Assembly: GCF_964204645.1 (NCBI RefSeq)
Contig: NC_134033.1
Coordinates: forward strand, 4,736,231 to 4,800,230
From: Tubulanus polymorphus
Lineage: Eukaryota; Animalia; Nemertea
Direction: 5' to 3'
DNA: 64,000 bases
Shown: positions 1-64,000 of the stretch, piece after piece
How positions within the stretch are numbered: the first letter of the stretch is position 1
How the letters are laid out: each line of letters opens with the position of its first letter
Translations under genes and position numbers: made by a program
Notes under the pieces: generated by a model
What the model was told of the DNA's origin: nothing
Database searches by the model: none
What the model saw: the letters and a program-made list of their open reading frames with translations, nothing else

Positions 1-58
1 GCATTTTCTCCTATGAAGCTTCGGTATACCGGTTTGTTCAAAGCGACGTTCCACAAGA
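1..58 (-). pseudogene. 5' part of a second F-type lectin exon, running off the window edge (status unknown)
   Basis: Positions 1-58 are the paralog of 25170-25227: acceptor TTCGAAG| then LWNVALNKPVYRSFIGENA. Confidence 0.6.
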
Positions 59-1758
59 CTTCGAATATATAATATACAATATACGAGTACGAAAATATCA
101 GGATCTAGTTTTAGGAAAATCGGAAAGCGGGGTCTGAGCGGGCTTTCGTCGTCTGATAAAAGGAGCCTCGGCGTGGGCTACAATATCGGGGCGCTAGGTA
201 TTTTTGAAGTAATCCGCCAGAAAAGATACGATTTCAAATGATGAGCGTAAAATTGTTAATTTTTAGCAATCTGCAACAGTCCTGGCAAAAAGGGCAAACT
301 CGACTGGAAGGCAGGGGTCCCATGAGATTAACCCCTAAATCTAGCCCTGCATACCGACGATGATCATTGTATCGTCACGAACCGATATGCGTGTATTTCA
401 TCGATAGAAAAACACTGAAAATGTGTTTAGTTTGAAACGATTACAAGATTTTACAGAAGAATAATTTGAAGTAGAAAAATCGAGTTTTGAAAAACGTGTT
501 TATTGATCATTTTGCGACCGTCGAATATCTTCCAGCAAAATATGAATAATGAATGTGTTGTGTTGAAAGTAATAATAATATTATGCTGAACTTACTGATA
601 CCGCGAGCGATCACGATAACGATCACTAATACGATGGATGAGAGCGACTTGTTCCTCATTTTCCGACTTATAAACCCCACCTCACAACTTTAACAGAACT
701 GAATGATGATTCACCACAATTTCTGGCTTGTTGTCGTCGAATATTTCACAAAACCGATAGAAGAAGAACCGATATCGCTACTGGAAACTGTTTTATTATT
801 TATACAGTATTTGGTTACACATTCTCTACCCATTTCGACGAGAGTTTAACGTTCAACGCCGAAACCATGGCTGGTTCTGCAGTATCGATATTAGAAAATA
901 TTTCAGCGACTTGCTGGCGACATTTTGTTGATTTTCTATTTTCATGTTTCATGTGTCTGCGCGTTTTGAGAGGCTTTAACGGTGATCGAGCATTAAATAA
1001 ATTCTCTGCTCTCGCGCAGCAAAACGATCCCGCAAAGGTTAGTAATGTTTTATTTTTGACGTTTCGCCTCGTATCCTAATAGACATCTTCAGGAATATTG
1101 AACGTCGGAATTAAATCATTAGCCGTGATAGTGCTCAACAATATTGAGGTGATATCAATTATTTTGAAGTAAAAATGTTTACAGAATTAATGAATTAGCA
1201 AGTAAATTAAAATTAGTAATGATATTAAATCAAGGACGGCTTTGAAACGATAGTTAGAAGCTTATAAAAGAAAGCAGCGATAGAAAAGATGACTTTGATG
1301 AAACCAGGATTTATCATTACAGATAAGGGAAGATTAACAGAGCAATTCTAAGTTCTAAAATAAATTCAGTATAATCTCACCAGTGTCTAATTATTGATAA
1401 TTGAAAAAAGATTCAAAATGGGAAAAGAATAAATTTTCTCAGAGGTAGAGCGAAGTCGGGTGGACGATAGTTTACAATCACGGGGTAGGAGATAATCAGA
1501 AGCCTCGAGAAATCTCGAAGGACCGCCACAAAATGGCGCTTAGAAACTGGAAACTTCTTTATTGGTTCCGCGGTCGGCGCAGTCTTTACTGTGGGTCGAC
1601 AAAATGTATTCATATTTTCAAATATCGTTTTATGTGTAATGTCTTATCCTAATGTTTGTAAAGTATAGTGATTATCCTTAACGCTGTGCTATAGAGGAAA
1701 TAAATGATAATTAATTATCATTATAATCATCACAGCATAGAGATTATCAGTATTATCA

Positions 1759-4700
1759 TCATTTTATTGGTTGTCGTTTTCTGCGTTTATTTCGAGCTCG
1801 TATTGATTTCATATCGATAGTTAGAATAGTGTACAGAAGCGGGTTCAGAGTTGAGTTTATCGGCAAGAAAAGAACGGCCAGCCAAGCGGCCACCTGGTTC
1901 GGTATCTCGACCGAAAATACGGCGCAAAGCTGAACGATTATTAACGGTAACCAGCAAAATAAATTACACAAATTGATGACTAAACTGCGTCGAGCTAGAA
2001 CGAGTTCTGTAGGATCGGCTCTACCCGAACCGGACCTGCTTCCGGATACATACTTGTACATCTGCGCGTACGACATCATTATCAGAGTGAGAATGATCGC
2101 GTTTAATACAGCGAATATAGCGAACGAATATTGCCAGCCATTGACATCTATAGATATTAGATTCATAGGTAAACAGATACCCGTACTACCGTAAAAATTA
2201 TCACCGAAATAAGACGACCGAGACAGCGGCAGAAAGGCGATTAAAATCAGAAATATCCAGCATAAACAAGACAGAATCATAATGATATTTGAGGATAAAA
2301 CCGGGTTACCGGAAAATGGGTCGATTATATTCGAATATCTGAAACGCGTGAGGAGAAGGAGAAATGTTAAAGAACCTTCGCAAGATATCGTCACCACAAT
2401 TCCGGCAACACTACATAATGAATTACGAGTCCAAGTTTCAGAATTCAGAAAATAAACACCTTTATAAACGTGATCAGTTGCAGCGATCAGAAACAGATAA
2501 ACAGACATCAGGAAATCACAAAGCGCGATTTTAATGATGAGGATATCCGACGATTTATTCTGCGTTTCTGACGAGACTCGAATCGACCTAAAACGAAATA
2601 AGATAACGGTAATATTGGAAACGAACGTAAAACAAGCGATGATCCAGATAACAGCTGTGAGGACAGTGTTCTCAATGAGGTCTGAACACGATGAGAATTG
2701 ATCAGGATCCGGGAGACACCGGTCAATATTCGGCGCCATACAACAGAATTTAAACGCGTCCGAAGCGAGAAAATATAAAGACGTCAGATTATCGAAGATA
2801 TTATTTTCCGTAGAAATGATCCGAGAATTGTTGGTGAAATCTAGAACTCCCAATGAACTCAACCCAGTAAACGCGTATCTGGATATTGATTCGATTACGT
2901 TACTGCTGATATTCAAATATTTCAGCGCTGGTAAACCTCGGAATACGTTACGAGTAAGAAACGATATAGAGAGACCTTGGAGATCCATAACCGGAAGTGA
3001 CGTCAAACCATTGAAGCTTCCATCGTTCAAATATCTCAGCGGATTTCCAGCGAGTAAAAGTTGTTTCAAACTGTTTAAACCAGTAAATGTATCAGCGTGT
3101 AGTGATACTAGGCGATTATACGACAGATCTAATGTATTTAGATTGCGTAGATTAGAAAACGCGTTGGAGACAATGTCAGATAAATCATTACGGGAAATAT
3201 TGAGCAAGAAAAGGTACAGAAAAGAGGAAAATGTCGATTCATTGAATCTAACTCGGTTATTCGATAAAATCAAAACTCGAGTCGACGCGGCAAAAATTCC
3301 AGAAATATCCGATAATAAAGTATTTTCACAATCGATGAAACGACCTTGACATTTACAATAGTTAGGACACGTGACGTCGCAGTAAGCCTCGTCATCCGAG
3401 TTATGTTTACAATTAACGACGCCATCGCAAACTTCCGACTGAGGAATACATCGATGTTCGTCACCGCATTTAAACATTCCCGGACACGAAAACGTTTCGC
3501 AATTGAATTCATCTTGTGAATTGGGACAATCTGATCGACCATCGCACACGTGTCTAATCGGTATACAGTAAGACGATGGACATTTCACTGTACCAGCTGC
3601 ACATTCAAACTCATTACAATTCAGTAAATGTTCGAGTCTTCTACAAACAGGAAAACCTGTCGGCATTCTTTCTAAAATACATCTATCTCTTCTCGCGTAA
3701 CAATGAGGAGAATCGAATGAACATCTTTGTTTATCCGATTCGGTACAGAGTGAAGTGAAATTGGTCGTGCAGTAGTTCTCTGTAGTGCAGTGAATTTGTG
3801 GTTTGATTGTTATATCTGTCGTTACTACTTCATCTTCTTCGAGGTCCCCGCCACAATCTACAACGCCATCCCGATACAACAGAGAACTGATACATTCGCC
3901 ATTTACGCACAAAAACCCGTTACATTCGTCCGAAGAGCAGCCGATCTCATCGGATTTATCTTGACAGTCAACCAGTCCATCGCATCGTTTATATTTATCC
4001 ACACGTTGTCCGTCGTTACACTTAAATTGATCAGAGGAACATAAAATATGATAGCACGAGTTCTCATCCGAGCCATCGACGCAATCTCTCATAAAGTCAC
4101 AGAAACCGCTAATCGATATAACCTGTCCATCGTTACAGCGGAACTGACTGTGTAAATTGATATCCGTACAATCGAGTTCATCTTCACCGTGTTGACAGTC
4201 GTTTCTGGTATCGCATACGCGATGGTCGCTGATACATCTTTGATCGTTACATTCAAACTGCCACGATTTACAACCGCTTATAGAAGCTAACTCTTCATCA
4301 GTTACATCATAGGAACATAGCACGGAATGCGCTTCACCTGTGACATTATCGAAGGCAGTCACTGACCATTTAACTGTTTGAAAATATGTTATCCAATCTC
4401 TAATTACAACTGGTTTTATTGCCATAATTCTTCCGCTTGTATGATTAGTCAGTATAGCGCCATACTGATGCTCATAGTGGAAAACATTTATCAAATACTG
4501 AATTTCAATACTAGATGTTATTATACCTATGTCTCCGCCGATTGTAAGACACATTTCTCTAGCTGTTTGGATTGTTAAACTTTCAGTATGGAGCGTTTGC
4601 CAGTCTGTAAGTATTTGATAGCAATGCGCTTCTATACGAATCCATCCTCTTAGACACGTGGAGTTAAATCGTTCAATGTTTTCCCGCTTTATTCCAGTTA

Positions 4701-7700
4701 TATCGTTTTGTGAAGATGTATTAAAATGGTTTCTTTCTGTTTCACAAATGAATGTCGTGTGCGTCTCCTCGATTTGACACGGGAATCGAACCCAGTTCGC
4801 TGATCCTCGGGGATTATTCAGTATCATCGCCGTACACGGCATATTGACGTCATTTATCGGTTGTTTTCTTAGCGGAGATATCAATCCTCGAATAACTTCT
4901 GGTATCGTTTCATTAACGGCAGCAGGTTCAAACCATTTCGTGTAACTGAACGGTTTCCCATCAGACCAGGAGTAATAACCACTGGACTCCTTTTAAAACA
5001 AACAAACAAACAAACAAACAAATATTTGTTATACAACATTGCAGAAAACTCTTTTTGGATTATTTTCTGTGTTCTAATCATTTTTTGGAATAACTTAATA
5101 TCTTTACACATGACAAGAACGTAAATCATTATATCAAAGCTCAATTAGATGATTGATATTTGATATGTATTTTACCTGCCATTTCAATCCAATCATCATA
5201 ATAAGCGCCGCCTGTGAATATGCCTCAAGAAGCAGTTTTGTAGCAAACAGCTTTTTCACGGCCATCATTTCACGTTGAGAGTTGATACTGAGAAGATATC
5301 CTCCATATTTCTGTTGACAGTAAATTTCAGCGTTCTCCCAATTCAGACGTTCATGTTTGATGTATCTAATACACGAAACGCCTGAATCTAGAAAATCTGA
5401 TCGGCAGCCATTGATTCGGTGTTTCTTTAAAGGCGATTGTTCTGAAGTGTATTGAATTCGAAATATTGGCATGAACATTGACAACTCAAAATACAAGTCA
5501 TACCCGAGTAGACTGTACAATACAAGTCCTGCTACTGCGTTATTTTCACATATTGTTGTTGTATGACGGGTTTCTGTAAACGTGGAAAATAAATTGTTCG
5601 GATCATCAAATATTTTGATAATTTGTCTTAGTAATATTGATCCCCTTGTGCGGGTACTAACAGATTCGGAGCATGATGTTTGTCCGATAAATTTAAACAG
5701 GAATCTGATGTAATGATTTATATTTTTGTCAGTAGGAAAAGAGAAACCGAAGAATATAGTTTCGGAGGTTGATAATCCAGGGAAGTCCGGTGACTGCACG
5801 AGTCCACAATCTACATCGCTCTTTTTGACAACACCTCTTGAACCTGGATCCAGTTGACTTTGTTTTAATTTCTGACATTTACGTCGTAATACAATCATTA
5901 GTGGTGTCCTCCAGAATTCATATTTAGTGCGTAATACTTTCACGTGGTTTAATACGAGACTGGTGTTTAACACGTGACTATTGAGACTTATCGCTGAACA
6001 GGGATTCATAGCTCCACGATAACATCTGTCAATTTGATATTCGTGTTCTGATAATACATCAATATTTCCAATCGGTAGGCGTCGATTTTCAGGTGTAATC
6101 ATGAGACAGTATGACGTCATAGTGATTTGTCGTTCTCCTTCCTGTAGAACATACCCGTCACAATCAGTTGGAACTAATTTTAGTCTACCATATACTAGTA
6201 GATCATGCCAGTTGTAAGCGTACGCTGCTACAGTAACCGGTCCACCTGATGTAATCAGGCTGACGACAGATCGACCGTAGTATGAACCAGGACAATACGG
6301 ACCATAGCGTCTAGCTGTGAAATTACTGCCATCATATATATAAAAACCAGCTCGATCACAGTTTTCTGATAAAACTGTTAGTTTGAATCTAAAAGCTGAT
6401 GATGTATGCTCATAGATGTCGATTTTCGAGCTGAGTGCAAATCTAATGATACGATATTGTAACTTCCGTTTCGAATAACGGGGGAACAGACTGTAATAGT
6501 CCACTGAATGAGTATTTCCAACCTGCAATAGATGCAAACATAGAGTAAATCATCGGTATTCAATTGATGTTCATGCCATATTTTCCTTTGCCAATTTAAC
6601 CAAAAAATATTGCGACTCTGTCGTTAAAGGGTTAATGACTTGTGTTCGATCAGGTTTGATGTCAAAAAATTACGATTCCTGTGAATTCTACACATTATTT
6701 CATCGTTGTCAAACAATTTCAAATCAATACAATAAATATAAAAGATATTTTCATGCTGTTTCAACTCACTTTTTTATCTTCCACTTTGACGTCCGTTTCC
6801 TTCAATGATTCTATTTTGTATTCGAACGATGTTGAATTCCTCAACGATTTTCCGAAAAGATTCTCTGACAACAGTAAACACAATATGACGAGAAATCCGT
6901 CAGATTTTACGCCTAACGATTCCAGGAAGTTTTCGCCGAGTAAAATATCAGTTCCGACAACCGTTAAACCTTCCAGTTTATAAACACCGATGACGTCACC
7001 GGAAGTGACGAGATCACGTGACCAGTTGAAGACGACGTACTGCAGTATTTCAGCTGTGATAGACCAGCAGTATAAGCGTTTAGACCGAGTTATTACGTGC
7101 GGCCTATCACCAGGAATGAGCACTCCAGATTTGTTTTTATAAATCGAAATCGATGGATTCGAAATATTCCAATCTGATATTCTATACAGTTTTACAAATA
7201 GATTAGTTTTGAGAGTCACTCGGACCTGTCTCATTGAAAAAGTGACGATAGCTCTGTTAGTTTTAGTGTAAATAGAGATGGGCGGATGTCTGGTTTGTTC
7301 CCGTATATTCATTATAGGTTCACTTGTGTTCCATCCGTCATAAATTTGAACGGTCAAATCTAAACCTGCTTGTAACAATCTAAAATCTATTCTCTCAAAA
7401 GTCAGATTCATACCGAAACCCTCTGGTATCCCGGACCACTCCAGCTGCAGGAAACTACATAATATTCCATACATTTCGATGATAGCAAATTTATAACCAG
7501 TTTCAAAAGTTTGCAATTGTTTTAGTTTGTTGGACGAACAGTGGTGAACAGTTTTTAGATGGTTTTCCTCCAAACGATAAAATACATAAACTCGACTTCC
7601 TTTCACAACATCATTTACATCACTCTTAAACATCAACGATAATGAATTACTGCGGTAAATATCTAATTGTTTTCCAGCACCGCACAGTAAGTTATCAGAA

Positions 7701-8002
7701 TCGCTGATGTGAAGATAGTTATCTCTACAGAATATAGACGGCTCGATGTCGTAGTAAACTTGGACGCGAAAGGTACCCGGTAAAGAGCTGTTGACGAACC
7801 AACGACATTCAACACCGCGCGCTAACGACGGATAGTTCGGTGAAACGATGTAACCGGACGTAGAATCGAGTGAAAACCACGTATTGTTACACCGTGAACT
7901 GACAGTTACAGACGGTTGATCGGTAGAGATCCGATCAGTCGTCTGAACCGACGACAGTTTCATTAGTAGAATGAGTAATAACGTTAAGAGACTGCGCGTC
8001 AT
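1759..8002 (-). CDS. GRL101-like CUB/C-type lectin/LDLa/LRR G-protein-coupled receptor, copy 1 (intact, ~1936 aa)
   Basis: Exons 8002-6770, 6522-5176, 4989-1759, joined by phase-0 introns (AAA|GTGAGT...TTGCAG|GTT; CAG|GTAAAA...TAAAAG|GAG). Signal peptide MTRSLLTLLLILLMKLSS; CUB motif SGYIVSPNYP..C.W; CTL (LNWENAEIYC...WSDG...FICE) split by intron 2; LDLa repeats (CDG..DC.D.SDE); LRRs; hinge SSCSDLI; 7TM with CWLP and LPINSTLNPLLY. Confidence 0.88.
4996..5019. repeat. (AAAC)6 microsatellite forming the intron-2 acceptor tract of copy 1
   Basis: Unit number 6, 3, 1, 4, 3 in copies 1-5. Confidence 0.8.
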
Positions 8003-8308
8003 GTTGACATTCTCCTCGATCAGTTTAACTCTAAACACAGCGAATAGATTTTAATCCAATTAATGTTGGGCGTTTCCGAGTGAGTGAGAGAGAGCGGTAG
8101 AGAGGATGAGTCAGACTACACGGCGCTTACTAAAAATTAAATTCGATAATCTACGAAACCGAGTAATGATTAACGAGATTAAAAATCTAATTCGATATTC
8201 AGTGCCTAGTCGGTTTTATATTTATATATCTACATACAATTTTAAAATGTCCTTCGTCCAGTGTTAAGCCGACAACGCTACTGCGGCAAGCGAGGATTCA
8301 GCGATAAT

Positions 8309-8381
8309 CCTCCAGGTGTCGCTAGTGGCAATGGGTTACCGCACTACAAATTTATTTTTCACAAGAGACCCGCGCATGCGC
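8309..8381. promoter_or_regulatory. Putative upstream module of copy 1: CTCF-like motif plus NRF1-like palindrome
   Basis: CCTCCAGGTGTCGCTA at 8309-8324 and GCGCATGCGC at 8372-8381; repeated upstream of copies 2 and 4. Motif resemblance only. Confidence 0.3.
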
Positions 8382-9143
8382 TGTATTAAACACCACGACT
8401 ATCAGACGATCCCAATTTTGATTGTTGATAGAAACTGGCGGCTTTTTTGAGTAGTTATTCTATCTATAGAGAGTCTGGAGCGTAAGGGCATGATGTTCAC
8501 ACACAAGGGTCCAAAGGGTCAGAGTTAGGTTAGGGTTCGAGTAGGCTTAGGTTTAGGATTAGGGTTTTATTGGGAAAAACAATAGGAACAAATGTAATAA
8601 ATGTAGATATAGTTAAAAGTTGCTTAGCCGGCACTCGAGCTTGTGTGTTCGAAACCTATTCTGACCTGTCAACTTCGAATTTTCCAAGACGACTAAACAC
8701 ACTGAAAAACTGATAAAGATAATTATCTAAGAACTATTTTATTATGTTAATGTGACGATACCTTATCTGCTGAAAAGTGAACTATCTGCAATAAACCATT
8801 AAGCAAGTGCTTGCCGCCATTTTGTTAGGGTACTTTTGTCCCGTATTGTTCGTCATTTTATTCTCTTTTTTAAAATCCATTTGTGACGCGTGTTTTATCA
8901 TGTTTTTTTGGTCCATTGGTGGAATTTGACAGTTTTAACAACATTTAAACCGTATGAATCCCTAGTTTTCAGTGATGCAAAAGTCAGCTCCCAAATTTGA
9001 AACAATGCGACATGAAAGTGACATGAAAAACGGTGGTCAGTTTTTGACACCGACATAAAAATCTATTTTTTGAAAAGTGAAGGGGTTATCACTAAAACAG
9101 CATTGTAGAGGAAATAAGTTATAATCATTCATCAATAATATCA

Positions 9144-12100
9144 TCATTTTATTGGTTGTCGTTTTCTGCGTTTATTTCGAGCTCGTATGGATTTCATATC
9201 GATAGTTAGAATTGTGTAAAGAAGCGGGTTCAGAGTCGAGTTTATCGGCAAGAAAAGAACGGCCAGCCAAGCGGCAACCTGGTTCGGTATCTCGACCGAA
9301 AATACGGCGCAAAACTGAACGATTATTAACGGTAGCCAGCAAAATAAATTACATAAATTGATGACTAAACTGCGTCGAGCTAGAACGAGTTCTGTAGGAT
9401 CGGCTCTACCCGAACCGGACCTGCTTCCGGATACATACTTGTACATCTGCGCGTACGACATCATTATCAGAGTGAGAATGATCGCGTTTAATACAGCGAA
9501 TATAGCGAACGAATATTGCCAACCATTGACATCTATAGATATTAAATTCATAGGTAAACAGATACCCGTACTACCGTAAAAATTATCACCGAAATAAGAC
9601 GACCGAGACAGCGGCAGAAAGGCGATTAAACTCAGAAATATCCAGCATAAACAAGACAGAATCACAATGATATTTGAGGATAAAACCGGGTTACCGGAAA
9701 ATGGGTCGATTATATTTGAATATCTGAAACGCGTGAGGAGAAGGAGAAATGTTAAAGAGCCTTCGCAAGATATCGTCACCACAATACCGGCAACACCGCA
9801 TAATGAACTACGAGTCCAAGTTTCAGAATTCAGAAAATAAACACCTTTATAAACGTGATCTGTTGCAGCGATCAGAAACAGATAAACAGACATCAGCAAA
9901 TCACAAAGCGCGATATTAATGATGAGGATATCCGACGATTTATTTTGCGTTTCTGACGAAACTCGAATCGACCTAAAACGAAATATAATAACGGTAATAT
10001 TGGAAGCGCAAGTAAAACAAGCGATGATCCAGATAACAGCTGTGAGGACAGTGTTCTCAATGAGGTCTGAACACGATGAGAATTGGTCAGGATCCGGGAG
10101 ACACCGGTAAATATTCGGCACCATACAACAGAATTTATACGCGTCCGAAGCGAGAAAATATAAAGACGTCAGATTATCGAAGATATTATTTTCCGTAGAA
10201 ATTATCCGAGAATTGTTGGTGAAATCTAGAATTCCCAGTGAACTCAACCCAGTAAACGCGTATCTGGATATTGATTCGATTACGTTACTGCTGATATTCA
10301 AATATTTCAGCGCTGGTAAACCTCGGAATACGTTACGAGTAAGAAAAGAAATAGAGAGTTCACGGAGATCCATAACCGGAAGTGACGTCAAACCATTGAA
10401 GCTTCCATCGTTCAAATATCTCAGCGGATTTCCGGCGAGTAAAAGTTGTTTCAAACTGTTTAAACCGGTGAATGTATCAGTATCTAGTGATACTAGGCGA
10501 TTATACGACAGATCTAATGTATTTAGATTGCGTAGATTAGAAAACGCGTTGGAGACAATGTCAGATAAATCATTACGGGAAATATTGAGTAAGAAAAGGT
10601 ACAGAAAAGAGGAAAATGTCGATTCATTGAATCTAACTCGGTTATTCGATAAAATCAAAATTCGAGTCGACGCGGCAAAAATTCGAGAAATATCCGATAA
10701 AAAAGTATTTTCACAATCGATGAAACGACCTTGACATTTACAATAGTTAGGACACGTGACGTCGCAGTAAGCCTCGTCATCCGAGTTACGTTTACAATTA
10801 ACGACACCATCGCAAACTTCCGACTGAGGAATACATCGATGTTCGTCAGCGCATTTAAACATTGCCGGACACGAAAACGTTTCGCAATCGAATTCATCTT
10901 CTGAATTGGGACAATCTGATCGACCATCGCACACGTGTCTAATCGGTATACAGTAAGACGATGGACATTTCACTGTACCAGCTGCACATTCAAACTCGTT
11001 ACAATTCAGTAAATGTTCGAGTCTTCTACAAACAGGAAAACCTGTCGGCATTCTTTCTAAAATACATCTATCTCTTCTCGCGTAACAATGAGGAGAATCG
11101 AATGAACATCTTTGTTTATCCGATTCGGTACAGAGTGAAGTGAAATTGGTCGTGCAGTAGTTCTCTGTAGTGCAGTGAATTTGTGGTTTAATCGTTATGT
11201 TGGTCGTTACTATTTCATCTTCTTCGAGGTCCCCGCCACAATCTACAACGCCATCCCGATACAACAGAGAACTGATACATTCGCCATTTACGCACAAAAA
11301 CCCGTTACATTCGTCTGAAGAGCAGCCGATCTCATCGGATTTATCTCGACAATCAACCAGTCAATCACATCGTTTATATTTACCCACACATTGTCCGTCG
11401 TTACACTTAAATTGATCAGAGGAACATGAAATATGATAGCACGAGTTCTCATCCGATCCGTCAACGCAATCTCTCATAAAATCACAGAAACCACTAATCG
11501 ATATAACCTGTCCATCGTTACAGCGGAACTGACTGTGTAAATTGATATCCGTACAATCGAGTTCATCTTCACCGTGTTGACAGTCGTGTCTGGTATCGCA
11601 TACGCGATGGTCGCTGATACATCTTTGATCGTTACATTCAAACTGCCACGATTTACAACCGCTTATAGAAGCCAACTCTTCACCAGTTACATTGTAGGAA
11701 CATAGCACCGAATGCGCTTCATCTGTCACATTATCGAAGGCAGTCACTGACCATTTCACTGTTTGAAAATATGTTATCCAATCTCTAATTACAACTGGTT
11801 TTATTGCCATAATTCTTCCGCTCGTATGATTAGTCAGTATAGCGCCATATTGATGCTGATAGTGGAAAACATTTATCAAATACTGAATTTCAATATCAGA
11901 TGTTATTATACCTATGTCTCCACCGATTGTAAGACACATTTCTCTAGCTTTGTGGATTGTTAAACTTTCAAATTGGAGCGTTTGCCAGGCTGTAAGTATC
12001 TGATAGCAATGCGCTTCTATATGAATCCATCCTCTTAGACACGTGGAGTTAAATAGTTCAAAGTTTTTCCGCTTTATTCCAGTTGTATCGTTTTGTGGAG

Positions 12101-15100
12101 ATGCATTAAAATCGTTTCTTTCTGTTTCACAAATGAATGTCGTGTGCGTCTCCTCGATTTGACACGGGAATCGAACCCAGTTCGCCGATCCTCGTGGATT
12201 ATTCAGTATCATCGCCGTACACGGCATATCGACGTCATTTATCGGTTGTTTTCTTAGCGGAGATATCAATCCTCGAATAACTTCTGGCATCGTTTCATTA
12301 ACAGCAGCAGGTTTAAACCATTCTGCGTAACTGAACGGTTTCCCATCAGACCACGAGTAATAACCACTGGACTCCTTTAAAAACAAACAAACAAATATTT
12401 GTTATACGTACATTGCAGAAAACCCTTTTTGGATTATTTTCTGTGTTCTAATCATTTCGGGAATAATTTAATATCTTGACACATGACAAGAATATAAATC
12501 GTAATCATCGAAGTTCTATTAGATGATTAATATTTGATGTGTATTTTACCTGCCATTTCAATCCAATCATCACAATAAGCCCTGCCTGTGAATATGCCTC
12601 AGAAAGCAGTTTTGTAGCGAACAGCTTTTTAACGGCCATCATTTCACGTTTAGAGTTGATACTGAGAAGATGTCCTCCATATTTCTGTTGACAGTAAATC
12701 TCAGCGTTCTCCCAATTCAGACGTTCATGTTTAATGTATCTAATACACGAAACGCCTGAATCTAGAAAATCTGATCGGCAGCCATTGATTCGGTGTTTCT
12801 TTAAAGGCGATTGTTCTAAAGTGTATTGGATTCGAAATATTGGCATGAACTTTGACAACTCAAAATATAAGTCATACCCGAGTAGACTGTACAATACAAG
12901 TCCTGCTACTGCGTTATTTTCACATATTGTTGTTGTATGACGGGTTTCTGTAAAGGTGGAAAATAAATCGTTCCGATCATCAAATATTTTGATAATTTGT
13001 GTTAGCAATATTGATCCCCTTATGCGGGTACCAATAGATTCGGAGCATGATGTTTGTCCGATAAATTTAAACAGGAATCTGATGTAATGATTTATATTTT
13101 TGTCAGTAGGAAAAGAAAAACTAAAGAATATAGTTAGGGAGGTTGATAATCCAGGGAAGTCCGGTGACTGCACGAGTCCACAATCTACGTTTCTTGAAAT
13201 TCCTCCGAATGACCTTGGATACAGTTGACTTTGTTTTAATTTCTGACATTTACGTCGTAATACAATCATTAGTGGTGACCTCCAGAATTCATACCTAGTT
13301 CGTAATGATTTCACATGGTTAAATACGAGACTGCTATTTAAAACGTGACTATTGAGACTTATCGTTAAACAGGGAGTCCTAGCTGTACGATAACATCTGT
13401 CAATTTGATATTCGTGTTCTGATAATACATCAATGTTTTCTATCGGTAGGCGTCGATTTTCAGGTGTAATCACGAGACAGTATGACGTCATTGTAATTTG
13501 TCGTCCTCCTTCCTGGAGAACATACCCGTCACAATCAGTAGGAACTAATTTTAGTCTACCAGTTACTAGTTTATCATGCCAGTTGTAAGCGTACGCTACT
13601 ACAGTAACCGGTCCCCCTGATGTAATCAGGCTGACGACAGATCGACCGTAGTATGAACCAGGACAATACGGACCATAGCGTCTAGCTGTGAAATTACTAC
13701 CATCAAATATATAAAAACCAGCTCGATCACAATTCTCTGATAGCACTGTTAGTTTCAAAACTGATGATGTATCCTCATAGATGTCGATTTTCGAGCTGAG
13801 TGCAAATCTACTGATACGATATTGTAACTTCCGTTTCGAATATCCGGGGAACAGACTATATTGCGACACTCTATGATGATGTGACACCTAAAATAGATTT
13901 GAACAAATGATTAATATTGATTCGATATTGATAAAAAAATATTCTACAGCATGTTTTCATGTTCTTTTTACCAACTTTTTTATCTTCCACTTTGACGTCT
14001 GTTTCCTTCAATGATTTTATTTTGTAGTCGATCGATGTTGAATTCCTCAACGATTTTCCGGAAAGATTCTCTGATAACAGTAAACACAATATCACGAGAA
14101 ATCCGTCAGATTTTACGCCTAACGATTCCAGGTAGTTTTCGCCGAGTAAAATATCAGTTCCGACAACCGTTAAACCCTCCAGTTTATAAACACCGATGAC
14201 GTCACCGGAAGTGACGAGATCACGTGACCAGTTGAAGACGACGTACTGCAGTATTTCAGCTGTGATAGACCAGCAGTATAAGCGTTTAGACCGAGTTATT
14301 ACGTGCGGCCTATCACCAGGAATGAGCACTCCAGATTTGTTTTTATAAATCGAAATCGATGGATTCGAAATATTCCAATCTGATATTCTATACAGTTTTA
14401 CAAATAGATTAGTTTTGAGAGTCACTCGGACCTGTCTCATTGAAAAAGTGACGATAGCTCTGTTAGTTTTAGTGTAAATAGAGATGGGCGGATGTCCGGT
14501 TTGTTCCCGTATATTCATTATAGGTTCACTTGTGTTCCATCCGTCATAAATTTGAACGGTCAAATCTAAACCTGCTTGTAACAATCTAAAATCTATTCTC
14601 TCAAAAGTCAGATTCATACCGAAACCCTCTGGTATCCCGGACCACTCCAGCTGCAGGAAACTACATAATATTCCATACATTTCGATGATAGCAAATTTAT
14701 AACCAGTTTCAAAAGTTTGCAATTGTTTTAGTTTGTTGGACGAACAGTGGTGAACAGTTTTTAGATGGTTTTCCTCCAAACGATAAAATACATAAACTCT
14801 ACTTCCTTTCACAACATCATTTACATCACTCTTAAACATCAACGATAATGAATTACTGCGGTAAATATCTAATTGTTTTCCATCACCGCACAGTAAGTTA
14901 TCAGAATCGCTGATGCGAAGATAGTTATCTCTACAGAATATAGACGGCTCGATGTCGTAGTAAACTTGGACGCGAAAGGTACCCGGTAAAGAGCTGTTGA
15001 CGAACCAATGACATTCAACACCGCGCGTAAACGACGGATAATTCGGTGAAACGATGTAACCGGACGTAGAATCGAGTGAAAACCACGTATTGTTACACCG

Positions 15101-15208
15101 TGAACTGACAGTTACAGACGGTTGATCGGTAGAGATCCGATCAGTCGTCTGAACCGACGACAGTGTCATTAGTAGAATGAGTAATAACGTTAAGAGACTG
15201 CGCGTCAT
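9144..15208 (-). pseudogene. GRL101-like receptor copy 2, single in-frame nonsense codon in exon 3
   Basis: Exons 15208-13976, 13887-12550, 12374-9144. GGA>TGA at 11363-11361 (KRCD* versus KRCDG in paralogs). ORFs 11361..12386 and 9144..11297 are in the same frame; no other lesion seen. Confidence 0.8.
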
Positions 15209-15998
15209 GTTGACATTCTCCTCGATCAGTTTAACTCTAAACACAGTGAGTAGATTTTAATCCAATTAATGTTGGGCGTTTCCGAGTGAGTGAGGGAGAG
15301 AGAGCGGTAGAGAGGATGAGTCAGACTACACGGCGCTCACTAAAAATTAAATTCGATAATCTACGAAACCGAGTAATGATTAACGAGATTAAAAATCTTA
15401 TTCGACATTCAGTGCCTAGTTAGTTCTATATTCATATATCTACATACAATTTTAAAATGTCCTTCGTCCCGTGGTAAATCGAAAACGCTACTGCGGCAAG
15501 CGATGATTCAGAGATAATCCTCCAGGTGTCGCTAGTGGCACTGGGTTACCGCACTGCAAATTTATTTTTCACAAGAGACCCGCGCATGCGCAGTAATAGA
15601 CACCATGATCATCAGACGATCCCAATTTTGATTGTCGATAGTAAATGGCGGCTGTTTTGATAGTAGTTATTCTATATTTAGAGAGTCCGGAGCGTAAGGG
15701 CATGAGGTTTATACCACAGGGTCGAAAGGGTCAGAGTTAGGTTTGGGTTCGAGAAGGCTTAGGTTTAGGATTAGGGTTTTAACGGGAAAAACAATAGGAA
15801 CAAATGTAATAAATGTATGTATAGTTAAAAGTTGCTTAGCCGGCACTCGAGCTTGTGTGTTCAAATCCAATTTTCAAAATATCAACTTTCAATTTTCCAA
15901 GACGACTAAACATACTGAAAAACTGATAAAGATAATTATCTAAGAACTATTTTATTATGTTAATGTGATGATATTGTAACTGCTGATAAGTGACCTAT

Positions 15999-16340
15999 CT
16001 ACAATAAACGACTTTGCAGTTGCTCATTCTTACCAGAAAGATCTGGGCGTATTAAAGATTCGTAACCATCTTTGAAATAAAGGGCAACGCAACCACCCTT
16101 AACATCATTCGAGCGGCTTTTGAAAATACTATTGTAGCCAGGTAGTTTATAAAGATTATTGTTATGGGCATTATCATTACTCCTAGTCTCAGTAAGATGA
16201 GATAAGATCCTATGATAGAAAAATCGGATTTCATACAATTGATGTAGTCAGTGAAAGAATCAAAATTTTTGTTGCAACTTCGAATATTAAAAGTGCAAAT
16301 TGAGAATTGACTTTTATCGAATTCAAAGTTATTTTCATCA
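15999..16340 (-). mobile_element. LINE endonuclease fragment in the intergenic spacer
   Basis: LTET.SN...YKLPGYNSIFKSR...KGGCVALY resembles the APE N-terminus; a paralogous fragment lies at 37084-37400. Confidence 0.65.
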
Positions 16341-16915
16341 TACTGACAATTAGAAAATCATTTCTGAAAATAATGCAGTTCAGCACCCTGGATTTTAATG
16401 CGCGCTTTAAAAAACTGACCACCGATTTTCATATCGCTCCCATGTCGCATTGTGGCAAATTTGAGACATGTTTTTTGCATCACTGAAAACTAGAGATTCA
16501 TACGGTTTAAATGTTGTTAAAACTGTCAATTTCCAACAATGGACCAAAGAAACGTGATGCAGGACAAAAGTGCCCTAACAAAATGGCGGCTATAGTAACT
16601 GTACGTTTTTTTAACCTTGTTATAACGAGTTCGGATATAAAGATTTATCAGTCATGACGAACCGAGAATTTCATCCCGAATCGGATAATTTCAATAATTT
16701 TAAACCGGATAAGCCGGGCTGGCGATGGTCTGCAATTTCGGGGTACGCGTTAATAGAAGCCCCGTTTGGTAGGCGCTGTCTTTACTGTGGTTCATCGTAA
16801 TATTTTCAAATACCGTATTATGTTTAATATCTGATCGTGTTTTTTGATGTGTAGCGGTTATCACTAAAACTGCATTGTAGAGGAAATAAGTTATAATCAT
16901 TCATCAAAACTATCA

Positions 16916-19900
16916 TCATTTGATTGGTTGTCGTTTTCTGCGTTTATTTCGAGCTCGTATGGATTTCATATCGATTGTTAGAATAGTGTAAAGAAGCGGG
17001 TTCAGAGTCGAGTTTATCGGCAAGAAAAGAATGGCCAGCCAAGCGGCCACCTGGTTCGGTATCTCGACCGAAAATACGGCGCAAAACTGAACGATTATTA
17101 ACGGTAACCAGCAAAATAAATTACACAAATTGATGACTAAACTGCGTCGAGCTAGAACGAGTTCTGTAGGATCGGCTCTACCCGAACCGGACCTGCTTCC
17201 GGATACATACTTGTACATCTGCGCGTACGACATCATTATCAGAGTGAGAATGATCGCGTTTAATACAGCGAATATAGCGAACGAATATTGCCAACCATTG
17301 ACATCTATAGATATTAAATTCATAGGTAAACAGATACCCGTACTACCGTAAAAATTATCACCGAAATAAGACGACCGAGACAGCGGCAGAAAGGCGATTA
17401 AACTCAGAAATATCCAGCATAAACAAGACAGAATCATAATAATATTTGAGGATAAAACCGGGTTACCGGAAAATGGGTCGATTATATTCGAATATCTGAA
17501 ACGCGTGAGGAGAAGGAGAAATGTTAAAGAGCCTTCGCAAGATATCGTCACCACAATTCCGGCGACACCGCATAATGAACTACGAGTCCAAGTTTCAGTA
17601 TTCAGAAAATAAACACCTTTATAAACGTGATCAGTTGCAGCGATCAGAAACAGATAAACAGACATCAGGAAATCACAAAGCGCAATATTAATGATGAGGA
17701 TATCCGACGATTTATTTTGTGTTTCTGACGAAACTCGAATCGACCTAAAACGAAATAAGATAACGGTAATATTGGAAACGAATGTAAAACAAGCGATGAT
17801 CCAGATAACAGCTGTGAGGACAGTGTTCTCAATGAGGTCTGAACACGATGAGAATTGATCAGGATCCGGGAGACACCGGTCAATATTCGGCGCCATACAA
17901 CAGAATTTATACGCGTCCGAAGCGAGAAAATATAAAGACGTCAGATTATCAAAGATATTATTTTCCGTAGAAATGATCCGAGAATTGTTGGTGAAATCTA
18001 GAACTCCCAGTGACCTCAACCCAGTAAACGCGTATCTGGATATTGATTCGATTACGTTACTGCTGATATTCAAATATTTCAGCGCTGGTAAACCTCGGAA
18101 TACGTTACGAGTAAGAATCGATATAGAGAGTTCACGGAGATCCATAACCGGAAGTGACGTCAAACCGTTGAAGCTTCCATCGTTCAAATATCTCAGCGGA
18201 TTTCCAGCGAGTAAAAGTTGTTTCAAACTGTTTAAACCAGTGAATGTATTAGTATCTAGTGATACTAGGCGATTATACGACATATCTAATGTATTTAGAT
18301 TGTGTAGATTAGAAAACGCGTTGGAGACAATGTCAGATAAATGATTACGGGAAATATTGAGTAAGAAAAGGTACAGAAAAGAGGAAAATGTCGATTCATT
18401 GAATCTAACTCGGTTATTCGATAAAATCAAAACTCGAGTCGAAGCGGCAAAAATTCCAGATATATCCGATGAAAAAGTATTTTCACAATCGATGAAACGA
18501 CCTTGACATTTACAATAGTTAGGACACGTGACGTCGCAGTAAGCCTCGTCATCCGAGTTATGTTTACAATTAACGACGCCATCGCAAACTTCCGACTGAG
18601 GAATACATCGATGTTCGTCAGCGCATTTAAACATTCCCGGACACGAAAAAGTTTCGCAATTGAATTCATCTTCTGAATTGGGACAATCTGATCGACCATC
18701 GCACACGTGTCTAATCGGTATACAATAAGACGATGGACATTTCACTGTACCAGCTGGACATTCAAACTCATTACAATTCAGTAAATGTTCGAGTCTTCTA
18801 CAAACAGGAAAACCTGTCGACATTGTTTCTAAAATACATCTTTCTCTTCTCGCGTAACAATGAGGAGAATCGAATGAACATCTTTGTTTATCCGATTCGT
18901 TACAGAGTGAAGTGAAATTGGTCGTGCAGTAGTTCTCTGTAGTGCAGTGAATTTGTGGTTTGATCGTTATATTGGTCGTTACTATTTCATCTTCTTCGAG
19001 GTCCCCGCCACAATCTACAACGCCATCCCGAAACAACAGAGAACTGATACATTCGCCATTTACGCACAAAAACCCGTTACATTCCCCCGAAGAGCAGTCG
19101 ATCTCATCGGATTTATCTTGACAGTCAACCAGTCCATCGCATCGTTTATATTTATCCACACATTGTCCGCCGTTACACTTAAATTGATCAGAGGAACATA
19201 AAATATGATAGCACGAGTTCTCATCCGAGCCATCGACGCAATCTCTCATAAGGTCACAGAAACCGCTAATCGATATAACCTGTCCATCGTTACAGGGGAA
19301 CTGACTGTGTAAATTGATATCCGTACAATCGAGTTCATCTTCACCGTGTTGACAGTCGTTTCTGGTATCGCATACGCGATGGTCACTGATACATCTTTGA
19401 TCGTTACATTCAAACTGCCACGATTTACAACCGCTTATAGAAGCCAACTCTTTACCAGTTACATCATAGGAACATAGCACGGAATGCGCTTCATCTGTGA
19501 CATTATTGAAGGCAGTCACTGACCATTTCACTGTTTGAAAATATGTTATCCAATCTCTAATTACAACTGGTTTTATTGCCACAATTCTTCCGCTGGTATG
19601 ATTAGTCAGTATAGCGCCATATTGATGCTGATAGTGGAAAACATTTATCAAATACTGAATTTCAATACTAGATGTTATTATACCTATGTCTCCGCCGATT
19701 GTAAAACACATTTCTCTGGCTGTTTGGATTGTTAAACTTTCAGTATGGAGCGTTTGCCAGTCTGTAAGTATTTGATAGCAATGCGCTTCTATATGAATCC
19801 ATCCTCTTAGACACGTGGAGTTAAATCGTTCAATGTTTTCCCGCTTTATTTCAGTTGTATCGTTTTGTGAAGATGCATTAAAATCGTTTCTTTCTGTTTC

Positions 19901-22900
19901 ACAAATGAATGTCGTGTGCGTCTCCTCGATTTGACACGGGAATCGAACCCAGTTCGCCGATCCTCGTGGATTATTCAGTATCATCGCCGTACACGGCATA
20001 TTGACGTCATTTATCGGCTGTTTTCTTAGCGGAGATATCAATCCTCGAATAACTTCTGGTATCGTTTCATTAACAGCAGCAGGTTCAAACCATTCTGTGT
20101 AACTGAACGGTTTCCCGTCAGACCTCGAGTAATAACTACTGGACTCCTTTAAAAACAAATACTTATTGTACATACATTGCAGTAAACTCTTTTTGGATTC
20201 TGTGTTCTAATCATTTTTGGAATAACCGAATATCTTGACACATGACAGGAACATACATCATTATACCAAAGCTCAATTAGATGATTGATATTTGATATGA
20301 ATATTACCTGCCATCTCAATGCAATCATCACAATAAGCGCCGCTTGTGAATATCCCTCATGAAGCAGTTTTGTAGCGAACAGCTTTTTCACGGCCATCAT
20401 TTCACGTTGAGAGTTGATACTGAGAAGATGTCCTCCATATTTCTGTTGACAGTAAATTTCAGCGTTCTCCCAATTCAGACGTTCGTGTTTGATGTATCTA
20501 ATACACGAAACGCCTGAATCTAGAAAATCTGATCGGCAGCCATTGATTCGATGTTTCAGTAAAGGCGATTGTTCTACATTGTATTGAATTCGAAATATTG
20601 GCATGAACTTTGACAGCTCAAAATACAAGTCATACCCGAGTAGACTGTACAATACAAGTCCTGCTACTGCGTTATTTTCACATATTTTGGTTATATGACG
20701 GGTTTCAGTAATGGAAAATGAATTATTTGGATCATCAAATATTTTAATGATTTGTCTTAGTAATATTGATCCCCTTGTGTGGGTACTAACAGATTCGGAG
20801 CATGATGTTTGTCCGATAAATTTAAACAGGAATCTGATGTAATGATTTATATTTTTGTCAGTAGGAAAAGAGAAAATAAAGAATATAGTTAAAGAGGTTG
20901 ATAATCCAGGGAAGTTCGGTGACTGCACGAGTCCACAATGTACAGCGTGCCTTGCGTTTCCACCCCTAAAACCTGGAACCATTTGACTTGGTTTTAATTT
21001 CTGACATTTACGTCGTAATTCAATCATCAGTGGGTACCTCCAGAATCCATATTCAGTGCGTAATAATTTTAAATGGTTTAATACGAGACTGGTGTTTAAC
21101 ACGTGGCTATTGAGTCTTATCGTTGGACACGGATTCCTACTTCCAGGATAACAACTGTCAATTTGATATTCGTGTTCTGATAATACATCTATGTTTTCTA
21201 TCGGTAGGCGTCGATTTTCAGGTGTAATCACGAGACAAAATGACGTCATAGTGAACTTACGTTCTCCTTCCTGTAGAACATACCCGTCACAGTCAGTAGG
21301 AACTAATTTTAGTCTACCCGATACTAGTTTATCATGCCAGTTGTAAGCGTACGCTACTACAGTAACCGGTCCACCTGATGTAATCAGACTGACGACAGAT
21401 CGACCGTAGTATGAACCAGGACAATACGGACCATAGCGTCTAGCTGTGAAATTACTACCATAAAATATATAAAAACCAGCTCGGTCACAATTCTCCGATA
21501 AAATGTTCAGTTTTAATCCGCGTGATGTATCCTCATAGATGTCGATTTTCGAGCTGAGTGCAAATCTACTGATACGATATTGTAACTTCCGTTTCGGATA
21601 ACGGGGGAACAGACTGTCATGGTACACTGAATGAGTATTTCTAACCTACAATAGATGCAAACATAGAGTAAATCATCGGTATTCAATAAATGTTCATTCC
21701 GTATTTTCCTTTGCCCATTAACCGACAAATATTGCAACTCTGCCGTTAAAGGGTCAATGACTTGTGTTCGATCAGGTTTGATTTCAAAAAATCACGATTC
21801 ATGTGAATTCTACACATTATTTCATCGTTGATAAAACAATTTCAAATCAATACAATAAATGTAAAAGATATTTTCAAGCTGTTTTAACTCACTTTTTTAT
21901 CTTCCACTTTGACGTCTGTTTCCTTCAATGATTCTATTTTGTATTCGATCGATGTTGAATTCATCAACGATTTTCCGAAAAGATTCTCTGATAACAGTAA
22001 ACACAATATCACGAGAAATCCGTCAGATTTTACGCCTAACGATTCCAGGTAGTTTTCGCCGAGTAAAATATCAGTTCCGACAACCGTTAAACCTTCCAGT
22101 TTATAAACACCGATGACGTCACCGGAAGTGACGAGATCACGTGACCAGTTGAAGACGACGTACTGCAGTATTTCAGCTGTGATAGACCAGCAGTATAAGC
22201 GTTTAGACAGAGTTATTACGTACGGCCTATCACCAGGAATGAGCACTCCAGATTTGCTTTTATAAATCGAAATCGATGGATTAGAAATATTCCAATCTGA
22301 TATTCTATACAGTTTTACAAATAGATTAGTTTTGAGGGATAATCCGGCCTGTTTCATTGAAAAAGTGATGATAGGTCTATTAGTTTTAGTGTAAATAGAG
22401 ATGGGCGGATGTCCGGTTTGTTCCCGTATATTCATTATAGGTTCAGTTGTGTTCCATCCGTCATAAATTTGAACGGTCAAATTCAAACCTGGTTGTTTTA
22501 TTCTGAAATCTATTTTCTCAAAAGTCAAATTCATACCAAAACCCTCTGGTAACCCGGACCACTCGAGCTGCAGGAAATTACATATTCCAAACATCCAGGT
22601 GATCAATTTATAACCAGTTTTTAAAGTTTGCAATTGTTTTAGTTTGTTGGACGAACAGTGATGAACAGTTTTCAGATGTTTTTCCTCCAAACGATAAAAT
22701 ACATAAACTCGACTTCCTTTCACAACATCATTTACATCACTCTTAAACATCAACGATAATGAATTACTGCGGTAGATATCTAATTGTTTTCCAGCACCGC
22801 ACAGTAAGTTATCAGAATCGCTGATGTGAAGATAGTTATCTCTACAGAATATCGACGGCTCGATGTCGTAGTAAACTTGGATGCGAAAGGTACCCGGTAA

Positions 22901-23119
22901 AGAGCTGTTGACGAACCAGCGACATTCAACACCGCGCGTAAACGACGGATAGTTCGGTGAAACGATGTAACCGGACGTAGAATCGAGTGAAAACCACGTA
23001 TTGTTACACCGTGAACTGACAGTTACAGACGGTTGATAGGTAGAGATCCGATCAGTCGTCTGAACCGACGACAGTTTCATTAGTAGAATGAGTAATAACG
23101 TTAAGAGACTGCGCGTCAT
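16916..23119 (-). CDS. GRL101-like CUB/CTL/LDLa/LRR GPCR copy 3 (intact, ~1931 aa)
   Basis: Exons 23119-21893, 21645-20308, 20146-16916 with phase-0 GT-AG introns at the same positions as copy 1; all three exons are open. Confidence 0.88.
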
Positions 23120-24537
23120 GTTGACATTCTCCTCGATCAGTTTAACTCTAACCACAGCGAATAGATATTAATCCAATTAATGTTGGACGTTTTTCATTGG
23201 ACCGAGATAGAGCTGGATGAGACACAGACTACACGGCGCCCAGTAAAAATAAATTCGATAATTTCCGAAACCGAATTAATGATTAACTAGATTCAAATGG
23301 AATGTAAAAATGTTATTCGATATTTTGTGCCGAGTCAGTTTTATATACGTACATACAATTTCAAAACTCTAAATTCAAAACGTCCTATTTCGGCTACTAA
23401 TTCTCGCCCGTTGTAAGGTGCTGCTCTCCTCATCGTTAGCGGATTTTCTAGATACTAACTTGAGTCGACTGGCCATCGATTTGTTGAGGAGGCCGTGTTG
23501 ATTGCCAGACTCGATTCATATCTTTCTATCTTAAAATAGGGATTGACTCTGCTATTCGTTTGATTATTATGATTTGGTGTCCCATGTAAACACACCACAC
23601 CTGCCGGTAGCGAAACAGGGGTTTTGATTTTGAAATCGGAAATCGAAGTATAGATAAAGTCGTGTGATCGGCGGTCAAAATTACAGAATTTTTATGTTTA
23701 AATCGAAGTACTATTGGAGAATGAAAATCCCGCTTAAAAGAGCATAGTGGCAGCAACTTGCGATACAGCTAGCGGTAGTATTTCGCCGTATCCAGAAATT
23801 CCACTGTATCCACAGTTTTAGTCACTGTTGCAGTTTGCGGCGTGGCTCGGTGGATCAAGCTGTTTCACTCAGGACATAATGCTTTCGTGTTAGGACATAA
23901 TCAGCGTCCGATTGCTCACAGATCTACCAAATCCTTTTGTCATAGAATACTCGCGGATGCCGGAGTATCTGTACGGATGGATGAGCCGGACATTCAAAAA
24001 GGAACCACACAAAAAGCTCATTGGAACAAAGCCTGATGCTATCAGCGCTGTGCGACAATTATACCTGTTCAAGAGTTTGAGTCCTGCTGAATGCAGTTCG
24101 GGCAACACTTTAGAGGCTGTTATCCAGTTATGAGGTTAGCTCGATCCAGTAGTAGGGTTTCAAAATATTTCCTACGTATCTTTGTTTTCGACCAATGCTG
24201 AAGCCGATAAAATCCATATGGAACTCGTCGAAGAAGGTAAACTACCTAATTCTGTACTTAGAAGGATATTTCAAAACATGGATAATATATAGATAAGACT
24301 CGCCATAGAATCATCGCACAACACAATATATCATGAGTTTATGTCGTACTCCTGTCTTATGTCTGTAATCAACTTCTTTCTTCTCTTCTTTTTTCCCCAT
24401 CTCACCCTGTCTCATCCGATGGGAATACTGTACATTACGAAGTTAGGAAGGTAATTTCTATTCACTCGATTTCTTAATAAAACCAACTGAACAGTTCAGA
24501 TATGTCGTAGTAGTTGTGACGATAATTATGTTTATAA

Positions 24538-25227
24538 CTATTCGAAAGGACGTTGTTTGATTTTCACTTCATTTATTGTTCATGAAGCTAATTTTGACCG
24601 TTATATAGCGACCAATTAATGCGCGCAGTCGAATTGTTTCATTTCACTGGATTCCATTGGTTCATTTTGAAAGGCACTGGTTGAGGACGGGTCAATTTGT
24701 ACCAAATTACTCGTAACGTTCTTATCGTTCGAAACGACGATCGTAAAGTTTCTGAGTCTTTGAGCTGTGAACAAAAAATCAGAAAAACTCTAGTTCAATT
24801 ACATCACGTACGTGAATAATTCATTGAGAGTATAAGCAACCCCCCTTTTGCTATGATTTCTAAGAACTAAATCATTTATAATCTTTAACAACTCTTTCTC
24901 CACGATTTCGGGAACGTGTGTGCGCCCTCTGACTTGGTAAAGTAAATTAAGCGCTCACGGCGTTCGATTCGATCGATTTCCAAAATTCTCTAAAAAGACA
25001 TAAAACGAGATGATTACGTGCCATTTGTCTATTGAACAACGTAAACGCCTTGACTTCATAAACAGCCTGTAAATCAACTATCCACCAATACATTCCGGGT
25101 TTGGCCGCGGTGTGGGTACAGCTACCAGCTCCGTGCTTAGTGTTAGTACTACCGTTGACAGCTTTTCACGCATTTTCTCCTATGAAGCTTTGGTATACCG
25201 GTTTGTTCAAAGCGACGTTCCGCAAGG
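24538..25227 (-). pseudogene. F-type lectin (fucolectin/FTP-domain) pseudogene, two exons
   Basis: Manual translation. Exon 25227-25018: LRNVALNKPVYQSFIGENA*KAVNGSTNTKHGAGSCTHTAAKPGMYWWIVDLQAVYEVKAFTLFNRQMA. Phase-1 intron, then exon from 24764: QRLRNFTIVV...FDCAH(fs)IGRYITVKI...EVKI. Hallmark NVAL.KP, AV.G, CTHT, WW.VDL, NR, RL, GRY motifs; TGA at 25168-25166 plus frameshifts. Confidence 0.8.
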
Positions 25228-26157
25228 CTTCGAATATATAATATACGATATACGAGTACGAAAATATCAGGATCTAGTTTTAGGAAAATCGGAAAGCGGG
25301 GTCTGAGTGGGCGTTCGTCGGATAAAAGCAGCCTCGGCGTGGGCTACAATATATCGGGGCGTTAGGTATTTTTGAAGTAATCCACCAGAATAGATACGAT
25401 TTCAAATGATGAGCGTAAAATCGTTAAGTTTTAGCAATCTCCAACAGTCCTGGTAAGAAGGCGAACTCGACTGGAAGGCAGGGGTCCCATGAGATTAACC
25501 CCTATATCTAGCCCTGCAAACCGACGATGATCATTGCATCGTCACGAACCGATATGCGTGTATTTCATCGATAGAAAAACACTGAAAATGTGTTTGGTTT
25601 GAAACGATTAGAAGATTTTACAGAAGAATAATTTGAAGTAGAAAAATTTTTTAAAAAGATGTTTATTGATCATTTTGCGACCGTCGAGTATCTTCCAGCA
25701 AAATATGAATAATGAATGTGTTGTGTTGAAAGTAATATAATATTATGCTGAACTTTCTGATACCGCGAGCGATCACGATAACGATCGCTAATACGATGGG
25801 TGAGAGCGACTTGTTCCTCATTTTCCGACGTATAAACTCCACCTCACAACTTTAACGTTTTATTGTTGACGTTTCGCCTCGTATCCTAATAGACATCTTC
25901 AGGAATACTGAACGTCGGAATTAAATCATTAGCCGTGATAGTGCTCAACAATGTTGAGGTGATATGAATTATTTTGAAGTAAAATTTTTACGGAATTAAG
26001 GAATCAGCAAATAAATTAAAATTGTAATAATATTAAATGAAGGACGGCTTTGAAACGATAGTTAGAAGGTTATAAAAGAAAGCAGCGATAGAAAAGATGA
26101 CTTTGATGAAACCAGGATTGATCATTACAGATAAGGGAAGATTAACAGAGCGATTCG
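25170..26157 (+). repeat. Segmental duplicate of window positions 1-1348 (lacking 695-1046)
   Basis: Collinear high identity from gcattttctcctatgaagc to agattaacagagc; 352-bp indel. Confidence 0.9.
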
Positions 26158-26343
26158 TTAGATAACTAATGTCAATATTATATGGTGAACTATAGTCACT
26201 GGCATACGTGTACTTCCGTTCCGCTTGGATGAGTTTATGTATATACAACAGTTACGTTCCATTCCGTTCTAGAGATTTATAAACGTTCTAGTGCCAAATA
26301 GACAGTCGTTTGTATTCGTCGCCTGTATTTGTACATGCTAATC

Positions 26344-27174
26344 ATGGGTAGAAAATCGAATTCCAAACCAAAACAACAGAAACCGAAATCTGCCGCTGAA
26401 ACTGCCGCTGAAACTCACGAGGTACCTCCACTTTTGTCCCCACAGCCCCTTACAAGTACACCCGCATCAGGTGACAGTCGGAAAAAAGTGAGACACCCCA
26501 CAGAAGAGTTTTCTCCGAGAGAGACTATTAAAAAACCATGTACCGGTTCTGTTAACGTAGAAATTGAAGTCGCAGGAACCAGAAGCGAATCTGTCATGGA
26601 TCATGGTTCGGATAATATATCTCCACAGGGCGACAGTATTAGTGACGCTATTATAAACATATTAAATGATGAAAAATCAACTGCTTCCTTAGTTGGCCGC
26701 ATTGTGGAAGCAGTCAGATCGCATTTGCAACCAGAAATTGAAAAATTAAAATCAATAATAAACACTCAACGGGCTATTATTAATAATCTTATGGCGCGAG
26801 CTGATCAAGCGGAACAATACTCCCGCCGTAATAATTTAATTATCTCTGGTATACCTGAAACGGAGGATGAGAACACGGATGAAATAGTTATAAATCTTGC
26901 TAATAAAGCTGCTAATGGTTCTATTTCGCTTCATGATATTGATCGTTCACATAGACTTGGATACAAAAAACCAGGAAAAAATCGACCAATTATTTGTAAA
27001 TTTGTTACGTATCGTGCGCGTCAAAAAATCTTGAAGAATAAGAAACATCTTGGCGATGACGTATACGCTAATGAAGATCTTACAAAGCATCGCCAAAATG
27101 TGTTGTTTAATGTGAGAAATCTGTGGAAGTCAAAAGTAATATTTGGCAATTATTATACGGCAAGATTTTTGTGA
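26344..27174 (+). CDS. LINE ORF1 protein (coiled-coil/RRM-like), probably frameshifted near the C-terminus
   Basis: EQYSRRNNLIISGIPE, IDRSHRLG, RPIICKF, NEDLT motifs typical of L1-type/CR1-group ORF1. Confidence 0.75.
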   Translation: MGRKSNSKPKQQKPKSAAETAAETHEVPPLLSPQPLTSTPASGDSRKKVRHPTEEFSPRETIKKPCTGSVNVEIEVAGTRSESVMDHGSDNISPQGDSISDAIINILNDEKSTASLVGRIVEAVRSHLQPEIEKLKSIINTQRAIINNLMARADQAEQYSRRNNLIISGIPETEDENTDEIVINLANKAANGSISLHDIDRSHRLGYKKPGKNRPIICKFVTYRARQKILKNKKHLGDDVYANEDLTKHRQNVLFNVRNLWKSKVIFGNYYTARFL

Positions 27175-27737
27175 AGGTCAAAGAAGGGGATAAACCTGTT
27201 TCAATCGTGGATATGTCGGTCCTGGATAATCTTCTACTTGACGATAACAGTCCGGAGCCACATCCTTTACCAACTATGAGTTCTAATCCATTTCACGACT
27301 AAGAACCATCAAACTCGTCAGTGAATCCATTTAATAATAGTACTTATTACTAACAATGCATGAATTGTGGAATACTGAGTAAATTCGTATATTTAGTTCA
27401 ACATAATTAATGGATTAATTCAAATGCGCTCTACTAGTGATATGAATGAACTATAAACAGTTTCTGCTTAGTATAAATACTACTTCGTTATCGTACTTAC
27501 AACTCTTATTCAAAATGATTGTTTTGGATTCATTTTTTTCATATCATTAATTGAGTAACGAGTTTACTACAAATCTTCTAAATCCATGTACTCTAACTAA
27601 CTCTATTATATTATATCGTACTCTCGATACATACCAGTGTGGTTGTTACATTTTTATTAAGGGTATTATTGTATTACGTCTAAATATGTACCATATAACC
27701 AGAATCCGCCTTATCGTTTTGTTCATTAAGTAATTAT

Positions 27738-30500
27738 ATGAATAATGGATATCTTGAAACGGGTGGCCATGGTGACTTTCCTAATGATAAGTATTACTCA
27801 TTAAATACTGTTAATGAATTATTTCGCACTTGTGATGCTAATTCTATTCTCTCTTTCCATACTAATGTTCGTAGTATCAATAAAAATTTTAATGTTCTAT
27901 ATGACACTATACAAAGCTCAGATAAATTACCTATGTTCATTGGTGTCTCAGAAACCTGGGCCACGGATGGTAACGATAATGAGACTTTATATTATATGGA
28001 AGGTTATAATAGTAAATTTTTTAATCGTCATTTTAATCATGCTGGAGGCGTTGCGCTTTATGTGGATGATCGGATTAATTTTAAATTCCGCGACGACCTG
28101 TCAATTGAGAGTGACACATTTGAATTACTTATATGCGAGCTTTTCCTATCTAAAAACGAACGCATTTTTGTAGGTGTTCTCTACAGGCAAAGCGGTCATT
28201 CTATTGAAGATTTCGTTACTGAGTTAAATGTGTCTTTAGAAAAATTGCCGAGAGACAATGCATTTATTATGGGTGATTTTAATATTGATTTACTTAAACA
28301 CAACACGGACCATCATACTGAAGACTTTTTGCATAACATGGTATCTTTATCGCTTCAGCCCTTAATAACTAAACCGACACGGATCACGGAACACTCTGCT
28401 ACCTGTATTGATCATATGTACACGAATGTTAACGCTGAACGGCTGTCTAACCTCGGAATTCTAACGACAGATATCTCGGATCACTTTTCTACCTTTACGA
28501 TCCATAACCAATATTTTAAAGTCAATACTGCGCATAGTATGCGTTATAGGTCATTCAATGAGCACTCAATAAATAATTTTAATCTATCAGAACTAAGAGT
28601 AAATACTACCGAAAATATAAAAGAACAAAGCGACCCTGGCATTTCGAACAATATAGGGTATACCGTAACAAGTTACATAGATTGCTTAGAGTTGCTGAAA
28701 AGCGTTATTATGCGGAATCTTTATTTAATGTGAAACATAATTTGAAAAAAACGTGGGATGTCCTAAGAAGTGTCATTGGTACTGCTAAGCAAAACCTCAT
28801 ACTTCCTGAGTTCAAGACTGACAATGGGCGAAAATTAAGCTCACAAGAAATTGCTGATAAATTTAATTTCTTTTTTATTGATATTGGGAGAAGGCTTGCA
28901 TCAAACATTCCCAGGGCTGATGTCTTACCAACTCAGTATCTATCAACCGATAGTCCCGATAGTTTATTTTTTAGGCCGATTATTTAAGAAGACATTTTTG
29001 CTATTGTAAACTCTTTAGATGCTAACAAAGGAGCTGGTCCTGATGATATAAAACCTAAAATTATTAAATGCTCAATTAATGAAATCGTGTCTCCACTACT
29101 GCATATATTTAATAGGTCTTATGTTACAGGTATAGTTCCAGATGCACTTAAGATAGCCAGGGTTACGCCTTTATTTAAGTCCGGAGCTACTGATAATATT
29201 ACTAATTACCGACCAATTTCTGTTCTGCCATGTTTCTGTAAAATTCTTGAACGCCTAACCCATTGCCGTCTTATCTCGCATATTGATAAAAATAGAATTC
29301 TTTGTCCAAACCAATATGGCTTTCGTAAGAACCGTTCCACAGAAATGGCATTACTCGATTTCGCTGATCGCATTTCGAAACTTACAGAAGACGGTTATCT
29401 AACAGTGAGTATTTTCATAGATTTGTCAAAGGCCTCTGACACTATTGACAACTCCATACTTTTAGATAAGCTGCTACGATACGGTATACGCGGGATTGCG
29501 TTGGCCTGGTTTATTAATCATCTATCTAATCGATATCAGTTTGTCTCTTATGATAGTTGTTCTTCAATAACACTTCCAATAAATTGCGGTGTGCCTCAAG
29601 GTTCTATTCTTGGTCCGCTACTGTTCATACTTTACATTAATGACATTATCAGTACATCTCATCTACTCAACTTTATTCTATTTGCAGACGACACAACTAT
29701 CTTTTTTAGTGATAAGGACCCAATTTGATTAAATGCCATCATTAATTCCGAATTGAAAAACCTAGTCATGTGGTTTAGAGCTAACAAGTTATCTCTTAAT
29801 ATAAGTAAAACTAATTATGTAATTTTCGGCAATATCCGTGTTCCTCATGATTTTCGTATCAAAATTGATAATGTCACCCTTGTAAGGTGTCAAGAATCCA
29901 AGTTTCTTGGTGTTATAGTGGATGACAATCTTACTTGGGCTCCCCATATCAAAATGACGTCCAACAAAGTTTCGCGTGCTATTGGCATCTTATATAAAGT
30001 ACGTAAATCCTTACCAGCTTATATTCTCCCTACCATTTTTAATTCTCTAGTTTTACCTTACATGCAATATGCTAATATTGTATGGGGTGCCAACTATTCT
30101 ATACGGCTACATCATCTAAGTACTTTGCTTAAGGGGACAGTTTGTCTCATTTTTAATGCTCCGTATCTTACTCACACTGCCCCTTTACTTAAAAAAGGTA
30201 AAATACTTAATTTAATTGATATGATAAGTACAGGTAGCTATATTTATGTATAAACTCGTTAATAATCATTTACCAAATAATTCTAATTATATTTGTAACT
30301 TCAGGTTCTCAAACCAAGCTAGAGTATTAAGGAGCCGTAATGATTTGAGTATTCCATTTTCTCGTACTACTAAGCGATCGTTCTCTATTAGTATCATAGG
30401 TCCAAAAACTTGGAACAATATTCCACTTGATATAAGGAATAAGTCCTCTGTTCAATCTTTCAAATTTCACTATAAGCGCCTCCTCTTGTCTCAATATTGA
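27738..30500 (+). pseudogene. LINE ORF2 (endonuclease-reverse transcriptase), broken by stops, frameshifts and an internal deletion
   Basis: Collinear ORFs 27738-28733, 28682-28987, 29087-29728, 29753-30253 and 30246-30500 carry the EN, RT and C-terminal motifs. Confidence 0.88.
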
Positions 30501-30619
30501 TGTACTATAATTACTCTTCTGCGTTGCCTTTTGTGTTCTCTAATCATTGTAATAGGGTGTAATCACTTTATGTCACCATCGCCACTATATATACTTGTAA
30601 ACTCACATACGTAAAGATG

Positions 30620-30710
30620 TCTGTTCTGCCATGTTTCTGTAAAATTCTTGAACGCCTAACCCATTGCCGTCTTATCTCGCATATTGATAAAAATAGAATT
30701 CTTTGTCCAA
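30620..30710 (+). repeat. 91-bp copy of LINE RT segment 29219-29309 at the insertion junction
   Basis: tctgttctgccatgtttctgtaaaattcttgaacg...ctttgtccaa appears identical at both sites. Confidence 0.9.
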
Positions 30711-33700
30711 GATATTAAATTCATAGGTAAACAGATACCCGTACTACCGTAAAAATTATCACCGAAATACGACGAACGAGACAGCGGCAGAAAGGCGATT
30801 AAACTCAGAAATATCCAGCATAAACAAGACAGAATCGAAATGATATTTGAGGATAAAACCGGGTTACCGGAAAATGGGTCGATTATATTGGAATATCTGA
30901 AACGCGTGAGGAGAAGGAGAAATGTTAAAGAGCCTTCGCAAGATATCGTCACAACAATTCCGGCAACACCGCATAATGAACTACGAGTCCAAGTTTCAGA
31001 ATTCAGAAAATAAACACCTTTATAAACGTGATCAGTTGCAGCGATCAGAAACAGATAAACAGACATCAGGAAATCACAAAGCGCGATATTAATGATGAGG
31101 ATATCCGACGATTTATTTTGCGTTTCTGACGAAACTCAAATCGACCTAAAACGAAATAAAATAACGATAATATTGGAAGCGCAAGTAAAACAAGCGATGA
31201 TCCAGATAACAGCTGTGAGGACAGTGTTCTCAATGAGGTCTGAACACGATGAGAATTGATCAGGATCCGGGAGACACCGGTCAATATTCGGCGCCATACA
31301 ACAGAATTTATACGCGTCCGAAGCGAGAAAATATAAAGACGTCAGATTATCCAAGATATTATTTTCCGTAGAAATGATCCGAGAATTGTTGGTGAAATCT
31401 AGAACTCCCAGTGAACTCAACCCAGTAAACGCGTATCTGGATATTGATTCGATTACGTTACTGCTGATATTCAAATATTTCAGCGCTGGTAAACCTCGGA
31501 ATACGTTACGAGTAAGAAACGATATAGAGAGACCTTGGAGATCCATAACCGGAAGTGACGTCAAACCATTGAAGCTTCCATCGCTCAAATATCTCAGCGG
31601 ATTTCCAGCGAGTAAAAGTTGTTTCAAACTGTTTAAACCAGTGAATGTATCAGCATGTAGTGATACTAGGCGATTATACGACATATCTAATGTATTTAGA
31701 TTGCGTAGATTAGAAAACGCGTTGGAGACAATGTCAGATAAATCATTACGGGAAATATTGAGTAAGAAAAGGTACAGAAAAGAGGAAAATGTCGATTCAT
31801 TGAATCTAACTCGGTTATTCGATAAAATCAAAACTCGAGTCGACGCGGCAAAAATTCCAGAAATATCCGATAAAAAAGTATTTTCACAATCGATGAAACG
31901 ACCTTGACATTTACAATAGTTAGGACACGTGACGTCGCAGTAAGCCTCGTCATCCGAGTTATGTTTACAATTAACGACGCCATCGCAAACTTCCGACTGA
32001 GGAATACATCGATGTTCGTCACCGCATTTAAACATTCCCGGACACGAAAACGTTTCGCAATTGAATTCATCTTCTGAATTAGGACAATCTGATCGACCAT
32101 CGCACACGTGTCTAATCGGTATACAGTAAGACGATGGACATTTCACTGTACCAGCTGGACATTCAAACTCATTACAATTCAGTAAATGTTCGAGTCTTCT
32201 ACAAACAGGAAAACCTGTCGGCATTCTTTCGCCATTTACGCACAAAAACCCGTTACATTCTTCCGAAGAGCAGCCGATCTCATCGGATTTATCTTGACAA
32301 TCAACCAATCCATCACATCGTTTATATTTACCCACACATTGTCCGTCGTTACACTTAAACTGATCAGAGGAACATGAAATATGATAGCACGAGTTCTCAT
32401 CCGAGCCATCGACGCAATCTCTCATAAAGTCACAGAAACCGCTAATCGATATAACCTGTCCATCGTTACAGCGGAACTGACTGTGTAAATTGATATCCGT
32501 ACAATCGAGTTCATCTTCACCGTGTTGACAGTCGTGTCTGGTATCGCATACGCAAAGGTCGCTGATACATCTTTGATCGTTACATTCAAACTGCCACGAT
32601 TTACAACCGCTTACAGAAGCTAACTCTTTACCAGTTACATCATAGGAACATAGCACGGAATGCGCTTCATCTGTGACATTATCGAAGGTAGTCACTGACC
32701 ATTTCACTGTTTGAAAATATGTTATCCAATCTCTAATTACAACTGGTTTTATTGCCATAATTCTTCCACTTGTATGATTAGTCAGTATAGCGCCATATTG
32801 ATGCTGATAGTGGAAAACATTTATCAAATACTGAACTTCAATATCAGATGTTATTATACCCATGTCTCCGCCGATTGTTAGACACATTTCTCTAGCTTTG
32901 TGGATTGTTAAACTTTTAGATTGGAGCGTTTGCCAGTCTGTTAGTATTTGATAGCAATGCGCTTCTATATGAATCCATCCTCTTAGACACGTGGAGTTAA
33001 ATCGTTCAAAGTTGTTCCTCGTTATTCGAGATCTATCGTTTTGATAAGATGTATTAAAATCGTTTCTTTCTGTTTCACAAATGAATGTCGCGTGCGTCTC
33101 CTCGATTTGACACGGGAATCGAACCCAGTTCGCTGGTCCTCGTGGATTATTCAGTATCATCGCCGTACACGGCATATTGACGTCATTTATCGGTTGTTTT
33201 CTTAGCGGAGATATCAATCCTCGAATAACTTCTGGTATCGTTTCATTAACAGCGGCAGGTTTAAGCCATTCTGCGTAACTGAACGGTTTCCCGTCAGACC
33301 ACGAATAATAACCACTGGACTCCTTTAAAACAAACAAACAAACAAATATTTGTTATACAACATTGCAGAAAACTCTTTTTGGATTATTTTCTGTGTTCTA
33401 ATCATTTTTGGAATAACTTCATATCTTGACACATGACAAGAACATTGATCATAATCATCAAAGTTCAATTAGATGATTGATATTTGATATGTATTTTACC
33501 TGCCATCTCAATCCAATCATCACAATAAGCCCTGCCTGTGAATATGCCTCAAGAAGCAGTTTTGTAGCGAACAGCTTTTTAACGGCCATTATTTCTTGCT
33601 TAGAGTTGATACTGAGAAGATGTCCTCTATATTTCCGTTGACAGTAAATTTCAGCATTCTCCCAATTCAGACGTTCATGTTTGATGTATCTAATACACGA

Positions 33701-36302
33701 AACACCTGAATCTAGAAAATCTGTTCGGCAGCCATTGATTCGATGTTTCTTTAAAGGTGATTGTTCTAAAGTGTATTGAATTCGAAATATTGGCATGAAA
33801 TCTGACAGCTCGAAATACAAGTCATACCCGAGTAGACTGTACAATACAAGTCCTGCTACTGCGTTATTTTCACATATTTCTGTTATATGACGGGTTTCTG
33901 TAAACGTGGAAAATAAATTGTTCGGATCATCAAATATTTTGATAATTTGAGTTAGTAATATTGATCCCCGAGTGCGGGTACCAACAGATTCGGAGCATGA
34001 TGTTTGTCCGATAAATTTAAACAAGAATCTGATGTAATGAATTATTTTTTTGTCATTAGGAAAAGAGAAAATAAAGAATATAGTTGAGGAGGTTGATAAT
34101 CCAGGGAAGTTTGGTGACTGCACGAGTCCACAATCTACAGCGTTCTTTGTGTTTCCACCAATAAAACCTGGATTCAGTTGACTTTGTTTTAATTTCTGAC
34201 ATTTACGTCGTAATACAATCATTAATGGTGAATTCCAGAATTTATATTTAGTGCGTAATAATTTCACATGGTTTAATACGAGACTGGTGTTTAACACGTG
34301 ACTATTGAGACTTATCGCTGAACAGGGATTCGTAGCTCCACGATAACATCTATCAATTTGATATTCGTGTTCTGATAATACATCGATGTTTTCTATCGGT
34401 AGGCGTCGATTTGCAGGTGTAAACACAAGACAATATGACGTCATAGTGATTTGACGTTCTCCTTCCTGTAGAACATACCCGTCACAGTCAGTAGGAACAA
34501 ACTTAAAATAACCAGATACTAGTAGATCATGCCAGTTGTAAGCGTATGCTACTACAGTAACCGGTCCACCTGATGTAATCAGGCTGACGACAGATCGACC
34601 GTAGTATGAACCAGGACAATACGGACCATAGCGTCTAGCTGTGAAATTAACACCATCATATATATAAAAACCAGCTCGATCACAATTCTCCGAAAAAACT
34701 GTCAGTTTTAATCCATAACCTAATGTATCCTCATGGATGTCGACTTTCGAGCTGACTGCAAATCTACTGATACGATATTGTAACTTCCGTTTTGGATAAC
34801 GGGGGAACAGACTGTTAAGTTGCACTAAATGATTATTTCTAACCTACAATAGATGCAAACATAGAGTAAATCATCGGTATTCATTTGATGTTCATGCCTT
34901 ATTTTCCTTTGTCACTTAACCGAAAAATATTGCGACTCTGTCGTTAAATGGTCAATGACTTGTGTTCGATCAGGTTTGATTTCGAAGTATTGTGTGAATT
35001 TTCACATTATTTCATCATTATCAAACAAATTCAAATAAATACAATAAATTAAAGATAGATATTTTCATGCTGTTTTAACTCACTTTTTTATCTTCCACTT
35101 TATCGTCTGTTTCCTTCAATGATTCTATTTTGTAGTTGATCGATGTTGAATTCCTCAACGATTTTCCGAAAAGATTCTCTGATAACAGTAAACACAATAT
35201 CACGAGAAATCCGTCAGATTTTACGCCTAACGATTCCAGGAAGTTTTCGCCGAGTAAAATATCAGTTCCGACAACCGTTAAACCTTCCAGTTTATAAACA
35301 CCGATGACGTCACCGGAAGTGACGAGATCACGTGACCAGTTGAAGACGACGTACTGCAGTATTTCAGCTGTGATAGACCAGCAGTATAAGTGTTTAGACA
35401 GAGTTATCACGTGCGGCCTATCACCAGGAATGAGCACTCCGGATTTGTTTTTACAGATCGGAATCGATGGATTCGAAATATTCCAATCTGATATTCTATA
35501 CTTTTTAACGGATAGATTAGTTTTGAGAGGCAGCCGGGCTGAAAAAGTGATGATAGCTTTGTTAGTTTTAGTGTAAATAGAGATGGGCGGATGTCCAGTT
35601 TGTTCCCGTATATTCATTATAGGTTCACTTGTGTTCCATCCGTCATAAACTTGAACGGTCAGATTTAAACCTGGTTGTTCTAATCTTAAGTCTATTTTCT
35701 CAAAAGTCAGATTCATGCCAAAACCCTTTGATATCCCGGACCACTCGAGCTGCAGGAAACTACAAAATATTCCAAACATGTTGATAGCAAATTTATAACC
35801 AATTTTAAAAGTTTGCAATTGTTTTATTCGGTTGGACGAACAGTGGTGAACAGTTTTTAGATGATTTTCCTCCAAACGATAAAATACATAAACTCGACTT
35901 CGTTTCACAACATCATTTACATCACTCTTAAACATCAACGATAATGAATTACTGCGTTATATCTAATTGTTTTCCATCACCGCACAGTAAGTTATCAGAA
36001 TCGCTGATGTGAAGATAGTTATCTCTACAGAATATCGACGGCTCGATGTCGTAGTAAACTTGGACGCGAAAGGTACCCGGTAAATAGCTGTTGACGAACC
36101 AACGACATTCAACACCGCGCACTAACGACGGATAATTCGGTGAAACGATGTAACCGGACGTAGAATCGAGTGAAAACCACGTATTGTTACACCGTGAACT
36201 GACAGTTACAGACGGTTGATCGGTAGAGATCCGATCAGTCGTCTGAACCGACGACAGTGTCATTAGTAGAATGAGTAATAACGTTAAGAGACTGCGCGTC
36301 AT
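30711..36302 (-). pseudogene. GRL101-like receptor copy 4, disabled and 3'-truncated
   Basis: Exons 36302-35084, 34843-33500, 33322-30711. Frameshift near 35955 in exon 1; 225-bp in-frame deletion at ~32230 (CVNGE|RMPTG); CGA>TGA at 31138-31136; TM5-TM7 missing where the LINE abuts at 30710. Confidence 0.88.
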
Positions 36303-36338
36303 GTTGACATTCTCCTCGATCAGTTTAACTCTAAACAC

Positions 36339-37990
36339 AGTGAGTAGATTTTAATCCAATTAATGTTGGGCGTTTCCGAGTGAGTGAGGGAGAGAGAGAG
36401 CGGTAGAGAGGATGAGTCAGACTACACGGCGCTCACTAAAAATTAAATTCGATAATCTATGAAACCGAGTAATGATTAACGAGATTAAAAATCTCATTCA
36501 GTGCCTAGTCATTTCTATATTTATATATCTACATACAATTTTAAAATGTCCTTCGTCCAGTGGTAAATCGAAAACGCTACTGCGGCAAGCGAGGATTCAG
36601 AGATAATCCTCCAGGTGTCGCTAGTGGCACTGGGTTACCGCACTGCAAATTTATTTTCCACAAGAGACTCGCGCATGCGCAGTAATAGACACCATGATCA
36701 TCAGACGATCCCAATTTTGATTGTCGATAGAAAATGGCGGCTGTTTTGATAGTAGTTATTCTATCTTTAGAGTCCGGAGCGTAAGGGCATGAGGTTTATA
36801 CTAGGGTCCTAAGGGTCAGAGTTAGGTTAGGGTTCGAGTAGGCTTAGGTTTAGGATTAGTGTTTTAACGGGAAAAACAATAGGAACAAATGTAATAAATG
36901 TATGTATAGTTAAAAGTTGCTTAGCCGGCACTCGAGCTTGTGTGTTCAAATCCAATTTTCAAAATATCAACTTTCAATTTTCCTAGACGACTTAACATAC
37001 TGAAAAACTGATAAAGATAATTATCTAAGAACTATTTTATTATGTTAATGTGATGATATTGTAACTGCTGATAAGTGACCTATCTACAATAAACGACTTT
37101 GCAGTTGCTCATTCTTACCAGAAAGATCTGGGCGTATTAAAGATTCGTAACCATCTTTGAAATAAAGGGCAACGCAACCACCCTTAACATCATTCGAGCG
37201 GCTTTTGAAAATACTATTGTAGCCAGGTAGTTTATAAAGATTATTGTTATGGGCATTATTATTACTCCAAGTCTCAGTAAGTGCTATGATAGAAAACTCG
37301 GATTTCATACAATTGATGTAGTCAGTGAAAGAATCAAAATTTTTGTTGCAACTTCGAATATTAACAGTGCAAATTGAGAATTGACTTTTATCGAATTCAA
37401 AGTTATTTTCATCATACTGACAATTAGAAAATCATTTCTGAAAATAATGCAGTTCAGCACCCAGGATTTTTATGCGCGCTTTAAAAAACTGACCACCGAT
37501 TTTCATATCGCTCCCATGTCGCATTGTGGCAAATTTGAGACATGTTTTTTGCATCACTGAAAACTAGAGATTCATACGGTTTAAAATTTGTTAAAACTGT
37601 CAAATTCCAACAATGGACCAAAGAAACGTGATACAGGACAAAAGTGCCCTAACTAAATGGGGGCTATAGTAATTGTACGTTTTTTTAACCTTCTTATAAC
37701 GAGTTCGGATATAAAGATTTATCAGTCATTACGAACCGAGAATTTCATCCCGAATCGGATAATATCAATATATTCACACCGGATATGCCGGGTGGCGATG
37801 GTCTGCAATCTCGGGGTACGCGATAAAAGGAGCCCCGTTTGGTAGGCGCTGTCTTTACTGTGGTTCATCGTAATATTTTCAAATATCGTATTATGTGTAA
37901 TATCTGATCGTGATTTTTATAAAGTGAAGCGGTTATCACTAAAACTGCATTTTAGAGGAAATAAGTTATAATCATTCATCAATACTATCA
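36339..37990 (+). repeat. Intergenic spacer duplicated from 15245-16915
   Basis: Collinear near-identical spacer, including the LINE EN fragment. Confidence 0.9.
37084..37400 (-). mobile_element. LINE endonuclease fragment (duplicate of 15999-16340)
   Basis: IIALTETWSN...LPGYNSIFKSR...GGCVALY. Confidence 0.65.
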
Positions 37991-40900
37991 TCATTTTATT
38001 GGTTGTCGTTTTCTGCGTATATTTCGAGCTCGTATGGATTTCATATCGATAGTTAGAATAGTGTAAAGAAGTTGGTTCAGAGTCGAGTTTATCGGCAAGA
38101 AAAGAACGGCCAGCCAAGCGGCAACCTGGTTCGGTATCTCGACCGAAAATACGGCGCAAAACTGGACGATTATCAACGGTAACCAGCAAAATAAATTACA
38201 CAAATTGATGACTAAACTGCGTCGAGCTAGAACGAGTTCTGTAGGATCGGCTCTACCCGAACCGGACCTACTTCCGGATACATACTTGTACATCTGCGCG
38301 TACGACATCATTATCAGAGTGAGAATGATCGCGTTTAATACAGCGAATATAGCGAACGAATATTGCCAACCATTGACATCTATAGAAACTAAATTCATAG
38401 GTAAACAGATACCCGTACTACCGTAAAAATTATCACCGAAATAAGACGACCGAGACAGCGGCAGAAAGGCGATTAAACTCAGAAATATCCAGCATAAACA
38501 ACTCAGAATCATAATAATATTTGAGGATAAAACCGGGTTACCGGAAAATGGGTCGATTATATTCGAATATCTGAAACGCGTGAGGAGAAGGAGAAATGTT
38601 AAAGAGCCTTCGCAAGATATCGTCACCACAATTCCGGCAACACCGCATAATGAACTACGAGTCCAAGTTTCAGAATTCAGAAAATAAACACCTTTATAAA
38701 CGTGATCTGTTGCAGCGATCAGAAACAGATAAACAGACATCAGGAAATCACAAAGCGCGATATTAATGATGAGGATATCCGACGATTTATTTTGCGTTTC
38801 TGACGAAACTCGAATCGACCGAAAACGAAATAAGATAACGGTAATATTGGAAGCGAATGTAAAACAAGCGATGATCCAGATAACAGCTGTGAGGACAGTG
38901 TTCTCAATGAGGTCTGAACACGATGAGAATTGATCAGGATCCGGGAGACACCGGTCAATATTCGGCGCCATACAACAGAATTTATACGCGTCCGAAGCGA
39001 GAAAATATAAAGACGTCAGATTATCGAAGATATTATTTTCCGTAGAAATGATCCGAGAATTGTTGGTGAAATCTAGAACTCCCAGTGAACTCAACCCAGT
39101 AAACGCGTATCTGGATATTGATTCGATTACGTTACTGCTGATATTCAAATATTTCAGCGCTGGTAAACCTCGGAATACGTTACGAGTAAGAATCGATATA
39201 GAGAGTTCACGTAGATCCATAACCGGAAGTGACGTCAAACCATTGAAGCTTCCATCGTTCAAATATCTCAGCGGATTTCCGGCGAGTAAAAGTTGTTTCA
39301 AACTGTTTAAACCGGTGAATGTATCAGTATCTAGTGATACTACGCGATTATACGACAGATCTAATGTATTTAGATTGCGTAGATTAGAAAACGCGTTGGA
39401 GACAATGTTAGATAAATCATTACGGGAAATATTGAGTAAGAAAAGGTACAGAAAAGACGAAAATATCGATTCATTGAATCTAACTCGGTTATTCGATAAA
39501 ATCAAAACTCGAGTCGACGCGGCAAAAACTCGAGAAATATCCGATAATAAAGTATTTTCACAATCGATGAAACGACCTTGACATTTACAATAGTTAGGAC
39601 ACGTGACGTCGCAGTAAGCCTCGTCATCCGAGTTGTGTTTACAATTAACGACGCCATCGCAAACTTCCGACTGAGGAATACATCGATGTTCGTCAGCGCA
39701 TTTAAACATTCCCGGACACGAAAATGTTTCACAATTAAATTCATCTTCTGAATTGGGACAATCTGATCGACCATCGCACACGTGTCTAATCGGTATACAG
39801 TAAGACGATGGACATTTCACTGTACGAGCTGGACATTCAAACTCATTACAATTCAGTAAATGTTCGAGTCTTCTACAAACAGGAAAACCTGTCGACATTC
39901 TTTCTAGAATACATCTATCTCTTCTCGCGTAACAATGAGGAGAATCGAATGAACATCTTTGTTTATCCGATTCGGTACAGAGTGAAGTGAAATTGGTCGT
40001 GCAGTAGTTCTCTGTAGTGCAGTGAATTTGTGGTTTAATCGTTATGTTGGTCATTACTATTTCGTCTTCTTCGAGGTCACCGCCACAATCTACAACACCA
40101 TCCCGATATAACAGAGAACTGATACATTCGCCATTTACGCACAAAAACCCGTTACATTCGTCCGAAGAGCAGCCGATCTCATCGGATTTATCTTGACAGT
40201 CAACCAGTCCATCGCATCGTTTATATTTATCCACACATTGTCCGTCGTTACACTTAAATTGATCAGAGGAACATAAAATATGATAGCACGAGTTCTAATC
40301 CGAGCCATCGACGCAATCTCTCATAAAGTCACAGAAACCGCTAATCGATATAACCTGTCCATCGTTACAGCAGAACTGACTGTGTAAATTGATATCCGTA
40401 CAATTGAGTTCGTCTTCACCGTGTTGACAGTCGTGTCTGGAATCACATACGCGATGGTCGCTGATACATCTTTGATCGTTACATTCAAACTGCCACGATT
40501 TACAACCGCTTATAGAAATTAACTCTTCAACAGTTACATCATAGGAACATAGCACGGAATGAGCTTCATCTGTGACATTATCGAAGGTAGTCACTGACCA
40601 TTTCACTGTTTGAAAATATGTTATCCAATCTCTAATTACAACTGGTTTTATTGCCATAATTCTTCCGCTTGTATGATTAGTCAGTATAGCGCCATATTGA
40701 TGCTGATAGTGGAAAACATTTATCAAATACTGAATTTCAATATCAGATGTTATTATACTTATGTCTCCACCGATTTTAAGACACATTTCTCTAGCTGTTT
40801 GGATTGTTAAACTTTCAGTATGGAGCGTTTGCCAGTATGTAAGTATCTGAAAGCAATGCGCTTCTATATGAATCCATCCTCTTAGACACGTGGAGTTGAA

Positions 40901-43900
40901 TCGTTCAAAGTTGTTGAGTGTTATTTCAGTTGTATCGTTTTGTGAAGATGCATTAAAATCGATTCTTTCTGTTTCACAAATGAATGTCGTGTGCGTCTCC
41001 TCGATTTGACACGGGAATCGAACCCAGTTCGCTGATCCTCGTGGATTATTCAGTATCATCGCCGTACACGGCATATTGACGTCATTTATCGGTTGTTTTC
41101 TTAGCGGAGATATCAATCCTCGAATAACTTCTGGTATCGTTTCATTAACAGCAGCAGGTTCGAACCATTCTGTGTAACTGAACGGTTTCCCATCAGACCA
41201 CGAGTAATAACCACTGGACTCCTTTAAAAACAAACAAACAAATACTTGTCATACGTACAATGCAGAAAACTCTTTTTGGGTTGTTTTCTGTGTTCTAATC
41301 ATTTTTGGAATAACTTAATATCTTCAAACATGACAAGAACATAGATCATAATCATCAAAGCTCAATTAAATGATTAATATTCGATATTATTTTACCTGCC
41401 ATCTCAATCCTATCATCTTTTTGGATTATTTTCTGTGTTCTAATCATTTTTGGAATAACTTTTTATCTTTTTACATGTCAAGAACATTGATCATAATCAT
41501 CAAAGCTCAATTAAATGATTAATATTCGATATTATTTTACCTGCCATCTCAATCCTATCATCTTTTTGGATTATTTTCTGTGTTCTAATCATTTTTGGAA
41601 TAACTTTTTATCTTTTTACATGTCAAGAACATTGATCATAATCATCAAAGCTCAATTAGATGATTGATATTTGATTTGTATTTTACCTGCCATTTCAATC
41701 CAATCATCACAATAAGCGCCGCCTGTGAATATCCCTCATGAAGCAGTTTTGTAGCAAACAGCTTTTTTACGGCCATCATTTCACGTTGAGAGTTGATACT
41801 GAGAAGATGTCCCGCGTATTTCTGTTGACAGTAAATTTCAGCGTTCTCTTAATTCAGGCGTTCATGTTTGATGTATCTAATACACGAAACACCTGAATCT
41901 AGAAAATCTGATCGGCAGCCATTGATTCGGTGTTTCAGTAAAGGCGATTGTTCTAAAGTGTATTGAATTCGAAATATTGGCATGTACGTGGATAACTCAA
42001 AATACAGGTCATACCCGAGTAGACTGTACAATACAAGTCCTGCTAATGCGTTATTTTCACATATTGTTGTCTTATGACGGGTTTCTGTAAACGTGGAAAA
42101 TAAATTGTTCGGATCATCAAATATTTTGATAATTTGTGTTAGTAATATTGATCCCCTTGTGCGGGTACCAACAGATTCGGAGCATGATGTTTGTCCGATA
42201 AATTTAAACAGGAATCTGATGTAACGATTGATATTTTTGTCAGTAGGAAAAGAAAAACTAAAGAATATAGTTTCGGAGGTTGATAATCCAGGGAAGTCCG
42301 GTGACTGCACGAGTCCACAATCTACAGTGTTCCTTGAAATTCCACCCATAAACCGTGGAGCCACTTGACTTTGTTTTAATTTCTGACATTTACGTCGTAA
42401 TACAATCATTAGTGCTGACCTCCAGAATTCATATTTAGTGCGTAATAATTTCACATGGTTAAATACGAGACTGGTATTAAACACGTGACTATCGAGACTT
42501 ATCGTTAAACAGGGAGTCCTAGCTGTACGATAACATCTGTCAATTTGATATTCGTGTTCTGATAATACATCTATGTTTTCTATTGGTTGGCGTCGATTTT
42601 CAGGTGTAATCACGAGACAGTATGACGTAATAGTGATTTGACGTTCTCCTTCCTGTAGAACATACCCGTCACAATCAGTAGGAACTAATTTTAGTCTACC
42701 AGTTGCTAGTATATCATACCAGTTGTAAGCGTATGCTGCTACAGTAACCGGTCCACCTGATGTAATCAGGCTGACGACAGATCGACCGTAGTATGAACCA
42801 GGACAATACGGACCATAGCGTCTAGCTGTGAAATTACTACCATCAAATATATAAAAACCAGCTCGATCACAATTCTCTGATAAAACTGTTAGTTTTAATC
42901 CATATCCTGATAATTCATACTCATGAATGTCGATTTTCGAGCTAAATGCAAATCTACTGATACGATATTGTAACTTCCTTTTCGAATAACGGGGGTACAG
43001 ACTGTAATACCGCACTGAATGATCATTTCCTACCTACAATTGATGAAAACATAGAGTAAATCATCGGTTTTCAATTAATGTTCATATCTTATTTTCCATT
43101 TAAACAAAAAATATGACTTATGTTCGATCGGATTTGATTGCAAAAATTACGTGAATTGCACTTTCATCGTTGATAAAACAATTTCAAATCAATACAATGA
43201 ATTGAAGATATATTTTCATGCTGTTTTAACTCACTTTTTTATCTTCCACTTTGAAGTCTGTTTCCTTCAATGATTCTATTTTGTATTCGATCGATGTTGA
43301 ATTCAAAGATTTTCCGAAAAGATTCTCTGATAACAGTAAACACAATATCACGAGAAATCCGTCAGATTTTACACCTAACGATTCCAGGTAGTTTTCGCCG
43401 AGTAAAATATCAGTTCCGAAAACCGTTAAACCTTCCAGTTTATAAACACCGATGACGTCACCTGAAGTGACGAGATCACGTGACCAGTTGAAGACGACGT
43501 ACTGCAGTATTTCAGCTGTGATAGACCAGCAGTATAAGCGTTTAGACCGAGTTATTACGTCCGGCCTATCACCAGGAATGAGCACTCCGGATTTGTTTTT
43601 ATAGATCGGAATCGATGGATTCGAAATATTCCAATCTGATATTCTATACAGTTTTACAAATAGATTAGTTTTGAGAGATACTTGGAACTGTTTCATTGAA
43701 AAAGTGGTGACAGCTCTGTTAGTTTTACTGTAAATAGAGATGGGCGGATGTCCGGTTTGTTCCCTCATTATAGGTTCACTTGTGTTCCATCCGTCATAAA
43801 TATGAACGGTCAGATTTAAACCTGGTTGTTTTATTCTGAAATCAACTTTCTCAAAAGTCAAATTCATACCGAAACCCTCTGGTAACCCGGACCACTCGAG

Positions 43901-44455
43901 CTGCAGGAAATTACATAATATTCCATACATGTCGTTTGCAAATTTATAACCAGTTTTTAAAGTTTGTAATTGTTTTAGTTTGTTTGACGAACAGTGGTGA
44001 ACAGTTTTTAGATGATTTTCCTCCAAACGATAAAATACATAAACTCGACTTCCTTTCACAACATCATTTACATCACTCTTAAACATCAACGATAATGAAT
44101 TACTGCGGTAAATATCTAATTGTTTTCCAGCACCGCACAGTAAGTTATCAGAATCGCTGATGCGAAGATAGTTATCTCTACAGAATATAGACGGCTCGAT
44201 GTCGTAGTAAACTTGGACGCGAAAGGTACCCGGTAAAGAGCTGTTGACGAACCAACGACATTCAACACCGCGCGTAAACGACGGATAGTTCGGTGAAACG
44301 ATGTAACCGGACGTAGAATCGAGTGAAAACCACGTATTGTTACAATGTGAACTGACAGTTACAGACGGTTGATAGGTAGAGATCCGATCAGTCGTCTGAA
44401 CCGACGACAGTTTCATTAGTAGAATGAGTAATAACGTTAAGAGACTGCGCATCAT
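37991..44455 (-). pseudogene. GRL101-like receptor copy 5, two nonsense codons
   Basis: Exons 44455-43235, 43033-41687, 41221-37991. TGG>TAA at 41851-41849 and GAG>TAG at 40297-40295; NPxxY changed to NQLLY; intron 2 expanded by a tandem triplication. Confidence 0.85.
41272..41706. repeat. 3 x 145-bp tandem repeat spanning the exon 2 3' end and intron 2 of copy 5
   Basis: Units start at 41272, 41417 and 41562 (ctttttgg...); each ends in tttacctgccat.tcaatcc.atcat. Confidence 0.85.
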
Positions 44456-44692
44456 GTTGACATTCTCCTCGATCAGTTTAAGTCTAACCACAGCGAATAG
44501 ATTTTAATCCAATTAATGTTGGGCGTTTCCGAGTGAGTGAGAGAGAGCGGTATGGAGGATGAGTCAGACTACACGGCGCTCATTAAAAATTAAATTCGAT
44601 AATCTACGAAACCGAATTAATGAGTAACGAGATTCAAATGAAATGTAAAAATGTTATTCGATATTTTGTGCCGAGTCAGTTTTATATACGTA

Positions 44693-45093
44693 TTTAACAA
44701 AACTAATTGTTCTAACTCGTCTTTTGGGGAAGCTCCAGCTACGATTAAATCCTGAGTTATGCAACAATGAGAAAGCTAGTAGTTTTCAGCACTAAACGTA
44801 GGCGATTTTATTCTTTAGATTCTCAATCGAGCAGCTTGGGAATTTGCCTGCAAGATGTATCAGGCTCCAAGACTCGTCTCAAACTCAACTGCTGTTCATG
44901 GATTTACATTCTATTTATATAATACTATAAAAGTTGACAGACATGTTTGAGCACACAATTAATTACAAAACAAACTGTTATCACAGGTGTCGAATTGACA
45001 GATGTCTAACTGATTGTGTGAGTAATAATTAATTAATGGTGAATTAAAACAACAGCGCGATTAAAAGTATACATGTCTATTATTTTTGCTAAA
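44693..45093 (-). repeat. 3' LTR
   Basis: Direct repeat of 46927-47327 with 15-bp imperfect inverted ends. Confidence 0.85.
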
Positions 45094-45832
45094 TTCTTCC
45101 TTACTATCCTTCAAACTTTTGTCCGCAAAAGCTGAATAGAATATCAACATGTTTCGTAATCACAGTAAAAAGAGTTTTACTAAATTCATTCCTGCCATAC
45201 ACACGTATTTTCGTCGTCGTTAAAGTTCACGATATACGGGTTTTCACTGCCCGCTGACTTCAATGGCGTAACTCTGTTCGTTGATGGCGGCAATGTTCTG
45301 AGAATGAATTATATTGCGATTCAGAAAGAGACCGAAATTTACAGTTCCGTTCTCAAATTCTATCGGTGTGGACAACCAGGACAGACATCACACAAGTAAA
45401 CATGCATTGATGAGAATTCTATTAATTTAAAGTCTAGGGAATCGTAATATATTTGTATCAGTCAAATTTAGATTTTATGTCTAAGAGCAGTGGCAACGTA
45501 AGACCATAGTCTTTGGCTATATTGGTTAATTTCAAATCATCATTTAACCTAAATCGTTGACCTTTTTTAATTTCACAAACTAAAAACATACTTTCAATTT
45601 CCAATGCATAAAATTCCTTAAGCCATGTATCTCGCATTTCGCATTTAAGATCCCTCACTGATGTGTCACCAGGGACGAATATATTCTTTTGCATCTGTAT
45701 TTGGAAAGGCTCAGAAAATGCTTTAATCATACGTGGACGATTAATCACTGTAACGGGGACGTGGATACCTAGATCCAATCCACTGCCAGTGTCAACCTTG
45801 CGAAAAGGTTTTCTAAATCTACGTTGTGGCCT

Positions 45833-46813
45833 TTAGCTAGCCAGGTCCCACGACGCAATTTGTTCCGGTTCTACCTGCTGAGATTTTGGATTTAAGCTGG
45901 CCGAGTTATTTTTAGTATTATCCAAATGCTCAGCTAAGACAGTACATTCTGATATTTTGACCGGATTAACAAACATGCGCTCTCTCTCCAAGATTGTTAA
46001 CTTGTTTTTAAGATTTTCGTTATCTTCTGACAATTGGTCACTAGTCTTTTTGATGCTCTGTTTATGTTGTTCGTTTTTACTGATTTGCCTTTTTAACTGT
46101 TCTATTTTACATATTTGTTCTGTATTTTGCGATCGCCACTTCTCTAGTTCAAAATTCAATTCGGTTATTTCTTGACTCAGAGTGGTTTTGTTAGCTTTAA
46201 GCTGTTCCACTATTACTTTGGTGTCAGATAATTGATTCGCTAATTTGTCAGTATCAATTTTGGCTTTGGCTACAATACCTTCCTTATGTTTCTGTTCGAG
46301 TCTAAATGCCAAATTTTCAGATTCTAATTCCTCGTTAATAATTTGCAAAATTTTCATATCTCGTTTAAATTTAAAAATTTCATTTCTGTAATTTTGGTGA
46401 CTAGAGTTAACCTCTACGAACATTGCAGTTCCTAATGAATTAAAGGGCATTTGGCGAGCTATGAATTTTCTAAGATTGTATTCTTGAAATCTTATTTTAT
46501 CTCTTGGTTTCTGCTTTTCACATTTAATTTTAATTTTAGGTTCGTTTGTTATATTATTTTGAATTGAGCATTTATTATCTATTCGCGTATTCCTGAATCT
46601 ACAACATCGAACGAAATGTCCTATTCGCTTACAAAGATTACACCTAGATATCAATGCATGACACTTGTGTGAATAGACCATATCCCACTTACCACACCGT
46701 TCACATTTATCATGGAAGTTCTTTGGCACTTGAAGATAAATTCTTTGATGCTGGGTTTTTCCATCATGGTAGTTTCTCCACTCCAATGGCTGGTCGTTGA
46801 TGAAGAACGTCAT
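45833..46813 (-). CDS. Gag-like protein with CCHC zinc knuckle and long coiled coil
   Basis: CNLCKRIGHFVRCC fits C-x2-C-x4-H-x4-C and is preceded by CERCG...HKC; heptad-rich C-terminal half; ATG ~110 bp downstream of the PBS. Confidence 0.7.
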   Translation of the reverse strand: MTFFINDQPLEWRNYHDGKTQHQRIYLQVPKNFHDKCERCGKWDMVYSHKCHALISRCNLCKRIGHFVRCCRFRNTRIDNKCSIQNNITNEPKIKIKCEKQKPRDKIRFQEYNLRKFIARQMPFNSLGTAMFVEVNSSHQNYRNEIFKFKRDMKILQIINEELESENLAFRLEQKHKEGIVAKAKIDTDKLANQLSDTKVIVEQLKANKTTLSQEITELNFELEKWRSQNTEQICKIEQLKRQISKNEQHKQSIKKTSDQLSEDNENLKNKLTILERERMFVNPVKISECTVLAEHLDNTKNNSASLNPKSQQVEPEQIASWDLAS

Positions 46814-46926
46814 GATTTTCTTATCTCGCTCAGGTGCTGATGACTGTTTATATGCTTCAGATGATTATTGTAGCTGCGTTGTTGACAAATAGGATACCAG
46901 TTCTCTGCTCACGGGTTCTCCACCAA

Positions 46927-47327
46927 TTTAACAAAACTAATTGTTCTAACTCTTCTTTCGGGGAAGCTCCAGCTACGATTAAATCCTGAGTTATGCAACA
47001 ATGAGAAAGCTAGTAGTTTTCAGCACTAAACGTAGGCGATTTTATTCTTTAGATTCTCAATCGAGCAGCTTGGGAATTTGCCTGCAAGATGTATCAGGCT
47101 CCAAGACTCGTCTCAAACTCAACTGCTGTTCATGGATTTACATTCTATTTATATAATACTATAAAAGTTGACAGACATGTTTGAGCACACAATTAATTAC
47201 AAAACAAACTGTTATCACAGGTGTCGAATTGACAGATGTCTAACTGATTGTGTGAGTAATAATTAATTAATGGTGAATTAAAACAACAGCGCGATTAAAA
47301 GTATACATGTCTATTATTTTTGCTAAA
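46927..47327 (-). repeat. 5' LTR
   Basis: Direct repeat of 44693-45093, adjacent to the PBS. Confidence 0.85.
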
Positions 47328-48029
47328 CAAACCGGACTCAAACGTAAATTCTGCACCCGTCACACGTCATTCGACGAGAAAGGCAGCTGCCGAGGCTAGA
47401 AATAACATCAGTAGATGGGCTAACGTGCTGTCTGATACATGTAGTAGTTAATTAATTGATAACCGCTCAGGTCAACGCTAGGTTACTCGGAGACCTAAAC
47501 AACAAACACAACGCAATGTAATAGACTTTATAATCTTAGTTTTAGAATTAATTTCAATTATACACATCATTTTTAGTTGTCAGTAGTTCCTTATCCGACT
47601 ATCATAAATTTATAACAATATACATGCATCATTTATTCGAATATCGATATTATTTAGTTGTAGTAACATTTTTCTTAATTACATCTATCTAGTAATTTTA
47701 TGTCGCCCGGGAGAATGTCGGGAATTGTTATATGTCAGTTACCAGTAACGCACTCCCCTCAGTTCATGTAACCCCGCCTATGTAAGCCCCGCATGAACTT
47801 ATGCTGTAGCGAGTAGATAAATAAATCAGAGTTTACTTAGACACCAAACATATTGGTCGTTGTTCACCTCTCCGGCGGTCTTGCTTATTTTACTCAAACC
47901 TGGACCATTTAATGTGGCAATCATAGCCCACAAATACAGTACAGAATGAGAAGTATTGAGAAAGATGTAATAATACCTGATCTTTGAGCAAAAAAAGCAG
48001 ATATAACCTTCAAAAGTACTCATGAGAGG

Positions 48030-51000
48030 TAATAATAACAATCTTTATTTACATTGAAATTATAACATAATATAACACTCAGTTTTATACATAATTATAT
48101 AGATATATAAATATGTTATAAAAGTTATAATATCGATGAAAGATGCCCGTGAAGCGAAATGCTTGTAAAAAGGGTCACCTCAACACACTTTTACAATCAC
48201 ACAATCACATACACAATCACATTCATACAAAAGGAAAATCAATAATGTAATAAATGGCGAATAATTAGCTAAATCGTACAGTTAGAGATTGTGGTATTTT
48301 TGAATTTATATTTGAGTTCACCCAGCGATTTAGAAATTTGTAAACTGTTGGGAAGGTTTTGCCAAAGACTAGGTATTGAACGGAGAAATGAGTTATGAAA
48401 TACATTTTTTCGGTGATAGGAAATTCGTGGAAAATTACGTTGTCGCGTATTATAGCAATGATTTGATGAATTTCTTTTTGAATTGACGGATTATTTAGTT
48501 GGAAGTTGGTTATTAATGAAAAGATATGCATATCTTATTGATTCAAATTTAATTAGAAATTTAGAATTTAAATATCCTGCAGTGTTTATGCTAAAAAATT
48601 GATACCTCGTTTCTCCTCTGCTGAGGAGCTTTAAAGTTGACCCGACCGGCCGCTAATCTACCCTGTACATTAATTTTTTCTGAGCTAAATGATCGATACT
48701 AGACAGGTTCAGATATGTCGGCCCATGTTGATACATGTGGTCAGCAGTATCGCATTGTATCATTTATTTTCCATTATCAAAATGAAATAAACTAAGACCT
48801 TTACCCTGTCTGGATTTTGCAAGGGATGCGGATTCGAAAAGAAAATTCACGGCCGGAATTTTTTTCAAATTGCTCGTCACTACGCTGTTAAGCGGTAAAA
48901 AGATCGTCATGTAGTCCATGTGTAGGGCCTATCATTTCACTATGCTTTACCGCGTCTGAGTTCGTGGAAATGGTGCAGCGTATTCATTATTTGTTTTTGA
49001 GAACATCCTACAAGTTTCTACTAATTGTAGACGTTCTTAAAACCCTCCAGTTTAAGAAAATAAATTCTTGTATATGGTACTTTCAAAAGATCATTTCATG
49101 CACCGCCGAAAAATTTTACAGTCCCGTAGCGTTATAACGAGCTTTGACCATAGTATGGGCGTGTGTTTGAAATGTGACCATTTCGTTTCGTATTTCGGTT
49201 CGTAATTTAGCACTACTGGCAAAAAAATTTCCATTTCGTAATTTCGTAGTTTCGTAATTTCGCTCCCTATTTCGTAATTTCGTTTCATATTTCGTGATTT
49301 CGTAGTTTCGTACTTTAGCGGGACCCTCTTGGGCATATAATCCTTGTGACTCAAATTTGGTTTTGACAGGTTTTTAGACAATTCACTTCCAACAGTACTG
49401 AAATATTTACAAAATGCATAACTTATGGTTGATTTGTTTTTACATAATACGCCGTCTACATTAAAAAGGGACACAGTCTTTATTATGAGATTTTCCCAAC
49501 ACATCTTTCATGGTAGCCCAGAGTTTACGGCTATTGTTTTTGAACTTGAATAATTTATTACTATAAAATTGTGTCATCCATAGTTTGCGAATGTTATGTT
49601 GAGTTTAACAATTTCTTCTGGTGCATAATAATCGATAATGCGCGTTTTGATTATCATTAAAGTACACATATGCAGCATTAACATCTAGCTGTTTATCGGT
49701 GACCAATCGGTCGCCAAAATAGCACGGTTGATAAAATTTATATTTACATCTGTAATTTTTCTTCGCTTAAAGAAACGGGGATTTTCATTTACATGCGCGG
49801 TTTTATCAATTGAAACGAGGCAAGGCAGGTGATCTGACAAGTGGGATAGCAAAATACAAGAGTTAATACTTCCTTTAATATTAGAATCAACATATATATT
49901 ATCTATCAAAGTAGCAGAATTTTTGGTTATACGAGTTGGATGAATGATAGATGGATATAGCCCATTTGTTAGATTAAAATCTAAAAATCTAGCCGTATTA
50001 GCATGATTATCAATTTTTAGAAAAATATCAAGATTTTGGTCAGTCCCAATCATGACTCACTTATTTTCATTCTTAACTTTCTCTGCACAGATACTGTAAT
50101 CATCATCTCACTTGTACCTTGTACACGGTATATCTCAACTACGACAATATTGTCATCTAACTATATAAAACAGGACTCGAATTGACCAGATTTGAAAATA
50201 CATAGATCATTCCGTTATGAAAAATGCAAATCATAACGTACATTAATGGCTACACCACCGCCCTGGCTTTTTTCTCTGTGTTTTTCAACTAGACTCTAAC
50301 CAGGTATTTGAACTTTACAAACATTGTCGTCACTAAGTAACGTTTCATATGATAGAATTAAGTGTAATTTACATGACTGCTGATTAAAGATATTAATTAT
50401 ATTTCTTAGATCTGTTATCTTACTACAGAGACTGTGTATATTAAGTTGAAGAATATTGAAATTAGAATCATCGAATTTGATCTTACTTATGTCATACTGA
50501 TATCTATATAAGGACAATCATTATTCAAAGGATTAGAGTCGATTAAGTCGTGATCTAATAAGTAATCAGAATTATTCTGAATGACCTTGATACGGTCTGT
50601 TACATTTATATTACCGAGACACATTGATATTTTATATAAAAAAAGATTAGATCCAATAATGATAGACAGAGATCATCACTCTGTACTTGTCGTAAATAGG
50701 CTCATGTTTATTCTTGGACATTTGGCTTTTTGGTGGTCTTTTCGGTAGAGGGAGGCGTCTCAGTTAGGTATTACGTTTCTTTCCGGTGTTACCCGTCTGT
50801 GGCGTCGCACAGACATCGCTTTCGCCGATTCCTTCAACTGCTTCGCAGAATTACTTTATCAGAGCTAACTTCCCGGTTTCACTAAGATGGATGTCACTTC
50901 TATCGGTCACTGAATAATAGCCGGCGAGTACTTTGCCATAGGTCGACTTCAAAGATGTGTCATTGTCGATAAATGACATGTTGTTCTTCAAGCACAACTT

Positions 51001-51700
51001 TCCCATATAAGAATTAATTTCTGATACTGTGTTGTTGAAGTCTTTTACATTGTAACTGCCGCATTTTCTCGGAATGATGCTGTATAGATGTATCTGAGAT
51101 TTTGGATAATGCTCAGCTGTCTTGGTTAATAATAATGACAAGTTCATTTTTACGGTATCGGGGTCATTCTTGTTTTGAGTGGCATCATTCATGCCGAGAT
51201 GAAGGATGACATCAATGACTGATGACGCGGTCACTGTATTGTCAGCGGTATCGAGAAGCGAAGCAATGTTATCGCTAGATGCACCCGGCTGACGGATTAC
51301 AAAGCCGGTCGGAAATTCACTATTTCGGAGATTTGAGTCGTCTATCAAAACAATGGACGATTCCTGGGAACTATTTACGGTAGTGCCGGGCGTTTTCTCG
51401 GTGTTATTCTCGGTGTCATTCATCGCGCCACATTTGAAACACTTAGGAGGTGATTTTGACGGACAGTCATATGAATTGTGAACATCACCTAGGCAATGCT
51501 GACAGCATATGCCCGAACAGTATATCCTAGCTGACTTTTGTATATGTTGGAATGACTGCTTCGATCTTTTATAAAGATCAAGTCGAGTTCCATCCACATT
51601 TAATCCCGAAAGTTTTAAAGAAGTTTTACTTTCCTCGTTTATCGTTGTGATAAGATACGATTTTATCTAGCTTCGATAACCTGCTGGTGCGAAAGTTTGT
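48030..51700 (-). mobile_element. Decayed LINE with SGNH/GDSL-esterase ORF1 (CR1/L2 group), RT largely deleted
   Basis: ORF 50851-51597 has zinc-knuckle remnants and SGNH blocks (IVLIDDSNLR, LHLGMND, DIHL). EN fragments at 50517-49685 (LNIHSL, PTRIT..SATLIDNIY, SDHLP); linker at 49504. Boundaries approximate. Confidence 0.75.
49180..49320. repeat. Degenerate (TTTCGTAA)-type short tandem repeat interrupting the decayed LINE
   Basis: Repeated tttcgtaat/tttcgtag/tttcgtga units. Confidence 0.65.
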
Positions 51701-51844
51701 TTCCACCTTTCTCTTGATAATTCACACATCATGGCAGAGTTCTTGATATCCTGATTGCTTTGAAGTAGATAATTTTTAAATAGAAACGGACGATTCACGA
51801 CACACGTTCGAACTATTCCGCCATTTTGTCTCGGGATGATCATG

Positions 51845-51905
51845 AAGTACTCATGAGGGGTACTCATGATGGGTACTCATTAGGGTGCTCATAATGGGTA
51901 CTCAC
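51845..51905. repeat. Short tandem repeat of ~13-bp GGGTACTCAT-containing units
   Basis: gtactcatga, gggtactcatga, gggtactcatta, gggtgctcataa, gggtactcac. Confidence 0.6.
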
Positions 51906-52556
51906 AGGATTATCATTTCCTACTGTTGTCGTGCATATTACTCACTGAAAATATGTGAATAAATAAATAAATTAAACTTGATTCAATACTACATTCATAC
52001 TTAATTTATTGAAATTAAACTAAGTAAAAATCAACAGCTCGACAACTAAAATCAACAACTAAAATACTCGTCTCTAAAATAAGTCAGTCTTAAATTTATG
52101 ACTAATGTTGATTTCAACCTGACTTCACAACACACCATGTGGCCTAGCTCAGTCAGTTGTGACGGTACATACTTTAAAAAAGTCTTATTAGGACCAGAAA
52201 GGACAGGCAGCTGAATTAAAACATTGCTTTTAGCAAGTTGACTCCATGATTTCAACAATTGCTACTGCGAATTAGGAAAGTGGTCGGCCCGTTCCCACAG
52301 GGGGTGTGCTGGGGTGTGCTCCACCTCTAGAGTTCCGCTATTTTTTCACAAAGAAAATTCATAAGATAACATTAATGTTTCATGACTTTGGTGGACCATG
52401 CTACGGGAACGATTTATGAAATCAATTTGAGTAATCATTTAAATAAAATAAAATCATTGATTAGCTGATTCCTGTTAGGGCCAAGTTAAAAAAAAATTCC
52501 GTGCAATATACCATGCAAAAAATATATTGCTTCGTTTCTTCGCCCGTTTCTGTGTG

Positions 52557-52668
52557 GCGCAAAAACGAAATTTACCGCGCAGAAACGCGCCAAAACGAGC
52601 GCAGAAACGAACTTCGTTTTAGCGCCCGTTTTGGCGCGTTTTAGCGCAGTGATTTCTCGATTTTGCGC
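52557..52668. repeat. ~110-bp imperfect palindrome (hairpin), MITE-like core
   Basis: Arm gcgcagaaacgcgccaaaacgagcgcagaaacgaa (52577-52611) pairs with ttcgttttagcgcccgttttggcgcgttttagcgc (52613-52647); the arms extend outward. Confidence 0.7.
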
Positions 52669-54290
52669 AGTGCTCCCTATCTGCCTTATCCCATCTCCCA
52701 ACGGAAACTTGCGGTTGCATGTTCTGAATCTAGTCAGGTTTATAGTAAGGTTGTCTGGTTTATCCGATATTAACTCAACAATTCTAAAACGTTTCCTTAA
52801 TAGTTAATTTGAAAAATCGGAAATTCTGAAAAAATAAGAAAAAAACCTGGAAATAGAGAGAAACCCTGGAATAAAAGAAGCATGAAATTCAGGATCCTGA
52901 AATAAAGATATAGGACATAAGTAATAAACAAACTGCTATTTCTATCTGTAGACCCAGAGACCCACAGGACCCTGACGTAAATAGCACCCTATTTACTAAT
53001 TAACGCAATTATTTAAAATTGTATTAATATTCATGCATTTCTATAACTTACTAACTCACCGAGTAAGTTCCTAAACTAATTAAACCTATAAAACATAATT
53101 TCGACTGTTAATGTTTCTCAAACTTACAGTTTATCCAATCCTGTGTGTGTAATGTGTGAATCCAATGATAATCCTCGAGTCAATTTGAATCCTTGTGTTT
53201 TTGGTAACAGTTTTTTTTAGCACAGTTTATATAAATCCGGAATTACTTCCGCGCGATTCCATTCCAACTAAATCCTGAACAAGATGAGAATTCAAATTCC
53301 ATTTTATTTCCAGTAACAGCAAGGTTTTTGAGAACAGTCTATCTTAAATTCGTTTAAGCGCGATTCACAAGACATATTCACAAGAGGTGTCTATATTTTA
53401 CGGGAGACAGTTTGAGCACCTCTGTCCAGACTGGTTAACCATATACCATCGCGACAACCGCTAGGTGTGAACATACACGGACACCCAAATATAATAATCT
53501 GTGCGAACGACAAGAATTGTCGAACACAAAGAAGCTTCATATTTCAAATTATCTAACTACCGGGGTCACTGGTCATAATCCATCTTCGCTCTATAAAAGC
53601 GCGGTTCTACAGAAATCAATACATTCTGAACTGCATGAAGTACGTATCAACTTATAGTATGAATCAGACACTAGAAATATCTAATAGCAGTTGATTTGAT
53701 TTAAAAATTGAATAATCAAATTTGATGATGCCGCCAACACCAGGTCGTGCTCACGAAACATTATCATCTGTGATAGGACGCATAATTAGTCATACTCGTC
53801 GATGATTGGCTAATTGGTACAAAATATGCATAATCTAAACTGAATGAAACCGGTTTCGACCCGCGCGTCGAGTGGGCATTTGACACATTTCACGTGACTT
53901 TTCTCATTTTCTACTGAAGGTCATTGAATATGTATCGGAATCTGTTCATTTCAGATATACAGTAAACCCCGAATCCTGACTACAACAAAAATTATTTTCT
54001 GATTTCCTGATACATTTTACGACCTTTATCTCGGACGTCGCTTACCTCGGAGCGAAAAACTGCTAAAAGAAGAAATGAGAACACGCGCCATCGAAATATT
54101 ATCAGTGTTGTTTATGGTTTCATGAAATTGTTTTTTTTTTCAAATTTCGTGATTTTATCGATTTCTTTGCGCGACACGTTCATTGAGAGCTGTGTTTATA
54201 TGGACGGGTTAAAACTGGATGCGCACCGGACAGACACATAGCTGATTTCAGCACAAACGATCAGTTTAATTGTGTTATACAATGTAACTT

Positions 54291-54415
54291 TATTCAAACA
54301 TCGTCAACCCGTTTTCTAGAAGACTAATTATAACTCCGAAATACGTTATTTGCTGCATTTGTTGGCTCGTTATGAGCACAGTTCCTATTCTACCGCTGTC
54401 ATCGTCGTCTTACTT
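54291..54415 (+). pseudogene. Orphan TM4-region fragment of a copy-6-type receptor
   Basis: Collinear with 60442-60572 (YSNIVNPFSR..ITPKYVI--CCICWL..STV.ILPLSSSSY), with a 6-bp deletion. Confidence 0.8.
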
Positions 54416-54868
54416 GGTTGGTGTTTGTTCTGCGAAAAGTCAATAGCGAACAAGACCATGCCCGCTACAACACTAAGTGTTCTATAGAGACGCAGAATGT
54501 TTTGAGGTATGGATAGAAAATGTCATCGAATATTATCAAAAACTGAACGAAGTTCGGGATCGACAGTAAATATATTTTTAGAGAAATAATTGCACATGTT
54601 TATAAACCCGATATATTGAAACACGTCTTAATTTAGAAACCGCGGTAATTACAGCGAAACCGAGAACAGAAGAAAGTTTCACAAATACGAGACTGGCGCC
54701 AGTTTGATGGGAGATCTTTTTAACAAAATAATTAGACTCTGATCCATTCGTCAACTTTTCTCATTAGCAAATTCGTCATTACATTGCAGCTACTCTTCAA
54801 AGGAATGTCGTGAAAACTTTGGAAATAGTTAGAAATGTGTTTGTCTTGAAGCGTAAATTGTGTTCAAT

Positions 54869-57800
54869 ATGCAGCGAATGAAAGTGTTGTTCGTAGTTTT
54901 AGTGATCGCTTGCGGAGACTGTATATTTACGCGGGCTGATCGCGCAAACTCTGTCGAGGAAGCCGCGTCTGTTACAGTCAGTTCATCTTGTAACAACACT
55001 CAATACTCCGTCGATTCTACGTCTGGTTACATCGTTTCACCGAACTATCCGTCGTTAGCGCGCGGTGTTGAATGTCGTTGGTTCGTCAACAGCTCTTTGC
55101 CGGGAAGTTTTCTCGTTCAAGTTTACTACGATATCGAGCCGTCGATATTCTGTAACGAAAACTACCTTCTCGTCGGTGAGTCCGACAACAAACTCTGCGC
55201 TACCGGAAGAAAACAACTAGATATCCGCAGTAACGGGTTGATTTCGTTGTTGTTTAGGACTAACGTCGATGGAGCGCGAGGTAGTCGGGTTTACATCATA
55301 TATCGTTTTGAAGAACAGAGTCGCTTGAAAATCTTACATACATGTCACAAGCATGCAGTAAAAGAATTACCAACTCAAACAGGTTATGAATTCATGATTT
55401 CTACCCGGCAATGTAAATTGTTGTTAGAATGGATCGGGATGCCAGACGGGTTTGCAATGAATTTAACGTTTATACAGATAGATTTCAGATTATATCCAGG
55501 TGAGGATCCGATGAAAACTCGTCCTCAAATTTACGACGGATGGAACAGCACCAGTGAACCTATAGCTCTTATACGAGAACAAACCGGACATCCACCTTCA
55601 TCGTTTTATACCAAAACTAATAAAGCGTGTGTAGAATTTGAAAGTGTCATTCACGTTGTGTCGTTTAAGTCGCAGTTACTCGTGCAAGTTTACAAAATAT
55701 CAGATTGGAACGTCTCTAACCCGTTAATTCAAGTCTATATTAAATCAGGACTGCTCACTACAATTGATGGAATACCACACATATCAACTCAGTCTAAACA
55801 CTTATACTGCTGGTCTATCACAGTCGATGTTCTGCAGTACGTCGTCTTCAACTGGACACGTGATCTCGTCTCGTCACCAGGTGTCGTTGGTGTATATAAA
55901 CAGGAAGGGTTACGTATTGTGAGAACTGATATTTTACTCAGTTTTAACCATCTTAAATCTCTGAGTGTAAAATCAGACGGATTTCTCGTCATTCTGTGCG
56001 TTTTCACGACATCGGATTTTTTAAGATCGAATTTGAAAATAGAATTAAAAGTGAAATCACTGACAATATCAGATGTCTACGTCAACAAGCGACGGATATG
56101 GGTAAGTTATAACAATGATTTGTAAATTTGGTTCGTGTAAAAGAATCATTGTAATAATCTATGATTTTGATGGCGATTTTGACCAGTGAAACTTTACCGA
56201 GAAACTTGGAATAACAACGTTATGTGTGACCCAAAACACATGTGGTTTACGTGGAGTAATTATGATGATTTGTGGATAATTTCAGGTTGTGAGTGGATTG
56301 ATATTGTCGTATTGTAAACGTTCAATGCTGTTATCAATTCTCTTATATTTCAGCATTCAAACACAAACTCAATATCAGCTAATCGATTGTTCCCGAGATC
56401 AAAGAATACACTGTATCGTGTAACTACATTACAACTAAACTGGAAAGTGAACATCTATGTAGAACGGTTGAAACTAACAGTGCTATCAGAAAACTGTGAT
56501 CGAGCTGGTTTTTATATATTTGATGGTAGTAATTTCACAGCTAGACGCTATGGTCCGTATTGTCCTGGTTCATTCTACGGTCGATCAGTCGTCAGCCTGA
56601 TTACATCAGGTGGACCGGTTACTGTAGTAGCATACGCTTATTACTATAACGATCAGCAGTTAACAGTTGATCGTTCTGACCAGTCATATCTTAGATTTGC
56701 TCCTACTGATTGTGATGGTTATGTTCTACAGGAAGAAGAACGTCGGATCAATATGACGTCACACTGTCTCGTGATTACACCTGAAAATCGACGCCTTCGC
56801 TTGAAAAATATTCACATATTATCAGAACACGAATATCAAATTGACCGATGTTTTCTCAAGATGTCATTGTCATGTGATCAGTTTCTGAGTTTGGGTAATC
56901 AGTTTCTTAATAACAGTCTCGTATTAAACACTGTAGATTTCACAGGTCGGTATTGGTTCTGGCATACACCACTAATTGTTAAACTACGTCGTAAATGTCT
57001 AGGAGTGAAAAAAGGAGGTAATTCTGGATTTGCCGGTTCCCTTATCCCAATTGTGGCAAAAGATAAATGCGGACTCGTGCAGTCCCCGAACTACCCGGGT
57101 GAGGCACGACGTACATCAGAATCGATTTCATATAGATTTGAAAACCCGACACTACAGAATGTATTTCAATATTACAGATTTATTGTCAAATTCATTGGAT
57201 CAGTTTCATGCGAAACAGACAGATCCGGTCGATATGATCCTATTATTTTGATACAGCTACTAGAATACGAGCTCTACCTAAATGGAAAACGTTTGAAAAT
57301 TATTAGTACTCAGCTTGAAACTAAAATATGTGAAAATAACGCGGTTCGTGGACTTATATTCTATAGTTTAACAGATAATAATCTGCGTTTTGAAGTTAAG
57401 AATAATATCCCCACGTTTAAAATACAATACACTTTACACGAGTCGTTACCGATTAAACATTTCGATGGTTTCTACTGTAAACAAGGATTTCTGGATTCCG
57501 GAATTTCCTGCATCAAATTCATCGGAGATGAACGTCTGAATTGGGAGAACGCTGAAATATACTGTAGACAGAAGTACGCGGGACATCTACTCAGTATCAA
57601 CTCAGAACAGGAAATGATTTCCATCAAAAGATTATTCGCGACAGAACTTCTCCGAATGGCGTACACATTGAAAGCGCTCATAATGATGATTGGATTGAAA
57701 TGGCAGGTAAGACTAATGTTGGCAAATATTTATTAGAAAAGTAAGATTTTTAATGAAAAATTGTTAAATAATTTATCATTTTGTTCACGAAACAGAATGA

Positions 57801-60800
57801 TGGTTATTACACGTGGACTGACGGTAAACCATTGAGCTACACAGAGTGGTATAAACCTGTTATAAATGAAACGATACCAGAAGTTATTCGAGGATTGATA
57901 TCTCCGCTAAGAAAACAACCGATAAATGACGTCAATATGCCGTGTACGGCGATGATGCTGAATAATCCACGAGGATCGGCGAACTGGGTTCGATTCCCGT
58001 GTCAAATCGAGGAGACGCACACGACATTCATTTGTGAAACAGAAAGAATAGATTCCAATGCATCTTCGCAAAACGATACTACTGGAATAAAGTGGAAAAA
58101 CTTTGAACGATTTAACTCCACGTGTCTAAGAGGATGGATTTATATAGAAGCGCATTGCTATCAGATACTTACAGCCTGGCAAACGCTCCAATCTGAAAGT
58201 TTAACAATCCACACAGCTAGAGAAATGTGTCTTACAATCGGCGGAGACATAGGTATAATAACATCTAATATTGAAAATCAGTATTTGATAAATGTTTTCC
58301 ACTATCAGCATCAATATGGCGCTATACTGACTAATCATACGAGCGGAAGAATTGTGGCAATAAAACCAATTGTAATTAGAAATTGGATAACATATTTTCA
58401 AACAGTGAAATGGTCAGTGACTGCCTTTGATAATGTCACAGATGAAGCGCATTCCGTGTTATGTTCCTATAATGTAACTGGTGAAGAGTTAGCTTCTATA
58501 AGCGGTTGTAAATCGTGGCAGTTTGAATGTAACGATCACAGATGTATCAGCGACCATCGCGTATGTGATACCAGAAACGACTGTCAACACGGTGAAGATG
58601 AACTCAATTGTACGGATATCAATTTACACAGTCAGTTCCGCTGTAACGATGGACAGGTTATATCGATTAGCGGTTTCTGTGACTTTATGAGAGATTGCGT
58701 CGATGGCTCGGATGAGAACTCTTGCTATCATCGACCGTGTTTATCTACGCAATATCGCTGTTCTAATCACCAATGCATCGATAGTTATAAACGATGTGAC
58801 GGACTAGCCAACTGTAAAGACGGTTCCGATGAGATTGGATGCACTGCCGAGCTTTGTCAGGGGTTCTCGTGCGTGGACGGTGAATGTATTAGTTCCCAGT
58901 TGTATCGGGATGGTGTCGTGGATTGTAGCGGAAGTCTCGAAGAAGACGAATTGGTCACTAATATGACAGTGAATCCCGAGGTTTACTGTAATAATGACAA
59001 TCACTGTACGACTCGTTTCACGGATCTGTGTAAGGAATCGGATGAACAAAGATGTTCGTTCAATTCTCCGCGCTGTTATTCCCGACACGAAAGGTGTATT
59101 TTAGAAAGGATGCCGATTGGTTTCCCGGTATGTAGAAATCTTGAACATATTCTCGCGTGTAATGACTTCGAATGCGCGGCTGGTACTGTAAAATGTCCGG
59201 CATCTTACTGTATACCGATCAGGCACGTTTGTGACGGTCGATCCGATTGTCCTAATTCTGAAGATGAACGAAACTGCGAGACTTGGTCGTGTCCGGGAAT
59301 GTTTAAATGCGGCCAGGATAATCGATGTATTCCGCAATCTGAAGTTTGCGACGGTGTCGTAAATTGTAAACTTAACTCGGATGACGAGTCATTCTGTAAG
59401 GTCACGTGTCCTGAACGTTGTAATTGCCGGGGTTATTTCATCGATTGTGAAAATGCTCTGTTATCAGATATTACTGGTCGTTTTATAGAATCAACTCGGG
59501 TTTTGATTTTGTCGAATAACCGAGTCGTATTTAACGAGTCGACGTTCAACTCTTTCATTTATATTCGTTTTCTCGATATTTCGGGCAATGATTTGTCTTA
59601 CATCGTTCCAAACACGTTTTCTAATCTAAACAATCTATACACATTAGACCTTACACACAACCGCATACAATCATTATCTGCTAATACATTCGCAGGTTTG
59701 ATCAGTTTAAAACAATTATTTCTTATCGGAAATCCGCTGCAACATTTAGAAGACGGTAGTTTTCGAGGTCTGACGTCACTCACTGCTCTCGATCTTCACG
59801 GACTTTCTATATCGGTTCTCGGTGAAAATGTATTTAAAGGTTTATCCGCATTACAGTCGTTAAATATCAGCGGTAACAGAATCCATTATATTTCCAGTTA
59901 TGCTTTTTACGGATTGGTTCTACTTAAAATTCTAGATCTCGTCAAAAATGCCAAAGTGATATTTGTAAAAAGAAACGTTCTTGGCGATCTTACATCATTG
60001 AAATACCTCGCTTCGGATGCTTACAAATTTTGCTGCATGGCGCCGAATGTAGACCGATGTCTTCCCGAAGCTGATCAATTTTCGACATGCTCTGACCTGA
60101 TGGGTAACACTGTACTGAGAGCCATCATCTGGATGATCGCATCTTTCAGTTTTCTCGCTAACAGTATCGTTATTGTATTTCGTGTTAAAGCTTTGCGGAT
60201 GGAATCCTCCGGAACACGTAACACATCTTCCGATATCATCATCATAAATATTGCCGGTTGTGATTTTCTGATGTCGGTCTATTTGTTTTTGATCGCAGGA
60301 GCTGACCACGCTTTCAAAGGCGTTTATTATCTGAATTCTGAAGCTTGGACGGATAGCTCATTGTGTCGTCTCGCCGGGGTTATTGTCACCGTTTCGTGCG
60401 AAGGTTCCTTAAGTTTTCTCTTAATTCTAACACGGCAGAGATATTCAAATATCGTCAACCCGTTTTCTAGAAGTCCGATTTTAACTCCGAAATACGTTAT
60501 CGGTATATGCTGCATTTGTTGGCTCATTATAAGCACAGTTTCTATTCTACCACTGTCATCGTCGTCTTACTTCGGAGACAATTTTTACGGTACTACCGGA
60601 GTTTGTTTGCCTATGAATTTACTGACGAGCGACGCCAATGGCTGGCACTATTCATTCGCTATTTTTGCCTTGTTTAATGCAGCCATATTGGCTACGATAA
60701 TGACGACGTACGCTCAGATGTATAGACTCGTATCTGGAAGTAGGTCGGGCTCGGGTAGAGTCGATCCTACAGAACTCGTTCTAGCTCGACGCAGTTTAGT

Positions 60801-61023
60801 AATCAATCTTTGTAATCTATTTTGCTGGCTACCGATAATAATCGTTCAGTTTTGCGCCGTATTTTTGGTCGAGATACCGAACCAGGTGGCCGCTTGGCTG
60901 GCTGTTCTATTTTTACCGATCAACTCGTCTCTGAATCCGCTTCTTTATACAATACTAACTATCGATATGAAATCTATTCGTGAACGCAATAAACGACGAC
61001 TTGGATTGACAGCTAGTAAATAA
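54869..61023 (+). CDS. GRL101-like CUB/CTL/LDLa/LRR GPCR copy 6, divergent paralog (intact, ~1937 aa)
   Basis: Exons 54869-56101 (TGG|GTAAGT), 56354-57706 (TTTCAG|CAT ... CAG|GTAAGA) and 57796-61023 (AAACAG|AAT), all phase 0. Signal peptide MKVLFVVLVIACGDC; same domain order as the minus-strand copies. Confidence 0.88.
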
Positions 61024-62655
61024 ACAATATAAAGCTGCATCTATGTTCAATGTTAAATTTCTCACGCACGAATTCGATTCGTTTCCTTAATCCGAAAACT
61101 TTCGAAATCGATTCAAATTTCTTGAATCAAGTGTTCTTTTGGAATAAAAGATATTTCATGCAGTGCGTATTTTAAGTAAACATCTCAAGTCGATTTGATT
61201 TCTAAATACCCGGAATAGTTACTGTTTATTCAACTGAAAAAAAAATCGCCTACAGATTGCCTGATATCTCTACCTTTAGTGGTTTTCACATAACATGAGA
61301 ATAATTTCACATCAAAAATAGTAGTTGCAATTGAAAATGAACCAGATATTATTTCTACTTCTTTATAATTGCTTCACATCCTTCGGAGCAGTTGAGAATA
61401 GAAACCTCATATAGGAGTTGTAGTCAGAAAGTCGGAAAATAGAGGGAAAGGATATTTTGCGACTTCGAAAAAAGTAGTTTAATTGAAGATGAACTAAACC
61501 AGATTTTGAAATTTTCTAATTATTCTCGGAGAAGCTCTAAAAAGTAGCAGAAACTTCTTTCAAATAGTAGCCGTAGTCAGATCTACAAACCAAATCAAAT
61601 CAGTTCGATCGTACCAGTCTGAGCAAGTGTATTTTTTCAGTGAACCTAATCGTTTGTGCTAAATGAAAACGTCTTAGAAAACACTCATATCGAAATTTAT
61701 ACATTGACTGGTAATGATTTACGGCGCGATTACGATTGGATATCATTTTTTTCATTTCCAAAGAAAACAACAACAACATATTAACAAACCAGAAATCTTC
61801 AATTCTGTATTTCTAGGTTTAGATCAAAGGAGTGCGGTTCATTGTTTTAAACGAAATTTACCGGATACATATTTCATGGCCTATCTAGCTCTGTCCCGTC
61901 ATAGTTTCATCACGGGTTCGAACCCGGGACCCGTTGATCGTGGACGGCTCGTAATGTCCTGTTTCTCTGAGTGGCAGGAATACTGTTTTTGAGGTGACCG
62001 GGTTGTCGATCAGGTGACTCGTCTCGTCGGCCTCCGAGTTGAACTGGTGATCGTGTTTAAGACGCGTCAGCAGTGAATGATTTAAAGAAGTTAAAGAGAA
62101 AGGCCGATATCTGCATGTCATGTAGAATTTTTGATTTAAAAAGATTTTAAGATTTGAAAGAAGCCAATGATAAATGAAATAAGAGTTGAACGTTGGAAAA
62201 TACCGTGAAGTAAAGCAAACGTTTTCAAACTAGTTTTTTGACCCAAACCCGGGAGTTTCATTTTTGACAACGAAACAACTGTTACAATAATGTTTAACGT
62301 ACATTGATATAGTATAAGGGGTTCTGTGTGATTCGATGTGCACTACGTCATCGAAGTAAGCGTTTGAGCATGTTCATTTGTAGTTAGATATTAAGATGCC
62401 GGCTTAATCTGGAGCCCTACACTATGATTATATAAACTAGAATCAGGGTTGTCAAGAAGCCTTATGTTAACCTCACAATCAGTAAAACGTAAAACACAGT
62501 CACTTTATAGGTTACTCACACATGGACTCGTTTACCCGATGAAGCTACTATACTAGTAGCAAAACTCGTATCTAAATAAGACAAAAATACACTACGCTGT
62601 CTTTATACATTTCACTGAATAAACAAAAATGTTGTATGAAACTTGAAATCAGTGG

Positions 62656-63575
62656 TTATCTGACTGAATCTCGACAGCGGATTTTCATACAGAAATATTC
62701 GCAAATTTCTCGTCGTAGTAAAAGATATATGTAGATATTAACCATAAAATTACACATTTGACACTTTGCATTTTTTGAATAAGTCATACTGAAATTATCT
62801 GTGTTTCTGAGAGACTTGTAAAAATGTAGTAATAGTGGAAGGAAGTGTAAATATTGCGAATGCGAGTGAAACTGTTACAAGCATTATTGTCGTGCGTTTT
62901 GATTTTGTAGATTTCTGATCGGACGAAACCAATTTTCGAACCTCTAAATAACTGATATATTTTAACAGAATTTGATGTTAGTATTAGAATTAAATGTAAA
63001 TATGAATGACAATTATGAGGAAAAAATTTATTTTGGTCAAATAATTCGCGGTAACATCCGAAAAACTGGTCGGTGAAATGTATCGACAAAGTAGGAAGAG
63101 GATATAGAACCAGTGAATTCACTGCAGTAATTATCCACATAGTAAATCTAGCGAATATCGGTGTACATACCAAACGAGATGTGAACGGGAAGAGCACAAC
63201 TGCCGCGCGTTCTAGAGATATCGCTATTATAAGCCACGAACTATTTCTTGCTGCGAGTATCATTACAAATTCATAAATTTGACAACTGATCAGTGAATCC
63301 ATGATGAATTATGTTAATCTTTAACGCGCAAGAGAACAAACTGTAAAACGGGCATCAGTGTAAAACTGATACAGTACATACAATCACTGATTGACAATAC
63401 GATCAGATAGTTAGCTTAAGATAAACGGTGGAATCTGCGACTTATCATTATCATTAGGAAAGTAGCTGAATTTCAAAATGCTCCAAACAAGTGATGCTCC
63501 AAACAAGAACAGTGCACTAGGCAGAATGACCTATGATACAGTACGGTAGACTCCGGACCTGTTCGCTACAGACAT
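62656..63575 (-). pseudogene. Intronless rhodopsin-family GPCR pseudogene (peptide-receptor/chemoreceptor-like), unrelated to the GRL101 copies
   Basis: ORF 62784-63302 has TM3 SSWLIIAISLERAAVVLFP. Manual translation upstream gives TM1/TM2 (LFGAF*NSATFL...ANYLIVLSISD) with stops; downstream gives TM7-like VNIYIYLL in another frame. Confidence 0.7.
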
Positions 63576-64000
63576 GATGGTAATGATGTAACTGATATAA
63601 GTTCGAGCAATTTGCATTAGAGTAGATTTCATTATTCATGTGGCTCGAAATTAGAATCGAATGGAAGTGTACTAACTATCCTGTAAGATTTATTCTTAAC
63701 AGCGAATAGAAAATCTATTCTCCGAAATCTAGCACAATCTACTGGTATGTTGTGAAACTTACTGCGTGAAATAAAAATTCAACTTAGTCAAATAAAAATA
63801 TACAACGTGCGAGAATTCATCGTAAAATCATTACATGTCAATAGCATCAGTTTATGTTTCAACTAGTTCAACCAGCCACGCAATACAGTAACTAGGAGTT
63901 CTCAAGGGCTCAACTGCTCTAATTCTGCGTTCCTTAAATGCAATTTTTCTATCTTTTGTTCATAAGACAAAGACGTGGAATCAGAACTCGGGATTTGAAC

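What the first reader, a model, noticed from the sequence alone, without database searches (positions are those of the whole stretch)
1759..61023. Tandem array of giant CUB-CTL-LDLa-LRR-7TM receptors: a lectin/CUB recognition ectodomain fused to a GRL101-type GPCR
Seen: the separate ~420-, ~460- and ~1080-aa ORFs are three exons of one ~1,930-aa gene. Both introns are phase-0 GT-AG at identical positions in all six copies, and the first C-type lectin domain is split across intron 2 (…IGLKWQ|ESSGYYSWSDG…), so the exons must be joined. Established: Lymnaea GRL101 and LGR type C receptors have LDLa+LRR+7TM; CUB and CTL modules are typical recognition domains. Inference: this is an extended-ectodomain GPCR family undergoing birth-and-death expansion (3 intact, 3 damaged copies in 60 kb), plausibly an immune or chemosensory pattern-recognition GPCR system.
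Basis: partly seen in the sequence, partly recalled or inferred. Interest (0 to 1): 0.85.

Follow-up and report, generated by a model that had tools for sequence, protein, structure and literature searches.

The report
Ribbon-worm giant GRL101-like receptor array
This stretch of a ribbon-worm genome holds six copies (three intact, three broken) of a three-exon gene for a very large cell-surface receptor; they belong to a family of about 300 copies with variable outer modules and a nearly constant signalling end, probably a set of sensors, and of a receptor type already known to multiply in snails.

Summary
Observation confirmed. Six copies of a three-exon gene of about 1,935 aa: signal peptide, 5-6 CUB-like modules, two C-type-lectin-like domains, LDLa repeats, LRRs and a rhodopsin 7TM. 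Three are intact, three broken. The genome is the nemertean Tubulanus polymorphus (contig-length match). Splicing is inferred, not shown: no RNA run holds it. In 25 paralogues both introns are phase-0 GT-AG, and exon sums stay at 1,911-1,944 aa while introns range 81-1,567 nt. The lectin-splitting intron recurs in other animals. The family has about 300 copies, forms one clade, and is separate from a probable GRL101 orthologue. Variation sits in alternate CUB modules; exon trees disagree (recombination). The apparent positive selection mostly disappears under a rate-variation control. The first lectin domain lacks sugar-binding motifs and is conserved. The architecture is not new: Macrostomum and oyster database proteins have it, Biomphalaria has a published CTL-GRL101 cluster, and apple snails have 29-132 tandem GRL101 genes expressed in tentacles. 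What is new is the scale and the variable-CUB pattern. Ligand unknown; chemosensory slightly favoured over immune. The scan reported this family seven times before on other DNA of this genome.

The parts
6770..8002 (-). Copy 1 exon 1: signal peptide, CUB1 (conserved, keeps E87/D94/D128 calcium-type residues), CUB2 (variable), CUB-like module 3
5176..6522 (-). Copy 1 exon 2: CUB-like module 4 (variable), small beta module 5, CUB6 (variable), first half of CTL domain 1
1759..4989 (-). Copy 1 exon 3: second half of CTL1, a CTL-like domain 2 (by cysteine pattern only), 5-6 Pfam LDLa plus atypical cysteine modules, about 8 LRRs, hinge, 7TM; intact copy, 1,936 aa by exon sum
9144..15208 (-). Copy 2: exons 15208-13976, 13887-12550, 12374-9144; premature TGA at 11363; short 88-nt intron 1
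16916..23119 (-). Copy 3, intact: exons 23119-21893, 21645-20308, 20146-16916; 1,931 aa
30710..36302 (-). Copy 4, pseudogene: frameshift near 35959, 225-nt deletion near 32230, stop at 31138, 3' end lost
37991..44455 (-). Copy 5, pseudogene: stops at 41851 and 40297; donor segment of intron 2 triplicated (41687, 41541, 41396)
54869..61023 (+). Copy 6, intact and inverted, from another subclade (55-75% identical by exon): exons 54869 (or 54878)-56101, 56354-57706, 57796-61023; about 1,935 aa

Best explanation
These are members of a lineage-specific family of about 300 GRL101-like type C leucine-rich-repeat GPCRs that works as a germline-encoded sensor repertoire. SHOWN: the gene structure (by conservation), copy number, one clade, birth and death of copies, exchange of sequence between copies, variable CUB2/CUB4/CUB6 on a conserved LDLa-LRR-7TM core under purifying selection. 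INFERRED: ligands, probably proteins or other macromolecules, bind the variable CUB loops (in CUB2 these align with the L3/L5/L9 loops that form the ligand end of CUB domains, from my own knowledge of the family). Binding would be passed through LDLa-LRR-hinge to release an RXFP1-type tethered switch in extracellular loop 2, and near-identical cytoplasmic faces would feed one G-protein pathway. The role is most likely outward chemosensing (about 45% within this reading), then immune or non-self sensing (about 35%), then allo- or gamete recognition (about 20%).
For: Exon sums 1,911-1,944 aa across 25 models with introns of 81-1,567 nt in all length classes. Same phase-0 intron inside CTL1 in ENA loci L035/L036 and in Macrostomum. 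308 TM6 motif matches; 370-374 first-look candidates for exons 1 and 2. Monophyly 100/100 on a long stem. Tree length per codon 3.0-3.9 in CUB2/4/6 against 0.8-1.2 in CUB1, CUB3, LDLa and 7TM; 7TM omega 0.16. Exon trees reject each other, AU p<1e-6. Closest solved structure is RXFP1, E 1e-71. The loop-2 motif CLPM and the hinge are kept in 25 of 25 copies, matching the switch described in bioRxiv 10.1101/2022.01.22.477343. Apple-snail GRL101 expansions are expressed in tentacles and palps (PMC6573481); a CTL-GRL101 cluster lies in a schistosome-resistance locus (PMC12297450).
Against: No transcript or protein evidence. The M2a/M1a signal (omega2 3.4-4.0) falls to P about 0.03 for CUB2 and CUB4 and to none for CUB6 once gap-adjacent codons are dropped and site-rate classes added; synonymous distance is also high in the variable blocks. 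They may therefore be old variants that escape homogenisation rather than arms-race loops. The family has lost the acid of the DRY motif and has N for D at 6.44, so coupling may differ from RXFP1. AlphaFold models are of low to moderate confidence (pLDDT 51 and 63).
Confidence: 0.65

Rival explanations
1. Dosage or neutral amplification: one receptor function, copied by unequal crossing-over. The variable blocks are low-constraint surface loops that tolerate change and escape conversion.
For: Positive-selection signal largely lost in the control; dN below dS in nearly all windows; half the window's copies are broken.
Against: Most sampled copies are intact over about 5.8 kb of coding sequence with 7TM omega 0.16, across subclades 63-96% identical. 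Variation alternates by module, although all six modules are similar beta-sandwiches.
Confidence: 0.18
2. Endocrine receptors for insulin/relaxin-like peptides binding the LRR, as proposed for type C LGRs, with the CUB-CTL stalk as a spacer or adhesion element.
For: Type C membership (PMC4079206); a few selected sites lie in LDLa and at the LRR start.
Against: About 300 receptors is far more than a hormone system needs. The LRR is conserved (about 95% among near copies). A separate 64%-identical GRL101 orthologue candidate lies at G000:C8:16025783.
Confidence: 0.07
3. Non-signalling or constitutively active surface proteins (adhesion, decoy or scavenger) in which the 7TM is an anchor or is switched off by ligand.
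For: All 25 copies lack D/E at 3.49 and have N at 6.44, unlike most other GRL101-like rows.
Against: R3.50, E6.30, D2.50, W6.48-P6.50, NPxxY, the loop-2 motif and the third intracellular loop are nearly invariant, as expected for G-protein coupling.
Confidence: 0.07
4. The CUB ORFs and the GPCR ORF are separate genes.
For: No RNA evidence here; the one RefSeq model retrieved (P0001, 689 aa) is partial.
Against: No signal-peptide-like start is evident in exons 2 and 3. The CTL domain is split. Junction phase is conserved in 25 copies and in other animals. In three copies (L011, L012, C6:21322971) long open frames of 1,567-1,608 aa occur; in L011 and L012 they run through a short in-frame intron 2.
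Confidence: 0.03

Closest known systems
Biomphalaria sudanica SudRes2 GRL101-like cluster (PMC12297450)
   Same: Tandem cluster of CTL-LDLa-LRR-7TM receptors with copy gain, loss and truncation; proposed as immune recognition receptors
   Different: 12 genes, no CUB stack described; here 5-6 CUB-like modules and about 300 copies
Ampullariid (apple snail) GRL101 expansion (PMC6573481)
   Same: Lineage-specific tandem expansion of GRL101-type receptors; expressed there in tentacles and labial palps
   Different: 29-132 genes per genome; the passage read does not describe the ectodomain; an independent expansion by inference
Macrostomum lignano PAA57333.1 (2,163 aa), Ostrea edulis LOC125653234, ENA loci L035/L036
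   Same: Same CUB+CTL+LDLa+LRR+7tm_1 order; Macrostomum and the ENA loci share the phase-0 intron inside CTL1
   Different: Uncharacterised database models, 31-37% identical over exon 3, CUB regions barely alignable; they keep an acidic residue at 3.49 and D6.44
Lymnaea GRL101 / LGR type C2
   Same: Multiple LDLa + LRR + short hinge + 7TM
   Different: No CUB/CTL stalk, more LDLa repeats; falls in a separate clade, and a separate orthologue candidate exists in this genome
Human RXFP1 (PDB 7TMW), LGR type C1
   Same: Closest solved structure; short hinge and loop-2 C-phi-P-phi motif kept
   Different: One LDLa, single copy, known peptide ligand

Membership tests
LGR type C / GRL101-like (C2) | Rhodopsin-class 7TM | tested here: met
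   7tm_1 E 1e-18 to 2e-21; best PDB hit RXFP1
LGR type C / GRL101-like (C2) | LRR ectodomain with short type C hinge | tested here: met
   LRR_8 hits; hinge aligns to RXFP1 without a long insert; hinge motif in 25 of 25 copies
LGR type C / GRL101-like (C2) | Multiple LDLa modules (PMC4079206) | tested here: met
   5-6 Pfam LDLa
LGR type C / GRL101-like (C2) | Loop-2 C-phi-P-phi motif shared by LGRs | tested here: met
   CLPM in 25 of 25; motif described in the RXFP1 paper
LGR type C / GRL101-like (C2) | G-protein signalling and ligand | not testable with these tools
   Needs a cell assay; DRY acid lost and D6.44 is N
Orthologue of Lymnaea GRL101 | Groups with molluscan and crustacean GRL101 in a 7TM tree and is the best genome match | tested here: not met
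   Outside the 95/95 GRL101 clade, though deeper placement is unresolved; another locus is 64% identical against 37-40% for the array
Calcium-dependent C-type lectin | EPN/QPD and WND sugar-binding motifs | tested here: not met
   QPI and WVR in CTL1; an Amphiura relative keeps QPD and WHD. CTL2 is recognised only by cysteine pattern.
CUB domain | CUB fold or profile for each module | tested here: inconclusive
   CUB1 passes Pfam; CUB2 Z 8.1 and CUB6 Z 9.5 to CUB structures; module 3 only a language-model hit of 0.93; module 4 Z 6.4 plus motif; module 5 unresolved
Diversified immune receptor family | Robust positive selection at the binding surface | tested here: inconclusive
   Strong in M2a/M1a, weak after control
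Diversified immune receptor family | Expression in immune cells or induction on challenge | not testable with these tools
   No RNA run holds the locus

The most novel reading that the evidence does not exclude
A roughly 300-member GPCR repertoire whose specificity is set by hypervariable loops on alternate CUB modules, reshuffled between copies by recombination, and read out by a uniform 7TM with altered activation switches: an antigen-receptor-like non-self or allorecognition system built on a GPCR.
Probability: 0.15. Interest if true: 0.85.

Novelty: new variant of a known kind. Interest (0 to 1): 0.45.

Why it matters
GRL101-like receptors are orphans that have expanded repeatedly in snails, where they are tied to tentacle chemosensing and to schistosome resistance. 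This family is the largest such expansion I found any record of (about 300 against at most 132). With only two introns and clear variable and constant modules it is an unusually tractable place to ask what these receptors sense and where specificity lies. It also shows that a CUB-CTL-LDLa-LRR-7TM layout with a shared intron exists across several animal groups without, in the papers searched, a name or a study.

Tried and rejected
RNA support: no run holds the stretch as RNA; X4 (RNA by guess) laid nothing and X1 behaves as genomic DNA. Intron loss in the 1,608- and 1,568-aa frames: rejected, these are 81- and 72-nt in-frame introns with GT/AG kept. Categorical novelty of the architecture: rejected. 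Sugar-binding lectin as the variable sensor: rejected on motif and conservation. Arms-race positive selection: not established. Orthology to Lymnaea GRL101: not met. Profile comparisons of exon 1 with exon 2 and with the Macrostomum CUB region gave nothing significant. Paper searches for this architecture by name found no characterisation; the library lacks most subscription papers.
Full report
Observation. Six-frame translation and self-comparison show six homologous units. Copy 1 has exons 8002-6770, 6522-5176 and 4989-1759 on the minus strand, of 411, 449 and 1,076 codons, with phase-0 GT-AG introns. Copies 2-5 repeat these junctions, and the inverted copy 6 has homologous ones shifted by one or two codons. 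Copies 1, 3 and 6 are intact. Copy 2 has one stop, copy 5 two, and copy 4 a frameshift, a 225-nt deletion, a stop and a lost 3' end.

Organism and family size. The window lies on contig C9 of a 267.8-Mb assembly. C9 is 16,481,795 bases long, the same as the contig carrying a Tubulanus polymorphus RefSeq protein whose first part matches C9 at 99%, so the genome is that palaeonemertean. Exons 1 and 2 each gave 370-374 first-look candidates. A degenerate pattern for a TM6 peptide matched 308 times against 3 for its control, and the exon-2 donor motif 174 times against 1. The family therefore has about 300 copies, in arrays on at least nine contigs. A few copies sit on small contigs and could be haplotype duplicates.

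Is the splicing real? No RNA was available: no run holds the stretch as RNA, the one guessed RNA run laid nothing, and the other is genomic. The indirect case is strong. In 25 gene models with exon-3 identity of 63-97%, both introns are phase-0 GT-AG and the exon sum is 1,911-1,944 aa, while introns range from 81 to 1,567 nt in all three length classes. The first C-type-lectin-like domain is cut after its IGL motif, and the same phase-0 intron is present in two loci of an unidentified animal in an ENA assembly and in Macrostomum. Following the operators' rule, the joined protein was not built, searched or folded; lengths are sums, and searches went exon by exon or used the natural 1,608-aa frame of L011, which reads through its 81-nt intron.

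Anatomy. Pfam finds one CUB in exon 1, half a Lectin_C in exon 2, and LDLa, LRR and 7tm_1 in exon 3. AlphaFold models (pLDDT 51 and 63) match CUB structures for exon 1 residues 155-275 (Z 8.1, tied with unrelated beta-barrel hits elsewhere in the model) and exon 2 residues 221-362 (Z 9.5, all top 19 hits CUB-containing). Language-model features suggest CUB for exon 1 residues 275-411 (0.93) and weakly for exon 2 (0.86). I read this as five to six CUB-like modules, with modules 3-5 less certain. CUB1 keeps the acidic calcium-type residues in 19 of 25 copies; CTL1 has QPI and WVR where sugar-binding lectins have EPN/QPD and WND (motif knowledge is my own). The closest solved structure to LRR-7TM is RXFP1 (E 1e-71). 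The hinge, CLPM in loop 2, R3.50, E6.30 and NPxxY are kept, but all 25 copies lack the DRY acid and have N at 6.44.

Evolution. The family is one clade (100/100) on a long stem, outside the clade of Lymnaea, Babylonia and crustacean GRL101; its deeper placement is unresolved. A separate locus on C8 is 64% identical to the Lymnaea 7TM, against 37-40% for the array. Among 16 intact copies, tree length per codon is 3.0-3.9 in CUB2, module 4 and CUB6, but 0.8-1.3 in CUB1, module 3, LDLa, LRR and 7TM. Trees of the three exons reject one another (AU p<1e-6), so copies are mosaics. My own M2a/M1a implementation gave omega2 3.4-4.0 at 7-11% of sites in those three modules and nothing in the CTLs or 7TM (7TM omega 0.16). 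After removing gap-adjacent codons and allowing site-rate classes, the signal fell to P about 0.03 for two modules and none for CUB6. Synonymous distance is raised in the same blocks. The variable blocks are real, but are at least partly old variants that escape homogenisation; adaptive diversification is suggested, not shown.

Mechanism. The most likely working is a sensor repertoire: ligand binds variable CUB loops; the conserved LDLa-LRR-hinge relays this to a loop-2 tethered switch as described for RXFP1 (bioRxiv 10.1101/2022.01.22.477343); a near-constant cytoplasmic face couples to one G protein. Gene structure, copy number and the variable/constant pattern are shown. Binding, relay and coupling are inferred. 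Tissue role is open. Chemosensing has the best expression precedent (PMC6573481; PMC6267866; PMC13403566), and immunity has a genetic association (PMC12297450).

Comparison and novelty. The full domain order is in Macrostomum PAA57333.1 and an Ostrea edulis model. CUB-LDLa-LRR-7TM proteins occur in Littorina, Haliotis and Antedon, and CUB-CTL-LDLa-LRR in Amphiura. Tandem GRL101 expansions of 12 CTL-bearing genes (Biomphalaria) and 29-132 genes (apple snails) are published. I found no paper on the CUB-stack form or on this nemertean family. It meets the tests for a GRL101-like type C LGR, fails orthology to GRL101 itself and fails the classical lectin motifs. Verdict: a real, striking but precedented expansion; new variant of a known kind; interest 0.45. 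Seven earlier scan notes describe the same family on other DNA of this genome; I checked their main claims independently.

Noticed in passing
window:44692-47327: A 2.6-kb element with 402-bp direct terminal repeats (99.5% identical), inserted about 240 bp upstream of the copy 5 start codon. It has 343- and 124-aa minus-strand ORFs with only weak coiled-coil hits and no TG..CA ends. Two more 99% identical full copies and about 15 solo repeats occur in the genome. Looks like a young non-autonomous LTR-like element.
   Followed up: partly
window:26302-30253: Broken plus-strand LINE (ORF1, endonuclease, reverse transcriptase) just beyond the truncated 3' end of copy 4.
   Followed up: partly
window:49094-51666: Minus-strand LINE remnant whose ORF1 carries a GDSL esterase domain.
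   Followed up: partly
window:16055-16357 and 37087-37431: Endonuclease-like LINE fragment upstream of several copies, duplicated with the gene unit.
   Followed up: no
window:62787-63308: 174-aa minus-strand frame resembling TM3-TM5 of another rhodopsin-type GPCR; no Pfam hit.
   Followed up: partly
G000:C8:16025783-16026445: Probable true GRL101 orthologue (64% to the Lymnaea 7TM). Several further type C LGR-like 7TMs (42-49%) lie on C1, C3, C4, C6, C7 and C10, some in 1,030-1,140-aa single exons.
   Followed up: no
window:52557-52668: Short palindromic element of about 110 bp; 1-694 repeats at 25170-25856.
   Followed up: no
L035:10001-16557, L036:3916-13096 (ENA ERZ25069853): Two-large-exon CUB-CTL-LDLa-LRR-7TM genes in an unidentified animal within a metagenome assembly; several such ORFs there and in ERZ25072999 hint at another expansion.
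   Followed up: partly

Follow-up and report, generated by a model that had tools for sequence, protein, structure and literature searches.

Short variable patches at fixed positions in GRL101-type receptor genes of the ribbon worm Tubulanus polymorphus, probably spared by gene conversion

Variability among a group of neighbouring receptor genes in Tubulanus polymorphus is restricted to short segments at fixed positions. The explanation that we prefer, and as a whole rate at slightly better than even, is that gene conversion homogenises the receptor family while old variable patches are spared, leaving a varied receptor set. The evidence comes from the gene models, the mosaic structure of the copies, the positions of the patches, the dN and dS figures and a site-class test.

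The window, meaning the whole 64,000-nt stretch of DNA that was analysed, holds six three-exon GRL101-type receptor genes (c1–c6), whose introns are predicted from the alignment of the six copies to be GT-AG and phase 0; their best protein match is from T. polymorphus. Protein searches and folding were done exon by exon, and joined coding sequences were used for codon alignment only. In c1, on the minus strand, exon 1 (6770..8002, 411 codons) encodes a signal peptide, CUB1 (residues ~45-143; Pfam CUB E 3.8e-8, cubilin CUB profile match E 4e-11) and a second and third beta-rich CUB-like domain. Intron 1 (6523..6769; GT..AG, phase 0, as placed by the six-copy alignment) separates it from exon 2 (5176..6522, 449 codons), which encodes three CUB-like beta domains and ends within a C-type lectin domain, having supplied its first half. 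Exon 3 (1759..4989) supplies the lectin remainder, five LDLa modules, leucine-rich repeats (LRRs), a rhodopsin-type 7TM domain and the stop codon (1759-1761). Pfam places 7tm_1 at the C-terminus (E 1.1e-18, exon-3 ORF residues 757-1018), LRR_8 directly before it (E 2.2e-23, four stretches) and Ldl_recept_a N-terminal to the LRRs (E 1.4e-34, five stretches), and the exon-3 protein resembles a GRL101-like protein of Ischnura elegans (E 3.5e-110; 77% of the query is covered, at 28% identity), a match of sequence similarity rather than a claim of orthology.

Only c1, c3 (16860..23119, minus strand, 1931 codons) and c6 (54869..61023, plus strand, 1937 codons) are intact, the last being a divergent subfamily member at ~80% DNA identity. 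On the minus strand, c2 (9080..15208), with a gene model as in c1, is interrupted by a single in-frame stop at 11361-11363 (GGA to TGA), and c5 (37930..44455) by two, at 41849-41851 and 40295-40297. The c4 copy (30710..36302, minus strand) is a frameshifted, truncated pseudogene: 2 bp are deleted near 35958, another deletion removes 225 bp, a stop codon comes too early and the 3' end has been lost. Among c1–c5, three copies are broken.

A sequence-only reading of this DNA had described copies c1–c5 as near-identical except in short segments, and the alignments bear this out, with 96-99% identity over most of the gene against 70-89% in the patches. At the DNA level, the five share an identity of 0.96-0.99 in CUB1 and in the LRR/7TM part, of 0.92-0.98 in the LDLa stretch and of 0.83-0.89 in the 100-bp windows that hold patches. 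All five peptide sets quoted in that reading were found at homologous positions of copies 1-5 (in c1 at 7460-7489, 7214-7234, 6385-6414, 5992-6027 and 5806-5856), and the variable segments do contain indels. Exonic indels among c1–c5 are multiples of three with the exception of the 2-bp deletion in c4 (two small adjacent exonic gaps in c3 sum to 3 bp), and the reading frame of the intact copies is preserved through all of them. The interval that had been taken as the CUB region does hold variable segments, but it also includes intron 1.

Sixteen contiguous patches of 4-19 codons each, together roughly a fifth of exons 1-2, can be placed on the minus strand of c1. Patch 1 (7526..7549, residues 152-159) contains the high-posterior sites 156 and 159 and is followed in exon 1 by patch 2 (7499..7513, residues 164-168), patch 3 (7445..7483, residues 174-186, pN/pS 1.65), patch 4 (7370..7393, residues 204-211) and patch 5 (7211..7255, residues 250-264, pN/pS 0.83), patches 3 and 5 holding the first and second of the quoted exon-1 peptide sets. 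Patch 6 is divided between residues 410-411 at the end of exon 1 (6770-6775) and residues 412-422 at the start of exon 2 (6490..6522, pN/pS 2.04), and has five high-posterior sites, which are common to clade B. Patch 7 (6382..6408, residues 450-458) is a predicted hairpin loop, and its c1 variant occurs nowhere else in the genome (next best match 86%). Beyond patch 8 (6172..6207, residues 517-528) lies patch 9 (6007..6030, residues 576-583), the loop between the invariant exon-2 cysteines C167 and C175, with a pN/pS of 3.48, and then patch 10 (5899..5919, residues 613-619). Patches 11-12 (5809..5862, residues 632-649, pN/pS 1.02) occupy a linker of pLDDT below 50 that leads into the last CUB-like domain, and their c1 variant is again unique in the genome (next best match 83%). 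The remainder are patch 13 (5746..5772, residues 662-670), patch 14 (5638..5667, residues 697-706), patch 15 (5572..5595, residues 721-728), which is stronger in the second subfamily, and patch 16 (5407..5427, residues 777-783).

The pattern of variable positions is not due to chance. Variable columns coincide between a set of 19 close paralogs and a set of 18 from the second subfamily (entropy r=0.37), all with intact exons 1-2, and 10 high-posterior sites are common to both subfamilies where 1.3 are expected (p=9e-8).

The near-invariant scaffold could be read as a sign of constraint alone, a view that the silent sites speak against. These are near-identical too, with pS among copies of 0.00-0.05 in scaffold windows against 0.12-0.27 in variable windows, and c1 consists of successive tracts 100% identical to the paralogs L005, then L003, then L006 (L005 and L006 being about 1.5 Mb from c1). 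Because the scaffold is invariant at silent sites as well and is a mosaic of identical tracts, it appears to have been homogenised by gene conversion and not only constrained, and it is young. Exon-2 matches in the genome number at least 95 scored of 370 candidates, with 90 lacking stops, and the region would be part of a very large tandem birth-and-death family of three-exon receptor genes, each encoding a putative GRL101-type (LDLa-LRR-7TM) GPCR joined to ~860 residues of CUB, CUB-like and C-type lectin domains. Most of the gene, silent sites included, would stay almost identical because paralogs often undergo gene conversion or unequal exchange, while some 16 short patches, mainly loops and linkers predicted within the CUB-like domains, would escape homogenisation. 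The patches would then be older, divergent and often unique variants that tolerate in-frame indels and evolve on average at a roughly neutral rate.

Given such an average, the patches might be purely neutral: unconstrained loops and linkers would drift, and conversion would erase divergence elsewhere and stop where sequences are too different to pair. We regard this as a real though doubtful alternative, and the substitution rates speak on both sides of it. Over the 16 patches pN/pS is 0.89-0.97, compared with 0.35-0.41 elsewhere, and among c1–c5 pN reaches 0.21 in patches but 0.04 in the remainder of exons 1-2. Patch and non-patch pS are 0.282 and 0.150 in clade A (pN 0.252 and 0.053) and 0.239 and 0.112 in clade B (pN 0.231 and 0.046), such that synonymous divergence in patches is about twice that of the framework. 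Patch-wide ratios that do not exceed 1 and raised silent divergence favour neutral patches and are, in large part, two of the outcomes that the sequence-only reading had itself named as refuting it; the most variable of the quoted segments is in a low-confidence inter-domain linker, although most patches are in predicted loops. Where differing patches are embedded in flanks ≤1% diverged, their pS is 0.133 and 0.057 against ~0.01 in the flanks (6-10x); in clade B, the pN/pS of differing patches with near-identical flanks is 1.93, which speaks against drift alone, as does the ratio of 3.5 among c1–c5 in the cysteine-closed loop.

Further evidence on a purely neutral origin comes from the tests on codons. 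A mixture likelihood test prefers a model in which 13-22% of codons have a dN/dS above 1, and its likelihood gains of 40.0 and 25.3 (about 25-41) are well beyond the maxima of the null simulations, 14.4 (n=24) and 5.6 (n=5). Trees built for 56-codon blocks give gains of 28.9 and 27.0, figures that within-block conversion can still inflate, and the signal persists in gap-free columns, with gains of 15.4 (clade A) and 22.8 once columns near indels are removed. The clade A value after this removal is close to the null maximum. Replication of fast sites across subfamilies is partial: the strictest sites flagged in one subfamily reach an omega of ~1.8 when tested on the other subfamily (p=0.02 and 0.004), but looser cross-validated sets have an omega of 1.0-1.3, which is not significant. 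A per-site likelihood test on the 19 paralogs, weak when used alone, found 15 of 878 sites at p<0.05, no more than chance. Site sets chosen by entropy within their own subfamily gave an omega of 1.25-2.5; these were biased by the choice and were replaced by the cross-subfamily tests. The proposal that the patches are under diversifying selection is thus supported in part, by a site class whose dN/dS exceeds 1, while the patches taken whole have a ratio of about 1.

How the patches relate to protein structure depends largely on exon 2. By sequence, CUB is recognised in CUB1 only (PF00431, exon 1 residues 57-147, 34.1 bits against a curated cut-off of 21.4), and none of the 55 exon-2 proteins, whose domains hold most patches, has a Pfam CUB match. 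Exon 2 does have a Lectin_C match (residues 392-426), and a PDB profile search with it matched the lectin half alone. When exon 2 was searched exhaustively against 1.84 billion representative proteins, its CUB-like domains had no relative by sequence, 14 of the 15 matches falling in the lectin half. The other match (P0028), to an ankyrin-repeat NTPase, was set aside as a spurious repeat match. In a Foldseek search with the exon-2 model the top 13 hits were all multi-CUB proteins (probability 0.97-1.0), but with TM-scores of ~0.2 and a mean pLDDT of 57.5, and the exon-2 domains are thus termed CUB-like from a fold search alone, made with a model of low confidence, whereas CUB1 is a CUB by sequence. 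Two structure predictions from paralog-only alignments (pLDDT 57.5 and 50.7) are usable for secondary structure only. On these models of pLDDT 51-58, variable positions are modestly enriched in predicted loops in one subfamily (odds ratio 2.3, p=0.001) and not significantly in the other, and the patches sit mostly in predicted inter-strand loops of CUB-like domains.

CUB domains of known proteins (cubilin, MASP, neuropilin) bind ligands through their loops, and in its strong form the sequence-only reading would have CDR-like ligand-contact loops on one CUB-like face, shaped mainly by diversifying selection over a scaffold held invariant by functional constraint. The recurrence of variable positions in two subfamilies, the preservation of frame through indels in intact copies, the supported class of fast sites and the CUB domains indicated by the fold search are all in keeping with that proposal. 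It is nevertheless quite improbable, for the scaffold is near-identical at silent sites and mosaic, indicating homogenisation rather than constraint, the patch-wide dN/dS is ~1 with raised dS, and the structure models are poor.

Sequencing runs that contain the window stretch also cover introns and are therefore DNA; the stretch was absent from the single possible RNA run. Read k-mer depth is 16,548 in a scaffold bin and 190-470 in patch bins, and independent read contigs reproduce the unique c1 patch at 5717-5885 without difference. That the variability is artefact or decay (a misassembled repeat array, misalignment around indels, or pseudogene mutations) is hardly credible: c2, c4 and c5 are disrupted, and many variable columns adjoin indels whose removal lowers the clade A signal, but the same patches vary in both paralog sets (19 and 18 members), whose exons 1-2 are intact, contigs from separate runs match c1 exactly, and the indels are in frame with a signal that survives in gap-free columns. 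Silent donor cassettes or targeted hypermutation rewrite variable segments in chicken antibody genes and in antigenic-variation systems. A dedicated mechanism of this kind might accord with the mosaic copies and with patch variants common to otherwise different paralogs, but is just as implausible here, given that genome-wide DNA searches with two c1 patches matched only homologous sites in family genes, with no separate cassette array and no donor above 83-86% for the c1 variants, and that read contigs agree with the assembly and give no sign of somatic change.

Under the preferred explanation, conversion with old patches spared, a minority of codons in the patch genes would outpace silent sites, and the genes may form a germline receptor set with one shared signalling module and differing outer loops. 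These putative outer loops are probably suited each to its own ligand (a chemical or a microbial cue), which the patches would contact, and differences between patches may be maintained by selection rather than by sequence divergence that blocks conversion. For a variable-specificity GPCR repertoire as proposed earlier, the frame-keeping patches at fixed positions are favourable evidence, but the breakage of three of the five local members is not. A bolder and rather unlikely version is a germline repertoire of a few hundred GPCRs with lineage-specific CUB-like ectodomains, in which selection keeps antibody-like loops different while conversion homogenises the framework and reassorts loop variants between genes; if true, the worm would recognise immune targets, or prey and mates, by a combinatorial system that feeds straight into G-protein signalling. 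The picture of arms-race loops on a constrained scaffold is corrected, the contrast being mostly an age difference made by homogenisation, with replacement above silent change in a minority of codons only.

Our literature searches found no paper on GRL101-type receptors of ribbon worms or on variable loops in them. An expanded GRL101 family has been described in apple snails (PMC6573481), and Lymnaea GRL101 is a mollusc relative. The ribbon-worm genes share with these the order of LDLa repeats, leucine-rich repeats and rhodopsin-type 7TM, a family expanded in tandem to tens or hundreds of members and a proposed role in sensing the environment; they would make up a varied sensor set of the kind already known from snails. 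They differ in ~860 added N-terminal residues (CUB, CUB-like and C-type lectin), which are the site of variation, and in a larger family (at least 95 scored, 370 candidates), known here from sequence alone. The diversity is thereby located, in about 16 short patches of a lineage-specific CUB-like front end whose framework is probably kept uniform by gene conversion, and the patches are concrete residues for swapping in binding tests.

The LDLa-LRR-7TM layout of the signalling half also recalls vertebrate RXFP1 and RXFP2 (type C LGRs), but these hormone receptors exist as single copies instead of a repertoire of paralogs, have just one LDLa module and lack a front end of CUB or lectin domains. 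CUB1 resembles by sequence the CUB domains known to bind ligands (cubilin, MASP/C1r/C1s, neuropilin, PCPE-1), whereas the domains of exon 2, for which Pfam gives no CUB match, find their best fold matches in multi-CUB proteins. In mode of evolution, an analogy would be the MHC, KIR and vertebrate chemoreceptor clusters, which are likewise tandem birth-and-death arrays that include pseudogenes, have a framework homogenised among paralogs and vary, with a raised dN/dS, in short segments whose positions are fixed. Their variable sites are known to touch the ligand and have a dN/dS clearly above 1, whereas in the ribbon worm the patch-wide ratio is ~1 and ligand contact is presumed; the receptor genes are nonetheless a clear case for the coexistence of concerted evolution and local diversification within one gene.

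Comparison of the window with itself resolves a unit of ∼6.5 kb that is present in five copies on the minus strand (c1–c5, 92–97% identical) and in a sixth on the plus strand (c6) with an identity of about 80%. Alignment of the six copies gives a single gene model with two phase-0, GT-AG introns, which in c1 (minus strand) places the exons at 8002–6770, 6522–5176 and 4989–1762 and the stop codon at 1759–1761; we infer from conservation and open frames that these receptor genes are spliced and expressed. Pfam matches assign a CUB domain to exon 1 of c1, a C-type lectin domain that is interrupted by intron 2, and five LDLa modules, leucine-rich repeats (LRR) and a rhodopsin-type 7TM domain to exon 3. 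The top database match of the exon 3 protein is an uncharacterised Tubulanus polymorphus protein and the second is a GRL101-like receptor (28% identity, 77% of the query covered), which makes the signalling half of the GRL101 type.

Three copies are intact (c1, 1936 codons; c3, 1931; c6, 1937), c2 carries a single stop (GGA to TGA, 11361–11363) and c5 carries two (41849–41851 and 40295–40297), and c4 is a pseudogene that has deletions of 2 bp (near 35958) and 225 bp, stops prematurely and has lost its 3′ end. A LINE-like element on the plus strand (27738–29728), whose ORFs have endonuclease/exonuclease/phosphatase and reverse transcriptase domains, adjoins c4 where that copy is truncated (near 30710), just past the point of 3′ loss, and may have caused the truncation. 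Intron 2 of c5 contains a 145-bp unit in three tandem copies (41271–41708, 94% matches) that includes the donor site and the bases of exon 2 just before it, and c5 thus has three candidate donors. An ORF of 173–177 codons antisense to the LRR region recurs on the plus strand of four copies (2816–3349, 10213–10734, 31374–31907 and 39048–39581), probably as a by-product of the codon make-up of the repeat, and a 248-codon minus-strand ORF between c5 and c6 (50851–51597) with GDSL-like lipase/acylhydrolase matches is unrelated to the receptor family.

The sequence-only reading had described short divergent segments amid near-identical copies at 5760–7500, a span that comprises intron 1 together with the adjoining halves of exons 1 and 2. 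This observation stands: the peptide sets it quoted are all found, at homologous positions, and identity among c1–c5 is 0.96–0.99 in most 100-bp windows and 0.83–0.89 at the variable patches. Exonic indels are in frame in all copies but the pseudogene c4. The patches were delimited in two paralog sets in which exons 1 and 2 are intact, namely 19 close to c1 (clade A) and 18 from a second array on a different contig with ∼60% protein identity to A (clade B). The variable columns of the two clades coincide, and most variation falls within 16 contiguous patches of 5–19 alignment columns each (168 of the 898 columns). An additional variable stretch outside that span, at ∼4520–4765 in the lectin–LDLa interval of c1 exon 3, has a pN of about 0.10 and a pN/pS of 1.1–1.35 (c1–c5, 30-codon windows).

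The near-identity of the framework outside the patches is real, but silent sites in this supposedly near-invariant scaffold are equally uniform (pS 0.00–0.05 in framework windows), and protein constraint therefore cannot account for it. Exons 1 and 2 of c1 are 100% identical to one paralog (L005), then to the neighbouring c2 (L003) and then to another paralog (L006), in successive tracts of 60–230 codons that carry some patches along; L005 and L006 are ∼1.5 Mb distant. Independent runs give a read k-mer depth of 16,548 for one framework bin, compared with 190–470 for patch bins. Taken together, silent-site uniformity, mosaic tracts and k-mer depth indicate that gene conversion or unequal exchange maintains the uniformity of the framework, and that the patches escape this process. 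Identity between c6 and c1–c5 is 92–98% in the LDLa region (pS 0.02–0.06) versus 50–80% outside it (pS 0.5–0.8), and this tract (c1 4188–4888; c6 about 57900–58600) resembles the product of a recent conversion event between oppositely oriented subfamilies.

A silent donor as the source of two c1 patches can be set aside, since their best matches in the assembly are no higher than 86% (6385–6414) and 83% (5806–5856); the latter patch is reproduced exactly by contigs from two runs, and the two are thus real. Among gene pairs whose flanks are ≤1% diverged and whose patch differs, patch pS is 0.133 (A) and 0.057 (B) versus ∼0.01 in the flanks, which means that the differences in the patches predate the surrounding flanks.

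Nei–Gojobori counts among c1–c5 give pS 0.168 and pN 0.213 for the variable segments (those listed originally and one extra), 0.103 and 0.040 for the remainder of exons 1–2 (pN/pS 0.39), and 0.069 and 0.026 for exon 3 (0.37); the pooled segment ratio of 1.26 is biased upward because the segments were picked for amino-acid variability. Most of that bias is removed when whole contiguous patches are counted, with pS 0.282 and pN 0.252 in clade A (non-patch 0.150 and 0.053, ratio 0.35) and 0.239 and 0.231 in clade B (non-patch 0.112 and 0.046, ratio 0.41). Diversifying selection, as first proposed, called for dN/dS above 1 without extra silent divergence. Over whole patches pN/pS is 0.89 (A) and 0.97 (B), so that replacement and silent changes occur on average at similar frequencies, and patch pS is about twice that of the framework.

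Part of the proposal survives at the level of sites. A custom MG94-type codon-likelihood routine, with silent and replacement rates on a grid and fixed maximum-likelihood trees for each 112-codon block, was too weak site by site to decide (15 sites with replacement above silent rate at p<0.05, 88 purifying). A mixture with omega >1 classes, which take in about 20% of codons, improved on omega ≤1 by 2ΔlnL = 40.0 (A) and 25.3 (B), against null maxima under the restricted model of 14.4 in 24 simulations (A) and 5.6 in only 5 (B); the gain was 28.9 and 27.0 with 56-codon blocks, and 15.4 and 22.8 after removal of columns ≤3 codons from a gap. The posterior exceeds 0.9 at 20 sites in A and at 60 in B, with 10 in common versus 1.3 expected (p=9e-8). 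As an unbiased replicate, A-flagged sites have omega 1.79 in B (p=0.02), and B sites flagged at 0.95 have omega 1.8 in A (p=0.004); in less stringent cross-clade sets omega was 1.0–1.3, without significance. A few dozen core codons thus probably evolve faster than neutral, with conversion inside blocks a caveat for all tree-based figures, and we read the majority of patch codons as merely unconstrained.

The patches had been likened to CDR-like ligand-binding loops. Exons 1 and 2, aligned and folded separately from paralog-only alignments, gave poor all-beta models (pLDDT 50.7 and 57.5), and the 13 best Foldseek matches of the low-confidence exon 2 model are all multi-CUB proteins (neuropilin, cubilin, MASP, PCPE-1, C1r/C1s). 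No exon 2 protein searched has a Pfam CUB match, and a PDB profile search with exon 2 matched the lectin half alone. For exon 2 residues 1–350, exhaustive searching of 1.84 billion representative proteins returned no relative beyond one ankyrin match, judged spurious, so that the front end is a sequence orphan at this sensitivity. In these low-confidence models, predicted loops are enriched in variable columns in clade A (odds ratio 2.3, p=0.001) and not in clade B. Two invariant cysteines close the predicted loop formed by patch 9 (6007–6030). Patch 7 (6382–6408) is a predicted hairpin loop, and patches 11–12 (5809–5862), the longest segment originally described, are a low-confidence linker before the last CUB-like domain.

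Searching the whole genome with the exon 2 protein gave 370 candidates, and 90 of the 95 matches scored are stop-free; the window thus samples only a minor portion of a birth-and-death family. In two distant paralogs (G000:C9:2852018-2853355 and G000:C9:2930690-2932009) the match lies within open frames 1608 and 1568 codons long, which suggests loss of intron 2. Several matches at G000:C6:19.82-19.87 Mb and 20.05-20.11 Mb are paired, with the same scores, ∼232 kb apart, suggesting that part of the second array was duplicated, either as a large genomic segment or in the assembly.

We found no paper on ribbon-worm members of the GRL101-type family, and a survey of 238 lophotrochozoan genomes, in which GRL101 goes unmentioned, reports large lineage-specific expansions of class-A receptors in ribbon worms. 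Apple snails have 29–132 tandem GRL101 genes, many expressed in the tentacle and interpreted as chemosensors (PMC6573481). Compared with that family, the ribbon-worm genes add a long CUB-like and lectin front end and variable patches at fixed positions; these features, and the measured interplay of the patches with gene conversion, are new here.
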